64,000 nt of DNA from Oculina patagonica (taxonomy: Eukaryota): positions 23,808,001 through 23,872,000 of the forward strand of contig NC_135759.1 of assembly GCF_052425735.1 (NCBI RefSeq), written 5' to 3'. Under the pieces are notes generated by a model. The model searched no databases, had not been told where the DNA came from, and was given only the letters and a program-made list of their open reading frames with translations. The translations under genes and the position numbers were made by a program. Of this stretch, positions 1 through 64,000 are shown piece by piece. Numbering within the stretch: position 1 is the stretch's first letter; each line of letters starts with the position of its first letter.

Positions 1-702
1 CATTTCATTCAGTTTGGCACTGTTTATCAGAATTAAATTTTGCTGGGAATCAACGCAGAGATTATTAATTTGTAAAATACAAGTGTGAATAGCTTGTAAA
101 ACTGCTTTTAAGTCAAAGAGTATTTTTGTATCCAAGAAATAGACAGATAAGCAATTCTTTCAAGACTTTCAAAACATTTATCTGTGCTATATTTTAGTAT
201 GACTTCATTTGCTTTACTTGATTTATTGCAGTGTAAATTAAACTGAACCTTTCTTGAGTACGGTTCATTTTAAGCAAAACTAGTTTTTTCGGAATTAAAT
301 AGCAAACAGCATTCTTCACTCTTGCTTGTTGATTTTGTCGGAATCACGACAAACAAACAAAGATTTTGCGACAGATTTTTTCTCGGTTTCTTAAATCCAA
401 ACAAGTTAAAGTAGGAAAAAATTAAAAACGTTATTTACCGGCCTAGGTCGGTCCGTATTGGGAAAAACCGTACCCTTGGTCTTGAGTAGGAAAAAATAAA
501 AACGTTATTTTCCTGCCTAGCTATAGGTCGGTCCGTATTGGGAAAAACTGTACCCTTGGTATCTCCTGTACTGCGCAAGCACATGACCTAGTTTTGAACA
601 TAGTGCAGGGTAGGGTAGTGCAGGTAAAGTTAAAAAGGGAGCACTTATGGTTGACACCTTACCAGCGCGCTGAAAAACCGATCATCAAGTGTTATTACTT
701 AC

Positions 703-3700
703 CTGTTTTGTTATTTCCAGCACTTTGTCGATCAGCGCAGGGCAGTCATATTTAGCACAGTCGTCCAGTGTGTAGTCATTAGTAATTGCCCAGGGCAGAT
801 CACATGACGCTCGCCAATCAGCTAACCATACGTCATACCTAAAAAAAGGGTTATTACAGTGGTTTGTATTTAATTGTTTCAACTTAATGGCTAATTATAG
901 AAGCTCCCGGAGTTAAAAAAGGAACTAGTAAAAATAGGTTAAAGTTAAATATTTATTTTTTGTAATAGTTTTTAACCCAGTCTTATATTTTAATAATTGC
1001 ATTTTTCAGCTAGTTTAATATTTTAATTATTTTTACCTTCAATCTGATTTTCTGTATTTAAACATCAATTTTTATTTTTTATTGTTTTATTCTTTTTAAC
1101 CATGTTAGCACATTGAGAATATGTGCACAAGTAAGAACCTTTTTATAACTGTTATTATTATTATTATTGTTATTGTTGCTGATTTTGGAAAATATTAGTA
1201 AAAGCACTCAAGGGGTTCCGATTTTTATTGTCCAATCAGAAAAAACTACACCATTACTCCCAAAGTTGTCACGTCATGTAATTAGCATCATTTATATCAG
1301 GCCACAACGTCTGGTTCTGAGGCAGACAGAAATAAAATAGCTTGCCGGTAGCTGATTTATGCTATTCTATTTTTAAGATTATAAGAAATAGCGGAGAAGT
1401 CACTGAATGTAAGCAAGGTTTATATTTTCTTTGCAACAATGTATAATAAAACAATTATCGAATTCGGTTTTCGTGTTCTCCAGAAAAATGAAGGCCTCGG
1501 TAAGTGCTACCACCCTCAGACTTTGGCTTCGTCCGATCCATTGAAGAGGAGGTGGGGGGGTGGGGAATCCCATATGAAAGTGACAAGGATGCGAAGCTTG
1601 TCGAAAAATTTTAATTAAACCCCTAATGGAGATCAATCTGGCTCAAGGGTTTTGATCAAAAAATATGTAAGCGTCCTGCGCAGCGTTAATTGAAATGAAC
1701 ACATGGAATGCTGTAAAGTTAACGCTGTAAAGGTTAATGGAAAACTAAACGTTTAGGCAATCTTAACGTTCTGTCCTGAACACCCTAAGTGAGACCAAAA
1801 TCCGTAATTTACATCCTTAAGCAAGACGACGAGCATCCGCGCTCCTTTCATATGGGAGTCCACTCCAACGGGCTGATAACACTTTTCTTCCCCCGATTAT
1901 TCCGGATATCACAGAAAATCTCATCCAAAGATTGTTCACTTCAGTCGATAAAAATCGGAATTATCTTACCTGTGTTGCACCAGGTACTCAGTCAAGTTGG
2001 TCCCAATAGTGTCCAGATTAAAATTGCCTCTGCTCATTGAAAGGCCGTGAAACAAGATAACGGGCCCTTTGGTTCCTCCTTTGTATCGAGTCAGTTTTAA
2101 CTCAACCTGTAAAATTACAAATCAGATCAGTCGGGTAACCAAAACTGGTGTTTGTGAAGCACAAGCATTTAGTTTACAGTTCATAAAACTAATAATAATT
2201 CACTTTACTTTTTCCAAGGCACCTTTTTATGACATTTCCGCATCCGGCACTTTCAGCTTTAGGAATAAGATTCGTAATTTTGGTTGTATCTCAGTTTTAA
2301 ATCTTAAAAAAATTAAGCTTTAATAAAGTATCATTTTTTAACATTTTAAAGTATTCATTTATGAGATTTCGCACCAAAAGAGGGAAGAAACAGCTCTAAT
2401 AATCAAACATTACCAAGAATTCAGGGACATATCCGAGACTTTGATCTAATTGCGCCGAACAAAGTTATAAGCTTACTAGTCATAAAATGGCCTCTTAATG
2501 AAAAAAGAGCTTCTAATTTTCATCTAAAAGATAAATCTGAAAAAAATTTCGCTACAAAGACCACTATCTATTCGAACCCAGAGCTCCTGTGCACAGGTTG
2601 ATCTCGTTTCATAAAGAGCGTACCTTGTCTTCTGTAACGCATTTGTACACCTCAGGGGTGGCCCCGTTCAACTGCAGGGGTCTTTTCTTCCTAAGAGGTG
2701 CACTGGGATTCAGTAGGTAATTCTTTGACGTCACAGGGCCGTACGTTTCCCAGATGGTTCTCGTAAAGAACGAGCCAAATCGTGAAATCCATTTCAATTT
2801 TTTCAATCTGCTTTTCGTGTTTGTCACTTCCAGCGTTGCCAGTTGCTTTGCAAAGTTTGGCAGTGAAATGAATAACTTCGCTCTTCCCACAGGATTCCCT
2901 CGGAACTTTGTACCGGGATAGATCGTAACAAGCAAAGTCGTTGTGTCGCTCAATCCAATCTCTCCAGCATGATCTTTATGGATCAGTTTGACGCCCTGGA
3001 AGGCAAATTGTTGTCCTTTGTGACCCGTGAGAATCATTTTGTAGACCATTTCTTTCGTCTCCACATGGTCGGCACTTTTACTAAACAGTTTGAACACGCC
3101 TGTTGAATTTAAATACAATAACTGTTGGGACAACTTGACAATGATTTTTTTAGTTGCTTGTGACACCAACTGATAATAATCTTTTCGTTGTGTTCTACTT
3201 GATCGACGCTTAAGGTGGCCCGCGGGTATTTCCGGGAGCGGGGTGCTATTTTTTAAATTGATTTTTGGGCATGGAAACCTTAACCGATTTCTCTGATTTT
3301 TGGTAGTCGAAATAACAAATGTTTAAATTTTATAAAGCTTTAAAATTTGGAACAAACAAAAACAATGAACACGAAATATTAGCACTTTTAAATTAACCTT
3401 TTTTTAATAAAACGCGAATATTTTCTAAACGCGAAGATAGATTTTTTTCTTATTGCTGTAAATAAGTTCAAATTATCCAAGAATTCATGTGAGCAAGTTT
3501 CAACGAAATCAGCTGGGTAGAAATTGCTGCACAGTTGACTGTTAGATTTTAGCTTAAAAATATTATACTTGTTTGTTTTTGCCAGTTGTTACAACAACGC
3601 TTGTGTAATGTTTAGATTGCATTGATTATGTGAAAGCTTACTACCAGCTAAAACAATGCTGAAAATTCTAAAAAGATCGGAAACTCCTAGCAAAAGTTAT

Positions 3701-6700
3701 AAGCAAATAAAACAGAAGATGTTTACGGTGCGTAAAATGTATTTTTTAAAATATTCATTGCTTTTCGAACTACAAAAAATCTACCGATTTTTTTTTCTTT
3801 TATTTTTAAGTATGACAAAATGCAGCATGTACACAAACGGCCTTATCAGTTTCGTGTGTGTAGTCTCGATGCAACTCGCCGAATTTAGTACGTGAAGATA
3901 GCTACCTCTCGTCTTCCATTTTCAAGCGCTTTCAGAAACCCTTGTGTTTCAGTTAATTATTCAAACTTGTCGCATTCTCAAGATTATTTAGCACCTGGAA
4001 ATGAACGCCCGTTTATTTCGAGGTGCTAAAAAATCTTAGGAATGCGGCAAGTTTGAATCACAGGGCGCCCATACAAGCGCCGTGACTGTTTGTGTTTGAA
4101 ATATAAAGAAATGTATGGGGATTTTGAAAGCGTCTTATTATCGTTAACTTATTTCGAGTAATGTGATTATGTCTATGTTTAAGTTCAAAATAAACGTAAA
4201 CCTACCTCAACTGTTGTATTTTGTCGTTTCTGCGGCTCAAAATGGCGAATTTGGGCGATTTGGAGCGTTTTGCGTTGACTGTTGCTTTACGTAATAAGAA
4301 GGGAACAAGGGTGGAAAGCTCGATTTCGACCGCTCCAGCGCCAAGCCGATTTTCAGCCAGAAATCGGAATCGCCAGGCTTCCTGATCAAACACCAGGTAA
4401 ACTGAAATGTTGAAGCTTCTTCTCGGCGCTTTCAATCCAACATCCATTCAAAATCCAAGCGCTAACCGCCGAATAATTTTCGAGAAATGTAGCTTTCGAA
4501 GTGATCAGAAACCGGGGACGTGATTTGGTGTGCCAGCGAGCAACCGTCACGCTGTTTGCTCTGCGCTGATTGGATAATGGTAAACAATGCCGGAGGAAAC
4601 AGCGTGACTGGCACACCAAATCACGTCCCCGGTTTCTGGTCGCTTCGAAAGCTGCATTTTTCGAAAATTATTCGGCGGTTAGCGCTTGGATTTTGAATGG
4701 ATTTTGGATTGAAAGAGCCGAGAAGAAGCTTCAACATTTCAGTTTACCTGGTGTTTGATCAGGAAGCCTGGCGATTCCGATTTCTGGCTGAAAATCGGCT
4801 TGGCGCTGGAGCGGTCGAAATCGAGCTTTCCACCCTTGTTCTCTTCTTATTACGTGAAGCAACAGTCAACGCAAAACGCTCCAAATCGCCCAAATTCGCC
4901 ATTTTGAGCCGCAGAAACGACAAAATACAACAGTTGAGGTAGGTTTACGTTTATTTTGAACTTAAACATAGACATAATCACATTACCCGAAATAAGTTAA
5001 CGATAATAAGACGCTTTCAAAATCCCCATACATTTCTTTATATTTCGAACACAAACAGTCACGCCGCTTGTATGGGCGCCCTGTGGTTTGAATAATTAAC
5101 TGGAACACAAGGGTTTCCAAAGCGCTTCAAAATGGAAGACGAGAGGTAGCTATCTTCACGTACTAAATTCGGCGAGTTGCATCGAGACTACACACACGAA
5201 ACTGATAAGGCCGTTTGTGTACATGCTGGATTTTGTCATACTTAAAAATAAAAGAAAAAAATCGGTAGATTTTTTGTAGTTCGAAAAACAATGAATATTT
5301 TAAAAAATACATTTTACGCACCGTAAACATCTTCTGTTTTATTTGCTTATAACTTTTGCTAGGAGTTTCCGATCTTTTTAGAATTTTCAGCATTGTTTTA
5401 GCTGGTATTAAGCTTTCAAATAATCAATGCAATCTTAACATTACACAAGCGTTGCTGTAATAGCTGGTAAAAATACACAAGCATAATATATTTAAGCTAA
5501 AATCTAACAGTCAACTTAGCCTGCGAGCAGGCTCACCTTGGGGCACGTGCGAATATACCTTGGGGCACGCGCGAGTGGCGAGTGCAGCAATTTCTACCCA
5601 GCCGATTTCGTTGAAACTTGCTCACGTGAATTCTTGGATAATTTGAACTTATTTACAGCAATAAGAAAAAAATCTATCTTCGCGTTTAGAAAATATTCGC
5701 GTTTTATTAAAAAATAGGTTAATTTAAAAGTGTTAATATTTCGTGTTTATTGTTTTTGTTTGTTCCAAATATTAAAGCTTTATAAAATTTAAACATTTGT
5801 TATTTCGAATACCAAAAGTCAGAGAAATCAGTTAAGGTTTCCACGCTCAAAAATCAATTTAAAAAATAGCACCTCCGCTCCCGGAAATACCCGCGGGCCA
5901 CCTTAACATATACCTTTTTTTCCTGTTCCTGACACAAATGATTTTGAAGTTTACCTCATGATAACGACGACGTTATTTCTTGGGAAATGACATACACATT
6001 GTCGTGTAAAATTCAAAATTCCATTCAATGTCATATAAAAATATAATCTGATTAAAATTAATTTTCTCGACTTTTATAACAAAACAACTTCAAAAAATAA
6101 CTGTTTTTCCCTTTATTTCAGTGCCAAGTACAAAAACTAAACAAACAAAAATCGCAAAAAAATTCGACTTAATTCAAATGCCATATAAAAGAATAGTAAT
6201 AGGTAATTTTGCTCTTGATGATACCTCTTACATTTCTATGGATTATTTGCTTACCCTGTGAAATAGTCATGACCCCTTCTGACAAACTCGGACAAGTAAC
6301 CGTGCCAGAAATTTTGGCCGAGTGAGCTGGATCCCAATCAATCATACGTTCAACGTCCTCACTTTCTATGGTAACTGTAAACTCACATGGTGAGCTGCTG
6401 TACTTATCCATTGCAGGTTCAAAGTTTCCGACCATCTTCTCTGTGAAACGAATACCTTGTTTCTGCTTTTTAAATGTTCTGTGGTCTAAAAAATAAATTG
6501 CGAGTTTTTAATAAGTTTTGTTTCGATTTTATTAGAGTAGATTGGCGTTGTATTACTATTTTTTTATTGGCTAATCAGTCGAAGCGGAAGAAAAATTCTC
6601 GATGTTAATTGGTGAGTGTTCTACAGTGTAATGTAAAATTAACTACATTAAAAGTAGTATGAAGAGCGTCATTTTCTTGCAAGCCTGAAATAGCAATTGC

Positions 6701-9700
6701 TCACCGCTAACCGAGTTGTGGTGAAAAAAATCTGGGAAAGGCAAGTGTGTGAGAGGAAGACCAGATGTGACTTATTTCTTTAATTTATGATAACAATAAT
6801 TATAACAATTAGAACAAAAAATTTTCGTATCAGATTGGATCTTAGCATGCCATCTTTCCTCACCAAATTGGAGCGATCAGCTGAAGTATCCAGTGTGTAA
6901 TGATTGAAATACTCCTTTTTGATATTCCTCAAACCTTTCAGAAACGGCTTTTCAACAGTTAATTTTGTCACTGCAGTCAAAAAATTGTTGAAAAGCATCA
7001 CCTTTTTAATTTTCATTTTCCAGGTTTGTAGTTGTGTTAAATTCCTAATTGAACTAATCGTGTCAACCAATTTTGTCCGTAATCAAACTCGTGATTAAAC
7101 AAATCCGACTCGTCCGATTTTGTGTGTATGGTTAGAAACCGAATTGGACTCCTTTCAGTCCTATTATCATGCCTTATTCCACGTTCTTACCTAGAGGTAT
7201 GAAAGTGTCGTAGTCTATTATCCATCCCTCTCTTTCAGCCATGAGCCTCATGCAGCGTTCGGCCAGGCAAGCTATTGTCAGTACTGGGTTGATGCCGACT
7301 GCTCGAGGAAGAATGGCTCCATCTACCACATATAAACCATCCAGGGGTTCACTTGATTCTCCTGTGTGCGATATTACAATAAAAAAAAAAAAACAAATCA
7401 TGAATTTGTCAGTTTCGTGCCAAGTCGTCAGTTTGTTCATATGCTTAAGGATCGTTTAAACCAGATAAATCAGTCACACATTTTAAATTTAAAATATTAG
7501 TAATCTTTAGTGCTTGAAACCAACCTTCAAATACTTGTCCAGCATGATTTACAACAGCTGTCTGTCCAGATTCACCCATTGGACACCCACCCAATGGATG
7601 AACAGTGACGACACTTTTTCCCAACGCTTCTGTCCACGCAGGGTTCTTAACAAAACTCCCTCCCAGTCCTTTTGTGACTTTCTCTAGAGCCTCGTTCACA
7701 CGGTCAAAGTTCGGGCCGCGTCCAACTTCTTGCCACTCGATGTCAATGTTGTCGCTGTTTTTGTCAAAAGTTATTTGCCCACCAGCGTCATCGTGGCTCA
7801 TACAGACAAAGGTGAGAGTATTGTCCATGCCTTTACCTTGGAGCTCCTTTAAAAAGACCATAATAACATAGACAGTTTCAAGGACATGGTTTAGAATGTA
7901 AAATATTATCACAAATTTATCGCAATATAAACGACTGAATATTTTTTTTAAGCAACAACAAAAGAAAAGAACATGTGTGGTGTTAGTTTGCAGTAAATGC
8001 CATTTTGGGCAAGGTAGAATAAACTAAGTTAAGATGTTTTTGTTTTTGTTTGATAATATAGCTCCGGCTTTGGTTGTGCCATGAATTATTTTAAGCGTTC
8101 GAATTCTGTTTGATGTGTGAAGGGTTTTAGCCCCTCTTTATATATACCTAATTGTCCAAATTATTTTGCTTCATTTACCTGAGCAACTTTTTCCATTTTT
8201 TCTTCACTAGGAAATTTGTCCTTCCCCAACACTTTAGCTGAAACGCTGATTCCAACAGCAAAGGGAACAGACGCTATAGAGGGAAGATTCCCGTCTTCGA
8301 TAACAAAATGATCTTTAATATCTCCACCCAGTGTTTTTCTGAAATCCATGACGGATGTTATGGTTGGCCCAGGCGGTTCATGACTATCGTTCTTGTCATC
8401 GTCTGTATCTGATTCCTTCTTTGTTTTGATTCCAATTGCGTTCGCCTTTTTGTCGCCGTTGTAGCTGAACCCCAGCACGTCTCCATTCGTGTTGAAGCGT
8501 TTTCCGAGTTGTTCAGAAACGTCGAGACCGCGGTCTTTTGAACGAAGCAGGATTTTAGTTGAGCCTAGTGCGCCTGCTCCAAGAATGACGTGGGAAGCTC
8601 TGACGATTTGCTCATCGACATCAAAGGAGCCGGTGTGCTGCCTTCTGTATGAAACTAGCCAATCAGAAGAGTCATAGGCTTTCGTCACTGCAATTACTTC
8701 CACCTGGCAACGAAACATTAATTTTGTTTAAAATTTTTGGCATAAGTATTCAGTGTTTTCTATATGCATGTGTTGGATAAAATTGTCAGAATATATAGGA
8801 ACAATCCGACGCTTATCAGCTTCTGGTATAAATAAGTATTTTTAGGTACTTTTATATTTCTTATATTTTAGTGTAATAATTTTTAAAACGGATGGACTCA
8901 TTTAAGCCTAGTTATATGACCAAGTACCAGCGAGTCTCCTTTGCCTTGCAGGTGTTGTTTTGTGTATCTATTCTCATTTAATAAAGTTGTTTATCTATTT
9001 CATTTGTAGCTGTAACACGCTTACTTTCGGAACAGTTATTCACAGCCCACTACATCTGGTTCATAAACGACGTGAACAACTTTGATAGTTTCTTGAATAA
9101 ATTTTTGTTACCTCAGTAAAAATTTTCGCTCCATGAGCCTTTGCGTCTGGCAGGTAGTTCATGTTTAGTGTGTTCTTGGCGCCAACGTTGCAACCACCGA
9201 CACAATTTCCGCATGCAGTACATTTCGGCTGCGGTATTCCCACATGGTTCGCTCGCGTGTCTTCAAAAGTAACAAACAGAGGCGGCTTATAAAACATCTT
9301 GCCCGTGTCTTCAATGTCGAATTCACAGAGTCCTTCCTTCATTCGATCCAATTTGTGTAACTTTGGGTAGTGATCAGGGTATGGGGTTGGCGTCATCATG
9401 TCTAGTACGTGTTGCCGATCGGCGCTTGTTAAATTCTTGAGATCGTCTCTAAGCTCTTGTGGCCATACAGGATCACTGAAAACAGCAGGGTCGCTGTCAA
9501 GCCCAACATTTGCGTTTATTAGTGACGTCCCTCCAAGGCCGCACCCTTGAAAAACTGATACGTTTTCAGTGACGAAAAGCTCGTAAAGATTTGATGACTT
9601 CCCTAAAAATAGATAAATGAATTAACGATCAATCTATCAATCAATCAACTATTGAAATCTTGAAAGAGCGTACTAGGCCATGTGGGACGAGATTGAAAAA

Positions 9701-12700
9701 CATAAATAGCGCATGCGCATGTGCAGTAAAATGTATACTGGCAGCCTCAAAGCGTTCTTCATACCTGTGTTGTGTTGTCATCAGCCTTTAAACTTTTTTA
9801 AATAAAATTACTTTCAATTTAAAGGAAACTATAAATAATAGTTTTTAAGTTATAAAAACACCACCACCTGTTGGCCATTTTTCTTACTGTGTGCAGTCTA
9901 TGACGTATGTTCTTTAAGACTTTTCTTAGTCAAAATTTTGTACCAGTGGTTAGTAACCTCAGCCAGGGTCTAAGGTTTAGTTGCTGTTTTCATATTTAAC
10001 TACCTTATTTCCATAAACCCCCTAGGAGGGTATCAAATTGAGGTCATGCGAGAAAGGTGTTATTTGAAGAGAGTTTCGATTTATAATAGATCGGTAAGTG
10101 CTTACCGAATTTTTCCCATTCGAGGCTCCGTGGCTAAACAAAGGTTACTACGGATTCATGTGATTGGTATTCACTGTCAAAATAATTAGTGTATTAGTAG
10201 AGACTCGATCGTCCCGAGTTCAAATCCTCTGTCACGCTTTGTACAAGCCATCTGGTTTGCCTCCTGCTACTTGGGATTTTTTACCTTATTTTGTTCATTT
10301 AAAAAGTTTGTTTCTTCTGTTTCAGTGGCATTCCTGTAAACTAGCTATATCAAAGCTAAGTGCATGACCACTATTTGCAGTTTTCACTGTCATGCCACTG
10401 TCACGCCGCGAAAAAATAAATCTAAAACTATTGAGTCAAAAAATCAAGAATATTACAGGTTGTAAAAAACTACTATATAAACTCCTTGTCCAAGTCTCAG
10501 GTCTGTGCGTTATTCCGTACTCGAGTTATCCGTCAAATTGTTTCACGCAAATTTAGAGAGCACATTATGGAAACGCCATGTTGGAGTCCAACTGCTTGTA
10601 CTCCAACATGGCCGCCGGAAGTCAATGAAAACATCTGGCATTAAATTCTGCTACAAAAAGCGCTCAGATCATGATCACCCTCATGAACAAGTAATCATGC
10701 ATTCACATAAACATTTCCCGCAAAACCTCAACTGTCCAGATTGTTAAAAATTGCAGGATGAGGCATTTTTTAAAGAAAACGTGACAGCCTTCTGGCGGCC
10801 ATCTTTGATCTCGTGTGGCGGTAAAACTCCGAAATTCAAAATGCTCTATCTTTAAAACGGCAAATGCTATCGATCTAAAAACCTCCAACAAGATATATAT
10901 ACTAAGGACGTCTAAAAGCCATTGAAGGATAAAAACTCAGGGGTCTTGCCATTCTGGGTTTTTAAAATTTTGATGACGTCACGTGAAAACCAAAAATATA
11001 CAACAATTACATTTTTTTAAAAAATTTTACATATGCGTAAAACTAACGTATTGTTTAAAAGAAGCGTCTTGATGTATTCAGGTTGATCAATTTTTATCCA
11101 ATCTTTATTCTTTCCCTTTCAATGTCAAATACCTTTAATAGGTTTCTTCCCTCCAAATGAAAGCTGAAGTTCCTTGGAAGCTTCTGAGAATGTTTCGGGA
11201 AATTCCCCAGGTAACCACTCCTTGCCTCGTTCCAGAACACAAACCTTCTGTCCTGCTCTGGCACAGCGACTAGCAGCGATGGAAGCTCCGTACCCAGACC
11301 CCACGATCACGACATCATAGTGAGGCTTGATTTCGGATGACGGAGAGGACAGTCGAGGAAAGTTTGGTGGTTGCTGTTAAGAAAACAGTGGCTCAGTAGG
11401 TCGTGACAAAATGCAGGGTTATTCATTTAATCATGAGCTATAGGATAAGTGGAGTTCGTCTAAAGATAAAGCCAATAAATAACAACTAACTTTGTTATTC
11501 GAATTAGTTTACAACACATGGGTAAGCAAGCTTTTGTTGAATCGAGAAGTCCTGGATGCTAATCTAATTTGCATTTGGTGTTACGGCGAAATAATAATAT
11601 CACTGGGTAGGAAAAACTTTTGCCGTTGCTAGGAGATTTTGTTTTTTGCCGATCACTAAACCGAACAAACAATGGGTATTGTTTCTTAATTTCGTGTTGA
11701 GCTTGTAAGATCAATAAGCACGTTTTTCCCCTGGTTAGGTTTGAAAAAGGCGACAAACTTGAGCCTTTCCCCCACATGGATGGTTATGCAAAAAGTTTGG
11801 CAAACGGAAATGAATTTTGGTTTATTTTGGAGGTATTGGCAGCTGAACGGCAGAAAAGATATGGAAATCTCGGATAGCTTTGTGGAAGTTATTTTCTTTC
11901 GCTATGGAGTTAGCTGAAGTTGTCTAACGATGCCTAAACAAGCAACGAGTGATCATGACATTGTTACCGGTGCGGCAGGCACGGGAAAGCACAGGCGTTC
12001 GACTGTATGTGTGTGTTTGTTTAATTGTGTGGTCACAATAAGCTTCGAAAAATCGGCTTAAACGGCTGTTTTTGAAATAAAATAAATTAGAAAATATTTC
12101 CGCATAGGGTGAGTTAATTTTTATGCAGGTATTTTTGACGAATTGAAGCTTGCAAGAGCAGTTCTTTGATTTAATGTTTTCGACTCGTAGATATAATACA
12201 ATAATTTACATACGGCGTGCAACTTTGACATCGGAGAATCCAGTACTGTTTCTGGAATGTAGCCAAAAAAATATATTTTCTCCGCTTACTAATTCTCTCG
12301 ACATTGGAACGTTAGTTTATGACCGCAAAATAAAGAAAAGTTACATTGTAAGAGCGGGCGAGCCTGTATTATTTCAATCTGTTTCAAAGGTCACGTTAAT
12401 AGTTCTTAACTCCAATTCATACTCGCAAAATTCAACCATTTAATTAAGCAAGACTCCAACTACTCCGGGTAAACCAATGTTCACCATGGCCAGAAATCGC
12501 GGACATCGGATTCGGCGAATTTTGATGCATCGTACATTTAGCGGTCACGATAGTTGGTAATAGCCGCTGGTTCAAAAGCGTGACTTTGGGCTCATAAACA
12601 TCGACGAAGACACAAGAATGAGGCCTAGATGAATATTTTGTGTAGTAGGGAAACCACTGGTCAAAAGTATTGCACGATAAAAATAATGGAGCAAAAGATC

Positions 12701-14554
12701 TTTCAAACGATGGCTTTTGCAGCAAAATTGGAGCAAAGACGGCTGAAATATCGCAGTTCAAAGACAGCCGATTTAGGGATTTGTCCGTGGGATGCTCCCT
12801 GGTGTCGACTGAATGTGATTTTGTGCTATTTTCTGATGCCAAAAGTAATCATCGAACCAAATCGGATTGAACTGCAATTGATCAAGTAAGTTAGTGTTAT
12901 GCATTGTCTCATCAAACCCGCTTGCAATTTTTATCGGTCATTTCCAGTTTGCCAGTAATCGCTGGTTGTAAGTTGTGAGTTTTCGGGTTAGCCGTAAATT
13001 CCCGGTCTACGCCTTATAATTTTGGACACAAAAACTGCACGCAGAAAACGTTAAAAAGTAAACATGAAATTCAAAGTCTGCACTTTAATTTTTATTCACA
13101 GTAAAAGATAATGTATCTTTCTATCTTGTTCCGGTTGCAAAATTTTACATTTACTTGCTAGTCAAGAAATATTTAATTAAATATTTCACTTTCTATACGT
13201 TTTCTCTTTGTTGTTTTTGATTTCGCTCGTGCGATCAATTTACCGCATAACATACTTTTCGCGGGCTCAGAAGTCCGACTTTTCTGACGATGCTACATCC
13301 TTCTCCCTGTGTAACTGAATGGTCTCCTTCGGAGACCCCACAGGTGGGCCACCTTTACCTTCAATATAAGGAGATGGCCAGCTTTGGATCTTACGAGCTT
13401 CACACGATCGAAGGGATTATTTTCCTACCCATGGTATTATACACATAGTCCCAAATGCAAATTAGCCTAGCTGTAGGCATAGCTACCCCCAAAGGAAATG
13501 GTTTTTGTTTTGGGGAGGGGGCACGGGCACTGCAATTGCAAATTAGGTTAGCATCCAGGACTTCTCGGTTCAACAAAAGCTTGGTTACCCAGAAAAACGA
13601 AAGAAGATGAAGACTTAGTTAGTTATTGGTTTTATATTTAGACGAACTCCTCTTATCCTATAGATCATGATATAATTTGAAAAACCACTTAGGAATTTAA
13701 AACCAATTGTAATGATTTGTCCGTATTTCGGCTAATAAAAGAGGAGGAAAAATCTGTTGTAGTAAAGTGGAATAAACTTTAGTGTTTCAGTACAGGGGAT
13801 ATTCCATTGTTATCGTTGCTTTTTGAAACATTTGCCTTTCTTAATCATTCATAAATTATAGTAACAGTGGCACAGACTAATTTAGGTTAAAATCCACTGT
13901 CTGGTATCAAACCAACTTATGGCCGACGTTCAAAGCTGGTTAAACTAAGGACTGAGCACTTGACAAAATAAGAGTGACCATTTTTCTGAATTTTCATATT
14001 TATAAAGTAAATATTATCTGTTAACGTTTTCTTTGCTATCCAATATATTTTGGCGATGTGTTGATTGATTGAAGTCGGAAGTTCCACCACCCTTGCTAAG
14101 GGCTACAACTAGGCCTTAATTAAAACAACTGAAAAGATAAAAGGCTTTACTAAATTAGAGTTTGAAAACGCCAAAATAAATTACCGGTAAGTATAAATAA
14201 ATATATTAAGAACGTGAAAACTTATTTAATTTAGTTTGTAACAATTTTTTAACCAGACGAAAAGGACGGACTTTGAACCAGATCTCAGGCAATAATATGC
14301 GATAATACGTTCTTTCGTTTACAAGGTATGCGAATGAGGCGAAAGGGTCAACACGTCGGTTAAAACAATGCAGTTTGAACTTATAGTTTCATTTGTATGT
14401 CAAACCGCTGAGAAGTGCAATTACACTGCAATGGGTATCGAGTAGTTTGATAAATTTTATCAACCTTATGGTATTTCAAAATTAGCCGAGAAAGAAAATA
14501 CAGACTAACCTCTGCAAAGGGATTTTTGGAATGTGAAGACGCCGAGGTTCCCAT
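703..14554 (-). CDS. Copy A (3'-incomplete in window): cholesterol-oxidase-like GMC oxidoreductase / alpha-beta hydrolase multidomain protein, exons 1-10
   Basis: Hand-spliced GT-AG exons: 14510-14554, 11133-11373, 9112-9602, 8179-8703, 7525-7846, 7191-7361, 6255-6485, 2624-3099, 1970-2106, 703-838. Phases are consistent and lengths equal those of copy B. Motifs: IVGSGYGAS (FAD Rossmann), GLGGTSLINAN, CTACGNCVGGC, TVHPLGGC, VDGAILPRAVGINP, GPVILFHG, YDVWLADWR. The gene continues beyond position 1. Confidence 0.9.
3214..5902. mobile_element. 2.7-kb non-autonomous foldback DNA transposon, Kolobok-like (TTAA TSD, GG..CC termini)
   Basis: TTAA(3210-3213)+GGTGGCCCGCGGGTATTTCCGGG ... CCCGGAAATACCCGCGGGCCACC+TTAA(5903-5906). 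The arms are reverse complements almost to the centre (~4560-4600). The element is absent from the paralogous intron of copy B (45595-45615, gacgcttatcatatacc). Confidence 0.85.
10200..10374 (+). mobile_element. 5'-truncated SINE, same family as 38924..39175
   Basis: cccgagttcaaatcctc...ctggtttgcctcctgc...gggattttt...taaactagctat...gctaagtgcatgaccactat matches the body and tail of the fuller copy. Confidence 0.65.
10373..10998. mobile_element. MITE-like non-autonomous DNA element, related to 36733..37219 in inverted orientation
   Basis: Termini ttgcagttttcac / gtgaaaaccaa. The internal segment gtccaagtctcaggtctgt...aaatttagagagcac matches the reverse complement of ~37030-37105. Absent from the paralogous intron. 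Confidence 0.55.
11430..13671. mobile_element. 2.2-kb TIR-bounded insertion in intron 1 of copy A (superfamily unassigned)
   Basis: Imperfect ~150-bp inverted repeats at 11430-11580 and 13530-13671 (atcatgagctatagg.../...cctatagatcatgat; aagcttttgttgaatcgagaagtcctggatgcta / tagcatccaggacttctcggttcaacaaaagctt). The flanks join contiguously in copy B (~51550-51600). No clear TSD. Confidence 0.65.
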
Positions 14555-15241
14555 CTCAAGGAACTGTATCTACACTCTTGTAGATTTCCACTTTATCTTA
14601 ACTCTCGGCTTCTGCCAACTTGTTCAAATTTCATACTGCAAAAAATGAAAAGATTAACACATACAATGTACACATCGTTCATCTACTTGTCACAGTTGCC
14701 TGTAGCGGCTCTTCCTTTACTGCCCTGCACTCTGTTCTGTATCAAAATATTTTCTATACAGTCAAACCTCTCCTTACGGACGTTTCTATGATACGAACAC
14801 CTCCCTACTACGGTCTGTTCACTTGGTGGGAAACAGACCAAAATTCAAATACACCGCCGATCTTTTACGAAGAAGGGGACTAAGTACCACATCAGTTAGA
14901 AGATTATACTAACTACTTTTTGTCATTGCTGCTTTTTACATTCTTGCAGCAATATAAAAAAGATTTTAAAAAAAGAAAAGGCGAGGATGGACAAGGAGCG
15001 CTTTTTAAACATCCGAATTAAAAAGAGTGTGGTACAAACAAAATTCGCCACTACTGTTTGCAATATAACTTAATATGTTACTTTTTGTCTTTTATTGTGT
15101 CGACAATTAGTGCTTTGCGCTAGGAGTGTATACTGAACTATTCCATGCTCGCGTGAAGCATCGCTTGTTCAGGACGCCATGTGTTATATTAAAAAAAAAT
15201 CCACCTCTGTATAGAACAAATTAAACCAGAGGTCCATGCAT

Positions 15242-15484
15242 CAGGGCCGGGTTGTTCGAAAGCCGATTAACACTAACCCAGGATTAAAAGTTAATCGAGG
15301 GTTCCTTTTGTCTTATATAAAAGTGTTTTTGATGCTTATGTTTTGTGGATTTTGGGATAATTAGACGGCAAAACTAAATGGCGGATAATATAAACAAAAA
15401 ATCTCACTGAAAAGTTGAAAAGCTGAAATCAAAATTCGTGCTAATCCTGGATTAGCTTAATCGTGCTTTGAACAACCCGGCCTG
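15242..15484. mobile_element. MITE
   Basis: TIR cagggccgggttgttcgaaag / ctttgaacaacccggcctg. Confidence 0.6.
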
Positions 15485-16440
15485 ATCACGAGAGTGCTTT
15501 GAAGTAAAGGTATTATATCTGCCCGTCATAATAGATAGATTGACTGGATTCAAATCCACTTCACCTCAAAATAAATGCCACTTAGCAACTCAAATTTGCC
15601 TACTTGAAAGGAACACTGTGTTTTCATTACTCATCCACAATTGAAAAATTTTAAACTGACATCTTTGAAATTCCAGCTAGGGATAATGCAAGAAGAACAT
15701 TGATAAAAGAGAAAGAAGTTATTAGTTATTGAAATTACTAAAAATTATTCTTCAAATTATAATGATTGTTCATGTATAACGTACAGGACTAAAATTAACT
15801 TTATAATTCCGTTACTTTTCAATAACTTTCCAAGATATCCATGTTTCCTCTCACTTATTTTTATCCCTTGAGTAATTGCGCACGAGTTCGAACTTGTTTA
15901 TGAGCAAAACTAATTGTTTCTTGTAACCGTTGGCTGCATGAAAGGGCAAGAGAAGCACTAAGCTAATGATCATCGTCGTATTAAATTTCAGTAGAAAGCT
16001 GATATTTCGAGCTACAAATGTTGGTCCTCGTTGGAGCAAGTTTGCTCCACTGAAAATAGGGAAAGTTATCTTTTCTTGAATATGTTACTTTTGGCGCTCA
16101 ATTCATAAACGGATATTTATGCCTTATTTCTGTCAGAGATATTTTACTAACTAGTACTGAAAAGAAACTTTTTCTCACATTGTGCTGCCAGCTTTATTTC
16201 CAAAAGAGATGTGACTGAAGGTAGTTTTCTTACAGGAGATATCATATGTAAACCATTTTTATCCTCCAATCGTCGAAAGACGCCCTTGTTGCTCAGTTGT
16301 AAAGCCACCATTTGGCTTTAAATTCTCGCACGCCCTCGTTGACCTTCGCCAAGTTTTAGGTGTCAACAATTTTTTTTTCTCGTTATTAAAAAAATCTCGT
16401 TAACTTTCTGAGATTCTCATTCTCCGTGGTCCGTACTTAA

Positions 16441-16699
16441 AGGGACAGGGTCAGCATTCTTACCGCGCTGACCTGAACACTAGTTTTCACATTTTGAAAA
16501 AAGTCCATGGTGGACTTTTTTCAAAACGAACCTTCAGAAATCTGCTGCAATCTTCTCGGTGTTTCACTAAATAAGAAAATTTAGAGAAAAAAAAATACAC
16601 CGAGAAGGTTGAAGCAGATTTCTGAAGGTTCTATACGCGTATTTTTGATTTCGGGTTGAGGTGGACTTTTTTCAAAACATGAACGCTGACCATGTCCCT
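16441..16699. mobile_element. Kolobok-type MITE
   Basis: TTAA+AGGGACAGGGTCAGC ... GCTGACCATGTCCCT+TTAA, with an internal hairpin gaaccttcagaaatctgct / agcagatttctgaaggttc. Confidence 0.7.
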
Positions 16700-18329
16700 T
16701 TAAAGAAAACACTAACAACATTAGCTTAAATTCTTTTCTTTGTCCTGAATGAACTCTTAGGGATTCCGCATGAGACCGATCGTGGCGATAAAAGGTCTCG
16801 AGAAAAAGGCTAACTAACATAATAAGTATTCAATATTAACTTTTCTTACCGATGAAGTTTAAAGCATATAACGTCTGTGTTTCACCAGAATGAGGGTTCA
16901 GAATTTGTATAATTATCCTGACGCTAATATTCAACAAAAAAAAAAATCATACATACAAGAGAGATCATCAAGAGAGTTCCGCTGATAAAATCGTTTTATC
17001 GAGCTTATGGCTTCTTCACGGCTAAAAGTTTGCTTTCAATGGAGTAAAAACAGTAACAAAGCAGCTGTGGTAACAGAGTCGACGGCTCTTGTTTTCACAG
17101 CTTTTGCGCAAGTTTTGTAAATAGCCATATTATAGAAATTTCGAAATTGACGCTCCATGAAATTAATGCGAATATTTCAAAATTCGCAGTAATTTAAGTC
17201 GCATTCATTTTTGTGAGCGTTCAACATTATTACATACGTACAAACTTTATTCAAGATGCAAGAGTTACATGAATATACAAACAAAGCAAAAGATAAAAAC
17301 AGGCAACTCGAAAAGGAAGTTATGAGGTCATGTAAAAACTCCCTAAAATAATACAAGAAATATCAAAACAAAGATCATTAATTGAAAAATTCAGGTACAA
17401 TTTGAGCTTGGATTTAATTAGCTGAAGGCTATCAGCTTCCATTCCCAGACCTTATTTTCATTCCAAATACTGGATACTGTCCGAACACATATAGAAACTA
17501 GGTAAAAAACTCTTCTCTTTTCTGTCCACTATTCAGGGTTAAAGCCGTAAAGATATGTCATCTGCAATAATTTCAGTTTATTTCTCCTTACAGAAGAGCG
17601 GTACAACAGCCAAAATATCTTTAGACATAAAAAATCGCGTTAATTTACCCATTTTTAATTTTGCCCCGTTCCTAGCGTTATTTTCCTTTATTTAAAAGAA
17701 CATTTCCCTCCAATTCGCGTTCATTTAAGCCGCGTTTATTTCAGACCTTAATTTACGGGTGCGTAATTTTTCTAAAATAAAGTAGATACGAAATAAGTCG
17801 TGAGAAAGTGAAAATTAGAAACAGCTGTTGATATACGCTGTTTTGATTTTCATAAATATGTTATTTGGTAGATATATTGTTATTTACGGTCATTGCAAAA
17901 GCGATAAGAAGAAACCGTTATATTGGACTTTCAAGTCATTCTTTTTTACGCTTACATAAAGATAAAGTGAAACAATTTTAACAGAAAGTGTATTTTGATT
18001 TATAGTTTGTGGGTCTGAGTTTATTATTATTAAAACATCGTGCTTACAAGTTTTCAGCTAAGGACACCCATCTACGGTAGGTTTAAGGTGACTAAACACG
18101 TACCTATCCTTTAGTTTGCTTTCACGTCCAAACCGTTGCAGCTGACGAGCTCAGACTGCTGGCAGATTGGAATATAAGCTACTGCTGTTGTAATTTTTGC
18201 GTGTTGCTTAAGACCATGCATGTTGCGTTACCATAGCAACCCAGCTAATTCTAAATAAACCAAAAAATTGTATTTCTCTCGATTTCAGAAAATTCAGTCA
18301 TTAGAATTTTTTTCATCGTTTTTGTACAA

Positions 18330-18598
18330 CAAACTTGAAAAAATTCTGAAATAGCTGTTATTGCAGTTCCCAACGGTTTGACATACAAACGAGGCGAAAG
18401 GGTCATTTTACATTGTTTTAAGACCCTTTCGCCTCGTTTGTATCCCTTTCCAACAAAAGAATATATTATCGCAGGCTCAACTGCAATAACAGCCATTTGA
18501 ACATTGTGGTAATAAAGTTATTGGAGGAAATTTTATTTTTTTGTTGCTTTAAAAAATTCTTTGTTAATTTCAGATATTTTGTAATCAGCAGTTTTCGT
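18330..18598 (+). repeat. 269-bp direct repeat, left copy, flanking the LINE; contains a ~145-bp palindromic MITE (18351-18496)
   Basis: Reads identical to 21444..21712 by eye and abuts the poly(T) end of the LINE. Confidence 0.9.
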
Positions 18599-21443
18599 TT
18601 TTTTTTTTTTTTTTTTGTATTTTATTTTTTTTTAGAAATTACAATGACAATAATACATACAAGAACCTAATGACAATGCTACAGACACAAACGAATTACA
18701 ATATTAAACAAGCCTTGCACAACGTGACTTAAACTTAGTACAAATTGAAAGGACCAAATAAAAACAAAAAAACAAAAACAAAAACAAACAAACTGCCTCC
18801 GACAGCGGGTACAGATACAGGTAATTTTTGGTTAATTTACTACAATAAGAATAAGAAAAAGAAAAAGAAAGGGTGACAATTAAAAAGGATTTAATTAGAC
18901 ATTAAACCTAAGGTGATAATAGAGGGAGCAGAGGCTCCCACTTCGTATAATGGTAATTTAGATTATTGTTCTCTCTCGCAATGAAACGTTCCAGTTTGTA
19001 AGTATTCTTAATACGTTCTAATAAAAGTCTTGGTGATAAAAATTTGTCATTTAATTTGAAAAAATACAGGAGATATTTGCCTTCAAGAATGATATAGTTC
19101 ATCAAAGAACTGTGAGTTTCTTTATTACTTATTCCAAATAAAACATCTGTGATCTCGAAGTCCTTAGAGACTTTTAATTGGTCTCTAAACAAGTTCACAA
19201 CTTCATTCCAGAACATCCTAACTCGTGGACAATAGAAAAAGAAGTGTTCTATAGTTTCTATGTCCGCTTTACATAGGTAACATAATGGGGAGTCGACTAT
19301 TTTGAATTTATGAAGCGACTTGTTTGTGTAGAGAATCCTATTTAATATTTTGTACTGAAATTCGCGTAGTTTTGTACTCAAGGTTACTTGGAATGGTAAG
19401 AGAAATATGTCTTTCCAGTTTAATTGAAAAGACTCGGTATTAAAAAGATCTTCGTATTTCTTTATGGCAGTGGGCGCATGTACAATTTTAGAGATCAGGC
19501 TGCTATACAAAGATTTTGATTGCAATTTTTCTACTTCGTTTTCTTCGTTGTTAATTTTGATATGAAAAGTGGAGAGATTTAGTGGATGTGTGTGAAAAGG
19601 TATAAGACCCCTGTTTGCGTATAAAGTATTTCGCCAATGTAATGGAAGAGCCTTGTATATACTGAACAGTAAGAAAGTGTCTATGGGTGAAAGAGCCGAT
19701 CGCAAAGGTTCTTTTTTAAACACAAGCTCCCCCGCACAGTCGTAGAGCTCGCCAACTTTATATAAACCATGTTCACGTATTTTGGCGCTGAAGACAGATT
19801 TACCTTCAATACAGATGTACTTGTTGTTCCATATTACTTCATTAGAAATTTCTTCCAGTGTAGAGGGATCTGTTTTATTCATAGAGGACCATAGGATTAG
19901 ACATTCCTTATAGAAGATCGGAGTAACTACCGATAGCCTTTCAAAGTCAAAATTGCAATGAAATAGGAATTTGCCTCCCACCCTTTTAAGATACGTATCT
20001 AAAAAAAATTTCCAGCCTGCGGTGTACGGATCTAAATATCTTTTTATACATATTATTCTCTGTGCAGAGATCATTGACCCGATATCAGGCATGTTTAGAC
20101 CTCCTTTCTCAACTGGATTAATAAGCGCCGTTCGTTTTATTTTATCTTTACCTTTCCATACGAACGTGTAGATGAGCGAATTTAGTTTTTTAATAGAATC
20201 TTTTTTACAAGAAACCAAAGCTGCGCGGTATAGGATTTTTGGAATAACGAACGATTTGATTACTTGTATTCTGCCGATAATTGTGAGGCCTCTCCAACTC
20301 CAACCTTGCAGAAATTCTTTGACACTTTTTTCAATTGACTCGAAGTTTCTTTTATCAAACAATAGGTGGTCGTTAGTAAAACAGACACCGAGAATCTTAA
20401 CAACGTCTTTAATCTCTTCCACACCGAAATCCTGGGGGTGTAGCACCATATTACCTAGTGGAAGGATTTCAGTTTTTTCGTGGTTCATTTTTAAACCAGC
20501 GTATCTGCCGAAAAGCTTGACAGTGTTCATGAGAACAAAGAAAGAGGCTCTGTCACGAACAAACGATGTCAATGATCGTCCGCAAAAATTGTTAGTTTTA
20601 ATTCGTTTCCATCGACGGATATACCCTTTATCTGTTTATTATTGCGGATGTTGACTGCCAAGGTCTCAAGAGCGATAATAAAAAGAAACGGGGAAAGTGG
20701 GTCTCCCTGGCGAAACTTCAATAACATCATTGATAGTACGGACTGCATCGAAAATAGTCCGACCCTTGACGAATGCGTTTTGATCATAGTGAATAATGTG
20801 GGGAAGGACTTTCTCCAGTCTTTTAGAGATAGCCTTTGAGCCGATCTTGACGTCGACGTTCACTAAGGAGATTGGCCTCCAGTTCTTAATCAGCCTCCTA
20901 TCTCGGTTTTTCTTCTCAATAAGAGTGATTACAGCTTCTTTCTGAGTTGTAGAGAGTTCACCATGACGGTAGGAAAAGTTTAGGGAATCCACCAAGTTCC
21001 GCCCGATTTCAGGCCAAAACACTTTATAAAATTCCACAGACAAACCATCGTTTCCTGGCGTTTTGTTGTTTTTAAAAGAAGAGAGAACATTAAAACACTC
21101 GGCATACGTTAGTTCGCCCTCGCACGTGTCGCGCATTTCCGGTGATAATTTGGGAATGTACGCAGAGTTTAGGAAAGGGCATGTCGACAGGTCGACAGTA
21201 TCGTCAGCTTTTTCAGCATATAGGTCAGAATAGAAAGAAAAAATTTCGTCCGCAATTGTGTTGGGGTCTGTGGTCTCTTTTCCATTTTTCCGTAACAGCT
21301 TTCTTACAGAGCTCTTTTTCTTTTTATTGTTTTCTAGGTTCAAGAAATACTTTGTATTCCTTTCACCTTTCTCGTACCATGTGGCACTGAACGAATAATT
21401 GAGCCTGTTATGATGTAATTGTATTCGTTTTCGTATTCCAATT
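18599..21443 (-). mobile_element. 5'-truncated, disrupted Tx1/L1-clade non-LTR retrotransposon (ORF2 RT plus C-terminal zinc knuckle)
   Basis: Motifs [60 protein letters not shown]. Poly(A) tail seen as a T-run at ~18598-18616. There is an internal deletion near 20715 and a frameshift at ~20572. Confidence 0.9.
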
Positions 21444-21712
21444 CAAACTTGAAAAAATTCTGAAATAGCTGTTATTGCAGTTCCCAACGGTTTGACATAC
21501 AAACGAGGCGAAAGGGTCATTTTACATTGTTTTAAGACCCTTTCGCCTCGTTTGTATCCCTTTCCAACAAAAGAATATATTATCGCAGGCTCAACTGCAA
21601 TAACAGCCATTTGAACATTGTGGTAATAAAGTTATTGGAGGAAATTTTATTTTTTTGTTGCTTTAAAAAATTCTTTGTTAATTTCAGATATTTTGTAATC
21701 AGCAGTTTTCGT
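21444..21712 (+). repeat. 269-bp direct repeat, right copy, flanking the LINE
   Basis: Matches 18330..18598. Confidence 0.9.
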
Positions 21713-22271
21713 GCCTTCTAAAGTACAACCTTGCAAAATTTCTTAAAGTTCTAATGAAAGGTTTGTTAGAAATAGTGCCTTTCTAGTAAGACAGTAAAGC
21801 GACCGATCGCAACTTTTTGGTTAACTGCGCAAGCGCAGCATCTAAATGTTGTTTCTCTCAAATTAAAGCCTAGGGCGCGTGCGCTCGGACTGCATTGAAT
21901 ACAAAGAGTACACGGAAACTGTGTTCAGCCGCCTTAATCGCCCATTTTAAAGGAGTTTTTAGCGCTTACCGCGAGTTCGGGAGTAATGTAAACGAGTACA
22001 TTGGAGAGGGGCAGTTCTCGTATCAATCAGCTTAACATGCAAAACAACTACAAGGATCATATTTTGTTTTGCGCTTCATTTGCAGCGCATTTACGATTTC
22101 ATTAACATCAATTAGATGTTGTTCCATTCTTTTCAGTGGAACCCTGTAATTAGGAGGTCTAGAACATCATGAAATTATCAAAGATCAACCTATTCGCCGA
22201 GATTGTACCCCCAAAAGTCGGTTAAATCAGGACGTATATTGATCATTGTCGGGAAAAAAATTGTTTTAGAC

Positions 22272-22405
22272 GTACAGTTGAACCCCGGTAACTCGAACTC
22301 TGAAGAGAAACGAAAAACAGTTCGAGTTAGCAGGGTTTTCGAGTTAACCGAGTAAAAATGACTGAAAAGTGAGTCCAAGGGAAATGGAAGTTAGTTCGAG
22401 TTGGT
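22272..22405 (+). mobile_element. Tc1/mariner-type MITE fragment
   Basis: TA+CAGTTGAACCCCGGTAACTCGAACTC terminus followed by ttcgagtta repeats. The other end is not found. Confidence 0.45.
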
Positions 22406-22560
22406 CCAAACAATGGACCTCTGTCCTATGGGCAATGGATGTAAATTCCATGCGCAATATAGAGGCTAGTCTGGCGAAGGGGCGTTTTAGCGCTGAAAAT
22501 AACATTTTGAGTATAGTTTTGTAATCAAATCGTAAATTTATGGATCAATTGCAAGATGGT

Positions 22561-22760
22561 TTGTTCAAGCGAGTTGCAAGCACGGTGACAACATTAAATA
22601 AAGAAAATTCTGTATATTAAGGATGAGTTGCTTGGCGATAATCAATAGATTATACTATTTACTGGCACATTCAGGCAGCTGATAAAAACAACCTTCCAAT
22701 AAGTATCACGGTCGCCCCAACACGAGAAAAAGTCTAACGAATAAACTCATAACAAGAATA
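22561..22760. promoter_or_regulatory. Non-coding block paralogous to the copy B/SLC17 intergenic region (53101..53320); putative promoter remnant of copy A
   Basis: Colinear shared words ttcaagcg, ttgcaagYacggtRac, agttgcttggc, gctgataaa, gccccaacacga. Confidence 0.5.
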
Positions 22761-22885
22761 AACGATATCAATGTTGTTATGAAAAACTAAGAAAAACAGT
22801 ACGTTTTTACTAATTTATACATATATTCGTCTTTGCTGTTTTGGACATATGCCTGAACTGTCGTTCAACTGGAAGGGGTATACCA

Positions 22886-24446
22886 GGCACGATTTACGTT
22901 TTGAATTTTTGTGTAAGTCCTGCTGTAAGCCGGCTTACAGGCTTACACGATTAATTTATCACCTGTGCCAAGATTACGAGATGGAAATAAGTAAATTGGT
23001 AGCTTTCTTGTCTGAGGTTAGGTTATGGATTCGTCTGTTGCCATGGCAACCAATTTATCTTTCCCCAATTTCCCCCAAAAATCCTTAGTTCGAAATCTTA
23101 TTCTAACCCACATGGAATTACAGGCTTACAGGTTTACAGAGTTACATACAGGCTTACAGAGTTACAGAGTTACAGGCTTACAGAGTTACAGAGTTACAGG
23201 CTTACAGAGTTACAGGCTTAAAGGCTTACAGGCTTACAGAGTTACAGGCTTACAGGCTTACAGGCTTACAGGCTTACAGGCTTACAGAGTTACAGGCTTA
23301 CAGGCTTACAGGCTTACACGCTTACAGAGTTACAGGCTTACAGGCTTACAGGCTTACAGGCTTACAGGCTTACAGGCTTACAGGCTTACAGGCTTACAGG
23401 CTTACAGGCTTACAGGCTTACAGGCTTACAGGCTTACAGGCTTACAGAGTTACAGGCTTACAGGCTTACAGGCTTACAGGCTTACAGGCTTACAGGCTTA
23501 CAGAGTTACAGGCTTACAGGCTTACAGAGTTACAGGCTTACAGGCTTACAGTTTTACAGAGTTACATACAGGCTTACAGAGTTACAGAGTTACAGGCTTA
23601 CAGAGTTACAGAGTTACAGGCTTACAGAGTTACAGGCTTAAAGGCTTATAGGCTTACAGGCTTACAGAGTTACAGGCTTACAGGCTTACAGGCTTACAGG
23701 CTTACAGAGTTACAGGCTTACAGGCTTACAGGCTTACACGCTTACAGAGTTACAGGCTTACAGGCTTACAGGCTTACAGAATTACAGGCTTACAGGCTTA
23801 CAGGCTTACAGGCTTACAGGCTTACAGGCTTACAGGCTTACAGGCTTACAGAGTTACAGGCTTACAGGCTTACAGAGTTACAGGCTTACAGGCTTACAGG
23901 GTTACAGGCTTACAGGCTTACAGGCTTACAGGCTTACAGGCTTACAGGCTTACAGAGTTACAGGCTTACAGAGTTACAGGCTTACAGGCTTACAGGCTTA
24001 CAGAGTTACAGGCTTACAGGCTTACAGGCTTACAGGCTTACAGAGTTACAGGCTTACAGGCTTACAGGCTTACAGGCTTACAGGCTTACAGGCTTACAGG
24101 CTTACAGGCTTACAGGCTTACAGGCTTACAGGCTTACAGAGTTACAGGCTTACAGGCTTACAGGCTTACAGGCTTACTGGCTTACTGGCTTACAGAGTTA
24201 CAGGCTTACAGGCTTACAGGCTTACAGGCTTACAGGCTTACAGGCTTACAGAGTTACAGGCTTACAGGCTTACAGAGTTACAGGCTTACAGGCTTACAGG
24301 CTTACAGAGTTACAGGCTTACAGAGTTACAGGCTTACAGGCTTACAGAGTTACAGGCTTACAGGCTTACAGGCTTACAGGCTAACAGGCTTACAGGCTAA
24401 CAGGCTTACAGGCTTACAGAGTTACAGGCTTACAGGCTTACAGAGT
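22886..24446 (+). repeat. Minisatellite-bearing element: ~230-bp unique leader plus ~1.3-kb array of 8-mers CAGGCTTA/CAGAGTTA
   Basis: The array is visible at ~23119-24446. The leader is the reverse complement of 28105-28337. Confidence 0.9.
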
Positions 24447-24599
24447 ATATACGTATAAAGAAAATACACGCACTAATAATATATAAAAGATGGGGGAAAA
24501 AGTAATGTAATAATAATAATAATAATAATAATAATATAAAATAAAAATGAAATAAAAGTAATAATAAACTAAAGCTAACTTTCATATAACGATTAAAAG

Positions 24600-26556
24600 A
24601 TATACAGATCACTGTTCAGAGCGTCTATTAAGGCCATTAGATTCAAGAGTTTTGCCTCAGTCTATGAGATATGCTTCTCTTGCTTTGCGACGAGAAGTAC
24701 TTTTAGTGGGTAGCAATTCAAGAGGAACTATAGACATGTCTGATGTGCAGTGACCTGGCATGTTGAAATGAGTAGGGACTGCAGTGGCTGCTTTCTTGTG
24801 CCTTGGATTATTGCTGGCCTGCCTGTGCTCAGTGTTATGTGATGTTTAATCTGTTTGACTTCGTAAGTACTGCTGAAGGTATATGTAGTTTTGCTATCTT
24901 CGATTTGGGGCAAGTGAGGCATCCATGATTTGAGTTAAAGCGGAAGATGCCGGGTGGCAGCTGACTGCATTGGTGTCTCGCTCGGACGAGTAAATCTCGA
25001 AGGTTGGGAGAGCGCCGGTAACATACCACGGGTGTTTCTTTGAAGATTTCTTTACAGTTGGAAAAGGAGATAAGAAGAGGTTGTTTGTTGTGAAGTATTT
25101 TCTGAATGTTACGAAGTGCTGGATTACTAAAGCAACACTATCAGATCGTCCCGTGATACCAGGCGTGCTCTGTAAGCGTTGTTTGTAGTCTCTTTTAACT
25201 AGATATTGCTGAAGTTCTTTAACGCGATGTTCAAAAAAGTTTTCAGTGGAACAGATTCGGGGTAGACGTAGAGCAAGACTGTAAAGGATTGATCGTTTTG
25301 TATGATATGGATGACTTGAGGTGCATGTTCAATAACTACTAATGCTTATCTGTAGGTTTAGAGTATAGGTCGGTTTCTATTTTTCCATTGTTGAGGTGAA
25401 TGTTGACGTCGAGAAACGGAATGGAGGTGGTCGAGCGTTCACTGGTGAATTTTATAGTGTGGAAATTGTTAAGATGTTTTATGAAATTATCAAGCTTGTC
25501 TGCTCCTAATGTCCAGATCATAAAAATATCGTCAATATACCTCTACCAAAGAAAAGGTTTGTCCGGGTACGAATCAAGTGCCTTTGTTTCAAAATCGCCC
25601 ATGAATAAGTTGGCAAATGCTGGCGCCATTCTTGTTCCCATCGCTGTATCCTGCAGCTGCATGAAATGTTCGTTTTTAAACTCGAAGTTGTTCATATTCA
25701 GAATAATGCGTATCCGGTCACAGATAGCTTCAGTGCGTATATCTTTTTGAGATCTTGCTTCTAAGGCTTTTCTACAGGCATTGATACCTTCATTAGTAGA
25801 GATGTCTGTGTAAAGCGAGGAGACATCTAAGGTAACATGGATAGCGTTCGGAGCTAGGGAGACCATAAAAAAATATAAGAGAGTCCAAAAATATCTTGAA
25901 GGACTACTCAAAGATAAACCTATAGATAAGAACACTTATTAAGACGGAATCCGCTGAAAGTTCGAGCAATATGTGCGAAAATTAAGTACCAAAAATCTAC
26001 TCATTGCGCGGCAACATTTTGTATACTATTTAAAAGATCTAATCGAAATTCATTTGTCTTAGTGACCCCGCAATTGAATTCTAAAGCATTCTCGAGAAAA
26101 TTAAAGTCAAACCTCGAAAAATGTATTAAACGCGCGCCATTTTGTTTTGAACTGGCGCAAGACGTCCGTTTTAACTGAAATAAAGACAACTTCAAATCCA
26201 TTTTTCTCTCGCGGGGTCAGCTTGAGTGCTATATTTTTGGCAGGTTTTTGTTATCTGTGCTAAAACTGTTACCATGCTAAGAGGTCTTTTTGGTAACTTT
26301 ATTTTTGCCTGTATTGCTCGAAAATTGTGCGGAAACCATCTTAATATCTTTCTCCCGTCAATCCCAGACCTGGCCGCTTCTATATATTACCTAAACTACA
26401 TAAACAAGGGCATCCTGGAAGACCTATCGTTTCAGCAAACGGACATCCTACTGAAAAATCTCTGAATTCGTCAGTTATCATCTCAATCCTCTGGTGCAGA
26501 CACTACCATCGTATATCAAAAATACTACACATCTTCTTAACAAACTCAAACAAATC
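24600..26556 (-). mobile_element. Degraded Penelope-like element (RT + GIY-YIG) with an inverted 5' segment
   Basis: Minus strand: LDVSSLYT, AMGTRMAPAFANLFMG, YIDDIF, SIPFLDV, YSKPTDKH, YRRSPNLRDLLV. Plus strand 26340-26556 encodes the upstream RT part [21 protein letters not shown]...[18 protein letters not shown]. Confidence 0.8.
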
Positions 26557-27742
26557 ACTGAGCAGACTATTTGCAAATTAGGGCCGACATTCATACAATA
26601 AAGCTCTGTAAAAAGGGGGGAAAAAACAACTTCAGTCCTTATTTAAACATATTTTATTTGTACATGTAATAAACGTGCATTGCTTTTCGAAAAGAGCGAT
26701 CGCGAGAAAACGTACTTCGCGGGAGTCACTTGTCTGAAAATTTCATTTTCTGCTAACTAGCTGATATATGAAAATGGAACTTGGCACCATATCAGGAACT
26801 GGCCAGTATGTAATTGTTTATATTCCTACAGAGTTTGGTGCTTGTATCAAAAACCGCGAAATGCAAAATACCCTAAACACATATATTGATATAAAAAAAA
26901 CTTTTTGGTTAAATCGAGGCGTCGACATAACAGAAAAACTAAGTAAAATAAATTGGAAGAATAACACTGAAGTTTGGTTAAAGAAGATAACCTCTACGAA
27001 CAAATCTGCAGACGATGCAGTAGAATCATTGCGCTATATGCATATTGCAAGTAATCTGGGTAATCGACTTAGCATATTGTTGGATTATTTTAACATGGTA
27101 TGTCAATTTAATGGAAAAAATCGCATTCAATTAAGAAATAAAAGCTGAAAACATATTTTTATTTGTATACACATATTTGTTTATGTATGTCATGTGTCAA
27201 AAATAGTAGAAAACTGAACAATTCGAGCATTGGCTAAAGCAGTTTTCATTTCTAGTCTTTTTTCGCGCCCTTTTTGTGCCAAAATCTAGACAAAATGTCG
27301 AAGGCTCACTTTTCCACGCTCAGGAAAGTACGGCAGAGGACACGGCAGTATAAAGAAAGACGATGGGAAGTTTTGTCATTGCAGTGGAACTTTAAATATT
27401 GCAATTTCTTTGCTTTTAAAGGCAGAATGCATTTTGTGATTTAATTTCTATCTGCGAAATCCATTTAGCGTTAATTAAATCATTTTCCTGAAACAGAAAC
27501 ATTACATTCGGAAGTGAGCATGATTTCAGAAAGCACACCCAGGGCTGCATCCAAAGAGTGCGTAAATACCTTACAAAGCACTTTGTTTTGTTTATTTGCT
27601 TTTTTTACTGTTTCACTATTCCGTGTTTAGAATATTCCGTGTCGTTTTGTCATTCCTCCGAGAAGGGTCACCTTGCATATGAGTTCTTTCGTTAGATTCA
27701 ACACTGTCCAGTTAAGTTTTAGAAATTTGTTTTAACTACACT

Positions 27743-28337
27743 AAGCACCCGTTTGTTAACCCTGTAAGCTTGTAACCCTGTAAGCCTGTAACTATGTAAG
27801 CCTGTAACCCTGTAACCCTGTAAGCATGTACGCCTGTAAGCCTGTAAGCCTGTAACTCTGTAAGCCTGAAAGCTTGTAACTCTGAGAGCCTGAAAGCCTG
27901 TAACTCTGTAAGCCTGTAAGCCTGTACGCCTGTAAGCCTGTAACTCTGTAAGCCTGTAAGCCTGTAAGTCTGTAACTCTGTAAGCCTGTAAGCCTGTAAC
28001 TCTGTAACTCTGTAAGCCTGTAACTCTGTAACTCTGTAAGCCTGTAACTCTGTAACTCTGTAAGCCTGTAAGCCTGTAAGCCTGTAAGCCTGTAAGCCTG
28101 TCATTTCATGTCGGGCTAGAATAAGATTTCAAATTAAGGATTTTTTGGGGAAAATTAGCATGAAGAAATTGGTTGCCATGGCAACAGACGGATCCTTAAC
28201 CTATCCTCAGGTAAGAAAGCTACCAATTTACTTTTTTCCATCACGTAATCTTGGCACAGGTGATAAATTAATCGTGTAAGCCTGTAAGCCGGCTTACAGC
28301 AGGGCTTACACAGAAATTTAAAACGTAAATCGTGCCT
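27743..28337 (-). repeat. Second, inverted copy of the minisatellite-bearing element (shorter, more degenerate array)
   Basis: (TAAGCCTG/TAACTCTG)n at ~27760-28101 plus a leader matching 22886-23118 in reverse complement. Confidence 0.85.
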
Positions 28338-31300
28338 CATTTGGGAAGGGGGAGTTTGATACTTTTTTCTATTTTTTTTTTCTGAAGCATCTACTAAGTA
28401 CCAAATCACTAAGAAGATTAAACTTCTCTATTGGATATTTTATCACTGCTGCTTCACCATGTTTTATCAGTATTTTTAACTTGTTAACAATATATCTATT
28501 TAAAGAGATATGTATGTAGATTTGCCACAAGTCGACTCTTTGAGCGACGAAGTCGCGAAAAGCCAGCGACGCAAAATGACCCTACTACCGGAAACGGGCT
28601 TTAAGAAAGTCTAATATGTATGGTAAAATGGTAAAATCGCATTAACGTTGTGCAATGCTAAACTGCAAATAAGTAAAAATCTTTTGATAAAAATTATGTT
28701 CTACACATCGCAACAAATTAATGTTCAAGACGAGACGTTTCGATATGTTCTACAGGAACAGTCAACTCTTCAAAATGAAAAACATTTTTCTCGCTTCGTA
28801 CGAGCAAAAAATTATTAAAGCTTTTGCTAGACAAAGATATCTCTGCAGCTTGTGCTTTCAGTGGAGAAAATGACTCACCACGCGAAAAAAGGGCAAATTC
28901 ATAAAGGCCTGGCCGAACAAATAGGAAAGTAGCAAAGCGCTCAAAACCCGATGTCCCTCTTGTTTGTACATTTCAAAATTCTTAGTGGATTAATTCATTT
29001 AAATTATACTGTGAGGTAAATGATGACATGTTTGAAATAAGAGCGAAAAAAACTGGTTTTTCACTGTCCTTAAGCGGTTCCACTATGTTCTTTTTTTTAG
29101 AAAAGAAAACACAAATTAGTCCTGTTTGATAAGTTATGTTTTCCAAACGTATTAATGATGCGAGGGTAAGCCTCAATCGCGTCTCAAAGGAACGAACGAT
29201 TTTCCTCAAAGTGATAAAATGAAAAAACAAAGAGATAAATGAAGTCTTGCCCTAAAAGTTGATAATTCCTCGCAAAACTCCTACATCTATTAACTATAAT
29301 AAATTCGTCCTATATAAAAATATATAAACTCCTTCACCTATAAACTATAGTCGATTCTGTAAGATACTCAGTTTACCTATCGTTAACAGATATTTAGTTC
29401 AAGCCCTTTCACGAATAACGCCTTTTAAACTTGTTCCTTTAAATGAAATGGAAGCCAAATGTGATACATACTTCGAGTGCATATACATTGTCGAGGAAAA
29501 CACGTTTGGCACGGGTGGTAAGATATTTGACTCATTAAATTCCTAAGCATATGTTTTAAAACAAATTGCTGCCTTACCTCAAGTAACTTTTCGTAGGTTG
29601 ACGATCTTCAGTCAGGTTAATGCTTCCGTCTTCAATTTGAGCGATGTCGCTTACGAACCTCAATAAAAAATAGATTGGTGGCATGGATATCCGCTTTGAT
29701 GCTACGTGGAATGTTATCTACAAACAAATGAACTAACTGCAAAAATGAATAGATTATAATGATCCGTGGGTAATTAGGGCGTGGGCAAAAGATAATAAGA
29801 GTGGAAGAAACGTGTTATAATTGGAAAGTTTTATTGAAAAGCAAATTTCATTTCTGAAAAAGTCATTTTAATTTGGAACACGTCTCTCGTTTTATTGATG
29901 TTTCATTGACTTTTGAAGGAAACCGTATTATTACTTGTGAAAAACGAAACTTTCCGAAAGATCAAGAAAATTCCCTCTATAAGAACAGGTTCTGCCGAGT
30001 TGGTATTTTTGAGCCGCTATGATAACGCACGTCAGAAAAATCTCCTTGCAACCGAAAACATGAGATAATGTACATGTCCGTCAGACTAAACTGACCGCAT
30101 ACAGACTTGTGCATGGGGAAGCAAAGACCTCAAGAAAATTATGATGTGGCATCCTTTTACAGAAGTTTTGTAATCAAAAACCAAAAACTTACAAGTGAAG
30201 GAATGATCGTGCAGCTTTTAGTGCCTGTAAACAGATCAGTATTCATAAGCTTTACCTTATGATGAGGCTCTCAAGAAGCAGCCTTATATAGCACTATGCC
30301 AACGAGATCGTATGAAGTGTCAACGTGAAAACTTTAATTACCGAATACTTTGCTTATGAGGGGGCAGGAGGTGCAAACGTGCGTAAAGAACCTCGTTACG
30401 TTCACATATATAGATCCTAAAAAAACAATCAAGGTGTCATATACTTGTTGGAACATTAATATTCATAAAATAAACTCAACTGAGGGCCTGTTTATTTGGA
30501 GAAATGTTGTCCTGGTAGGAGGGTTACCGTCCATACCGAGCCACCCCGGGCGAGGGAGCTTTTCATACGTTTTTTTATAAATAGCTGCAAATTAAAGTTG
30601 GTTTGGAGGAGCAGGGTGACCATGGCTGGAGGGTCACGCGCTTTGAAGGTAATGTGACACTTGGGAGCGTTTCAACTTTTTCTCATATAAACAGTTTTGT
30701 TAATATTTTCACCTCTCCTACCAGAGACAAGTTGACACATACCGAGCATGCGCAAACGCTTCAATCGGCCAAACCAAAATGGGGAACAATTTAAAATCGA
30801 GGTCGGCGATAAATTCGTCCAAAGAAACAACTATCACCAGTCTTTTGAACCAAAATACAAACAAAACGGCATACATTCGTTCAGAGTTAAAACTTCAAAC
30901 TTTAATCAGTTACCAGAGCAAGTAAATATTTTTCTCCAGGATATCTCTTAAAGTTAGATCTTTCGGATCTTTTTACTGACAATATGAATCCACAAAATAT
31001 ATTTTAGTTGAAAGCCCTTGAATAATTACACCTCATTGAAGAAATAAGACTGAATGGCATTCTGGGTAGACAACATTGGCAAGCTGAGTGATATTCCGTT
31101 CATAAATAATCCGATGGACCACGTGCCCTTAGCTCAAAATGGAAAATGTTTGAGGAGTTTGTGATGGTTGTCCTCAGAGAAGTGAGAACTAACAGTAAAC
31201 AGCTATGCAGGTTAACACAAACTTAACTTGGTCAAATGTCTTGACAATAAGGCTCCTTTATTAAATTAAGCAATTTATGCAAGCATTTATTTAATGACAA

Positions 31301-31799
31301 GCAATCCCTGTTACATGACAGAATTTAGCGTAAAACACGTCAATTTTGCTTGCATTGACACTGCGAGGAAAGATCGATAAGCAGTGTTTTCAAAGCTATC
31401 GACAGTTAACAGCTATTCACTGAAGTGGAGGTAAATATCCACTACTAGCCACCGACACTGAGGTGAATAGTTGTTTTAGTATATACTCAAACAGTGACAT
31501 AATATAGCCCGAAAGGATGATGTTTGACTAGTTTATTCCGTTAACGAGTACAGTTTTCGCCTGTGAGTTGCTCGGAGGTGAATAGCAAAGGATATACGGA
31601 GTTTTAGAAGCCAAGTCAGCCGTCGCCAAAAACGCTATCCAATGTTTGAGTATATATTAATTTAAGCTATGGCTTTGTATGTACGTTCTATGAAAAATAA
31701 ATCACAGCCCCACTATATTACCTTTTCAAAATAACGAAAGATGATTTCGTTATGCACATGTCGTGCTTAATTAATATAGTTCAAACTGCCCAAAATATT

Positions 31800-31998
31800 G
31801 ACAATATTTAAAAAAGCTTTCGCCGGCATCGGGGCTATCAAACGTGTCAGAAACTTGGTTCCCCGTTAGACTCTGATCTTATTATGATCTATAAGGCTCC
31901 TACTCAACAATACTTTGATTAATTTAGCTCCGTATTGGACAGCATAGGCGTGTCTCAGTCTGCGAGACTCCAAAATAGGGCTGTTCGTTTAATCACAG
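31800..31998 (+). mobile_element. CR1/L2-type LINE RT C-terminal fragment
   Basis: Broken translation KKAFAGIGAIKRVRNLVP...YFD...ARLQNRAVRLIT. Confidence 0.55.
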
Positions 31999-32502
31999 TT
32001 TTTCAAACTAAAAACAAAAAAAAAAAGTTTTTTTCGATCAAAGAAAATTCACTCATTACATTTCTTTCGTCATTTGCATGTATTCTTGTCATAAAAATTC
32101 AGAAATTTTCAGATTTTTTTTTGATCATCCACTACACACTCATAACATTTATTATTACTTTTATAATTATTGTTTTTTTTTTTTTTTTAATTGTACCGCG
32201 CAATATTTAATTGGGATCTCAAAGACTCAAAAGAATAACAATGAAAAAGGCTTGTTTCTATTGGATTGCAGCATTTCTTACATAACTACAAAAAGATTTT
32301 TACTTTAAAAGACTGCTATTGACATGAAAGAGAAGATTTAGTTTTCATTCTTCAGAATTTATGCTTTCCTAGTCATAGTAACATGTTATACATCTATATA
32401 TTTTATAATAACGGTTACATTAATAGTGCATCAGCTATTATAGTCTCCCCAAGCACTCAGTTTAACGTGGCTGAGCCAGTTGCGGAGACGGCTGGTATCA
32501 GT

Positions 32503-35500
32503 TTAGGCCACTTTCTTGGAATTAAGTGGGTCGTGTTTAATTTCAACAAATCCTGGCTTGGACTTTCTTGGAGGGACGATTTTAGCGTAGGAAAACTGTG
32601 AAGGAAATGAAATAGCATTTAAAATGTGCGCTATAGAAGAAGTATCTTATGCAAGTACTTACTATACTCTTGAGGGTTGATATGATGTTAACAATACCAT
32701 AGATGGTGGATATTAAATAAAATTTGTCGATATAAGAAATATGGTGCTGAACGCATAGTAAGGGGAATCAACTGGCAGGGTTATATTTTACCTCATGTGC
32801 ATAATCAATCCATGATCCAGTGTTGACGTAAATCAATTTGCCGATTCTGCTTTTGATCGTCTCCCCGCGCCATTCGTGAGTGTGACCCAGTACTACCACG
32901 TCCTCGCCACATCGAGACAAAAGGTCTTTAAAATCACCCAGAACACCTTTCAGCAGACTGAAGGCATCACTCGAACCAAACTATATAAAAACCGCAAAAA
33001 ATAAATACTTTATGAACATTGCTCAGAAGGTTTTTTTCCGGGTTCTTCGTTTTTTCTTCCTCCTTAAAAATCAACAGTTCCGAATTCCATTTCGATCTGG
33101 AAACAGTGGATGACGAGCCACAGCGTGGATACNNNNNNNNNNNNNNNNNNNNNNNNNNNNNNNNNNNNNNNNNNNNNNNNNNNNNNNNNNNNNNNNNNNN
33201 NNNNNNNNNNNNNNNNNNNNNNNNNNNNNNNNNNNNNNNNNNNNNNNNNNNNNNNNNNNNNNACCTTGGGCTCCAGATCGGGTCGTATACGACCCGAACA
33301 GAGAAGACACATCATGGTTTGTGTTATGAAGTACTAATAAGTGAGCTACGCTTCCAAGGCAGGCTTACATGAAGTACTAAATCGACCACGAGTAAATCCT
33401 TCGCTTCGACCGAGTTTCTCGCCACTTTTTTGCTATTTTCGCTCTGGCGTTTTGACTAGATTGCTGACCAGACATGGCGGAGCCGACATTCACAACTGAT
33501 GAAGTTATAGAGCAAGTGATTTGGATGAAAATGACTGCGAAAAACAAAGTAGCGAAGAAGAGTTTGTTGGAGACTTTCAAGATGAAGACGGCCACGTGTT
33601 TGTGTTACCAGCAAGGCATAATATCCCAGCTCACGAAAGAGAACCTGCTCTCTTCATGGACCACGAAGTGAACTCGGTAGATTGACTAGCAATTGCTTTA
33701 TTGTTGTACATTTCAACTGCATTTACATTTATACAACAAAAGACAGTTATACCTGCCAACTCTCACGCCTATGAGTTGAAAACTTCGATCTCACGCCAAC
33801 TCACGCTTACGAACCAATTTCTCACGCCAAGTCGAAAAATGTGAGTTATTACAACCATAAATGGCATGCTTTCCAAAAATATGTGAACTCAAACCAATGT
33901 GAGAAACGAAAACTCCATGTAAAATAAGTTTATGATGATACTTTCCCCGAAATCTCAGAGTTTTGATAAGAAAAGCTTTGAGAATGTGGTCGTGTTTAGC
34001 CAAACAAGTCTTTAGCTAAAATAGAATTCAAAATGGCTGCCATACCACATTTGCAAGAACTTAGACTTTGTGAGGATATTATTGATAGTTTTTCTTGAAG
34101 CTTTCTGAAAAAGTTTTTTATGGATAAAGGATCAAATTTAAGTCAGGGAAGTTGTTATCTTAATTAAATGATAAGTTGCAAGAGTTGGTAAACTTCAAAA
34201 TTAATATTTTTTTTCTTCATAAAATTAATTTATGCACCAATTCTGTCAATCATAGACATTGACAAAATGTCGATGACCAAAAGTATTTTGGTATATTTAA
34301 ACTCCTTATTGTATTGGCTTTCAAAAATTATTCAGGGTTGACTAGGTTAGACTTCAATGAAGTCATGACATGATGAGGTAGCAGTATACGTAGGGATTTT
34401 CAGAAAAAAGTTCAGGTCTTGAGTTGACAGTACGCTTTCTTTAAACCATAGTTAGTACTAACTATGTTTAAACTAACGACCGACTTCTTCTGATAATATC
34501 CTCACATTATAAGCAGACAAAATAATCCATTAAATTTGGGGCAGTGTCTTGACCTACCTCCAAATTCTCACAACCAACATCAAAAACTTGTGCGGCTTCC
34601 AGTAAGGAGAATATGTATGACTGTTGTTAGTTTAAGGAATACTTCAGTTGTGGTATTTAGCTTAGTCTTTTACCTTCTCAACCATGCGTTTAAAGTATCT
34701 GGATTTTAGGAGATTTGCCATTTTGATAGACTTTCCTCCTTCCAAAAGAATGTGCTCATTCAGGAAGACATCCCTTTGGAGTGCAGTCTCTATCAGCGAC
34801 TCTGTGAATCTTCTCTGTGGAGATTTCTTTGCAAGCAACTCAATAATGGAGGAACCGATGACGTCACGCTGTAGCCCCTTCAGCATGGTTTGAGTAACGG
34901 AACGGAGAATCTGTACACCATAAATAGCAATATTATGCACTGCAGTTCTCGCTCTACATGTGTAATAATTGACATTAACGTGACACCGCGGCAGAACGTC
35001 TACGCATGCGCTGAATTTAGCACTTCCGGTCGCCTTTGCAGTCACTCAACGGGCTTCACTCGTCGACACTCGTCACGCTTTCCGTTCAAGGTCGATCATT
35101 GCCTACGTTTAGTGACTTTAGTTGTTTTGCTTCGTGAATTGCGGTGTTTTAATCTGCTGTCGTCGTAGATTACAAGCTAAATATGACCGAAACAATACTC
35201 GATAGATTTAGAAAAGGTAAGTCGCGGATTCACTAAGGTTTTGATCCTGAATTTGAGCAGTAGATGAGCTTTAATAAGCTTAAATTTAAGCTTATCTTTC
35301 ACACAAGGCGGGAAGGCGGAGTTTTACTTGCCAGTTTCACCTCATCGATTAACCTTGACTAAATTCATAGCTTTGATTATTTTCAGTTCTACATTTATTT
35401 AACCTAGTCGCTTCGTGTTTGTTTTTTGTTCAAAGGTATAAAAACTCAGTTTGATTACACCCGGCAGTGAGTTCCGATTTTTAATTATTCGGTTTTAACT

Positions 35501-38500
35501 TTTTGGTTTAAAGCAAGTTGTAAAACAAGTCTATGATTCTGCTTTTCCTTTCAGATTGAAAAGAGAGAACCGGTACGATAGTCTGAAAGTTTGAATTGGT
35601 AAACTGAACGCCATGTGCGAATCGCGCGTGGGGCAGCCACACGGACTGGAAATGTAGAAAAACGTCCGCCAAGTAGACGAATTTTCGACCTTGTGAGGAG
35701 GATTAAGAAATCAAATTGCCTTTGTCTTGAATTAAAACACATTATTAACTTGTTTTGCTTCTCGGCTAACAGCTTTCAATCCAGCAAAAACTCCAGGTAC
35801 TGTACGGGAGTATCGATCGAAGACTCAATTCATTCTTGTTAAACCAAGCAAACACTGAGCAAATGTTGTTTTCTTTCTTGTTTTGTGACTTTTTTCTCAG
35901 TGAAGGCAAGATTTATATAACTCGCCTAAACCTGAAAGTTCAGTGGTTCTTTATTTTGATTTATGTAGTTTTTCTTTCTCCTTTGTCGCACTTAAATATG
36001 CCAGCAATTTAAAGCGGGAAAAGTAATAGAAACCGTGAAAACGAATTGCCGCTGTCGACTGTCGAGCGCTAGCGACCTGCAAACTTCAAGCATCATTTTC
36101 AACGTTAGTGCAAGCAGGAAACCCCATGGTGCAAAAGTATGAAGCTACAAAAATAAATAAACTTTTGAAAGAGACCATTCTTTTCCTTAAGTTTCTTTGC
36201 TATTTCTTAAGTTTTGTGTTTAAACTTCGCGCAACGGGAATTTTGTATTTACGCGACTGGATTACATAGTCAACCGGAAATACAAAACTGACCGGATGTT
36301 AATTTCCCACCCACCCATGCGCAGTGTGTTCTGCCGCGGTGTCCATTAACGTAGGATTACGAATCGAAGCGGAAACTTCAACTTTATTCTGATTAAAACA
36401 TTGTAGTTATTTTGGAATGAGTATTTTAAATAGTTTGCAACATGTGTGCTGTCAGATGCCAAAATCCGAGCGCCTAGTATTTTGGTTTATAAACATAGCT
36501 AAAGCATTTTCCATACGTTTTTGGGAACGAAAAAGCTCAGCAAACAAAACATGAAAGGCGTATTTGGACAGTGATGCAAAACCACACCCATTACTATCGA
36601 TTATTCCACGAGCGCGCGTTTAATGTGAACTGGTAGATAACCAATAAGGCGCGTAACACCGAGCTGGCTATAATCCTCTCTTATTCTTGGTAAATCGCAA
36701 GACCCCATAGTTTTTATCCTTCACACGTCCTTAATAAGGTTTTCAACTCGATAGCATCGCCGTCTTTAACATAGATCATTTTGAATTTTAGAGTTTCACG
36801 TCACACGACATCAAAAATGGCGGCCTGAAGGCTGTCACGTAGGCTTAAAAAATGCCTCATCCTGTGATTTTTAACAACCTGAACATTTGAGGTTTTGTGA
36901 AAAGTGTTTGAATGTTTACTGAGTGAACTGACCGCTTTTTGTAGCAGAAGTGAACTCCAGATGTTTCATTGATTTCCGGCCGCCAAGTTGGTGCCCCACA
37001 GCATGGGCACCAACATGGCGATTTCAAACTGTGCTCTCTAAATTTGTGTGGAACATTTTGACGGATAACTCGACTACTGAATACCGTACAGACCTGAGCC
37101 TTGGACAAGTAGTTTATCTAGTAATTTTCTACAACCTGTACTATTCTTGATTTTCTTAGACTCAATAGTTTTGGATTTTTTTGCGGCGCGACAGATGCGT
37201 GACACTGAAAACCGCCTATCTAACAAGCGCAAGTAGAATAATTGTTTCAATTAAAACAACCGGAAATGGTAGCGCTGACAAGTATCACAAAATCAACCCA
37301 GAAATAGAAATGTAACTCACCTGCAGTACTCCAACCATTAATGTGTCAGACGTGGCAGCTGCACGTGCAACGTAATAACCAGTAGGCTTGCCGCATAGCT
37401 TGTCACTGGGTTCTGTCACGGAGTAGGAATTGAAGACATCCCAGTCATGGCCATGCGCAAACCGCACCCGATACTGTTTTCCATCATCGCTATTGATGAC
37501 GTAGATGAGAGTTCCTGGTATGAACTCTACGTTGGGGCCAAACAGATCTCGGACTGTCCCGGCGTCCATTTCGTGGTCATGATCTCCCCGGATGTAGAAA
37601 ACGTTGACGTCATCTTCTTCGGCCATCCTTCGAACGGAGCTGATGAATAGAGAGCAAACTTCGTTCTGCTTCCATTTGGCCTTTCGTTCGTCATTCGATG
37701 GTGGAGAAACAGTGAAAGGATCCAGCCACATTTCAAAGACATCGCCAAGTAATATCAGCGTATTGAGAGAATCCTTAAAACAAAAAAGAGACAAATTGAC
37801 AACAGCGTTATCGTTTTTCATCATATCATGCTCATCTTAGTCATTTTAATCATTACAATTCTTATCTTCATCGCCATCATCATCATCATCATCATCTCAT
37901 CATTCTTTTTCCAAACTAGAAACCAGAACTTAATTGATCTGTGAACGAAACCTTCCTCTCCTGTATTAAATAATTCTGATCATTGTTCTCTGTAGATGAG
38001 TTGGAGAGTATCTCTGGATCTTTTAGTGTATGAGGACATTATGTTGGTTACAACTTGCAGTTCACCGACCCGAAATATAATTACGAATGTTTGTTTTCTG
38101 CGTGGGAATATCTCACAATATTAAATAACCTCATGATATCAATTATTTTGTACTTACCAGAAAAATAATTTAATGCAAATATATTTCTGCCTACATGTGT
38201 ACATACAAAGCAATCACAAAGGAGAATATGAAAAGAGTATTAAATTTAAAATTTCGTTAAGTCTTGGTAATTTAATATAATTATGTTGTCACCTTTGCCA
38301 TGATTTCAAGCTGTTCAATAAATCCAACTAGTCGTTCCTTAATTCCTTCACTCCACTGTGAGTCAAGGTGAAGGTCACTCAAGCAGATGATCAGGTTTTT
38401 CACGGGATCATTCGGGTGTGGCATTTCACGAACAACAATTTGTTCCACGTCTGTGCCAACAGGCGGCTGGTAACTGTAAAAATGTAAAACGATAAAGAAA

Positions 38501-41500
38501 AGTAATAAGAGTGACATTAGCAAAGCGAGGTCGTACCTTAGGGCGATAGTATCCCAGTCCGGACCTGACTATTAGCTAATCACTGTAAATAGATAAGTAA
38601 GTAAGAAGTTAGAGCAGTTTTCAATTGAGTGTAGCATATAAAACCAAAACCAAAGTAATTACTCTGGCCAATCAAAAAGGACACAGACAATCCAGTAAAC
38701 CAGTCAAAACTCCAAGCAAATACATGTAGCCGGCACGAAGCGCGGGAAAACGTGCGCGAGCGAGTCACGATTGGTTTTGGTTTTACTCCTGATTGGCTGA
38801 GAAAGTGGCGCGAGATTTTTAAGCCAATCATTAAGCGTAGTAATGCAAAACCAAAGCAAACGCATTTACTTTCGACAACTCAAGTGAAAACCGCTCTAAG
38901 TCAGTCAGTCAGTAAGTTAGTATGGGAGGCAAGCGTTGCCGAGTGGTTTAGGGCGCTGGTGTTGTAATCCGGAGGTCCCCGGTTCAAGAACTGCCCTTGC
39001 CACTAGCTGGATTTGTTTCTCGGTTGTCCCGAGTTCAAATCCTCGACCACGCTTTGTATATAGCCAACTGGTCTGCCTCCTGCCAGTTGGGATTTTTAAT
39101 CTTGTTATGTTCAGTTTAGCTGTAAACTAGCTATCTCGTTGAGATATGAAGCTAAGTGCATGGCCACTATAAACATATATTTATTTATTTTTTTATTTAG
39201 TAAGTATGTAAGTAAGTAAGTAAGTAAGTAAATTCTTTATTTATAGATGAAATTTCTAAATACTGTGCAACACTTACAGATTTTTGGTCCTTTATCTAAA
39301 CTATAATTAACGAATTTTACAAGAATAAAAGGTTTACTGATGTACAGTTGTTTAACAAGATAGACACTACAAGGTTTAACTGTGTACAGTCATTTAACAA
39401 GATAGAAACTACAAATTGTAGTTGCTACTAGTTTCATATAAAAAATGTGCTAAAAACATATAACTGTTCCTTACGAAATTTGACCCTAAGAGTACAAGAA
39501 GAGAACCTTGTTTCTTTCATCATATGGCAAACTATTCCAAGTTTTAATAGCCTCAACCTAAATGATATATCACCTGCTGTTGGGCTATTGTACCTTGTAC
39601 AAATGAAATTAATTGGAAAAACTAGTATAACGTATCATATCAAGGTCTAGCCATGTACTTATACTTGTTAACTATGTTTGGAAAAAAGAAAATTTGTACG
39701 GCCAACTCGACTATCATATAACTGTAACCGCAAGAACTGACTGCAAGGGTTCTTTGTGTTTAGCTGATGGCTTACCTTGGTTCTTGCTCGAAAGTGTTCT
39801 TTTTGCTTTTTGCTTTAGACTTCCAAGCCAGAAAGCATTCTCTTGGCAGAGCAGCATTGACTTCTTCTAGAACTTCCTGAATGACCGTGTGCTGCGACTC
39901 GCTATCATCTTCAAAATCTCCGTATGTTAATCCCAGCTCTTGCGCAGTGCATGGGACAGAGGCTTTCATACAATCTACCAAGGGAATGCCATCAAAGCAT
40001 TAATATATATAGTGGCACCCGTGTCGTTTTACCAGTTCTCTCTATATCTATATCACTTGTATACTTACCGCGATTCACTATCTAAATTACCCCGACATGC
40101 TCCCGTCTGGCCTCGTAGCTCAGTCGGTAGAGCGTCGGTAGATCTAATCCCGAGGTCGTGGGTTCAAATCATAATATGTAACAGGACTACATGCTTGTCC
40201 AGTTTGGAAATAATTAGATTTACAAAATTCCTCTGGCAGCCAAATTGGTTTCGGCCTACGGCCTTGTCCAATTTTGGCTGTCATCGGATTTTTTTTTATC
40301 CAACTTTTTCCAAATTGGACAGCATGTAGTCAAATAACGTATACAAAAATCCTAACTTTACCTGATATAGACCGCATAGCCATAGCCTCCTGGGAGATAC
40401 GGGCTAGCTTGGCCTCGCTCAGATGCAGGTTGTCGTACGCATGTCTGTCTAAGGCCCTGAGAGCATGTGGGTAAACATCATACACAGCATTTTTGCCCAA
40501 TATCAAATCCATATGGCTATAATCGGGAATCTGGATCCAATCGTATTCTTGGTGTGGATGCGCTTCTTTCACCAGTTCGTAAGTGGTGCGGATGCTTTCC
40601 GGCACAAAGACTGTGTTGTTCTCACCTGGAACACATGAATAAATAAAGCATATCAAATATAAGCAACCGTCCTTGGCGTATACGAGCCTTTTCGTATTTT
40701 CTCTTTGACCGATATAAAGAGAGAATGACCTTTTTGGTAAATCCTTGATTGTGAATCACGGAAAGCAACAGACGTCCAATTTTCCATTTTTGCTCTTTTC
40801 CTATCTTATAAACCGAAACAAACGGCAAAGTTCTTGCGGCGTATGTGATTTGACGTTACTGCCCGCCTAGTCATGACGCCAAAAGGATGCAGACAGGAGG
40901 ATTTCATTAATGTTTGTGCCTCATGAATATCTGCGCTTAAGCTCTTTGGCTTCCGAGACAGGAAACAAGCGCTCGCTTTGGGTGATTAAAGAAAAGAAAA
41001 AATGTATTATGACAAAATTATACGCCAGGCCAAGGTTTGCGTCCGAGGCAACGATGAAGGGTGTGCAAAGTAATGCGGGCTCACCTACAAGGAAAGTGAT
41101 TGGGATGTCCAGCCGTCCGATCTTTTCCAAATAATCTGGAGACTTCAGCCGTTCTTTCTTGTCCACATCAGGTAGATAAATGTCTTCACCAGAATAAGAC
41201 ACGAATTTCTTCGCCTTGAATGAATTGCGCATATGCATCGCACATTTAGTGCTAAAGTAACCAAAGATCTCGTGGAGAGCTTCATGAGTCAAGGAATTCA
41301 AGTTAGCGTGTTGAAAAAGAGGTCCATTGATGAAGATTATTCTATTGAAGAAATAATTAAAAAAAACTCGGTTATGAGAGATACAACATTTAACAAAGGT
41401 TTGTCGCAAGAATCAAGATTATAGCAGACAATGACCTGTCCCTCTTTCTCATAGTCCATAGTAAGAATGGCTAAACACAAGCGGGAGTAAAAAGTTAATG

Positions 41501-44500
41501 CGCCGAAAAATTCACAGCCTGTCTTCCTATCACTTTGTTTCGTTTCTCTATATAAGGACTTAGAGAAAATATAAACTGCTTGTAGCAAAGAGCTGCAGGA
41601 ATTTAGAACTAAGATAAGTGTTTCCTTGACTTGATTTGAATATAGGTCAACGATAAGTTGAATACGCTGATTTGGTAAAATTCTAATTAATGACTTTTAT
41701 TTCCTAAATACGTTTTCTAATATTGCATGTATCATGTAGGCTGCTCGGATATGGAAAGATCATCTGTTTGAAGTCGTATATACTTAACTAATAAAACTGG
41801 TTATGATAATGGAATCCAATCTTGATATGATCATCACCAACGCTGTTTAAAAGACCATGATATTGAAAAAGAAGTAAGATGCCGGTCATCCTTAGAAATA
41901 AACAGGTTTACCCCCGGTGACACTTTCTTATATAAGCTATATAGGTACGTTCGGTGCCAAAGGGTTTGGTTTTTGAGAGTGAGAAAGAGTTACAATAAGT
42001 GCACCGCACCCAATCTTTCAGGGAGTTTCCCTCAGAGTTTAATTAACGGGGGGGGGGGGGGGCAGTTTACCTGTGACAAGTAGGGCTCTGGCATCTTTCC
42101 TTATATGGAATGACACTGTTACTGACATGCTTTGCGAAAGTATTAAACAAGTTGTCCATTACTTGCGCTGTATTTTCCGCGGATTCATCAATTCCAGAAA
42201 CTCCGAGCATCTCAAGCGTTCCAGGGATGTAGATTCCCAACTTGAATTCATTGAGCTGTCCGGTCATTGTATGTGCCGCCACATTGAAGGAGACCATGTT
42301 TCTGATTTTTCCCGTCGTTCTGCCAGTAAGAAGTGCTCCATAGTTTATTATAGACCCAATGCAATGTGCTACCACTTGAAGAGATTTCTGAATGGAAGAA
42401 AGTTAGCAGTCAAACACTGTACTTCATCTACTTTGGTTCAGAAGTCGATGTATATTGACAAGTTTTTAACGAAATTTTATAAAGATGGGGTACGTTCCAA
42501 ATAATTGAATAGTGTGAGAACATTATAAAGGTCGATCAACGACATTAGTTTTTAGCTATTCAATAACTAATGTTATCTATAAAATAACTATCATATAATT
42601 ATGCATCCACATCTCCTGTTCTGCGCAAGTACACGACCTAGTTTTGAACATAGTGCATGATAATGCAGTGTAGGGCAGTGCAGGTTAAGTTATTTAATAA
42701 GTAAACAGTTATGGATAACACCTTACCAGCGTGCTGATAAACCGATCATCAAGTGTTATTTCTTACCTGTTTTGTTATTTCCAGCACTTTGTCGATGAGC
42801 GCAGGGCAGTCATATTTAGCACAGTCGTCCAGTGTGTAGTCACTATAAATTGCCCAGGGCAGGTCACATGACCCTCGCCAATCAGCTAACCATACGTCAT
42901 ACCTAAAAATTGTTATTAAATGATATGTATTTAGTTAAAAGGATTTAAAATGTTTTCAAACTCGGAGCGCAAATAAAATTTAAAAAGCGTGAAATATTTC
43001 GTCTGATATCATCCAGACTTCATCAGTCACTGAGGTGGTGTTTTTTAAGATGAATGTTAAGAAGACATTTCACTGCCTCGGGGGAGTTAAAATTCTGTCA
43101 TAAATTGGAGCTAATTCAAAACCATTGTCTCTATTTAACAAAGGTTTTCTGAGTTTTATCTCAATGGCCTCTTTTACCCGGCGTTTAAAGGTGTTGATTT
43201 CGGTGGCTAACACTTTTGTCTTGCTTGTGTCTACCGAGTGGCCCTCCAGTCGACAATGTTCATGAATGGCTGACGAGTACCTCGACTGATGTTCTTTCAT
43301 TCTGGTTTCCAGTAAACGGGACGTTTCGCCAACGTACTCCTTGTTGCACTGTTCACATTGAACCTGGTACACAGTTCCGCATTTCTTTAGATTGGACGTT
43401 TTGTCCTTGACATGTACCAATTGCGACCTCAGGGAATATACGGGTTTATGAATAAGTGTGACCTCGTGTGACTTAAACGCTCTTTGAAGGCGTTCAGAAA
43501 TTCCTTTGATGTATGGCGCTGAAGCGTAGATTCAAACAACTACCCAGATTGGATGCTAACAATACCGCATTCCAAGTCTGGAACGAAAGAGCCCGAAAAA
43601 CGAGAAGAAAATCTACGCTTCAGCGCCATACATCAAAGGATGTCAACAATCACATTTCTAAACACCATCGACTTACTAACCACAAAATCGACTGGGACTC
43701 TCTGAATGCTTAACCTACAGTACTAACTATTTTAAAGATCTGGAAAGCTGGTTCACAAACTTAGAACAGACGCCTATCAACAGACGACATCAACAGAACC
43801 GACAAACGGAACGCAAACAAAACGACTTAATTTGACATAACAATAAACGAATCGAAAGTGACCAATTACTGTTGACAAACTTTACACGAGTCTTACTGCC
43901 AATAACATCACGGCTAAACTGACCAATCAACTTCAACGGACCGGACTTATAACAACATCGACTGACAACAACGTTTCACTTGACTCTGAAGTTGACATCC
44001 GCTCAGGTTGTCGAAACGTCAGTCACGAACAACAGTTCTTTTGAGAACTACTCTCACCCGGACGATCACACTATACGAACTTTTGTTATCATTATCAGCA
44101 ATTTAAACCCCTAAGCGAGACGACGATAATCCGCGTCCTTTCCTTGGGCTTTTCTTCCCCCGATTATTCCAGATATCACGAAAAACCTCATCTAAAGATT
44201 ATTCACTTCAGTCGATAAAAATCGGAATTATCTTACCTGTGTTGCACTAGGTACTCAGTCAAGTTGGGCTCAATAGTGTCCAGATTATAATTGCCCCTGC
44301 TCATTGCAAGGCCGTGAAACAGGATAACGGGTCCTTTGGTTCCTCCTTTGTATCGAGTCAGTTTTAGCTCAACCTGTAAAACAAATCAGATCAGTCTGGT
44401 AACTTAAACTGGTGTTTGTGAAGCACAAAGTTTAAAGTTCATAAAACTAATAATAATTCACTTTACTTTTTCCAACGCACCTTTTTATGACATTTCCGCA

Positions 44501-47500
44501 CCTGGCAATTTTAGCTTCAGGAATAAGATTCTTAATTTTGGTTGTATCTCAGTTTTAAATCTAAAAATAGTTTTAAATCTAAAATATGATACTTTAATAA
44601 AGTATCATTTTCTTAACATTTTAAACTATTCATTTATGGGATTTCGAAACAAAAGAGGGAAGAAACAGCTACTAATTCCAGAATTCAGTGACATATCCGA
44701 GACTTTGATTTAATTTCGGTTCAGTTCGTGATCTCCAGAATGATGAAGGTCTGGTTAAGTGCTACCAGCGATCTAATTGCACCGAACAAAGTTAAAAGCT
44801 TATTTAAGAAGTGTGTTAGACAGTAGTCAGGTAGTCATAAAATGGCCTGTAAATGCCAAAAGAGCTTCTACTTTTCATCTGAAAGAAAAACCTGAAAATA
44901 TTCCCTGTTGATGTTCTGTTTTTACATGACGAATTGTTAGAATGACGTATTATTTTCTATTTGAACCCAGAGCTCCTGATCACAGGTTCATCTCGTTTCA
45001 TAAAGAGCGTACCTTGTCTTCTGTGACGCATTTGTACACCTCAGGGGTGGCCCCGTTCAACTGCAGGGGTCTTTTCTTCCTGATAGGAGCATTGGGGTTC
45101 AGCAAGTAATCTTTTGACGTCACAGGGCCGTATGTTTCCCAGATGGTTCTCGCAAAAAATGAGCCAAATCGTGAAATCCATTTCAATTTTTTCAATCGGC
45201 TCTTTGTGTTTGTCACTTCCAGCGTTGCCAGTTGCTTTGCAAAGTTTGGCAGCGAGATAAATAACTTCGCTCTTCCCACAGAATTCCCTCGGAACTTTGT
45301 ACCAGGATAGATCGTAACAAACAAAGTCGTTGTGTCGCTCAATCCAATCTCTCCAACATGATCTTTATGGATCAACTTGACGCCCTGGAAGGCAAATTGT
45401 TGTCCTTTGTGACCCGTGAGAATCATTTTGTAGACCATTTCTTTAGTCTCCACATTGTCGGCACTTTTACTAAACAGTTTGAACACGCCTGTTGAATTTG
45501 AATACAATAACTGTTAGGACAACTTGACAATGTTTTTATTTAAGTTGCTTGTGACACATACATATGAATAATCTTTTCGTTGTGTTCTTCTTGATCGACG
45601 CTTATCATATACCTTTTTTCCTTTTCCTGACACAAATGATTTTGAAGTTTACCTCATGATAACGACGACGTTGTTTCTTTGGAAAAGACATACGCATTGT
45701 CGTGTAAAAATCAAAATTCCATTCAATCTCATATAAAAAATACAATCTGATTAAAATTGTTTTTCTCGACTTTTATAACAAAACAACTTCAAAAAATAAC
45801 TGTTTTCTATTTCAGTACCTAGTATAAAAAGTACAAAAACCAAACAAACAAAAATCGCAAATAATTCGACTTAATTCAAATGCCATTATAATGGAATCGT
45901 AATTGGTAATTTTGCTCTTGATGATACCTCTGACATTTCTATGGATTATTTACTTACCCTGTGAAATAGTCATGACCCCTTCTGACAAACTCGGACAAGT
46001 AACCGTGCCAGAAATTTTGGCCATGTGAGCTGGATCCCAATCAATCATACGTTCAACGTCCTCACTCTCTATGGTAACTGTAAACTCACATGGTGAGCTG
46101 CTGTACTTGTCCATTGCAGGCTCAAAGTTTCCGACCATCTTCTCTGTGAAACGAATACCTTGTTTCTGCTTTTTAAATGTTCTGTGGTCTACAAAATAGA
46201 TTGCGAGTTCTGTAAATAAGTTTTGTTTCGATTTTATTAGAGTAGATTGGCATTGTATTACTATTTTTTATCTGATTGGCTAATCAGTGAAGCGAAAGAA
46301 AAATTTTCGATGTTAATTGGTGAGTGTTATACAGTGTAATGTAAAATTAACTACTTAAAAAGTAGTATGAAGAGCGTCATTTTCTCGCAAGCCTGAAATA
46401 GCAATTGCTCACCGCTAATCGAATTGTGATGAAAAAAAATCTGGGAAAGGCAAGTGTGTGAGAAGAAGACAGATGTGACTTATTTCTTTAATTTATAATA
46501 ACAATAATTAGAACAATTAGAACAAAAAAATTTCGTATCAGATTGGTTCTTAGCACGCAATCTTTCTTCACCAAATTGGAGCGAGCAGCTTAGTGTCCAG
46601 TATGTAATGACTGAAATACTCCTTTTAGATATTCCTCAAACCTTGCAGAAACGGATTTTTCACAGTTAGGGTGCGTTTCTTTGGGAAAAATCCGAATCCG
46701 GATTCTTGATCCAAAAACGGATTTTGCGTTTCTTTACCTATATCCGAAAATGGATTAATCTTGGATCAATGATCTGAAGAATCCACACTTCGAGTGGATA
46801 CATCAGATCGTATCTGAATCCGGATTTTTAGGATTCATGATCCGTGCGTTTCTTTGGGAAAGGATTCGAAAAAAGTACCTTGGCCCAGCGGTCTTTGCTG
46901 TAAAAATACAGGTTCGCTCTTTGTAAACACTGCCATACGGAAAGTTTTAGGCGGTTATTTCGATCAAAATACAAAAATATTTCACGATAAAAGGAAAAGG
47001 TAGCTTCAGATAGGTATGTAGTATCATTTTAAACGGGATACAGGTTTTCTAGAACAGCCACTGTGTGCCTACGGAAGTTGTATCCTTTTGAAATTGTCAC
47101 GAGTGAAATTTGCACTGATCATTTCGCAATCATTCTTGGCGCTCAGATGCTTTCTAGCCACATTGTGCTTAACACTAAAAAAGATCTACTTCGACGTGTG
47201 GTTTTTGAAAAAGATTTTGTATGCTTAAATTATTTTAGCTAGGATACATTCGACGAAATATAAATTTGTGCTAAAATTTATGTTCTGTGCGAAATGTGTT
47301 GACGGGGTTGTCATGGTAAAAAATCCGTTTTCGGATTCTTCGTTTCTTTGGGAGCAAAGTATCCGTGTGATCTGAGATCAATGATCCAATTTTGGATTTT
47401 CCCAAAGAAACGCACCCTTAATTTTGTCACTGAAGTCAAAAAATTGTTGAAAAGCATCACCTTTTTAGTTTTCATTTTCGAGGTTTGTAGTTGTGTTAAA

Positions 47501-50500
47501 TTCCTAATTGAACTAATCGTGACAACCAATTTTGTCTGTAATCAAACTCGTGATGAAACAAATCCGACTCGTCCGATTTTGTGTGTATGGTTAGAAACCG
47601 AATTGGATTCCTTTCAGTCCTATTATCATCCCTTATTCCACGTTCTTACCTAGAGGTATGAAAGTGTCATAGTCTATTATCCATCCTTCTCTCTCGGCCA
47701 TGAGCCTCATACAGCGTTCCGCCAGGCAAGCTATTGTCAATACTGGGTTGATGCCGACAGCTCGAGGGAGAATGGCTCCATCTACCACATATAAACCATC
47801 CAGGGGTTCACTTGATTCTCCTATGTGCGATATTACAATAGAAAAACAAAATCATGATTTCGTCCGTTTTGTGCCAAGTTGTCAGTTTGTACATATGCTT
47901 ACGGATCGTTCAAACCAGATAAATCAGTCACACATAGCTTAAATTTAAATATCTTAGCAACCTTTTGTGTTTGAAACCAACCTTCAAATACTTGTCCAGC
48001 ATGGTTTACAACAGCTGTCTGTCCAGATTCACCCATTGGACACCCACCCAATGGATGAACAGTGATGACACTTTTGCCCAACGCTTCTGTCCACGCGGGG
48101 TTCTTAACAAAACTCCCTCCCAGTCCTTTTGTCACTTTCTCGAGAGCCTCGTTTACACGGTCAAAGTTCCGGCCGCGTCCAACTTCTTTCCACTCGATGT
48201 CAATGTTGTCGCTGTTTTTGTCAAAAGTTATTTGCCCACCAGCGTCATCATGGCTCATACAGACAAAGGTGAGAGTGTTGTCCATGCCTTTATCTTGGAG
48301 CTCCTTAAAAAAGACGATAATAACAAAGATAGTTTCAAGCACACGGTTTAGAATGTCAACTGAATATATTGATAATATAGCACTTTGATTGTGTCATGTT
48401 TTTATTTTTTGAGCGTACAACTTCTGTTTGATGTCTGAAAAGGTTTAAGCCTCTCTTTATATATACCTAATTTCCCAATTGCTCCAAATTATTTTGCTCT
48501 GTCTACCTGAGCAACTTTTTCCATCTTTTCTTCACTTGGAAATTTGTCCACTCCTAACACTTTGGCGGAAACGCTGATTCCAACAGTAAAGGGTACGGAG
48601 CCTATTGAAGGAAGATTCCCGTCTTCGATAACAAAGTGATCTTTAAAGTTCCCATCCAGTGTTTTTCTGAAATCCATGACGGAGGTTATGGTAGGCCCAG
48701 GCGGTTCATCACTGTCGTTCTTCTTATCTTCTGTATCTGATTCTTTCTTTGATTTAATTCCAATTGCGTTCGTCTTTTTATCACCGTTGTAGCTGAAACC
48801 CAGCACATCTCCATTTGTAGTGAAGCGTTTTCCGACTTTATCTGAGACGTCGAGACCGCGTTCTTTTGAGCGAAGCAGGATTTTAGTTGAGCCTAGTGCG
48901 CCTGCGCCAAGAATGACGTGGGAAGCTCTGACGATTTGCTCATCGACATCAAAGCAGCCGGTGTGCTGTCTTCTGTATGACACTAGCCAATCAGAAGAGT
49001 CGCAGGCTTTCGTCACTGATATAACTTCCACCTGGGAAAGAAACATTTTATTTTGTTTAAAATTTTTGGCACTATTATTCAATGTTTGCTATATGCATGT
49101 GACGGATAAAATTATAATGAATAATTACAATCAGAAGCTTATTAAGTATTTTATATTACTTATCTTTTAGTGTAATATTTTTAGAACTGATGGAGTCTGT
49201 CACATTTGAACCTAATTAAATGACCTAGTACCGTTTAGAATCTTTTGCTTTGTTGTATTGTCTATTCTTATTTAATAAAGTTGTTTATCTATTTAATTTT
49301 TAGCTGTAACACACTTACTTTCAGAGCAATGATTTACAGCCCACTATATTTTGTTTGGAAATGACGTAAACAACTTCGATAATTTCATGAATAAAGTTTG
49401 TTACCTCAGTAAATATTTTCGCTCTATGAGCCTTTGCGTCTGGTAGGTAGTTCATGTTTAGTGTGTTCTTCGCACCAACGTTGCAACCACCGATACAATT
49501 TCCGCATGCAGTACATTTGGGCTGCGGTACTCCCACATGGTTCGCAGGCGTGTCTTCAAAAGTAACAAACAGAGGCGGCTTATAAAACATCTTGCCCGTG
49601 TCTTCAATGTCGAATTCACAGAGTCCTTCCTTCATTCGCTCCAATTTGTGTAACTTTGGGTAGTGATCAGGGTATGGGGTTGGCTTCAACATATCTAGTA
49701 CGTGCTGCCGATCGACGCTTGTAAAATTCTTGAGATCTTCTCTAAGCTCTTGTGGCCATACAGGATCACTGAAAACAGCAGGGTCGCTGTCAAGCGCCAC
49801 ATTTGCATTTATAAGGGACGTTCCTCCAAGTCCACACCCTTGAAAAACTGATACATTGTCACTGACGAAAAGCTCATAAAGATTTGATGACTTCCCTAAA
49901 TATAAAAAAAATGAATTAACGATCGATCCATCAATCAACTATATATTGTACACAAAAATCAGGAAAGAGCGTACTAGGCCATGTGGGACAAGATTGAAAA
50001 ACGTAAATTAGCGCATGTGTAGTAAAATGTATACTGGCGGCCTCAAAGCGGTCGTCACACCTGTGTTGTGTTGTCATCAGCCTTCAAACTTTTAAAAAAT
50101 GAAATTACTTTTAATTTGAAGGAAACTATAAATAATAGTTTTTTAAGTTATAAAAACACTAGTGAAGTTATAATATTTTTAAAATTAAAAAGCAAGGTTA
50201 AGAGTGAGAAAGAACAAGCTTGGAGAATTTGGCCATTTTTCTTAGAAAGCACAGTCTGTGACGTAAGCCCTTTAAGACTTTCAATCCGTGCCATAATTCC
50301 TTGGGACACCCGTTTTAACAATTGTAACATGACATTCCGTTTTGAATTCTCAGAAATGGAGAACCCCCTGCCCCCAAAACCAGTTTTGCAAAATAGACGG
50401 CAACGGAAGGCATTGTTTATTTCAAGGTACACAACATTGTTATGGGGCAGGGGGGGTAATTGTTGATTTTTTTTCCCTGTTTTTAGTGTAAAAAACAGCA

Positions 50501-52656
50501 AGTGTTCCAACAATTGTGGCGTAGATTGTTGCTTGGTCAAAATTAACTCCTTGTTCATTGCAATCGATAGTTCGCTGCTAAAAAGTTAGCAGTCCATACG
50601 TGTTGCAAACTTTATCATGTCTATAAGTATTCGCTTGTTCAAGCAAACGTTCACGGCCTCTCGTCTAAAAACTTAACTGTGCACTGTACACTGGAACAAG
50701 ACTAAACTAATAAAAAGACCGTATTCGCTTTTTGAAACTAAAGTTGAGTTCTGCAAGCTGTAATACTGTTAGTAGAAAACGACCTCTTTAGTGCCCCTAC
50801 ACGTAAGCAGAGACGTAATCCGTTATTGTTTTTGGTGAGTGAGCTTGGTATCCTTAAGGCCCTGTCTAACTTTGCTTTTATTAATGGGAGGATACGATGT
50901 TTTGAAGTATTTTCACTTATAAAAAAAACTCCTCAAGTGTCCGTTAACGATTTCAAAGTGTCCGTTGTCCGTCTTAGAGAGGTGTCCGTCTTATAGGGAA
51001 TTTCGTTACAGTAAAATGACTGAAAAACGGTAGGGACTATAGCCAGGTGTCCGTGTAATGTAGGTGTCCGTTTTATTGAGGTGTCCGTGAAGAGAGAGTT
51101 TACTGTTCATCGAACCTAAATACACGACCACTATAAACAACATTTAATACTTTTTTTACATTTTACATTAGCGTATAATTTAGCGTATTATTAATTAGCA
51201 TTTGATGTGTTCAGGTTGATCAATTTTTATCCAATCTTTGTTCTTTCCCTTCACAATGTCAAATACCTTTATTCTCTGTCTTCCCTCCAAATGAAATCTG
51301 AAGTTCCTTGGAAGCTTCTGAGAATGTTTCGGGGAATTCCCCAGGCAACCACTCCTTGCCTCGTTCCAAAACACAAACTTTCTGTCCTGCTCTGGCACAG
51401 CGACTGGCAGCAATGGAACCCCCGTACCCAGATCCCACGATCACTACATCATAGTGAGGCTTGATTTCGGATGGCGGAGAGGATAAGCGAGGAAACTGTG
51501 GCGGTTGCTGTTAAGAAAATTGTTGGTCAGTAGGTCATGATAAAATGCAGGCCTAAGGTTATTTTTGTTAATTGAGAAAAAAAACAGTAAGGATTTAAAA
51601 GCAGTTATAATCAGTTGTCTGTTATCCGGCTAATGAAGGAGAAAAATTTGTTATCTTTACGATCAAATAAGCAGAATAATTTTAATAAGTGGTTCAGTAC
51701 AGGAAATAAATTATGCATTGTTATTCTTTCTTTTCATTGAAATATTTGTTTTTCTTTAAATCACAGTAACACAAGCTCAGGCTAATTTAGGTTCAAATCT
51801 TCTGAGCACTTGAAAAAAATAAGATTGACCATTTTTCTAAAACTTTAACGCCTTTAACAAAAAAAAAGGTATTCGCCCAAGTGTACCGAGGATAAAAAAA
51901 AGTTTCATTCCGCAGTCACAACTCTTTACTGTAATTTTAACTGGCACCGATTGATTTTATGCAGCTAAGTTGTCAGAAATGGCTTTGCATTTGAATAAAA
52001 CACCATGAAAACTACAATAATTTTATGCTCAGAAATAAACATGTGGCGTGACTGTTGTCTGGCTATCTCGGTTTTGTATGAAATTAATTTTTCTCCAAAG
52101 ATCTGTAAACCGAGACTTGAAATCGAAGTTCATTGTCTCCCAACATTTTTAAAAAGCCTTTTCTATATAAAAAAGTTAAATGTGACCGAATTTGTACAAG
52201 TATAAAATTTATATATCGCCACTTTCGTGACTGCCTTGGGCAATTGATTGACGTTCATAACTAAATCAAACGATGTTTTGAAAAAAACCGGGTCTACTTA
52301 CACACTGCACTGAATTCGGTTTTAACAAATCACAACAGATAAAAGCCCTTACTGCGTGCAAAAAGGATTTTAAAAACGCCGAAATAAATAGATAATCTCG
52401 GAAAATCCTTGTTTAATATTATTATCATATTAACAACATAAAAACTCATTTTATTTAGTTTGCAACATTTTTTAACCGGACCAAAAGGATGGGCCTTGAA
52501 TCAGATCTCAGGCAATTGGAATAGGTATCGAGTAGTGTGATAGATAAAATTTGAAGTAGAAGTCAACATGATCGATGGTAGTTAATTGGTTTAGAAGCAA
52601 TGCAGTCTTACCTCTGCAAAGGGATTTTTGGAATGTGAAGACGCCGAGGTTCCCAT
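32503..52656 (-). CDS. Copy B (complete, 19 coding exons, ~1654 aa): GMC cholesterol-oxidase-like domain + linker domain + alpha/beta hydrolase + LpxH-like metallophosphoesterase
   Basis: Exons: 52612-52656, 51267-51507, 49405-49895, 48507-49031, 47982-48303, 47650-47820, 45958-46188, 45013-45488, 44237-44373, 42767-42902, 42071-42387, 41085-41341, 40362-40625, 39776-39974, 38293-38473, 37321-37773, 34674-34910, 32792-32980, 32503-32595. All are GT-AG with matching phases; the total of 4965 nt ends in TAA. Motifs: GSGYGG, CTACGNCIGGC, VHPLGGC, GINP, VAHCIGS, YSHMD, SDLHLD, LGDVFE, RGDHD, AHGHDWD, LGHTH, NTGSW. Confidence 0.88.
33133..33262. other. Assembly gap (130 N) inside intron 17 of copy B
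   Basis: Run of N. Confidence 1.
33263..33690 (+). mobile_element. piggyBac-like left end with a decayed transposase N-terminus
   Basis: Starts accttgggctcc, followed by the palindrome cgggtcgtatacgacccg and ATG MAEPTFTTDEVIEQV leading to an acidic stretch. The TSD is hidden by the gap. Confidence 0.4.
34982..36343. mobile_element. Non-autonomous Mutator (MULE)-type element
   Basis: Perfect 9-bp TSD CATTAACGT (34973-34981 and 36344-36352); TIR GACACCGCGGCAGAAC / GTTCTGCCGCGGTGTC. Confidence 0.8.
36733..37219. mobile_element. MITE-like element, family of 10373..10998
   Basis: ggttttca / tgaaaaccg termini and shared internal sequence. Confidence 0.5.
38610..38898. mobile_element. MITE (Harbinger/Tourist-like)
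   Basis: tta+gagcagttttcaattgagt ... actcaagtgaaaaccgctc+taa, with internal inverted aaaccaaaaccaa/ttggttttggttt. Confidence 0.7.
38924..39175 (+). mobile_element. tRNA-derived SINE
   Basis: A-box-like tgccgagtggtt and B-box-like ggttcaag, a second gagttcaaatcc, and an AT-rich tail. Confidence 0.75.
39200..39740 (-). mobile_element. 3' end of a CR1/L2-type LINE with a (TTAC)n tail
   Basis: Minus-strand EAIKTWNSLPY and the gtaa repeats at ~39200-39230. Confidence 0.55.
40105..40170 (+). pseudogene. tRNA-like fragment (SINE-derived), truncated by a ~170-bp TIR element at 40171-40345
   Basis: gtagctcagtcggtagagcg...ggtcgtgggttcaaatc with no 3' acceptor strand, followed by gactacatgcttgtccagtttggaaa / tttccaaattggacagcatgtagtc. 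Confidence 0.5.
42950..43640 (-). mobile_element. Penelope-like element fragment (GIY-YIG endonuclease) with an inverted 5' piece
   Basis: GTVYQVQCEQCNKEYVGETSRLLETRMKEH ... KEAIEIKLRKPLLNRDNG. 43502-43531 is the reverse complement of 43610-43640. Absent in the copy A intron. Confidence 0.85.
42989..43030 (-). ncRNA. Minimal type I hammerhead ribozyme-like motif of the Penelope-like element
   Basis: Minus strand: gtga CTGATGA a gtctg gatgatat cagac GAAA tatt tcac (stem I gtga/tcac, stem II gtctg/cagac). Confidence 0.6.
43643..44080 (+). mobile_element. 3' part of a second Penelope-like element, with a hammerhead-like motif at 43981-44025
   Basis: NNHISKHHRLTNHKIDWDS ... LESWFTNLEQTPINR; tgact CTGAAGT t gaca..tgtc GAAAC gtc agtca. 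Confidence 0.7.
46669..47417. mobile_element. PIF/Harbinger-type non-autonomous element
   Basis: 3-bp TSD TTA; TIR GGGTGCGTTTCTTTGGGAAAA / TTTTCCCAAAGAAACGCACCC. The empty site (cagttaattttgtcac) is present in copy A at ~6956-6971. Confidence 0.85.
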
Positions 52657-53347
52657 CTCAAGGAACTACTACACTCCTACAAATGTCCACTTTTTCTACA
52701 CTTGCGGCTTCTGACGACTAAAAAACCAAAAAGTTATATTGTTGTGTACAAACACCCTTTCAAATCTAACACTGCAAAAGATGAATTGATTAACACATTG
52801 TTCATTTACTTGACAGATTACCTATAGGAACAACTTAAAGATCGATAAAGTAAATACTATTAAGTAATTATTTTGGGGTTTTACAATGAGCTTATGTTCT
52901 TATATTTTTAGGAGTCTTCAATCATATTTTGTTTGTGCCAATTAACAGGTTTCCCGAATTACTAAGTTGTGTCTTACAATTTTTATCAATTAAACTTGAA
53001 GCTCATACCCATTTCGATCCTTTGCCGTTGTTACGATTAAACGTTTTGGGTTAACGGTTTTCTTCTAATTTAAAAACTTTCCGTCTTAACTACTGACGTT
53101 CAATTCAAGCGGTTTGCAAGTACGGTAACCATATTTAAAAAATAAAATTTGTTTATAAAGAATAAGTTGCTTGGCAACAACCATCAAATCCTACAGGTTG
53201 TAGTCATGAAACACCAGCAGGAAGCTGATAAATAAGCCACCTTCAACTACCCATCATGGCCGCCCCAACACGATAAAACAGATCAACCGAGTAAAATTTG
53301 AACATCGCAAGAGCAAAAAAATAATGTGATAGAAGGACTTTCCGCTG
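52657..53347. promoter_or_regulatory. Short divergent intergenic region / probable bidirectional promoter
   Basis: Only 691 bp separate the opposite-facing ATGs at 52656 (-) and 53348 (+). Confidence 0.5.
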
Positions 53348-56300
53348 ATGGCTAAGTCCCCGGGAAACTTGGAGTCGGGACTTACCCGATTTTTAAACAC
53401 CCTCTACGCGTGTTTTCGTTTTATGTCAAGATTTCTTGTGTGTTGCCAGTTCTGCGAATGTCCGACACATCAAAGAAAGTGTAAAAAGAAGGTTAATGGA
53501 GAACAAGGCAATGACTCACAAACGAAGAACTGTGAAAGGAGTGGTATCTCAAGTGCAGTATTTAGCTTTCCAAAGCGTTATATTTTGGTGATAATGACTT
53601 TTCTTGGTTTTATGAACATGTATGCGTTGCGTGTTAATTTGAATGTCGCTATAGGCGCAATGGTTAATAATCACACTGTTCACCAGAAAGGATACACTAT
53701 CACGCGGGTAAGTATTTACGGAATTGAAGTTTTATTTTATTTTATTTAATTGCTCTAGAACTACGTTATGAACTCGCAATGAGGTGTATTTTACCTTAAA
53801 TTTGACTCTTTATTTTTAGTTAATGAAAGATTTATGTGCTGCATTGGCAATTGTTTTCGGTTGTAAAACAGGTCTTCAATCAAAAGTAAATAGTCGCTTT
53901 ATGTGTTTCTGTGTAACTATGATTGACAACATACAATGCCCCGATATAAATCTAAATCTGATATCGTTTTATGACCTCTTATGTTTCACGTCAGCACCTG
54001 ATGATCCCAAGAACATTGAACAACTCATCGAACAATTTTCGTTGATTTTTAATGACTATTTATTTAATGATCGTTTTGACAGTAGATATAAAGTGGGGAT
54101 TCACCAACGGGAGGGCCGGGGAGGAATGACGTCACAATAGCCGGGAGGAATGACGTCACAATAACCCCCGCATCACAATAGCCGGGAGGAATGACGTAAC
54201 AATAACCCCCCGGGTTGACATCCTCAAAAAATGATGACATCATCTAAAAATACTATACACCCCCACAATCACCGGTTTAGGTGGTGGAATCTCCTCATAG
54301 TTCTAAAAATAGATCGGATGATGTAATTAGATATTTTTAGAACATAACATCATGCAATGTTCCCTCTCCCCCCTGCATTCTGGTTTATTGTCAAAATATA
54401 GATATAAATATTTTGAAAATTATATTTTAGTAAATAATATTTTGATATACGTTAAAGAATCTACATTCAGAAGTCTTTTCAGAGGTAAAATTATCGGTAA
54501 TTTAAGATTTACGGAGCAGCCGACCGAAAAGTCATGGGAGCAATTATTTCTCGTTTCCATTCTAACTCGGGCAATAGTTCGAATATAATGTATGCAGGTT
54601 GGCGCAATGTTTTGCTGTGAAAGACCATTGTCACATTTTCATAGTCCCGGCATATTTGGATCATCTTGGTAAGTTTTTGCTTCTAGTCCAAACTAGAATT
54701 AAATAACTTCGTGAACCTCAATCAACTAACGCCAAGATTTATCGCACGCGAATTCGCATCAACTTGAACTAGTATAGTTTACGAAATCAACATTTCACTG
54801 GCACTTTTTTGTTTAACGAAATTACCTTTGTAAAGTTCAGTGATGTCATAGTTTAATTTTCTACTTCATGGCGGTAGCGGTTTTCAGCATTTCAAAGTAC
54901 AGGCATAAGTACCGATTCATTTCGGTCAAAGTTTTTAGCTTTGTAATTATGCAAGTTGTCTTGTCGCATACATTTAGTACTGCTAACATACCGGTAATTG
55001 TTTTTAAAACAATGGTAAAGACTCGATGTGCTCTAGTGAACAAAGCATGACCAATCGAAAAGTTAAAACAATAGAGTGAACGCGCTTCAGTGACCTCGGA
55101 TATAAACAACGATTTCGAACCGCTTATGATAGAAAAATATCGGTAATGAGTTTAAAAAAAAAAATCATACACTAAACACACAGATTGTAAGTAAGATAAA
55201 CTTTTATTTCGATCGTTCAACATGGCATTACAATGATTTAATTTAATAATCCTCTTCTTGTCCTTTGGAAGATTTGTAAGGTGAGTTTTTATGTATTCGC
55301 CGGGAGCGTCTTGAAGGCCTTTTCGGTTCATCATCCCAGTAATTTACGAATCGGATTTGAGGTCGTTTCCGCTTTTTAGGCGGAGATAATGATTCCACCG
55401 TGGGAGGAGGGGTCAAGATCGATGGAGGAGGGGAGGGAGGTAAGGGAGTGGAAGTTGCCATGGAAGTAATTACTTGTTGGTTTGGTGTTTGAACAGGAGC
55501 TGCTGGTATTGTTACCGGTGATTCTTGAAGGGGGGTTGGCACTGTTGGTAAGTTGCCTGCGGTAGCTATTTGTTTCTGCTCTTCGGTTGCTTCTGGTATA
55601 GAATTGAGCTGGTGTTTGTATGTCAAAAACCTGTTTTGCAGCTGTATGTATTGCCTTGCTTTTTCGTCTTCTGCAAGGTCTCCACGAGAGAGAAAGCCAT
55701 CCATATTGTTCTGCAAGCGTTGCATTTCCGAAATTACCGGGGGAATCATCAAGTTTTGCTGCTTAAGATATTGCACTAGTTCCTTAGAAACGTTGCCTTC
55801 TACTTGGTCTTTTTCGAATCGTTCTTCACCAGGTAATACGTTCGTTCGCAATCTGCAACTGTCCTGAGTGGTTGGTTTAAGATCAACAAACAGATAACCA
55901 AATGGTCTCTGTACCGCGTCTTCGTACTGTTTCATAAACCAAGCAGTTTGTCCAGGATACATTTGTTTTGCTAGTGTCAAAATCTGCAGTTTGTCGCGGG
56001 GGTTTTTGAAAAGTACCAAGTAATGGCTGTTTAAGCTGATGCTTCGATTGCCTTTGCCTTGATGGAAGAGGTTTTGCACAATGTAAATGACACTCAAGTT
56101 GCGATGATGCGATCCTTTAGTAAACAGGTTCACGACTCGGTTATCACTTCCGGCTTCGATCATTTGGTCGTCGATGACAATCAAGTTTCGTTTATTAACA
56201 TCAAAGTAAAAATCTTGTTCTAAGGTCTCAGGGAACCCTACCCTCGTCTCACACTCGCTAGCCTTCAAGAGCCACCTAGGGGGTGGTGTGTTGTGAGCCT

Positions 56301-59300
56301 GTTGCAACAAAGATTAACCCAGAGCGTCTTGCCCACCTGTCATCCCGCCACCAACAGGTGGTGCCCCAAGAACCGCGACACTTTCTTGAGAAATCGACAC
56401 AATGGAAAAACCGGAAGTACTATGTTTACTGCTCATGTGTTTTGCATGCTATCTTTCCTTGAAAAATCCTTTGACAAATAGGACAGGACCAACTCATGTC
56501 AACTCTCTCACAACTCAACGAGAACTGAATTTCTTGCATTTTCACAATTATATAGACCTCGCCCATTACATTTCTATTTTTAACTTCACCACCACCACCA
56601 AAATTCTATTGTTTAAGTCCACCACCACCACCACCACCACAATTCTATTTTTATCTCCACCACCACCACCACCACCACCACAATTTATTTTTAACTCCAC
56701 CACCACCAAACTTCTATTGTTTAAGTCCACCACCACCACCACCACCACCACCACAATTCTATTTTATCTCCACCACCCCCCCCTTTTCTCCCCCCCCACC
56801 CACCACCACTTTACTCCACCACCACCACCAACACCACCACAATTTATGTTTAACTCCACCACCACCAAAATTATTTTCTCCACCACCACCACCACCACAT
56901 TTTATTTTTAACTCCACCACCACCCCCCCCCACCAAGTTTTAAAACCTACACTTTAGTATCTACTTCCTTCTCATCAACGCCAGTTTCTTCTTAAGACAG
57001 CCACCCAACAGATCACGAAGTTCGTTTCAAGGAAAAACCAAGAGAAGATAAACGTAAGTGATACCCTAAAAGGATGCTCTAGTCAACCTCGTTGAACCAA
57101 ATGTTCCCTTCAAGACAAAACGTCTTGTACAAGAGGGTGGATTATCAAGAATTATTACCCCTTTATAAGTAGTTTGGGACTTCTTATGTTATAAGAGCAT
57201 AGCTGCATCTTAAAATTGATCATTTATATCTTGCTTTTAACGAGTGCTGGTCAATATGAAGAGAAAGATAGACTGGGAGATGAAGAGGAGGAAAGCGGAC
57301 AAGAAGATAGCACAACTCTGATGACGACGAGAGCGATGACGAGGAACCTCGGATAAAAGATTTTTAAATAATCTTTCCCAAGCTGTGTCTAGAAAGTATG
57401 CTTCTGAACTGCTGCATAGCATGGCCACCTCCAAAGATATCTTGTTTTGGACACCACGCGGACAAATACTCCGAAATCAACGCATAATACCAGTAACAAA
57501 CATTCAGAACTGGTCGAGTATGTGCTACTTCCACGTAACGATGATGTAGCTAAACCCCGCGCACTCAATACCTTTTCAGAGGGACTGGCGGAGCTGGGAG
57601 TTAATAAGCGTTTGATAAAGAATAAGAAAGTTCTAAGCGATATATTACAAAAAGAACAAGCCTATCGTGATAAAGAGGAAGAGGCTGACGACGGTAACTC
57701 GACTGACAGTAACGAAGAGGAGGGAACAGCTTCTGAGGAGGGTAGTGGAGGAGGAACCTCAGGGAGCGAGAGCGATAGTGATAAAGAAGCCGAGAATAGC
57801 GATTTCGAATTATCAGACAAAAGCTAGTTCTTCATTGAACACTGCGAGGGTTCCAATGTATATGATACTGCGATCATGAAATGCCCGAAGTGCTTTTGGA
57901 AGATAACTGTAAAATGTGTCCTATATGTGAGCACGAAATCCCTCTTGACCGAAAGCAGGAAAGGATATTTCGTCGATGTTAGATTGCGGAGCTATAACAC
58001 ACAAGAAGTAAGTCATCAAAATCCACATTTTATCCCCCAAGAATGAGGAGGAAAGACGATTAATTAAATCATTTAATGCCATTTGAACGATCGAAATAAA
58101 ATTTATCTTACTTACAATCTTGTTTTAGTTATATTTTTTTTAAACTCATTACCGATATTTTTCTATCATAAGCGCGATGTTTTTATATCCGAGGTCATGA
58201 AGCGCGCACTTATTTTTTTTTTCGATTGTATGCTTTGTTCACTAGAGCACACGAGTCTTTACCATTGTTTTAAAAACAATTACCGGTATGTTAGCAGTAC
58301 TAAATTATGCGACAAGACAACTTGCATAATTACAAAGCTAAAAACTTTGACCGAAATGAATCGGTACTTATGCCTGTACTTTGAAATGCTGAAAACCGCT
58401 ACCGCCATGAAGTAGAAAATTAAACTATGACATCACTGAACTTTACAAAGGTAATTTCGTTAAACAAAAAAGTGCCAGTGAAATTTGATTTCTAAACTAA
58501 TTACTAGTTAAGTTGATCGAAGCGTCGATAAATCTTGGCGTTAGTTGATTGAGGTTCACGAAGTTATTTAATTTAGTTTGGACTAGAAGCAAAAACTTAC
58601 CAGAGATGATCCAAATATGCCGGGACTATGAAAATGTGACAATGGTCTTTCACAGCAAAACATTGCGCCAACCTGCATACATTATATTCGAACTATTGCC
58701 CGAGTTAGAATGGAAACGAGAAATAATTGCTCCCATGACTTTTCGGTCGGCTGCTCCGTAAATCTTAAATTACCGATAATTTTACCTCTGAAAAGACTTC
58801 TGAATGTAGATTCTTTAACGTATATCAAAATATTATTTACTAAAATCATAATTTTTGCAAAATATTTATATCTACTAATTTTTGACAATAAACCAGAATG
58901 CAGGGGGAGAGGGAACATTGCATGATGTTATGTTCTAAAAATATCTAATTACATCATCCGATCTATTTTTAGAACTATGAGGAGATTCCACCACCTAAAC
59001 CGGTGATTGTGGGGGTGTATAGTATTTTTAGATGATGTCATCATTTTTTGAGGATGTCAACCCAGGGGGTTATTGTTACGTCATTCCTCCCGGCTATTGT
59101 GATGCGGGGGTTATTGTGACGTCATTCCTCCCGGCTATTGTGACGTCATTCCTCCCCGGCCCTCCCGTTGGTGAATCCCCACTTTATATCTACTTTTGAC
59201 ATGCTTTCACCGACTCCAAAGGTCCAGCTGCGACACTCTATGACACAGAGATTTTTGTAAACTGCTTGCTACCGGCTGTTTGTAAATGAAAACAGCGATT

Positions 59301-62300
59301 TTGTTCGGTTAAAAAGATTTTAAGAGATAGTGCCATGTTTCCTTTGAACAAAAAAACATTACATCCGGAATCGTAAAACCATACGTTTACCGGTTTACCA
59401 ATGAGGAACTCCACTGATCAAGCAAAAATTATTCACAATTAAGATTAGTCGAGCTCATGATCAGAATCTGCAGAATGAATGTAATTTAAGCACGTTTAGG
59501 GGGATATGAACAATTCACTGCGAAATTGCGCGGAAGTTTGCCTGAAGCGTTTTGCAAGGCTTGGCATTGATCTTAGCAACCTACGTACAGTCTATATCGC
59601 AGGATATCTGTTGTGTACGGATGACGGTTAACAATGAATTTTTGACTTTTTTAATATATGAGCATCGCATACGCTTGAAGATGTAAATTTGGGGCATTTG
59701 TCAACTAAATTTTTTGCCATTTGTCAGTACTTTGTCTGTCAGCCCATCTAAAAATTTGGCCAGCTTTCCAGGTGAACCGTAATTATGTAATTATTGTAAA
59801 GGTATTATATCATTACACTCCTATACTATATGACTGATAACTTAGTAACAATTTTATATTATTTTTTAAGGAAGCAGAATTTGATTGGGATTCAAAACTG
59901 CAAGGTAATTATAGCATGATAATAAAAGCTTATTTTAAGCTAAAGTAACACATAATCACTTTTCATAGCCTCACTGCCACTGTGAAAGATATAGAGCAAG
60001 CAAACGGACGTGATGTAAAACTTTGTATTAAATGTGAAAGTACATCTTGGCTGTAAGCTAGTTTCCACGTATTCCACAAAAAAAAAATTTTAAAAATGCA
60101 AGATGACACCGAAACGTCGTTTGGTTTTTTCACTAATCTTTATAGTTAAAAATACACAATCTGTCGAAATAAATTGTAAATTAATTTCTATTTATAAAAT
60201 TCTCTATTTAAAACTATTAACATAATAACAAAATAACAGCAAAGAAACGCCAGGTTTTTTTAAAAAAGGGGGGCTTTAAAACGCCATTTTTAGTTGTGTC
60301 TACATTTGGCAATGCGAGAATATACTCTTCCTTTAAACTATGTTCAGAGTTGTGAAATGGGATTAACCGCAGGCACATCGCTCTCGAAACAACTAGGCGG
60401 ATAGTTCTCGCCGATTTCTTTGTAAACTTTCACAGTTTTTTAGGCTCACCAAGTAATTTAAATTGAATATCTCCAGTGGGCTACGTTAGTGAAAAATTAT
60501 CCCTCAAAAAAAGGTAAAAATTTCTGGGTTTTTTCCTAGTGGAGCTTTTCCAGTTTGGACGATGACGCGACTAGGAGTATTTCTGCTCCACCCTGGATGG
60601 GATGCTAGTCCATCGCATCGTTACCCCCAGCATTAAATTCGCTAGTACCCATTTATACACCTGGGTGGAGATAGGCATTGTGAAAGTAAAGTGTCTTGCC
60701 CCAAAACGCAATGCAGTATCTCAGCCAGGGCTCAAAACCCGGTCGATCTGGAGTACAGCGCACTAACCATACAGGCTACCGCGCCGCCCTCAAATAAATG
60801 TAAGTTTTACTGCAAATCCTTTATATTTGAGTGTCTGTTTGATTGACAGGTATTGTTTTGGGCTCGTTCTACTATGGATACGCCTTTTTGCAGCTCCCTG
60901 GTGGTTGCCTCGCACTCAAGCTCGGTGGCACGAGAATATTTGGATACGCCATCTTTTTAGCCTCTATGTTGACGCTTCTGACTCCAGTAGCGACACGGTA
61001 TAGTGTGTACGGCATGATCGCCGTGAGAGCAGGGGAAGGACTCATGCTGGTGAGATATGAGATGGTTTATTTGCTTATTATATTGCTTTCGGCTTACAAA
61101 GAAAGGGACGCCCTTGGGTGAGTTTCTTGTATTTGCTGCGTTTGACTTCGATCTTAATTTATTAGAGCGTACGTCAAAGCAATTTTATAGCTTTATTCGT
61201 TTGGCATAAGCTCAATAAAGGTTTGTCCTTTGTCTCGATAAAGGGGCTGGTGACCTGCGTTTATATTTGTCTTTATGTAAGAGGAGTACCGACCACTGAA
61301 AACGGTAACTTTCTTAATGTCCGACGAACTCCTCTGAGCTGAAATATCCTATATTAAACAGGACATACTGTGAAAGACCATAAATCTTCTCTAAACAATT
61401 GTTTTCTTGATATCTCTTCATTCAGTTACCTGCAGTAGCCGGAACTCAAATAAAAACATATGGAAAACAAACAAATGTTTCCTATATTCAGTTTGTAATT
61501 AATACTACTCCACAAATTACTTTACGTGCTAAGGAGATCATCTTCATGTTACAGGGCGCAGTGTTTCCTTGCAATCACGCTATATGGAGTAAATGGGCCC
61601 CTCCTCTGGAGCGAACGACTCTTGTTACCATGGCGATTTCAGGCAAGTGTATAGTTGTGATCAGTACCATTGCTCAATATGCACAATTTTAAAATTGCCA
61701 ACTGTTCTTTAATGAAAAAGGGCATTGTGACTTCGATTCCTATTCTGATAGAGCAAGCAAAGGTAAATTAAACGCTCTTTCATTAATAAACCTTGAAGGA
61801 TAATTGCTATTCACATAGGCGTACGAGGCGGGGGGGGAGGGGGGCGCAGCCCCCCAGTGCAAATTGGGCATTGGACGGGCAATAAGCCTAGAGAAAAAAT
61901 AGAAAATAAGCCGAAAGTTTAGTCAACATACGTTCAAAACGAATTACATCAGCAGGAAAAGCACTGGAATATATACCGAACTTTGTGTTCAATCCAAATT
62001 TCTCTTCATCTCTTCTCTCTCGCATGGCTATAATCATGTTCAATTTTTCTCGCAAATTCTGCGTGAGCCCTCAGTTTGATTCAAATGCAATCAGCTTTTC
62101 CATAGCTTGAGTGTTTGCGCACGGTGCGGATTTAGTGCAAGACCTTAAAACAAAGCTGTTTTAAATGTATGAAGCTAATGCTTTCGACCAGATGTTTTAA
62201 CATCTTTTTAACTTTCAACGAAATGTTTTAAAACCCATCCATCCCTAAATGTTTTACACACTTTTCTATTACTTTCAAATGGGGGGGATCAATGTAAATT

Positions 62301-63558
62301 GGCTCCCCAAAATTAATTTAATTTTTGCTGAACTAAAATGAATAAATAAAATACTTCCGAAAAAGGATTCAATGTATTGACACCTTCGGACGACGTCACT
62401 AAATTAATTGAAGAACTTAAAGCAAGCAGGCGAAGTTTGTATATAACTATTTTAATGCATGTTTTATTTTATTTCAGTATAAGCCACTTTTTCGGCTTTC
62501 AACCCATGCCATTTTTTCGGGCAAAAAGGTCTCCGCCCCCCAGGACCGAAGGTGCCCGTACGCCTATGGCTATTTACACTATAATCAAAACCGTTGTCTA
62601 ATCCCAAATACTGAAACGAGTCTTGCCCCCTTACCCCCCCCCCCCCCCCCCCCTTTCGTAAAAAAAAAAAACAACAACACCCTACATTGAAAGCAATCAC
62701 CTTGCACATCATCTTTCTTTTCCCTCATTTAACTTTTGCTAAGCTGTGCATAAGCATTAAACGTGCGGGCGAGAATTGAATAACGAAACACAGACATATT
62801 GGATTGGTTGAATGTTTGAATGCTTTGTTTTATATACTTAAGAATAAGTAATTTATAAATTTATTTTCGATTTTTTTCCCCACATAAGGCTGTCACGTGG
62901 GCACTATCATAACTATGCCATTATCAGGACTTTTAACAAAATATGGATTTGATGGGGGCTGGGCCTCAGTGTTTTACTGCTTTGGTGAGTGAAATTTCTT
63001 ACAGTAACTTGAGAGACTTCGAGTACAACAATCAATCAATTAGTCAGTCAGTCAATCAATCAATAAGTCAATCAATCAATTTCTAAAAATTACAAACTGT
63101 AAAGGTTTCGCGTGGACATTAGGATTCACTGCAATTTTTTCAGCCATCGCATCATTCACCAATGAAGCATATGTGCCTGTTATATTTAGACTTACTGAGG
63201 TACAAGCCTATGAATTCTTGTAGAACTGACTGACTGACTGAACAACGAACGAACGAATGAACGAACGAACGAACGAATGAATGAATGAATGAATTAATTA
63301 ATTTATTAATGAGGAAATTGTTGAATGATCATGACTTGAACATTGCAGTGTTTTAAATGAAAAATATTTAACAAATATCAAATGTTTAAGTTGTCATTAT
63401 TTTGAACGCATTGTTTGTTGTTGATTTGCTTTGTAGGTGCTGCTGGTATACTGTGGTTCGTTGCCTGGCAACTGATTGTTCATGAATCACCTTTCGATCA
63501 TCCCACCATATCAGAAGATGAGAAAAATTACATCGAAAGAAGCTTTGAAAAAGGAAAT
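53348..63558 (+). CDS. SLC17-family MFS organic anion transporter (sialin/VGLUT-like), exons 1-6, 3'-incomplete
   Basis: Exons: 53348-53707, 59871-59904, 60850-61049, 61555-61642 (GC donor), 62889-62984, 63437-63558; phases are consistent. Motifs: PKRYILVIMTFLGFMNMYALRVNLNVAI, FDWDSKLQGIVLGSFYYGY, QLPGG, WSKWAPPLER, GGWASVFYCFG, SPFDHPTISEDEKNYIE. Confidence 0.92.
55243..56310 (-). pseudogene. 5'-truncated A32/FtsK-HerA-type packaging ATPase of the Polinton, read through into a helical/Pro-rich/basic tail
   Basis: Walker B LIVIDD, FTKGSHHRNLSVIYIVQNLF, RSISLNSHYLVLFKNPRD, PFGYLFVDL, RLRTN. No Walker A (GxxGxGKS/T) is present upstream of ~56240. Confidence 0.8.
56575..56935 (+). repeat. (CCA)n-based compound low-complexity repeat inside the Polinton
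   Basis: Runs of ccaccacca alternate with aattctattttt/tttaactcc spacers. Confidence 0.85.
57040..57830 (+). pseudogene. Frameshifted remnants of Polinton-associated hypothetical ORFs
   Basis: KRLVQEGG; MATSKDILFWTPRGQILRNQRIIPVTNI / SELVEYVLLP...KPRALNTFSEGLAELGVNKRLIKNK followed by an acidic tail. The resemblance to Polinton accessory ORFs is recalled, not searched. Confidence 0.45.
60560..60787 (-). mobile_element. tRNA-derived SINE with a conserved central (Nin/Deu-like) domain
   Basis: ggatgggatgctagtccatcgc...tacccatttatacacctgggtggaga...gtgtcttgccc...gcgcactaacca; the tRNA-like head is on the minus strand. Confidence 0.6.
61814..62568. mobile_element. Non-autonomous hAT-type element
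   Basis: TIR CATAGGCGTACG / CGTACGCCTATG; 8-bp TSD GCTATTCA / GCTATTTA (1 mismatch). Confidence 0.75.
63029..63310. repeat. Tetranucleotide microsatellites (AATC/AGTC; GACT/AACG/AATG)
   Basis: Visible runs at ~63029-63080 and ~63226-63305. Confidence 0.8.
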
Positions 63559-64000
63559 GTAAGAGAATCGCAGCTGGTTTTGAAAAGATTCCTTAGCTTA
63601 TAAAACGATAAAGACAATCTTAGGTTGAATGATCCGTGGCTTAAAAAGCAAGCGATATAACTCGTTTCACATTTTTAAAAGGTTGCGCATGGATGGCAGA
63701 ATTCCATTTTCTTGGTCATAGACTTATCAAAGACGTTCGCTTTTTGTTTACGGTTTGGCAGAATACATCACATCCTATAGCCATGACATTTAAAGGGCAG
63801 TTCATGGTATTTTACGTAATTCTTTTCTTTTTCGCTTTCTATTAAACTTCTGTTGTCAAAATCTCGGCCACCTAACAAACAAGGATGATTTTTGAGCATT
63901 AATTTAAACGACATCTTTTTTACAAGCTGTGTTTAGCATAAAAAAAGTCGAGCTAGCGCTTATCAAGTTCACCCTTATGCAGTCCATTTTAATTTTCTCC

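Follow-up and report, generated by a model that had tools for sequence, protein, structure and literature searches.

A duplicated, intron-rich coral gene joins a GMC flavoenzyme, a cysteine alpha/beta hydrolase and an LpxH-like phosphoesterase

Among the known systems closest to the gene reported here are type I cholesterol oxidase (Streptomyces ChoA, 1B4V; Brevibacterium, 1COY), the catalytic subunit of the Burkholderia cepacia FAD glucose dehydrogenase (6A2U), the acid lipases (human gastric, 1HLG; lysosomal/cholesteryl ester hydrolase, 6V7N) and LpxH (UDP-2,3-diacylglucosamine pyrophosphatase). Individually, the modules of this gene belong to well-known enzyme superfamilies. Their combination does not seem to have been described. 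The same appears to be true of a bacterial family with two of the domains, which has more than 2000 proteins and carries the pipeline label 'cholesterol oxidase'. Corals hold a large part of their energy reserves in lipid esters. They are also described as sterol auxotrophs, dependent on transferred sterols (PMC6548501). In a GMC glucose dehydrogenase, a 3Fe-4S cluster is held by Cys212, Cys218 and Cys222 and the electrons of the FAD are passed onward (PMC6719666).

We analyzed 64,000 nucleotides of the Oculina patagonica genome (contig NC_135759.1, positions 23,808,001 to 23,872,000), called the window below, with positions counted from its first letter. A search of splice sites and reading frames in the minus-strand open segments gave 18 exons, and a nineteenth (34910-34674) was added by tblastn with a homologue. 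The resulting minus-strand gene (52656-32503) has 19 exons, 4965 nt and 1654 aa, all 18 of its introns are GT..AG, and it has one terminal stop and no internal stops. This rebuild matches the initial annotation in its 19 in-frame exons, its 1654 aa and the junctions 40362/39974 and 39776/38473. All of the motifs quoted there were found: GSGYGG, VHPLGG, GINP, CTACGNCIGGC and AHCIGS, and in the phosphoesterase SDLHLD, GDVFE, GDHD, HGH, LGHTH and NTGSW. The features are as follows.

47650-51507, minus strand: GMC flavoenzyme domain, exons 2-6, aa ~16-598
45013-46188, minus strand: beta-rich middle module, exons 7-8, aa 599-834
40362-44373, minus strand: alpha/beta hydrolase, exons 9-13, aa 835-1205, with the Cys934 nucleophile elbow (AHCIGS) and His1154
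32503-38473, minus strand: LpxH-like metallophosphoesterase, exons 15-19, aa 1271-1654
52656-52612, minus strand: exon 1, predicted start codon ATG at 52656, donor GAG/gtaaga, aa 1-15 MGTSASSHSKNPFAE
51507-51267, minus strand: exon 2, GMC flavoenzyme domain
49895-49405, minus strand: exon 3, GMC flavoenzyme domain
49031-48507, minus strand: exon 4, GMC flavoenzyme domain
48303-47982, minus strand: exon 5, GMC flavoenzyme domain
47820-47650, minus strand: exon 6, GMC flavoenzyme domain
46188-45958, minus strand: exon 7, beta-rich middle module
45488-45013, minus strand: exon 8, beta-rich middle module
44373-44237, minus strand: exon 9, alpha/beta hydrolase
42902-42767, minus strand: exon 10, alpha/beta hydrolase
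42387-42071, minus strand: exon 11, alpha/beta hydrolase
41341-41085, minus strand: exon 12, alpha/beta hydrolase
40625-40362, minus strand: exon 13, alpha/beta hydrolase
39974-39776, minus strand: exon 14, variable acidic/basic linker, aa 1205-1271
38473-38293, minus strand: exon 15, LpxH-like metallophosphoesterase
37773-37321, minus strand: exon 16, LpxH-like metallophosphoesterase
34910-34674, minus strand: exon 17, LpxH-like metallophosphoesterase, holding most of the large helical insert
32980-32792, minus strand: exon 18, LpxH-like metallophosphoesterase
32595-32503, minus strand: exon 19, LpxH-like metallophosphoesterase, with the stop
37582-37584, minus strand: codon 1395, GAT (Asp) in the window versus Asn in the family (GNHD metal-ligand motif)
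33133-33262, no strand: assembly gap, inside intron 17 (34673-32981)
1-14554, minus strand: tandem paralogue (copy B); its exons 1-10 (14554-14510 to 838-703) lie in the window, the rest beyond the window start

The assembly gap lies 152 nt upstream of the exon 18 acceptor. Proteins of Lingula and Branchiostoma and a transcript-like contig (P0279/L012) align through exons 16, 17, 18 and 19 without missing residues, and since these alignments are collinear and gapless across the exon 17/18 border, the gap probably hides intron only. We take the exon 1 peptide MGTSASSHSKNPFAE to fit a permissive N-myristoylation pattern. Rfam gave no matches within the window. Contamination was rejected because the locus has 18 spliceosomal introns and a tandem duplicate, with pieces of transposons both inside the two copies and between them.

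The flavoenzyme module scores above the Pfam cut-offs for GMC_oxred_N on the exon 3 ORF (25.8 bits, cut-off 23) and for GMC_oxred_C on the exon 5 ORF (27.6 bits, cut-off 24.6), and NAD_binding_8 matches the exon 2 ORF. Among 121 homologues, GSGYGG (aa 40-45), C223, C226, C229, C233 and N566 are invariant, H517 is present in 120 and E395 in 116. H517 (in VHPLGG) and N566 (in GINP) align to the corresponding ChoA residues via the homologue P0150. The Pfam scores, the GxGxxG motif and the His/Asn pair together place the module in the GMC oxidoreductase superfamily. The best matches in both PDB (E 1e-15) and NCBIfam (E 1e-33 to 1e-43) are cholesterol oxidases, but the cholesterol oxidase equivalog NF058674, with its cut-off of 850 bits, is missed by all three relatives scored (116 bits for P0023, 139 for P0102 and 147 for P0150). 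The cysteine cluster had been regarded as typical of cholesterol oxidases; we found that Streptomyces ChoA is without it in the alignment, and that CxxCxxCxxxC (CTACGNCIGGC) is instead invariant in the GMC-hydrolase family and absent from solved cholesterol oxidases. Aligning P0150 with 6A2U (44-259 to 9-245) puts the family cysteines within a few residues of the 3Fe-4S site. The motif and this approximate alignment provide a lead to a predicted Fe-S cluster. Searched against PDB with phmmer, neither single exons nor a 131-aa piece around the cysteine motif gave anything significant; weak Fe-hydrogenase and ADAM17 rows for that piece were dismissed as noise.

Between the oxidase and the hydrolase there is a beta-rich module of ~235 aa. 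The three catalytic domains of the original layout all stand, but this fourth module had not been set apart. It matches no Pfam family. ESM Atlas models that match a near hit to this exon show the module, at ~140 aa, attached to bacterial proteins of three kinds (cholesterol-oxidase-like, lipase-type hydrolase and patatin), and an AlphaFold2 model of the bacterial proxy gives the middle module about eight strands at high pLDDT.

For the hydrolase, the homologues P0023 (31.9 bits, cut-off 25.8) and P0102 match Pfam Abhydrolase_1, and the coral hydrolase exons by themselves give no significant Pfam match, Abhydro_lipase being weak on exon 9. C934 and G936 are invariant in the 121 homologues, at least 95% of which also retain H933, S937, H1154 and D1156, and the column of the usual triad acid (1118) holds E, S, D or A, so that the acid is not conserved. 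Abhydrolase_1, the nucleophile elbow and the histidine identify an alpha/beta hydrolase fold, and a proxy model is predicted to take that fold. In a Foldseek search with this model, which is of the bacterial P0102 and not of the coral protein, gastric and lysosomal acid lipases were matched at E 1e-14 (TM 0.66-0.67 over ~360 columns), and the next fold followed only at an E-value four orders of magnitude worse. The triad of acid lipases is a Ser nucleophile (in GHSQG), an Asp and a His; in this family the nucleophile position is Cys in 121/121 homologues. The cysteine that had been pointed out in the coral hydrolase is thus confirmed, but as a family-wide trait and not a coral oddity, and the nearest relatives are acid lipases. 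We also considered PHA synthase as a model for the hydrolase, on the basis of its GxCxG box and a weak NCBIfam match, and rejected it: it ranked 17th or lower in the fold search, where the acid lipases were ahead of it by five orders of magnitude.

The phosphoesterase carries the metal motifs SDLHLD, LLGDVFE, RGDHDHE, HGH and LGHTH, and these five motifs in order place it, by sequence, in the calcineurin-like metallophosphoesterase superfamily; it is predicted to be a binuclear, metal-dependent enzyme. Pfam Metallophos_2 on exon 18 stays below its cut-off of 27 (21.7 bits, E 2e-4), and Metallophos is above cut-off in the relatives P0002, P0018, P0099 and P0102. The nearest solved relative is LpxH, both by sequence profile (family profile against PDB, E 1e-8) and by predicted fold, in agreement with the LpxH type first assigned: with a Lingula model as proxy, the top 25 Foldseek matches were all LpxH (E 4e-9, TM by target 0.54-0.61). 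TM by query is 0.37-0.42, and the helical insert of the model (residues ~180-305) is more than twice the size of the LpxH lid. The LpxH equivalogs TIGR01854 and NF003743 (cut-offs 190 and 134 bits) are missed, with family scores of 18-40 bits. Fusion partners seen among relatives of the bacterial phosphoesterase are Tectonin and AbfB carbohydrate-binding modules and a multicopper oxidase, so the phosphoesterase family is not tied to lipids.

The layout of the coral protein is an FAD-dependent GMC oxidoreductase from the cholesterol-oxidase-like branch, a beta-rich module, an acid-lipase-like hydrolase with a cysteine, a variable linker, and an LpxH-like phosphoesterase with an enlarged helical cap. 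Established are the exon structure, splicing where RNA joints cover it, the presence of the full architecture in other eukaryotes, intact catalytic motifs and purifying selection. As an overall reading we consider it likely that this expressed coral fusion is a multi-enzyme with a coupled lipid mechanism and a shared eukaryotic origin. In this mechanism, a single class of amphipathic lipids would serve as substrate for the three catalytic modules. The hydrolase would remove or transfer an acyl group from a lipid ester via a thioester on Cys934, with His1154; the flavoenzyme would oxidize the exposed alcohol to a carbonyl using His517 and Asn566, its electrons probably leaving via an Fe-S cluster on CxxCxxCxxxC and not going straight to O2; and the phosphoesterase would cleave a phosphodiester or pyrophosphate link in the same or a neighbouring substrate. 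The fold matches behind this scheme are to remote relatives (12-16% identity, with scores far below curated cut-offs), and the structures are those of the Lingula and P0102 proxies. As for the substrate, a lipid ester or alcohol other than a sterol (wax ester, fatty alcohol, glycerolipid or isoprenoid alcohol) has a little less than an even chance, a steryl ester or sterol is a serious but lesser candidate, and a non-lipid seems rather improbable.

A more specific version of this scheme is a sterol line like that proposed in the initial annotation: a domain resembling cholesteryl ester hydrolase would free the sterol, the cholesterol-oxidase-like domain would convert it to a 3-ketosteroid, and the target of the phosphoesterase would be a sterol-linked or membrane phospholipid. 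We regard this as possible but on balance unlikely; the case for sterol specificity is one of resemblance. The cholesterol oxidase matches of the GMC module speak for it, as do the lysosomal acid lipase (a cholesteryl ester hydrolase) among the best fold matches of the hydrolase and coral sterol auxotrophy (PMC6548501). On the other hand, the cholesterol oxidase model is reached at 116-147 bits against a cut-off of 850, the invariant cysteine motif is missing from the solved enzymes, the nucleophile is Cys where acid lipases have Ser, no sterol substrate is known that would require an LpxH-like enzyme, and the family is abundant in bacteria that are not known to use sterols. Such a line would let a sterol-auxotrophic coral handle symbiont or diet sterols. 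An idea we would hold only loosely, as unlikely, is an undescribed lipid pathway common to marine bacteria, protists and some animals, with a GMC dehydrogenase carrying an Fe-S cluster, an acid-lipase-like enzyme working through a thiol-bound acyl group and an LpxH-like pyrophosphatase passing one substrate along their sites. If that were true, the coral duplicate would process storage or signalling lipids of symbiont or diet (steryl esters, wax esters, phospholipid-like compounds), and two independent fusions would be a Rosetta-stone signature of the pathway.

Returning to the multi-enzyme fusion, its relatives bear on when it formed. The initial annotation knew of no characterized animal protein with this architecture, and we found none; the named animal relatives are each called 'uncharacterized protein' and have the phosphoesterase alone. 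Our literature search found no description of the architecture, of a coral cholesterol oxidase, or of a GMC enzyme joined to a metallophosphoesterase. A survey of the architecture, which had been suggested as a check, shows that it does occur in other eukaryotes, with no characterized case found. P0279/L012 covers aa 904-1652 and is gapless from the exon 10/11 to the exon 18/19 junction except for indels in the linker around exons 13/14; P0278 has a continuous ORF over aa 1147-1643; and in P0023 one uninterrupted ORF of 1814 aa encodes GMC, Abhydrolase_1 and Metallophos, ordered as in the coral. In a cnidarian-like assembly (L008/L009) there is a collinear gene with the same exon boundaries at 46-82% identity. 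Collinear genes from eukaryotic assemblies are also L007, L010, L011 and L003, the last with an 88-nt GT..AG intron. Overall, the collinear gene is present in the cnidarian-like assembly, in a further eukaryote with three paralogues, and in GC-rich microbial contigs. Searching a set of 5.8 billion proteins with the P0023 phosphoesterase region returned only P0023, and with the Lingula domain 4 proteins, counts that say little about the true range because the search indexes words too coarsely to capture such a family.

The fusions of GMC enzyme and alpha/beta hydrolase that had been said to exist elsewhere are indeed common in bacteria: the two-domain family is overwhelmingly bacterial (2298 matches), with no characterized member found. 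Of the 251 family positions with at least 95% conservation, 208 are retained in the coral protein, including GSGYGG, the four cysteines, H517, N566, H933-C934-x-G936-S937 and H1154. One bacterial protein, P0102, has all three domains in the order phosphoesterase, GMC, hydrolase, and its phosphoesterase falls in a different clade, so we regard it as an independent fusion. In the phosphoesterase tree the coral lies inside a eukaryote clade (SH-aLRT 98), and in the GMC-hydrolase tree, whose bacterial sample is the nearest relatives of P0102 only, the same-order genes lie on one side of a branch with support 100. We infer a single origin of the same-order fusion, in a common ancestor of the coral and other eukaryotes; the eukaryotic clade as a whole may have a deeper bacterial root. 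The horizontal origin followed by intron gain that was raised initially is, as a recent transfer from a bacterium to the coral, very unlikely. The bacterial weight of the two-domain family, the patchy animal distribution and the existence of a three-domain bacterial protein could suggest it, but both trees place the coral with intron-bearing eukaryotic genes of the same domain order, P0102 differs in its order and in the clade of its phosphoesterase, and the cnidarian-like orthologue, ~60% identical, has the same exon boundaries, which indicates that the introns are old.

The gene is under purifying selection and is present in two tandem copies in this stony coral. Copy B is 83-100% identical to the gene by tblastn, with the same exon lengths, all AG/GT sites, and no stops in 925 codons, and the 15 aa of its exon 1 (14554-14510) are identical to those of exon 1 of the gene. 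Over the 925 codons dS is 0.205, dN 0.031 and dN/dS 0.15, and for the phosphoesterase exons against a coral metagenome scaffold dN/dS is 0.21-0.25. Codon 1395 could be taken as a sign that the gene is decaying or non-functional, for example with a dead phosphoesterase, since the window has GDHD with Asp in place of the metal-ligand Asn of GNHD, and the best-supported RNA differences shown in exons 15-16 are 6 non-synonymous and 3 synonymous. These RNA counts are unusable as a selection test, because the paralogue was found and the contigs are not assignable to one copy. Asp can bind metal. In RNA, X1, X5 and most of X2 have AAT (Asn) at the codon, and X3 and part of X2 have GAT; reads with Asn may derive from copy B or from different strains. 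With most RNA contigs carrying Asn, this codon is either polymorphic or distinguishes the two copies, other eukaryotic members have Asp, Ser or His there, the four remaining motifs are intact, and the 1654-codon ORF is intact and expressed with dN/dS of 0.15-0.25, so we think decay highly improbable.

The RNA contigs have exon-shaped depth, with zero depth in introns. Joint 41085/40625 (exons 12/13) is spliced in two runs and joint 39776/38473 (exons 14/15) in three, and the latter ties the phosphoesterase exons to upstream exons. The check proposed for the junctions of exons 13, 14 and 15 thus succeeded for one of them: the exon 13/14 joint is absent among the 15 RNA joints listed, and contigs end exactly at 39974 with 62 further letters. 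Among the joints listed, the exon 16-19 junctions and the exon 1 start are likewise without read support for this copy, and the RNA contigs show none of exon 1. Some RNA contigs may derive from the tandem paralogue. The RNA joints and collinear relatives bear out the proposal of one gene encoding one polypeptide with GMC, Cys alpha/beta hydrolase and calcineurin-like phosphoesterase domains. The least probable alternative, which we consider barely tenable, is that a GMC-hydrolase gene and a separate phosphoesterase gene are adjacent and the fusion is a gene-modelling artefact: the missing exon 13/14 joint, a low-depth contig (X5, record 28) that runs 29 nt beyond the exon 14 acceptor, and the nearest named animal phosphoesterases, which stand alone (356-558 aa; Lingula, Watersipora, Branchiostoma) with no GMC exons within 10 kb upstream, would fit it, but the three-run joint and the contigs stopping at the exon 14 acceptor do not, continuous ORFs in P0279, P0278 and P0023 cross the hydrolase/phosphoesterase boundary, at least five other eukaryotic loci have the same collinear arrangement, and the C-terminal end of the linker is recognizable in the stand-alone Lingula and Branchiostoma proteins, which suggests that they come from a fused ancestor.

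The domains were joined twice independently, and purifying selection maintains the fusion in corals and in several other eukaryotes; at the genomic level, this strongly hints at a common pathway for the three activities. The gene is a concrete, clonable candidate for how corals handle acquired lipids. It also provides enzymology leads: a possible new GMC dehydrogenase bearing an Fe-S cluster, an acid-lipase fold using cysteine, and a eukaryotic LpxH-like enzyme without lipid A to act on. The label 'cholesterol oxidase' on the GMC-hydrolase family is unsupported.

Compared with known systems, the coral module shares the GMC fold, the GxGxxG motif and the HPLGG/NP pair with type I cholesterol oxidases, but ChoA is a secreted single-domain oxidase of ~500 aa without CxxCxxCxxxC. 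6A2U has the GMC scaffold, the His/Asn pair, and a cysteine cluster in its N-terminal domain at about the place of the four family cysteines. It differs in that the match is weak (E 0.005), the spacing is C-x5-C-x3-C versus C-x2-C-x2-C-x3-C in the coral family, and it has cytochrome and hitch-hiker subunits, none of which were seen in the coral case. Acid lipases are the best fold match of the hydrolase and share its helical cap, and the YDVWLxxxRG strand-loop of the coral hydrolase resembles the acid-lipase motif. Identity is 16%, however, the Ser in GHSQG is replaced by Cys in GHCxGS, the coral-family cap has an invariant C-x4-C...H...H set, and the coral protein appears by sequence to be neither secreted nor lysosomal. 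LpxH has the same order of DxH, GD, GNxD, H and GHxH, and the helical insert of the family domain follows motif IV and precedes motif V, where LpxH has its lid. The coral domain is longer (~370 aa versus ~240 aa) with a far larger insert, and its type is found in eukaryotes, which make no lipid A; animals are not known to make UDP-2,3-diacylglucosamine. The bacterial GMC and alpha/beta-hydrolase proteins of ~1150 aa annotated 'cholesterol oxidase' (for example, Acidimicrobiales MAG proteins) have the GMC domain, beta-rich module and Cys-hydrolase in the same layout at 30-36% identity over about 1150 aa but are single ORFs with no phosphoesterase, the exception being P0102, where it is N-terminal.

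The minus strand between 52656 and 32503 holds consecutive open segments whose translations read as a single protein. A dynamic-programming search, in which GT donors and AG acceptors were scored and an open, continuous frame was required, gave 18 exons for this gene (copy A). Alignment to homologues placed about 80 residues absent from the 18-exon model between the HGH and GHTH motifs, and tblastn with the homologous protein P0013 found a match at 34862-34677, where the best in-frame exon is 34910-34674 (79 aa, E17). In its final form the model comprises 19 exons (4965 nt) encoding 1654 aa with a single terminal stop, and its 18 introns, 161-2410 nt long, are all GT..AG. The exon count, protein length, named junctions and terminal exons of the initial annotation all agree with this model, and every motif quoted there is found in the rebuilt protein. 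The three-enzyme layout it described is right and the finding is real. The rebuilt protein consists of a GMC flavoenzyme, a beta-rich middle module (E7-E8), a Cys alpha/beta hydrolase, a linker (E14) and an LpxH-like phosphoesterase (E15-E19).

52656-32503, minus strand: copy A, the three-domain gene
33133-33262: assembly gap (run of N) inside intron 17 (34673-32981), 152 nt upstream of the E18 acceptor
14554 to the window start, minus strand: copy B, a paralogue of the three-domain gene, located by tblastn of the model against the window

Because the E16/E17/E18/E19 junctions are gapless in alignments of Lingula, Branchiostoma and other members of the phosphoesterase family, the run of N probably hides only intron sequence, and the exons on its two sides appear to belong to one gene with the same orientation and frame. 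The transcript-like contig L012 (protein P0279) is also gapless across these junctions, with FKRMVEK/FGSSDAF against FKRAIDK/FGASRTF.

Exon 16 sequence is present in RNA-type sequencing runs from several organisms. We aligned RNA contigs from four runs (X1, X2, X3 and X5) to 37200-42450; those contigs that are 90-97% alike are, because there is a tandem paralogue, not assignable to copy A or B. Contig depth falls on exons 11-16, and no contig covers the unique stretches within the introns (37904-38255, 39312-39663, 40720-41071 and 41424-41951), so the signal is RNA rather than DNA carry-over. Of the two junctions that the initial annotation had singled out around exon 14, the one connecting this linker exon with the first phosphoesterase exon is seen directly, since the splice joint 38473/39776 (CT..AC on the plus strand, which equals GT..AG) occurs in three runs, while the E13/E14 junction (40362/39974) is absent among the 15 joints listed. 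The X1 contigs stop exactly at 39974 with 62 extra letters, and an X3 contig begins at 40362 preceded by 25 letters. One low-depth X5 contig continues 29 nt beyond the exon 14 acceptor, which would break the reading frame; it may represent an unspliced transcript or an alternative one. A further joint, 40625/41085, occurs in two runs. Relatives with continuous ORFs add independent support for a single unit: on L012, a Logan contig from run DRR169400, a 5'-open ORF precedes a 3' UTR of 770 nt, its protein P0279 (772 aa) is collinear with model residues 904-1652, and P0278 spans residues 1147-1643.

Two introns of copy A contain other elements. At 43073-43531, on the minus strand of intron 9, a 153-aa open frame carries the GIY-YIG nuclease domain of Pfam (E 1e-5); our guess is that it may be part of a Penelope-like element. 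A repeat in intron 14 (38608-39135) reaches an RNA contig word depth of ~280,000, has many joints inside it as well as loose ends, and matches nothing in Rfam; it is probably an interspersed repeat that is abundant and transcribed.

Exons 1-10 of copy B lie within the window and have lengths identical to those of copy A, while the remainder runs past the window start. All of its splice sites are AG/GT, it has 0 stops in 925 codons, and it is 93.6% identical to copy A. The two copies differ by a dS of 0.205 and a dN of 0.031 (dN/dS 0.15), and the phosphoesterase exons compared with a Tara coral-metagenome scaffold (L004), which carries exons 15-17 at 63-82%, give dN/dS values of 0.25 for exon 16 and 0.21 for exon 17; all parts of the gene are therefore under purifying selection. 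Between the two copies there is a LINE on the minus strand (18908-21343) with reverse-transcriptase and zf-RVT ORFs. On the other side of copy A, ~700 nt upstream of exon 1 and on the opposite strand, an ORF begins (53348-53749, plus strand) that has no Pfam match; our impression from its sequence is of a membrane transporter N-terminus, and it may be a head-to-head neighbour with a promoter region in common with copy A.

An exhaustive HMMER search with exon 16 recovered only 146 representatives. The coral arrangement occurs in several other sequences. P0023 is a single ORF of 1814 aa on a metagenome contig of 60% GC, with GMC, Abhydrolase_1 and Metallophos domains arranged as in the coral. 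On contig L003 (54% GC), three successive ORFs are collinear with the coral protein, and an 88-nt GT..AG intron in the correct phase accounts for the first break, which marks the source of L003 as a eukaryotic microbe. A eukaryotic assembly (ENA ERZ24900295) has three loci of 35-38% GC (L007, L010 and L011), each with collinear hydrolase and phosphoesterase exons and L007 with the whole three-domain gene, so this eukaryote has at least three paralogues, with fewer introns than the coral gene. In another assembly, contigs L008 and L009 cover model residues 435-1653 at 46-82% identity with match breaks at coral exon boundaries, and the alignment identifies this gene as an orthologue sharing the coral introns. 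P0102, a 1686-aa protein from a compact bacterial-type contig, carries its domains in another order: phosphoesterase first, then GMC, then hydrolase.

In Lingula, Watersipora and Branchiostoma the phosphoesterase stands alone, in proteins annotated only as 'uncharacterized protein', and we found no GMC exons within 10 kb upstream of it in Lingula or Branchiostoma. The N-terminal parts of these stand-alone proteins still align to the last part of the coral linker, consistent with an ancestor in which the domains were fused. Other relatives of the phosphoesterase (P0065 on a Logan contig, P0112 and P0135) are fused to a three-domain multicopper oxidase, Tectonin, or two AbfB domains; this domain pairs repeatedly with oxidases and sugar-binding modules.

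A quick maximum-likelihood tree built from 104 phosphoesterase domains places the coral in a clade with an SH-aLRT of 98 together with P0279, P0278, Lingula, Watersipora, Branchiostoma, the three ERZ24900295 paralogues and the pair P0023 and L003, and the P0102 phosphoesterase lies far away, among proteins with Tectonin or AbfB carbohydrate-binding modules. The GMC-hydrolase tree puts coral copies A and B, L008, L007, L003 and P0023 on one side, with a support of 100, versus 61 bacterial proteins; both trees are quick, unrooted searches with long branches, and the bacterial sample consists of the nearest relatives of P0102 only. Taken together, the trees argue for a single origin of the same-order fusion, common to the eukaryotes, and for an independent fusion in the bacterial P0102. 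A horizontal origin had been suggested for the coral gene. As a recent transfer from bacteria to the coral this is unlikely, since the coral groups with same-order eukaryotic genes in both trees. A deep bacterial origin of the modules is possible, because the two-domain GMC-hydrolase family is huge in bacteria (2298 matches at E <= 1e-10 among the candidates scored).

For the phosphoesterase, a profile of 38 family members has LpxH as its best PDB match (E 1e-8), and the 25 best Foldseek matches of the Lingula domain model (pLDDT 92) are all LpxH (E 4e-9, TM by target up to 0.61). The NCBIfam LpxH models score 18-40 bits against cut-offs of 134-190, below threshold, and the coral family has a helical insert of ~125 residues between motifs IV and V that much exceeds its whole size difference from LpxH. 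By resemblance of profile and model, it would act as an LpxH-type enzyme, but it is not a member of LpxH. Codon 1395 (37582-37584) is GAT (Asp) in the window versus the Asn of the family GNHD metal-ligand motif. Among the RNA contigs it is AAT in X1, X5 and most of X2 and GAT in X3 and part of X2. Asp, Ser or His occupies this position in other eukaryotic members of the family. The Asp/Asn difference may lie between alleles, between the two tandem copies or between strains.

The hydrolase structure was predicted from the corresponding part of P0102 (pLDDT 89.6). It matches human and dog gastric lipase and lysosomal acid lipase best (E 1e-14, TM 0.66-0.67), with the next fold four orders of magnitude behind; PHA synthase, also considered as a model, ranks only 17. 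The nucleophile elbow reads G/A-H-C-x-G-S, and its Cys is present in 121/121 homologues; at least 95% of these retain H1154 and D1156. The usual acid column is variable. A cap set in exons 11-12 (aa 1022-1050, ~42098-41282), E-x-C-x4-C...H...H, comprises C1024 and C1029 (121/121) and E1022, H1042 and H1050 (each in at least 95%), and may bind a metal or form a disulfide.

The coral ORFs themselves exceed the Pfam cut-offs for GMC_oxred_N and GMC_oxred_C. The nearest named family is cholesterol oxidase (NCBIfam E 1e-33 to 1e-43), although the score of 116-147 bits is below the cut-off of 850; PDB matches are 1B4V and 1COY at E 1e-15. The middle module (exons 7-8) has no Pfam family. In ESM Atlas models that match a near match of its exon, this unit (~140 aa) is borne by bacterial cholesterol-oxidase-like proteins, lipase-type hydrolases and patatin-like phospholipases, and a proxy predicted structure has about eight strands; our guess is that the module may bind lipid or membrane.

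A search of the literature found no assay for any member of this family. A coherent reading of the domains is a lipid route in which the hydrolase would release an alcohol from a lipid ester, the flavoenzyme would then oxidise the alcohol, and the phosphoesterase would cut a phosphodiester or pyrophosphate bond, either in that amphipathic molecule or in one related to it. A possible sterol version, in which a steryl ester would give a sterol and then a ketosteroid, is suggested by the closest known relatives of two domains and by the sterol auxotrophy of corals (PMC6548501); wax esters, fatty alcohols or other lipids match the chemistry equally well. The related phosphoesterases fused to carbohydrate-binding modules and a multicopper oxidase warn against assuming a lipid substrate for the phosphoesterase domain.

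Known kinds of enzyme are joined here in a seemingly undescribed combination, which is conserved in several eukaryotes and was put together twice independently. In the GMC domain, N566 (invariant) and H517 (120/121 homologues) align to the catalytic His/Asn of the Streptomyces cholesterol oxidase ChoA. The family differs from ChoA in having C223, C226, C229 and C233 (CxxCxxCxxxC) invariant across the 121 homologues at a place where, in the alignment, ChoA has no cysteines. The stretch matching these cysteines in the Burkholderia FAD glucose dehydrogenase 6A2U, itself a weak match (E 0.005), contains Cys212/218/222, on which a 3Fe-4S cluster relays electrons from FAD to a partner (PMC6719666). 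Because the invariant motif matches this 3Fe-4S stretch and is missing in ChoA, we infer that the GMC domain is likelier to be a dehydrogenase with an Fe-S relay than a plain oxidase.

Follow-up and report, generated by a model that had tools for sequence, protein, structure and literature searches.

A 5.1-kb Polinton-type element of the coral Oculina patagonica as a member of an old, gene-bearing and probable packaging-satellite lineage

The element described here, which spans 5,114 bp (54081..59194) of a 64,000-nucleotide stretch of the Oculina patagonica genome (the window), is probably a recent copy of an old, multi-copy, protein-coding and non-autonomous lineage of group-1-type Polintons that is likely to act as a packaging satellite. 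The features of the locus are as follows.

53510..61061, plus strand: host context; the element lies within an intron of an MFS-type transporter gene
54075..54080, plus strand: left target-site duplication (TSD), TTTGAC; the joint at the empty site skips 5120 bases (5114 + 6)
54081..55243, plus strand: left terminal inverted repeat (TIR), a mosaic of modules; TIR size 1.16 kb
55243..56497, minus strand: gene A, a C2H2 zinc finger, A32-type packaging ATPase, PZ N-terminal helical hairpin and Pro-rich/basic tail
55600..55791, minus strand: PZ-derived segment within gene A, with homology to the helices at the N-terminus of the PZ-like protein of full-length Polintons
56560..56937, no strand: minisatellite with a unit of about CCACCACCACAATTCTATTGTTT, located where genes A and B diverge; copy number varies
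56955..57194, plus strand: gene B, a 108-aa PM-like small protein ending QEGGGFIQELLTPVISSLGLLML; start approximate, many deletions in the window copy
57256..58063, plus strand: gene C, a PZ-like C-terminal domain with added acidic stretches and a Cys-rich C-terminus; frameshifted in the window copy
58062..59194, minus strand: right TIR
59195..59200, plus strand: right TSD, TTTGAC

An initial annotation of this DNA had described a perfect 6-bp TSD, AG..CT termini and TIRs of about 1.15 kb around an interior of about 2.8 kb, and all of these were recovered: the flanking hexamers are the same, the termini read AGTAG...CTACT, the left and right arms are identical at 1119 of 1172 positions, and the stated interior lies between them. 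The AGT/AG-repeat end motif is AGTAGA in the window copy and AGTAGT or AGTAGG in its sisters. Within the left TIR, the outer ~215 bp occur as a whole copy only at this locus and at a sister locus, L022, and contain three copies of a repeat whose TGACGTCA core we take to be a CRE/ATF-like site; bases 215-353 are common to short elements that carry only pPolB or only a zinc finger, and bases 352-1163 to one subfamily of the short elements described below. Exon-like frames of the host transporter, which from its motifs is presumably SLC17-like, lie at about 53510-53709 and 60850-61060, and its Pfam match (MFS_1, E=0.005) is below the cut-off.

At least 27 related loci (here termed minis, 4-6 kb in size) were found in this coral genome, in which 37 or so places match and 11 of these (within L047-L059, short or degraded) were left out of the element analysis. 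A perfect 6-bp TSD was present at 17 of the 27 loci and a TSD matching at five of six bases at three more (with L036 scored as a miss and the TSD of L032 taken from separate inspection), and all 20 are different. A check for presence/absence polymorphism, which had been proposed earlier, returned the empty site of the window insertion in all four other sequencing runs, from four studies. The minis lack polymerase, integrase and capsid genes yet spread, as indicated by the 20 different TSDs and the empty allele, and the earlier reading of a recent, non-autonomous insertion mobilised in trans was upheld by these observations together with a candidate helper family that shares termini with many copies.

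The absence of polymerase, integrase and capsid genes was likewise borne out, both because genes A, B and C account for the whole interior of the window copy, leaving too little room between the TIRs for polymerase, integrase, capsid or protease, and because no such marker was found at any of 26 sister loci. Those loci were searched with three pPolB probes, with two integrase probes (of a type confirmed as rve) and with capsid and protease probes from two Polinton groups, the latter being named by synteny and motifs and having no match in Pfam or PDB; none gave a match. A helicase of the pPolB-derived superfamily 1 type that occurs in transpovirons was also absent, none of the three genes being a helicase by Pfam or homology.

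Sister copies carry an intact fusion of zinc finger and A32 ATPase together with PM- and PZ-like genes. Gene A encodes 443-446 aa in open copies and retains Walker A in all 9 full-length copies of the family; in L022 it matches Pox_A32 at 23.2 bits (cut-off 22.8), with zf-C2H2 below cut-off. Its PZ-derived part was matched to the N-terminal helices of PZ by BLASTP (E=2e-8) and by profile-profile comparison (probability 96.3, E=1.5e-9). Gene B shows 36-40% identity to the gene that the candidate helper carries between atp and pz, and is named PM-like by synteny with the gene order given in PMC8097293; gene C (275-278 aa in open copies) matches positions 118-218 of the helper PZ (BLASTP E=4e-8). 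The retained genes atp, pm and pz correspond to the first module of Polintons minus the polymerase, with PZ split and its N-terminal helices fused to the ATPase. Among the sister loci 23 of 26 have the minisatellite, as do 19 of 52 metagenome loci, with no match in 32 stretches of longer Polintons; it is a candidate cis signal, either a packaging site or an enhancer. As a weak hint of expression, gene A and genes B and C are spanned by contigs of two runs that may be RNA; a PolyA run gave 18 reads and a small-RNA run none. Structure added little: AlphaFold gave a poor model for gene A (mean pLDDT 46), with an uninformative fold search, a PZ model (pLDDT 83) had no significant fold match, sequence searches of PDB returned nothing useful, and a likeness of PZ to adenovirus capsid proteins (weak rows, Z about 6, rmsd 16-23) was rejected as evidence.

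The interior had been described as a Walker-A-less ATPase and ORF debris, which holds for the assembled letters, in which a 356-aa ORF lacks Walker A and a Pfam search of the copy's own ORFs returned no family, but not as biology, since the sisters are intact and remnants of Walker A and of the C2H2 finger are legible in their natural frames at 56300-56480. The frame of gene A is broken by many small deletions at about 56234-56470. Relative to L022, its closest sister, the window copy displays 139 deletion events, 1 insertion and 16 substitutions; for the ORF C region the tally is 17 deletions against 2 substitutions. Four pairs of copies taken as controls differ by 5, 5, 28 and 31 substitutions, each set with 0-2 indels. 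The two arms of the window copy carry 8 and 29 deletions and 0 and 3 substitutions relative to L022, with different bases missing in each arm, and the arms of L022 itself are 1 substitution and 2 indels apart. Such a deletion-heavy pattern is expected of long-read consensus error, and the broken frames are therefore likely to be assembly error of that kind. The internal junction that had been placed at 56200-56300 proved to be a deletion-dense stretch colinear with L022, with no deletion junction.

Substitution ratios within the family indicate that genes A, B and C are kept under purifying selection. For the ATPase domain, dN/dS was 0.093 between subfamilies (dS 0.55, 20 pairs) and 0.15 within them (14 pairs), the pairs being non-independent; the core of gene C gave 0.059 and gene B about 0.24. 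The catalytic motifs of the ATPase are also conserved across hosts. The notion of a defective-interfering-like satellite with a dead ATPase is consequently not supported at the family level, where Walker A is retained under such selection in what is a rearranged, long-lived lineage and no deletion product.

The same layout was encountered in metagenome contigs at 42-79% protein identity, which argues that the window element is no fresh deletion. Genes A, B and C occur together at 23 of 52 metagenome loci, four of which have both ends and a TSD (3.8-5.2 kb), and the mini lineage is present in several coral datasets. In a tree built by a quick method, which gave no supported sister placement of the helper ATPase, the ATPases of this genome's minis, of four metagenome loci and of 17 database proteins (known as sequences without genomic context) form one clade (SH-aLRT 95), apart from all six group-1 ATPases that represent longer elements there. 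On two short metagenome contigs, L138 and L147, gene A is accompanied by broken fragments of pw and mCP, so the mini lineage is not always free of second-module DNA. A scan of IMG/VR and a search of a phage collection each returned nothing, and literature searches yielded no description of such minis, with the caveat that non-autonomous Polintons may be listed in Pritham 2007 or Repbase.

The candidate helper is a Polinton family of about 15 kb (L154-155, L170-171, L174-175 and L081-082) with pol, atp, pm, pz, pro, MCP, pw, mCP and int genes. In ten of 21 minis a stretch of at least 100 bp is identical to its termini at 80% or more (up to 95%), and none of the 21 reaches that level with six other termini; outside the helper family, the ends compared were those of three longer group-1/2 elements. 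The other 11 minis, comprising the window terminus and the L023 and L024 types, have no helper terminus match, and the search suggested earlier for a full-length element with the same TIR found the window's outer TIR at its own locus and L022 alone. A partial match to it at C9:22080437 was rejected, since it lies outside the neighbouring 18.75-kb Polinton and is part of another short element, and the L025- and L024-type termini were found, among the matches fetched, in short elements only. Most helper-family copies seen are frameshifted, and many other Polinton families with open polymerases are present in the genome.

The ends and the genes of the minis have distinct histories. L042 is 93-95% identical to helper ends from base 1, with ATPase genes that are 66-68% alike in DNA. 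L025 and L027 have a gene A dS of 0.003 and match from base ~205 inward, with unrelated outer 200 bp, a pattern indicating that outer termini were swapped between near-identical copies. The nearest full-length Polinton ATPase is 53-54% identical to that of the minis at the protein level, and given this distance, the separate clade and the same layout in other hosts, the minis form a lineage separate from the helper and are no deletion copy of it.

Modelling offers a possible rationale for the fusion. The helper ATPase and PZ 1-85 were predicted to form a complex with a score of 0.70 (best control 0.02). Of 78 solved complexes 51 attain the docking mark used, as do 2 of 108 mismatched pairs; agreement between runs covered at least 73% of contacts, with partner pLDDT of at least 59. 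The two proteins are predicted to dock via two strands (ATPase 205-212 with PZ 1-9), and the fusion has a linker in exactly their place: all 44 fusion proteins lack the docking strands, and the PZ strand motif was found in 68 of 105 stand-alone PZ proteins.

These observations can be accommodated by a satellite that would use the protein-primed polymerase, integrase, protease and capsid of a full-size Polinton and would rely on its own fusion of zinc finger, ATPase and PZ to get its DNA packaged. It may co-replicate with the helper as linear DNA, with new ends copied to both arms via panhandle intermediates; the zinc finger might recognise satellite DNA, perhaps the minisatellite, and so bias packaging; and spread would occur in helper capsids.

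Of the other explanations, the one that survives best, yet is unlikely, holds that the minis depend on a helper but spread only within cells, unpackaged, and keep their genes for interfering with or modulating Polinton assembly, whether in competition or in host protection. A split PZ and a fused ATPase could poison the helper's ATPase-PZ contact, minis outnumber the helper family (at least 27 against six mCP matches of at least 81%), and 5 kb is far below the size near 17 kb at which intact Mavericks are constrained according to PMC8097293, so that such a genome may package poorly. Conserved catalytic motifs across hosts, with the ATPase as the most constrained domain, nonetheless fit a working motor better than a decoy, and continued insertion indicates selfish spread.

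It is rather improbable that the minis are a segment of a multipartite or complementing Polinton population, with packaging genes here and the polymerase and the capsid and integrase genes on other TIR-bounded segments. The genome does contain polymerase-only TIR elements of 10.8-11.6 kb (L063-066), to which 140 bp of the window TIR are 86-90% identical. At two loci whose TSDs differ (L088-089, L156-157) there are 9.8-kb elements that lack the polymerase and encode capsid, protease, ATPase and integrase, and further short elements with other cargo have terminal modules in common. However, each of the two capsid-bearing types has an ATPase and PM of its own and would not need a packaging segment, 15-kb elements occur in complete form, the polymerase-only copies that were seen contain frameshifts, and the segment termini do not match as a set.

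The post-insertion deletion envisaged earlier is rejected, and it is very improbable that a resident Polinton gave rise, here or recently, to the element as a neutral deletion derivative or a classical defective-interfering genome: the genome does hold extended TIRs and near-palindromic derivatives of the kind typical of copy-back (L032, L072, L091-094, L152-153), but the ATPase distance, the inverted gene order and split PZ, the recurrence of the layout at many loci and in other hosts, and purifying selection within and between subfamilies all speak against it. Assembly collapse of a full-length element, to which the many apparent errors of the window copy might point, can be practically dismissed, given 20 other loci of the same size class with their own TSDs and similar short metagenome contigs from other datasets.

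The preferred reading, a packaging satellite, invites comparison with several known systems. Phage satellites (P4, PICI, PLE) are integrative, capsid-less and helper-dependent, are about one third of the helper's size, and carry their own packaging-specificity proteins under selection. The minis would resemble them in lifestyle, and differ in being eukaryotic and varidnaviral, without homology to them, and in having no integrase or replication protein of their own, so that they depend on helper-type ends. Like MITEs and other non-autonomous DNA transposons, they keep the ends and TSD signature of an autonomous partner and outnumber it; unlike MITEs, which have no coding capacity under selection, they carry three conserved genes (dN/dS about 0.06-0.25), their interior is no recent deletion product, and exchange renews their ends. 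Among DNA viruses, defective-interfering genomes have helper-type termini on a shortened genome and are transient, near-identical parental deletions, in contrast to the minis, whose lineage has diverged (53% protein and 66-68% DNA identity to the nearest full-length family) and has selected genes of its own.

Animal Polintons or Mavericks (polintoviruses, adintoviruses) with the group-1 virion module share with the minis AGTAG(T) ends, long TIRs, a 6-bp TSD and an A32-type ATPase followed by pm and pz homologues, a module described in PMC8097293. The minis differ in size (4-6 kb against 15-25 kb), in lacking pPolB, integrase, protease, capsids and pw, in the fusion of the ATPase to a C2H2 finger and the PZ N-terminus, in their own minisatellite, and in the inversion of pm and the rest of pz onto the other strand. 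Transpovirons, as PMC11071308 describes them, are also small, linear, TIR-bounded and capsid-less parasites of DNA viruses from the polinton-like pool, but they keep a replication protein, no longer have the structural module and travel in giant viruses, whereas the minis keep packaging genes, have lost replication and integrate.

The chances appear evenly balanced that a distinct class of integrative, capsid-less dsDNA satellites belongs to animal Polintons, as a eukaryotic counterpart of phage satellites: an old lineage with a self-specific motor (zinc finger and ATPase-binding PZ domain on the ATPase), a conserved minisatellite as DNA mark, and swapping of terminal origins to keep pace with helpers. 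Whether animal Polintons form infectious particles is a long-standing question, and a parasite that keeps only a packaging motor under strong selection would be indirect evidence for packaging, as well as a small, abundant marker for coral particle preparations. The fusion points to a role for PZ, a core gene reported as uncharacterised in PMC8097293, in partnering the packaging ATPase, and if the satellite class is real, the gene set that was retained would identify PZ and PM as packaging factors. Surveys that require capsid genes and at least 10 kb (PMC11131425) leave the minis invisible, although here they outnumber the candidate helper family. A second, separately derived family of zinc-finger-ATPase minis in the same genome would, if real, indicate a repeated evolutionary solution.

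The mini element, a Polinton/Maverick-like insertion, sits in intronic sequence of an MFS-type transporter gene of its stony coral host, whose nearest named database proteins, at 95-97% identity, carry the label Oculina patagonica. It was delimited as follows:

54081-59194, 5,114 bp: mini element, beginning AGTAGA and ending TCTACT, with TTTGAC on either flank

Its terminal inverted repeats (~1,163 and 1,133 bp) were identical in 1119 of 1172 aligned columns, with 48 gap columns. In all four public runs examined (four studies, covering a coral metagenome and organisms A, B and C), position 54073 was joined to 59194 by a contig that skips 5,120 bases, corresponding to the element plus one TSD copy; the existence of this empty site bears out the recent insertion proposed in the initial annotation. 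A genome search with the 2.8-kb interior yielded at least 102 matches when 40 of the 94 candidates were scored; 39 stretches were fetched, and 26 sister loci (L021-L046) were analysed as elements together with the window copy. Both true ends were present in 21 of these 27, at sizes of 4.0-6.3 kb; the 6-bp TSD was perfect in 17, matched at 5/6 in three and was non-matching in one, and the 20 perfect or 5/6 TSDs all differed from each other. Probes from two Polinton groups matched polymerase, integrase, capsid, protease or pw at none of the 26 sister loci. Because elements of this type, devoid of core Polinton genes, occupy many loci with their own TSDs, and because the window locus has an empty site, the post-insertion deletion also proposed earlier was excluded. 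A degraded copy (L047-L048, G000:C1:13402400-13407700) carries the family minisatellite expanded to ~5 kb. A very high-depth host repeat lies just downstream of the window element (59590-59650), and a small TGTCCGT array at 50966-51088.

The Walker-A-less ATPase and ORF debris of the initial annotation correspond to frames that are indeed broken as assembled, but the debris is probably not biology, as the closest sister (L022), with the same termini, has three open frames. Relative to L022, deletions predominate in the window copy (139 events, against one insertion and 16 substitutions), where control pairs of copies differed almost entirely by substitutions; the missing bases differ between its two arms (those of L022 are 99.8% alike), and remnants of Walker A and of the zinc finger are legible in their natural frames. 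From these deletion-dominated, arm-specific losses and legible remnants in the assembled sequence, we infer long-read consensus error.

Gene A (443-446 aa) encodes a C2H2 finger, an A32-type ATPase with GMTGSGKT, a helical hairpin and a Pro-rich and basic tail, while genes B (108 aa) and C (275-278 aa) lie on the opposite strand. Gene B is a putative PM: it is homologous to a gene of a resident ~15-kb Polinton, and its placement is syntenic with the atp-pm-pz module described for Polintons (PMC8097293). By homology, the PZ of that Polinton is split in the mini, residues 10-74 being fused behind the ATPase and residues 118-218 forming the core of gene C. Under a strict pattern, 9 of the 27 elements had a full-length frame for A, 13 for B and 14 for C. 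Nei-Gojobori dN/dS, calculated from non-independent pairs, was 0.093 between subfamilies (dS 0.55) and 0.15 within them for the ATPase, 0.059 for the C core and ~0.24 for B. Between A and B, a minisatellite recurs at 23 of the 26 sister loci and at 19 of 52 metagenome loci; all 32 stretches of longer Polintons that were compared lack it.

The mini lineage is, on sequence comparison, old and widespread. All three genes occur together in 23 of the 52 metagenome loci, and in four of these both ends and a TSD delimit an element of 3.8-5.2 kb; in two short metagenome contigs, broken pw or mCP fragments adjoin gene A. Database proteins, known as proteins alone without genomic context, are homologous to the whole fusion at 57-83%, and the ATPases of longer elements in the same genome are at best 53-54% identical to that of the mini. 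A quick maximum-likelihood tree of 44 ATPases united 13 of the coral's own minis, four metagenome loci and 17 database proteins in one clade (SH-aLRT 95), with a second mini family (L073, L095, L096) separate at support 100 and the ATPase of a candidate helper family outside the mini clade, its sister placement lacking support.

That helper family, a ~15-kb Polinton with pol, atp, pm, pz, pro, MCP, pw, mCP and int, occupies about six places in the genome, and copies with both ends and TSDs were recovered (L154-155, L170-171, L174-175). Its integrase was confirmed by Pfam; the other names are putative, assigned from characteristic motifs along with synteny and similarity to a PF03175-positive polymerase. 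In ten of 21 minis, the first 300 bp include a stretch of at least 100 bp that matches helper termini at 80% or more; six other termini gave no such match with any of the 21. The ends of one sister, L042, are 93-95% identical to helper ends from base 1; the respective ATPase genes are 66-68% alike. Sisters L025 and L027 differ by a dS of 0.003, yet their outer 200 bp are wholly different on both arms. Such a pattern would be expected if linear DNAs recombined while replicating together and the new end was then copied through a panhandle, by analogy with adenovirus biology. A genome search for a full-length element with the terminus of the window copy gave no match; bases 215-353 of the TIR of this copy are shared with polymerase-only elements. 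In a further helper-family copy (L084:8992 to L086:4530, G000:C2:45598992-45614530; TSD ATAAAG), an opposite-arm extension replaces the polymerase. The candidate helper polymerase (L155:1866-5435, minus strand) combines a C2H2 finger with a stretch weakly resembling a VSR endonuclease; like features are reported for marine nematode pPolB2 (10.1101/2023.08.22.554363).

A complex predicted for the helper's stand-alone ATPase and PZ 1-85 scored 0.70 (best control 0.02; contact agreement at least 73%, partner pLDDT at least 59), the mark for such scores being reached by 51 of 78 solved complexes and 2 of 108 mismatched pairs. The predicted interface pairs ATPase residues 205-212 with PZ 1-9, a strand whose motif recurs among stand-alone PZ proteins (68 of 105); both strands are missing in all 44 fusion proteins, in which a short linker bridges the corresponding points. 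Because the linker replaces both docking strands, the mini appears to have made this predicted motor-cofactor contact covalent, while adding a DNA-binding finger. Its polymerase and integrase would come from a helper, a dependence for replication and integration that its gene content very probably forces. The likeliest purpose of the fusion, favoured with some reserve, would be to favour the mini for packaging into helper capsids; that it instead serves intracellular interference is unlikely, and that the mini is part of a segmented virus is more doubtful still.

The insertion is real, and is not an autonomous Polinton, a MITE, a transpoviron or a simple defective genome; it is most suitably classed as a candidate Polinton satellite, a kind of helper-dependent element. 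No paper describing such elements was found among titles and abstract starts of the polinton/maverick literature (the 2006-2007 founding papers and Repbase being outside that scope), in which 'non-autonomous polintons', in its sole match, is applied to Tlr1 (PMC5499653). A survey of corals admitted only elements of at least 10 kb with MCP, mCP and ATPase (PMC11131425), and partial copies of 13-15 kb are described from C. elegans (PMC11414722); related literature was also consulted (PMC8502044, PMC11296320, PMC11071308, PMC6431247, 10.1101/2025.02.07.637071).

Additional short and rearranged elements populate the genome. The second mini family (L073:2944-6490, L095, L096, L097, L098, L067; for example G000:C12:26475400-26479000) encodes a different zinc-finger-ATPase fusion, 36-41% identical to gene A and in its own clade, with acidic and Cys-rich cargo genes and the terminal modules of the first family; its finger resembles a small zinc-finger gene adjoining the helper ATPase. 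Elements of 10.8-11.6 kb with 2-2.4-kb TIRs (L063:1874 to L064:4695, G000:C235:118874-129695; L065:1908 to L066:5565) have as their sole genes a frameshifted pPolB of alpha type, with zinc fingers at its N-terminus, and a small zinc-finger gene. Polintons of 9.8 kb that encode ATPase, protease, capsids and integrase and no polymerase occupy two loci with differing TSDs (L088:6902 to L089:6673, G000:C5; L156:6822 to L157:6575, G000:C9), with a rearranged third copy on C6. Near-perfect palindromes of 5.3-6 kb (L091-L094, L072, L152-153; arms 2.4-2.7 kb) have Polinton ends and duplicated small genes, including a short, secreted-looking, leucine-rich-repeat-like gene in L092 and L093; L152-153 is a palindrome of 8 kb made up of the atp and pm genes of the helper. 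Short elements of 2-9 kb (L176-L180, L182-L188) carry acidic, Cys-rich or zinc-finger genes between termini of L024 or L042 type. Finally, an 18.75-kb group-2-type Polinton (L060:8817 to L062:7571, G000:C9:22060817-22079571; TSD CATTAT) sits ~1 kb inside an arm of another short TIR element.
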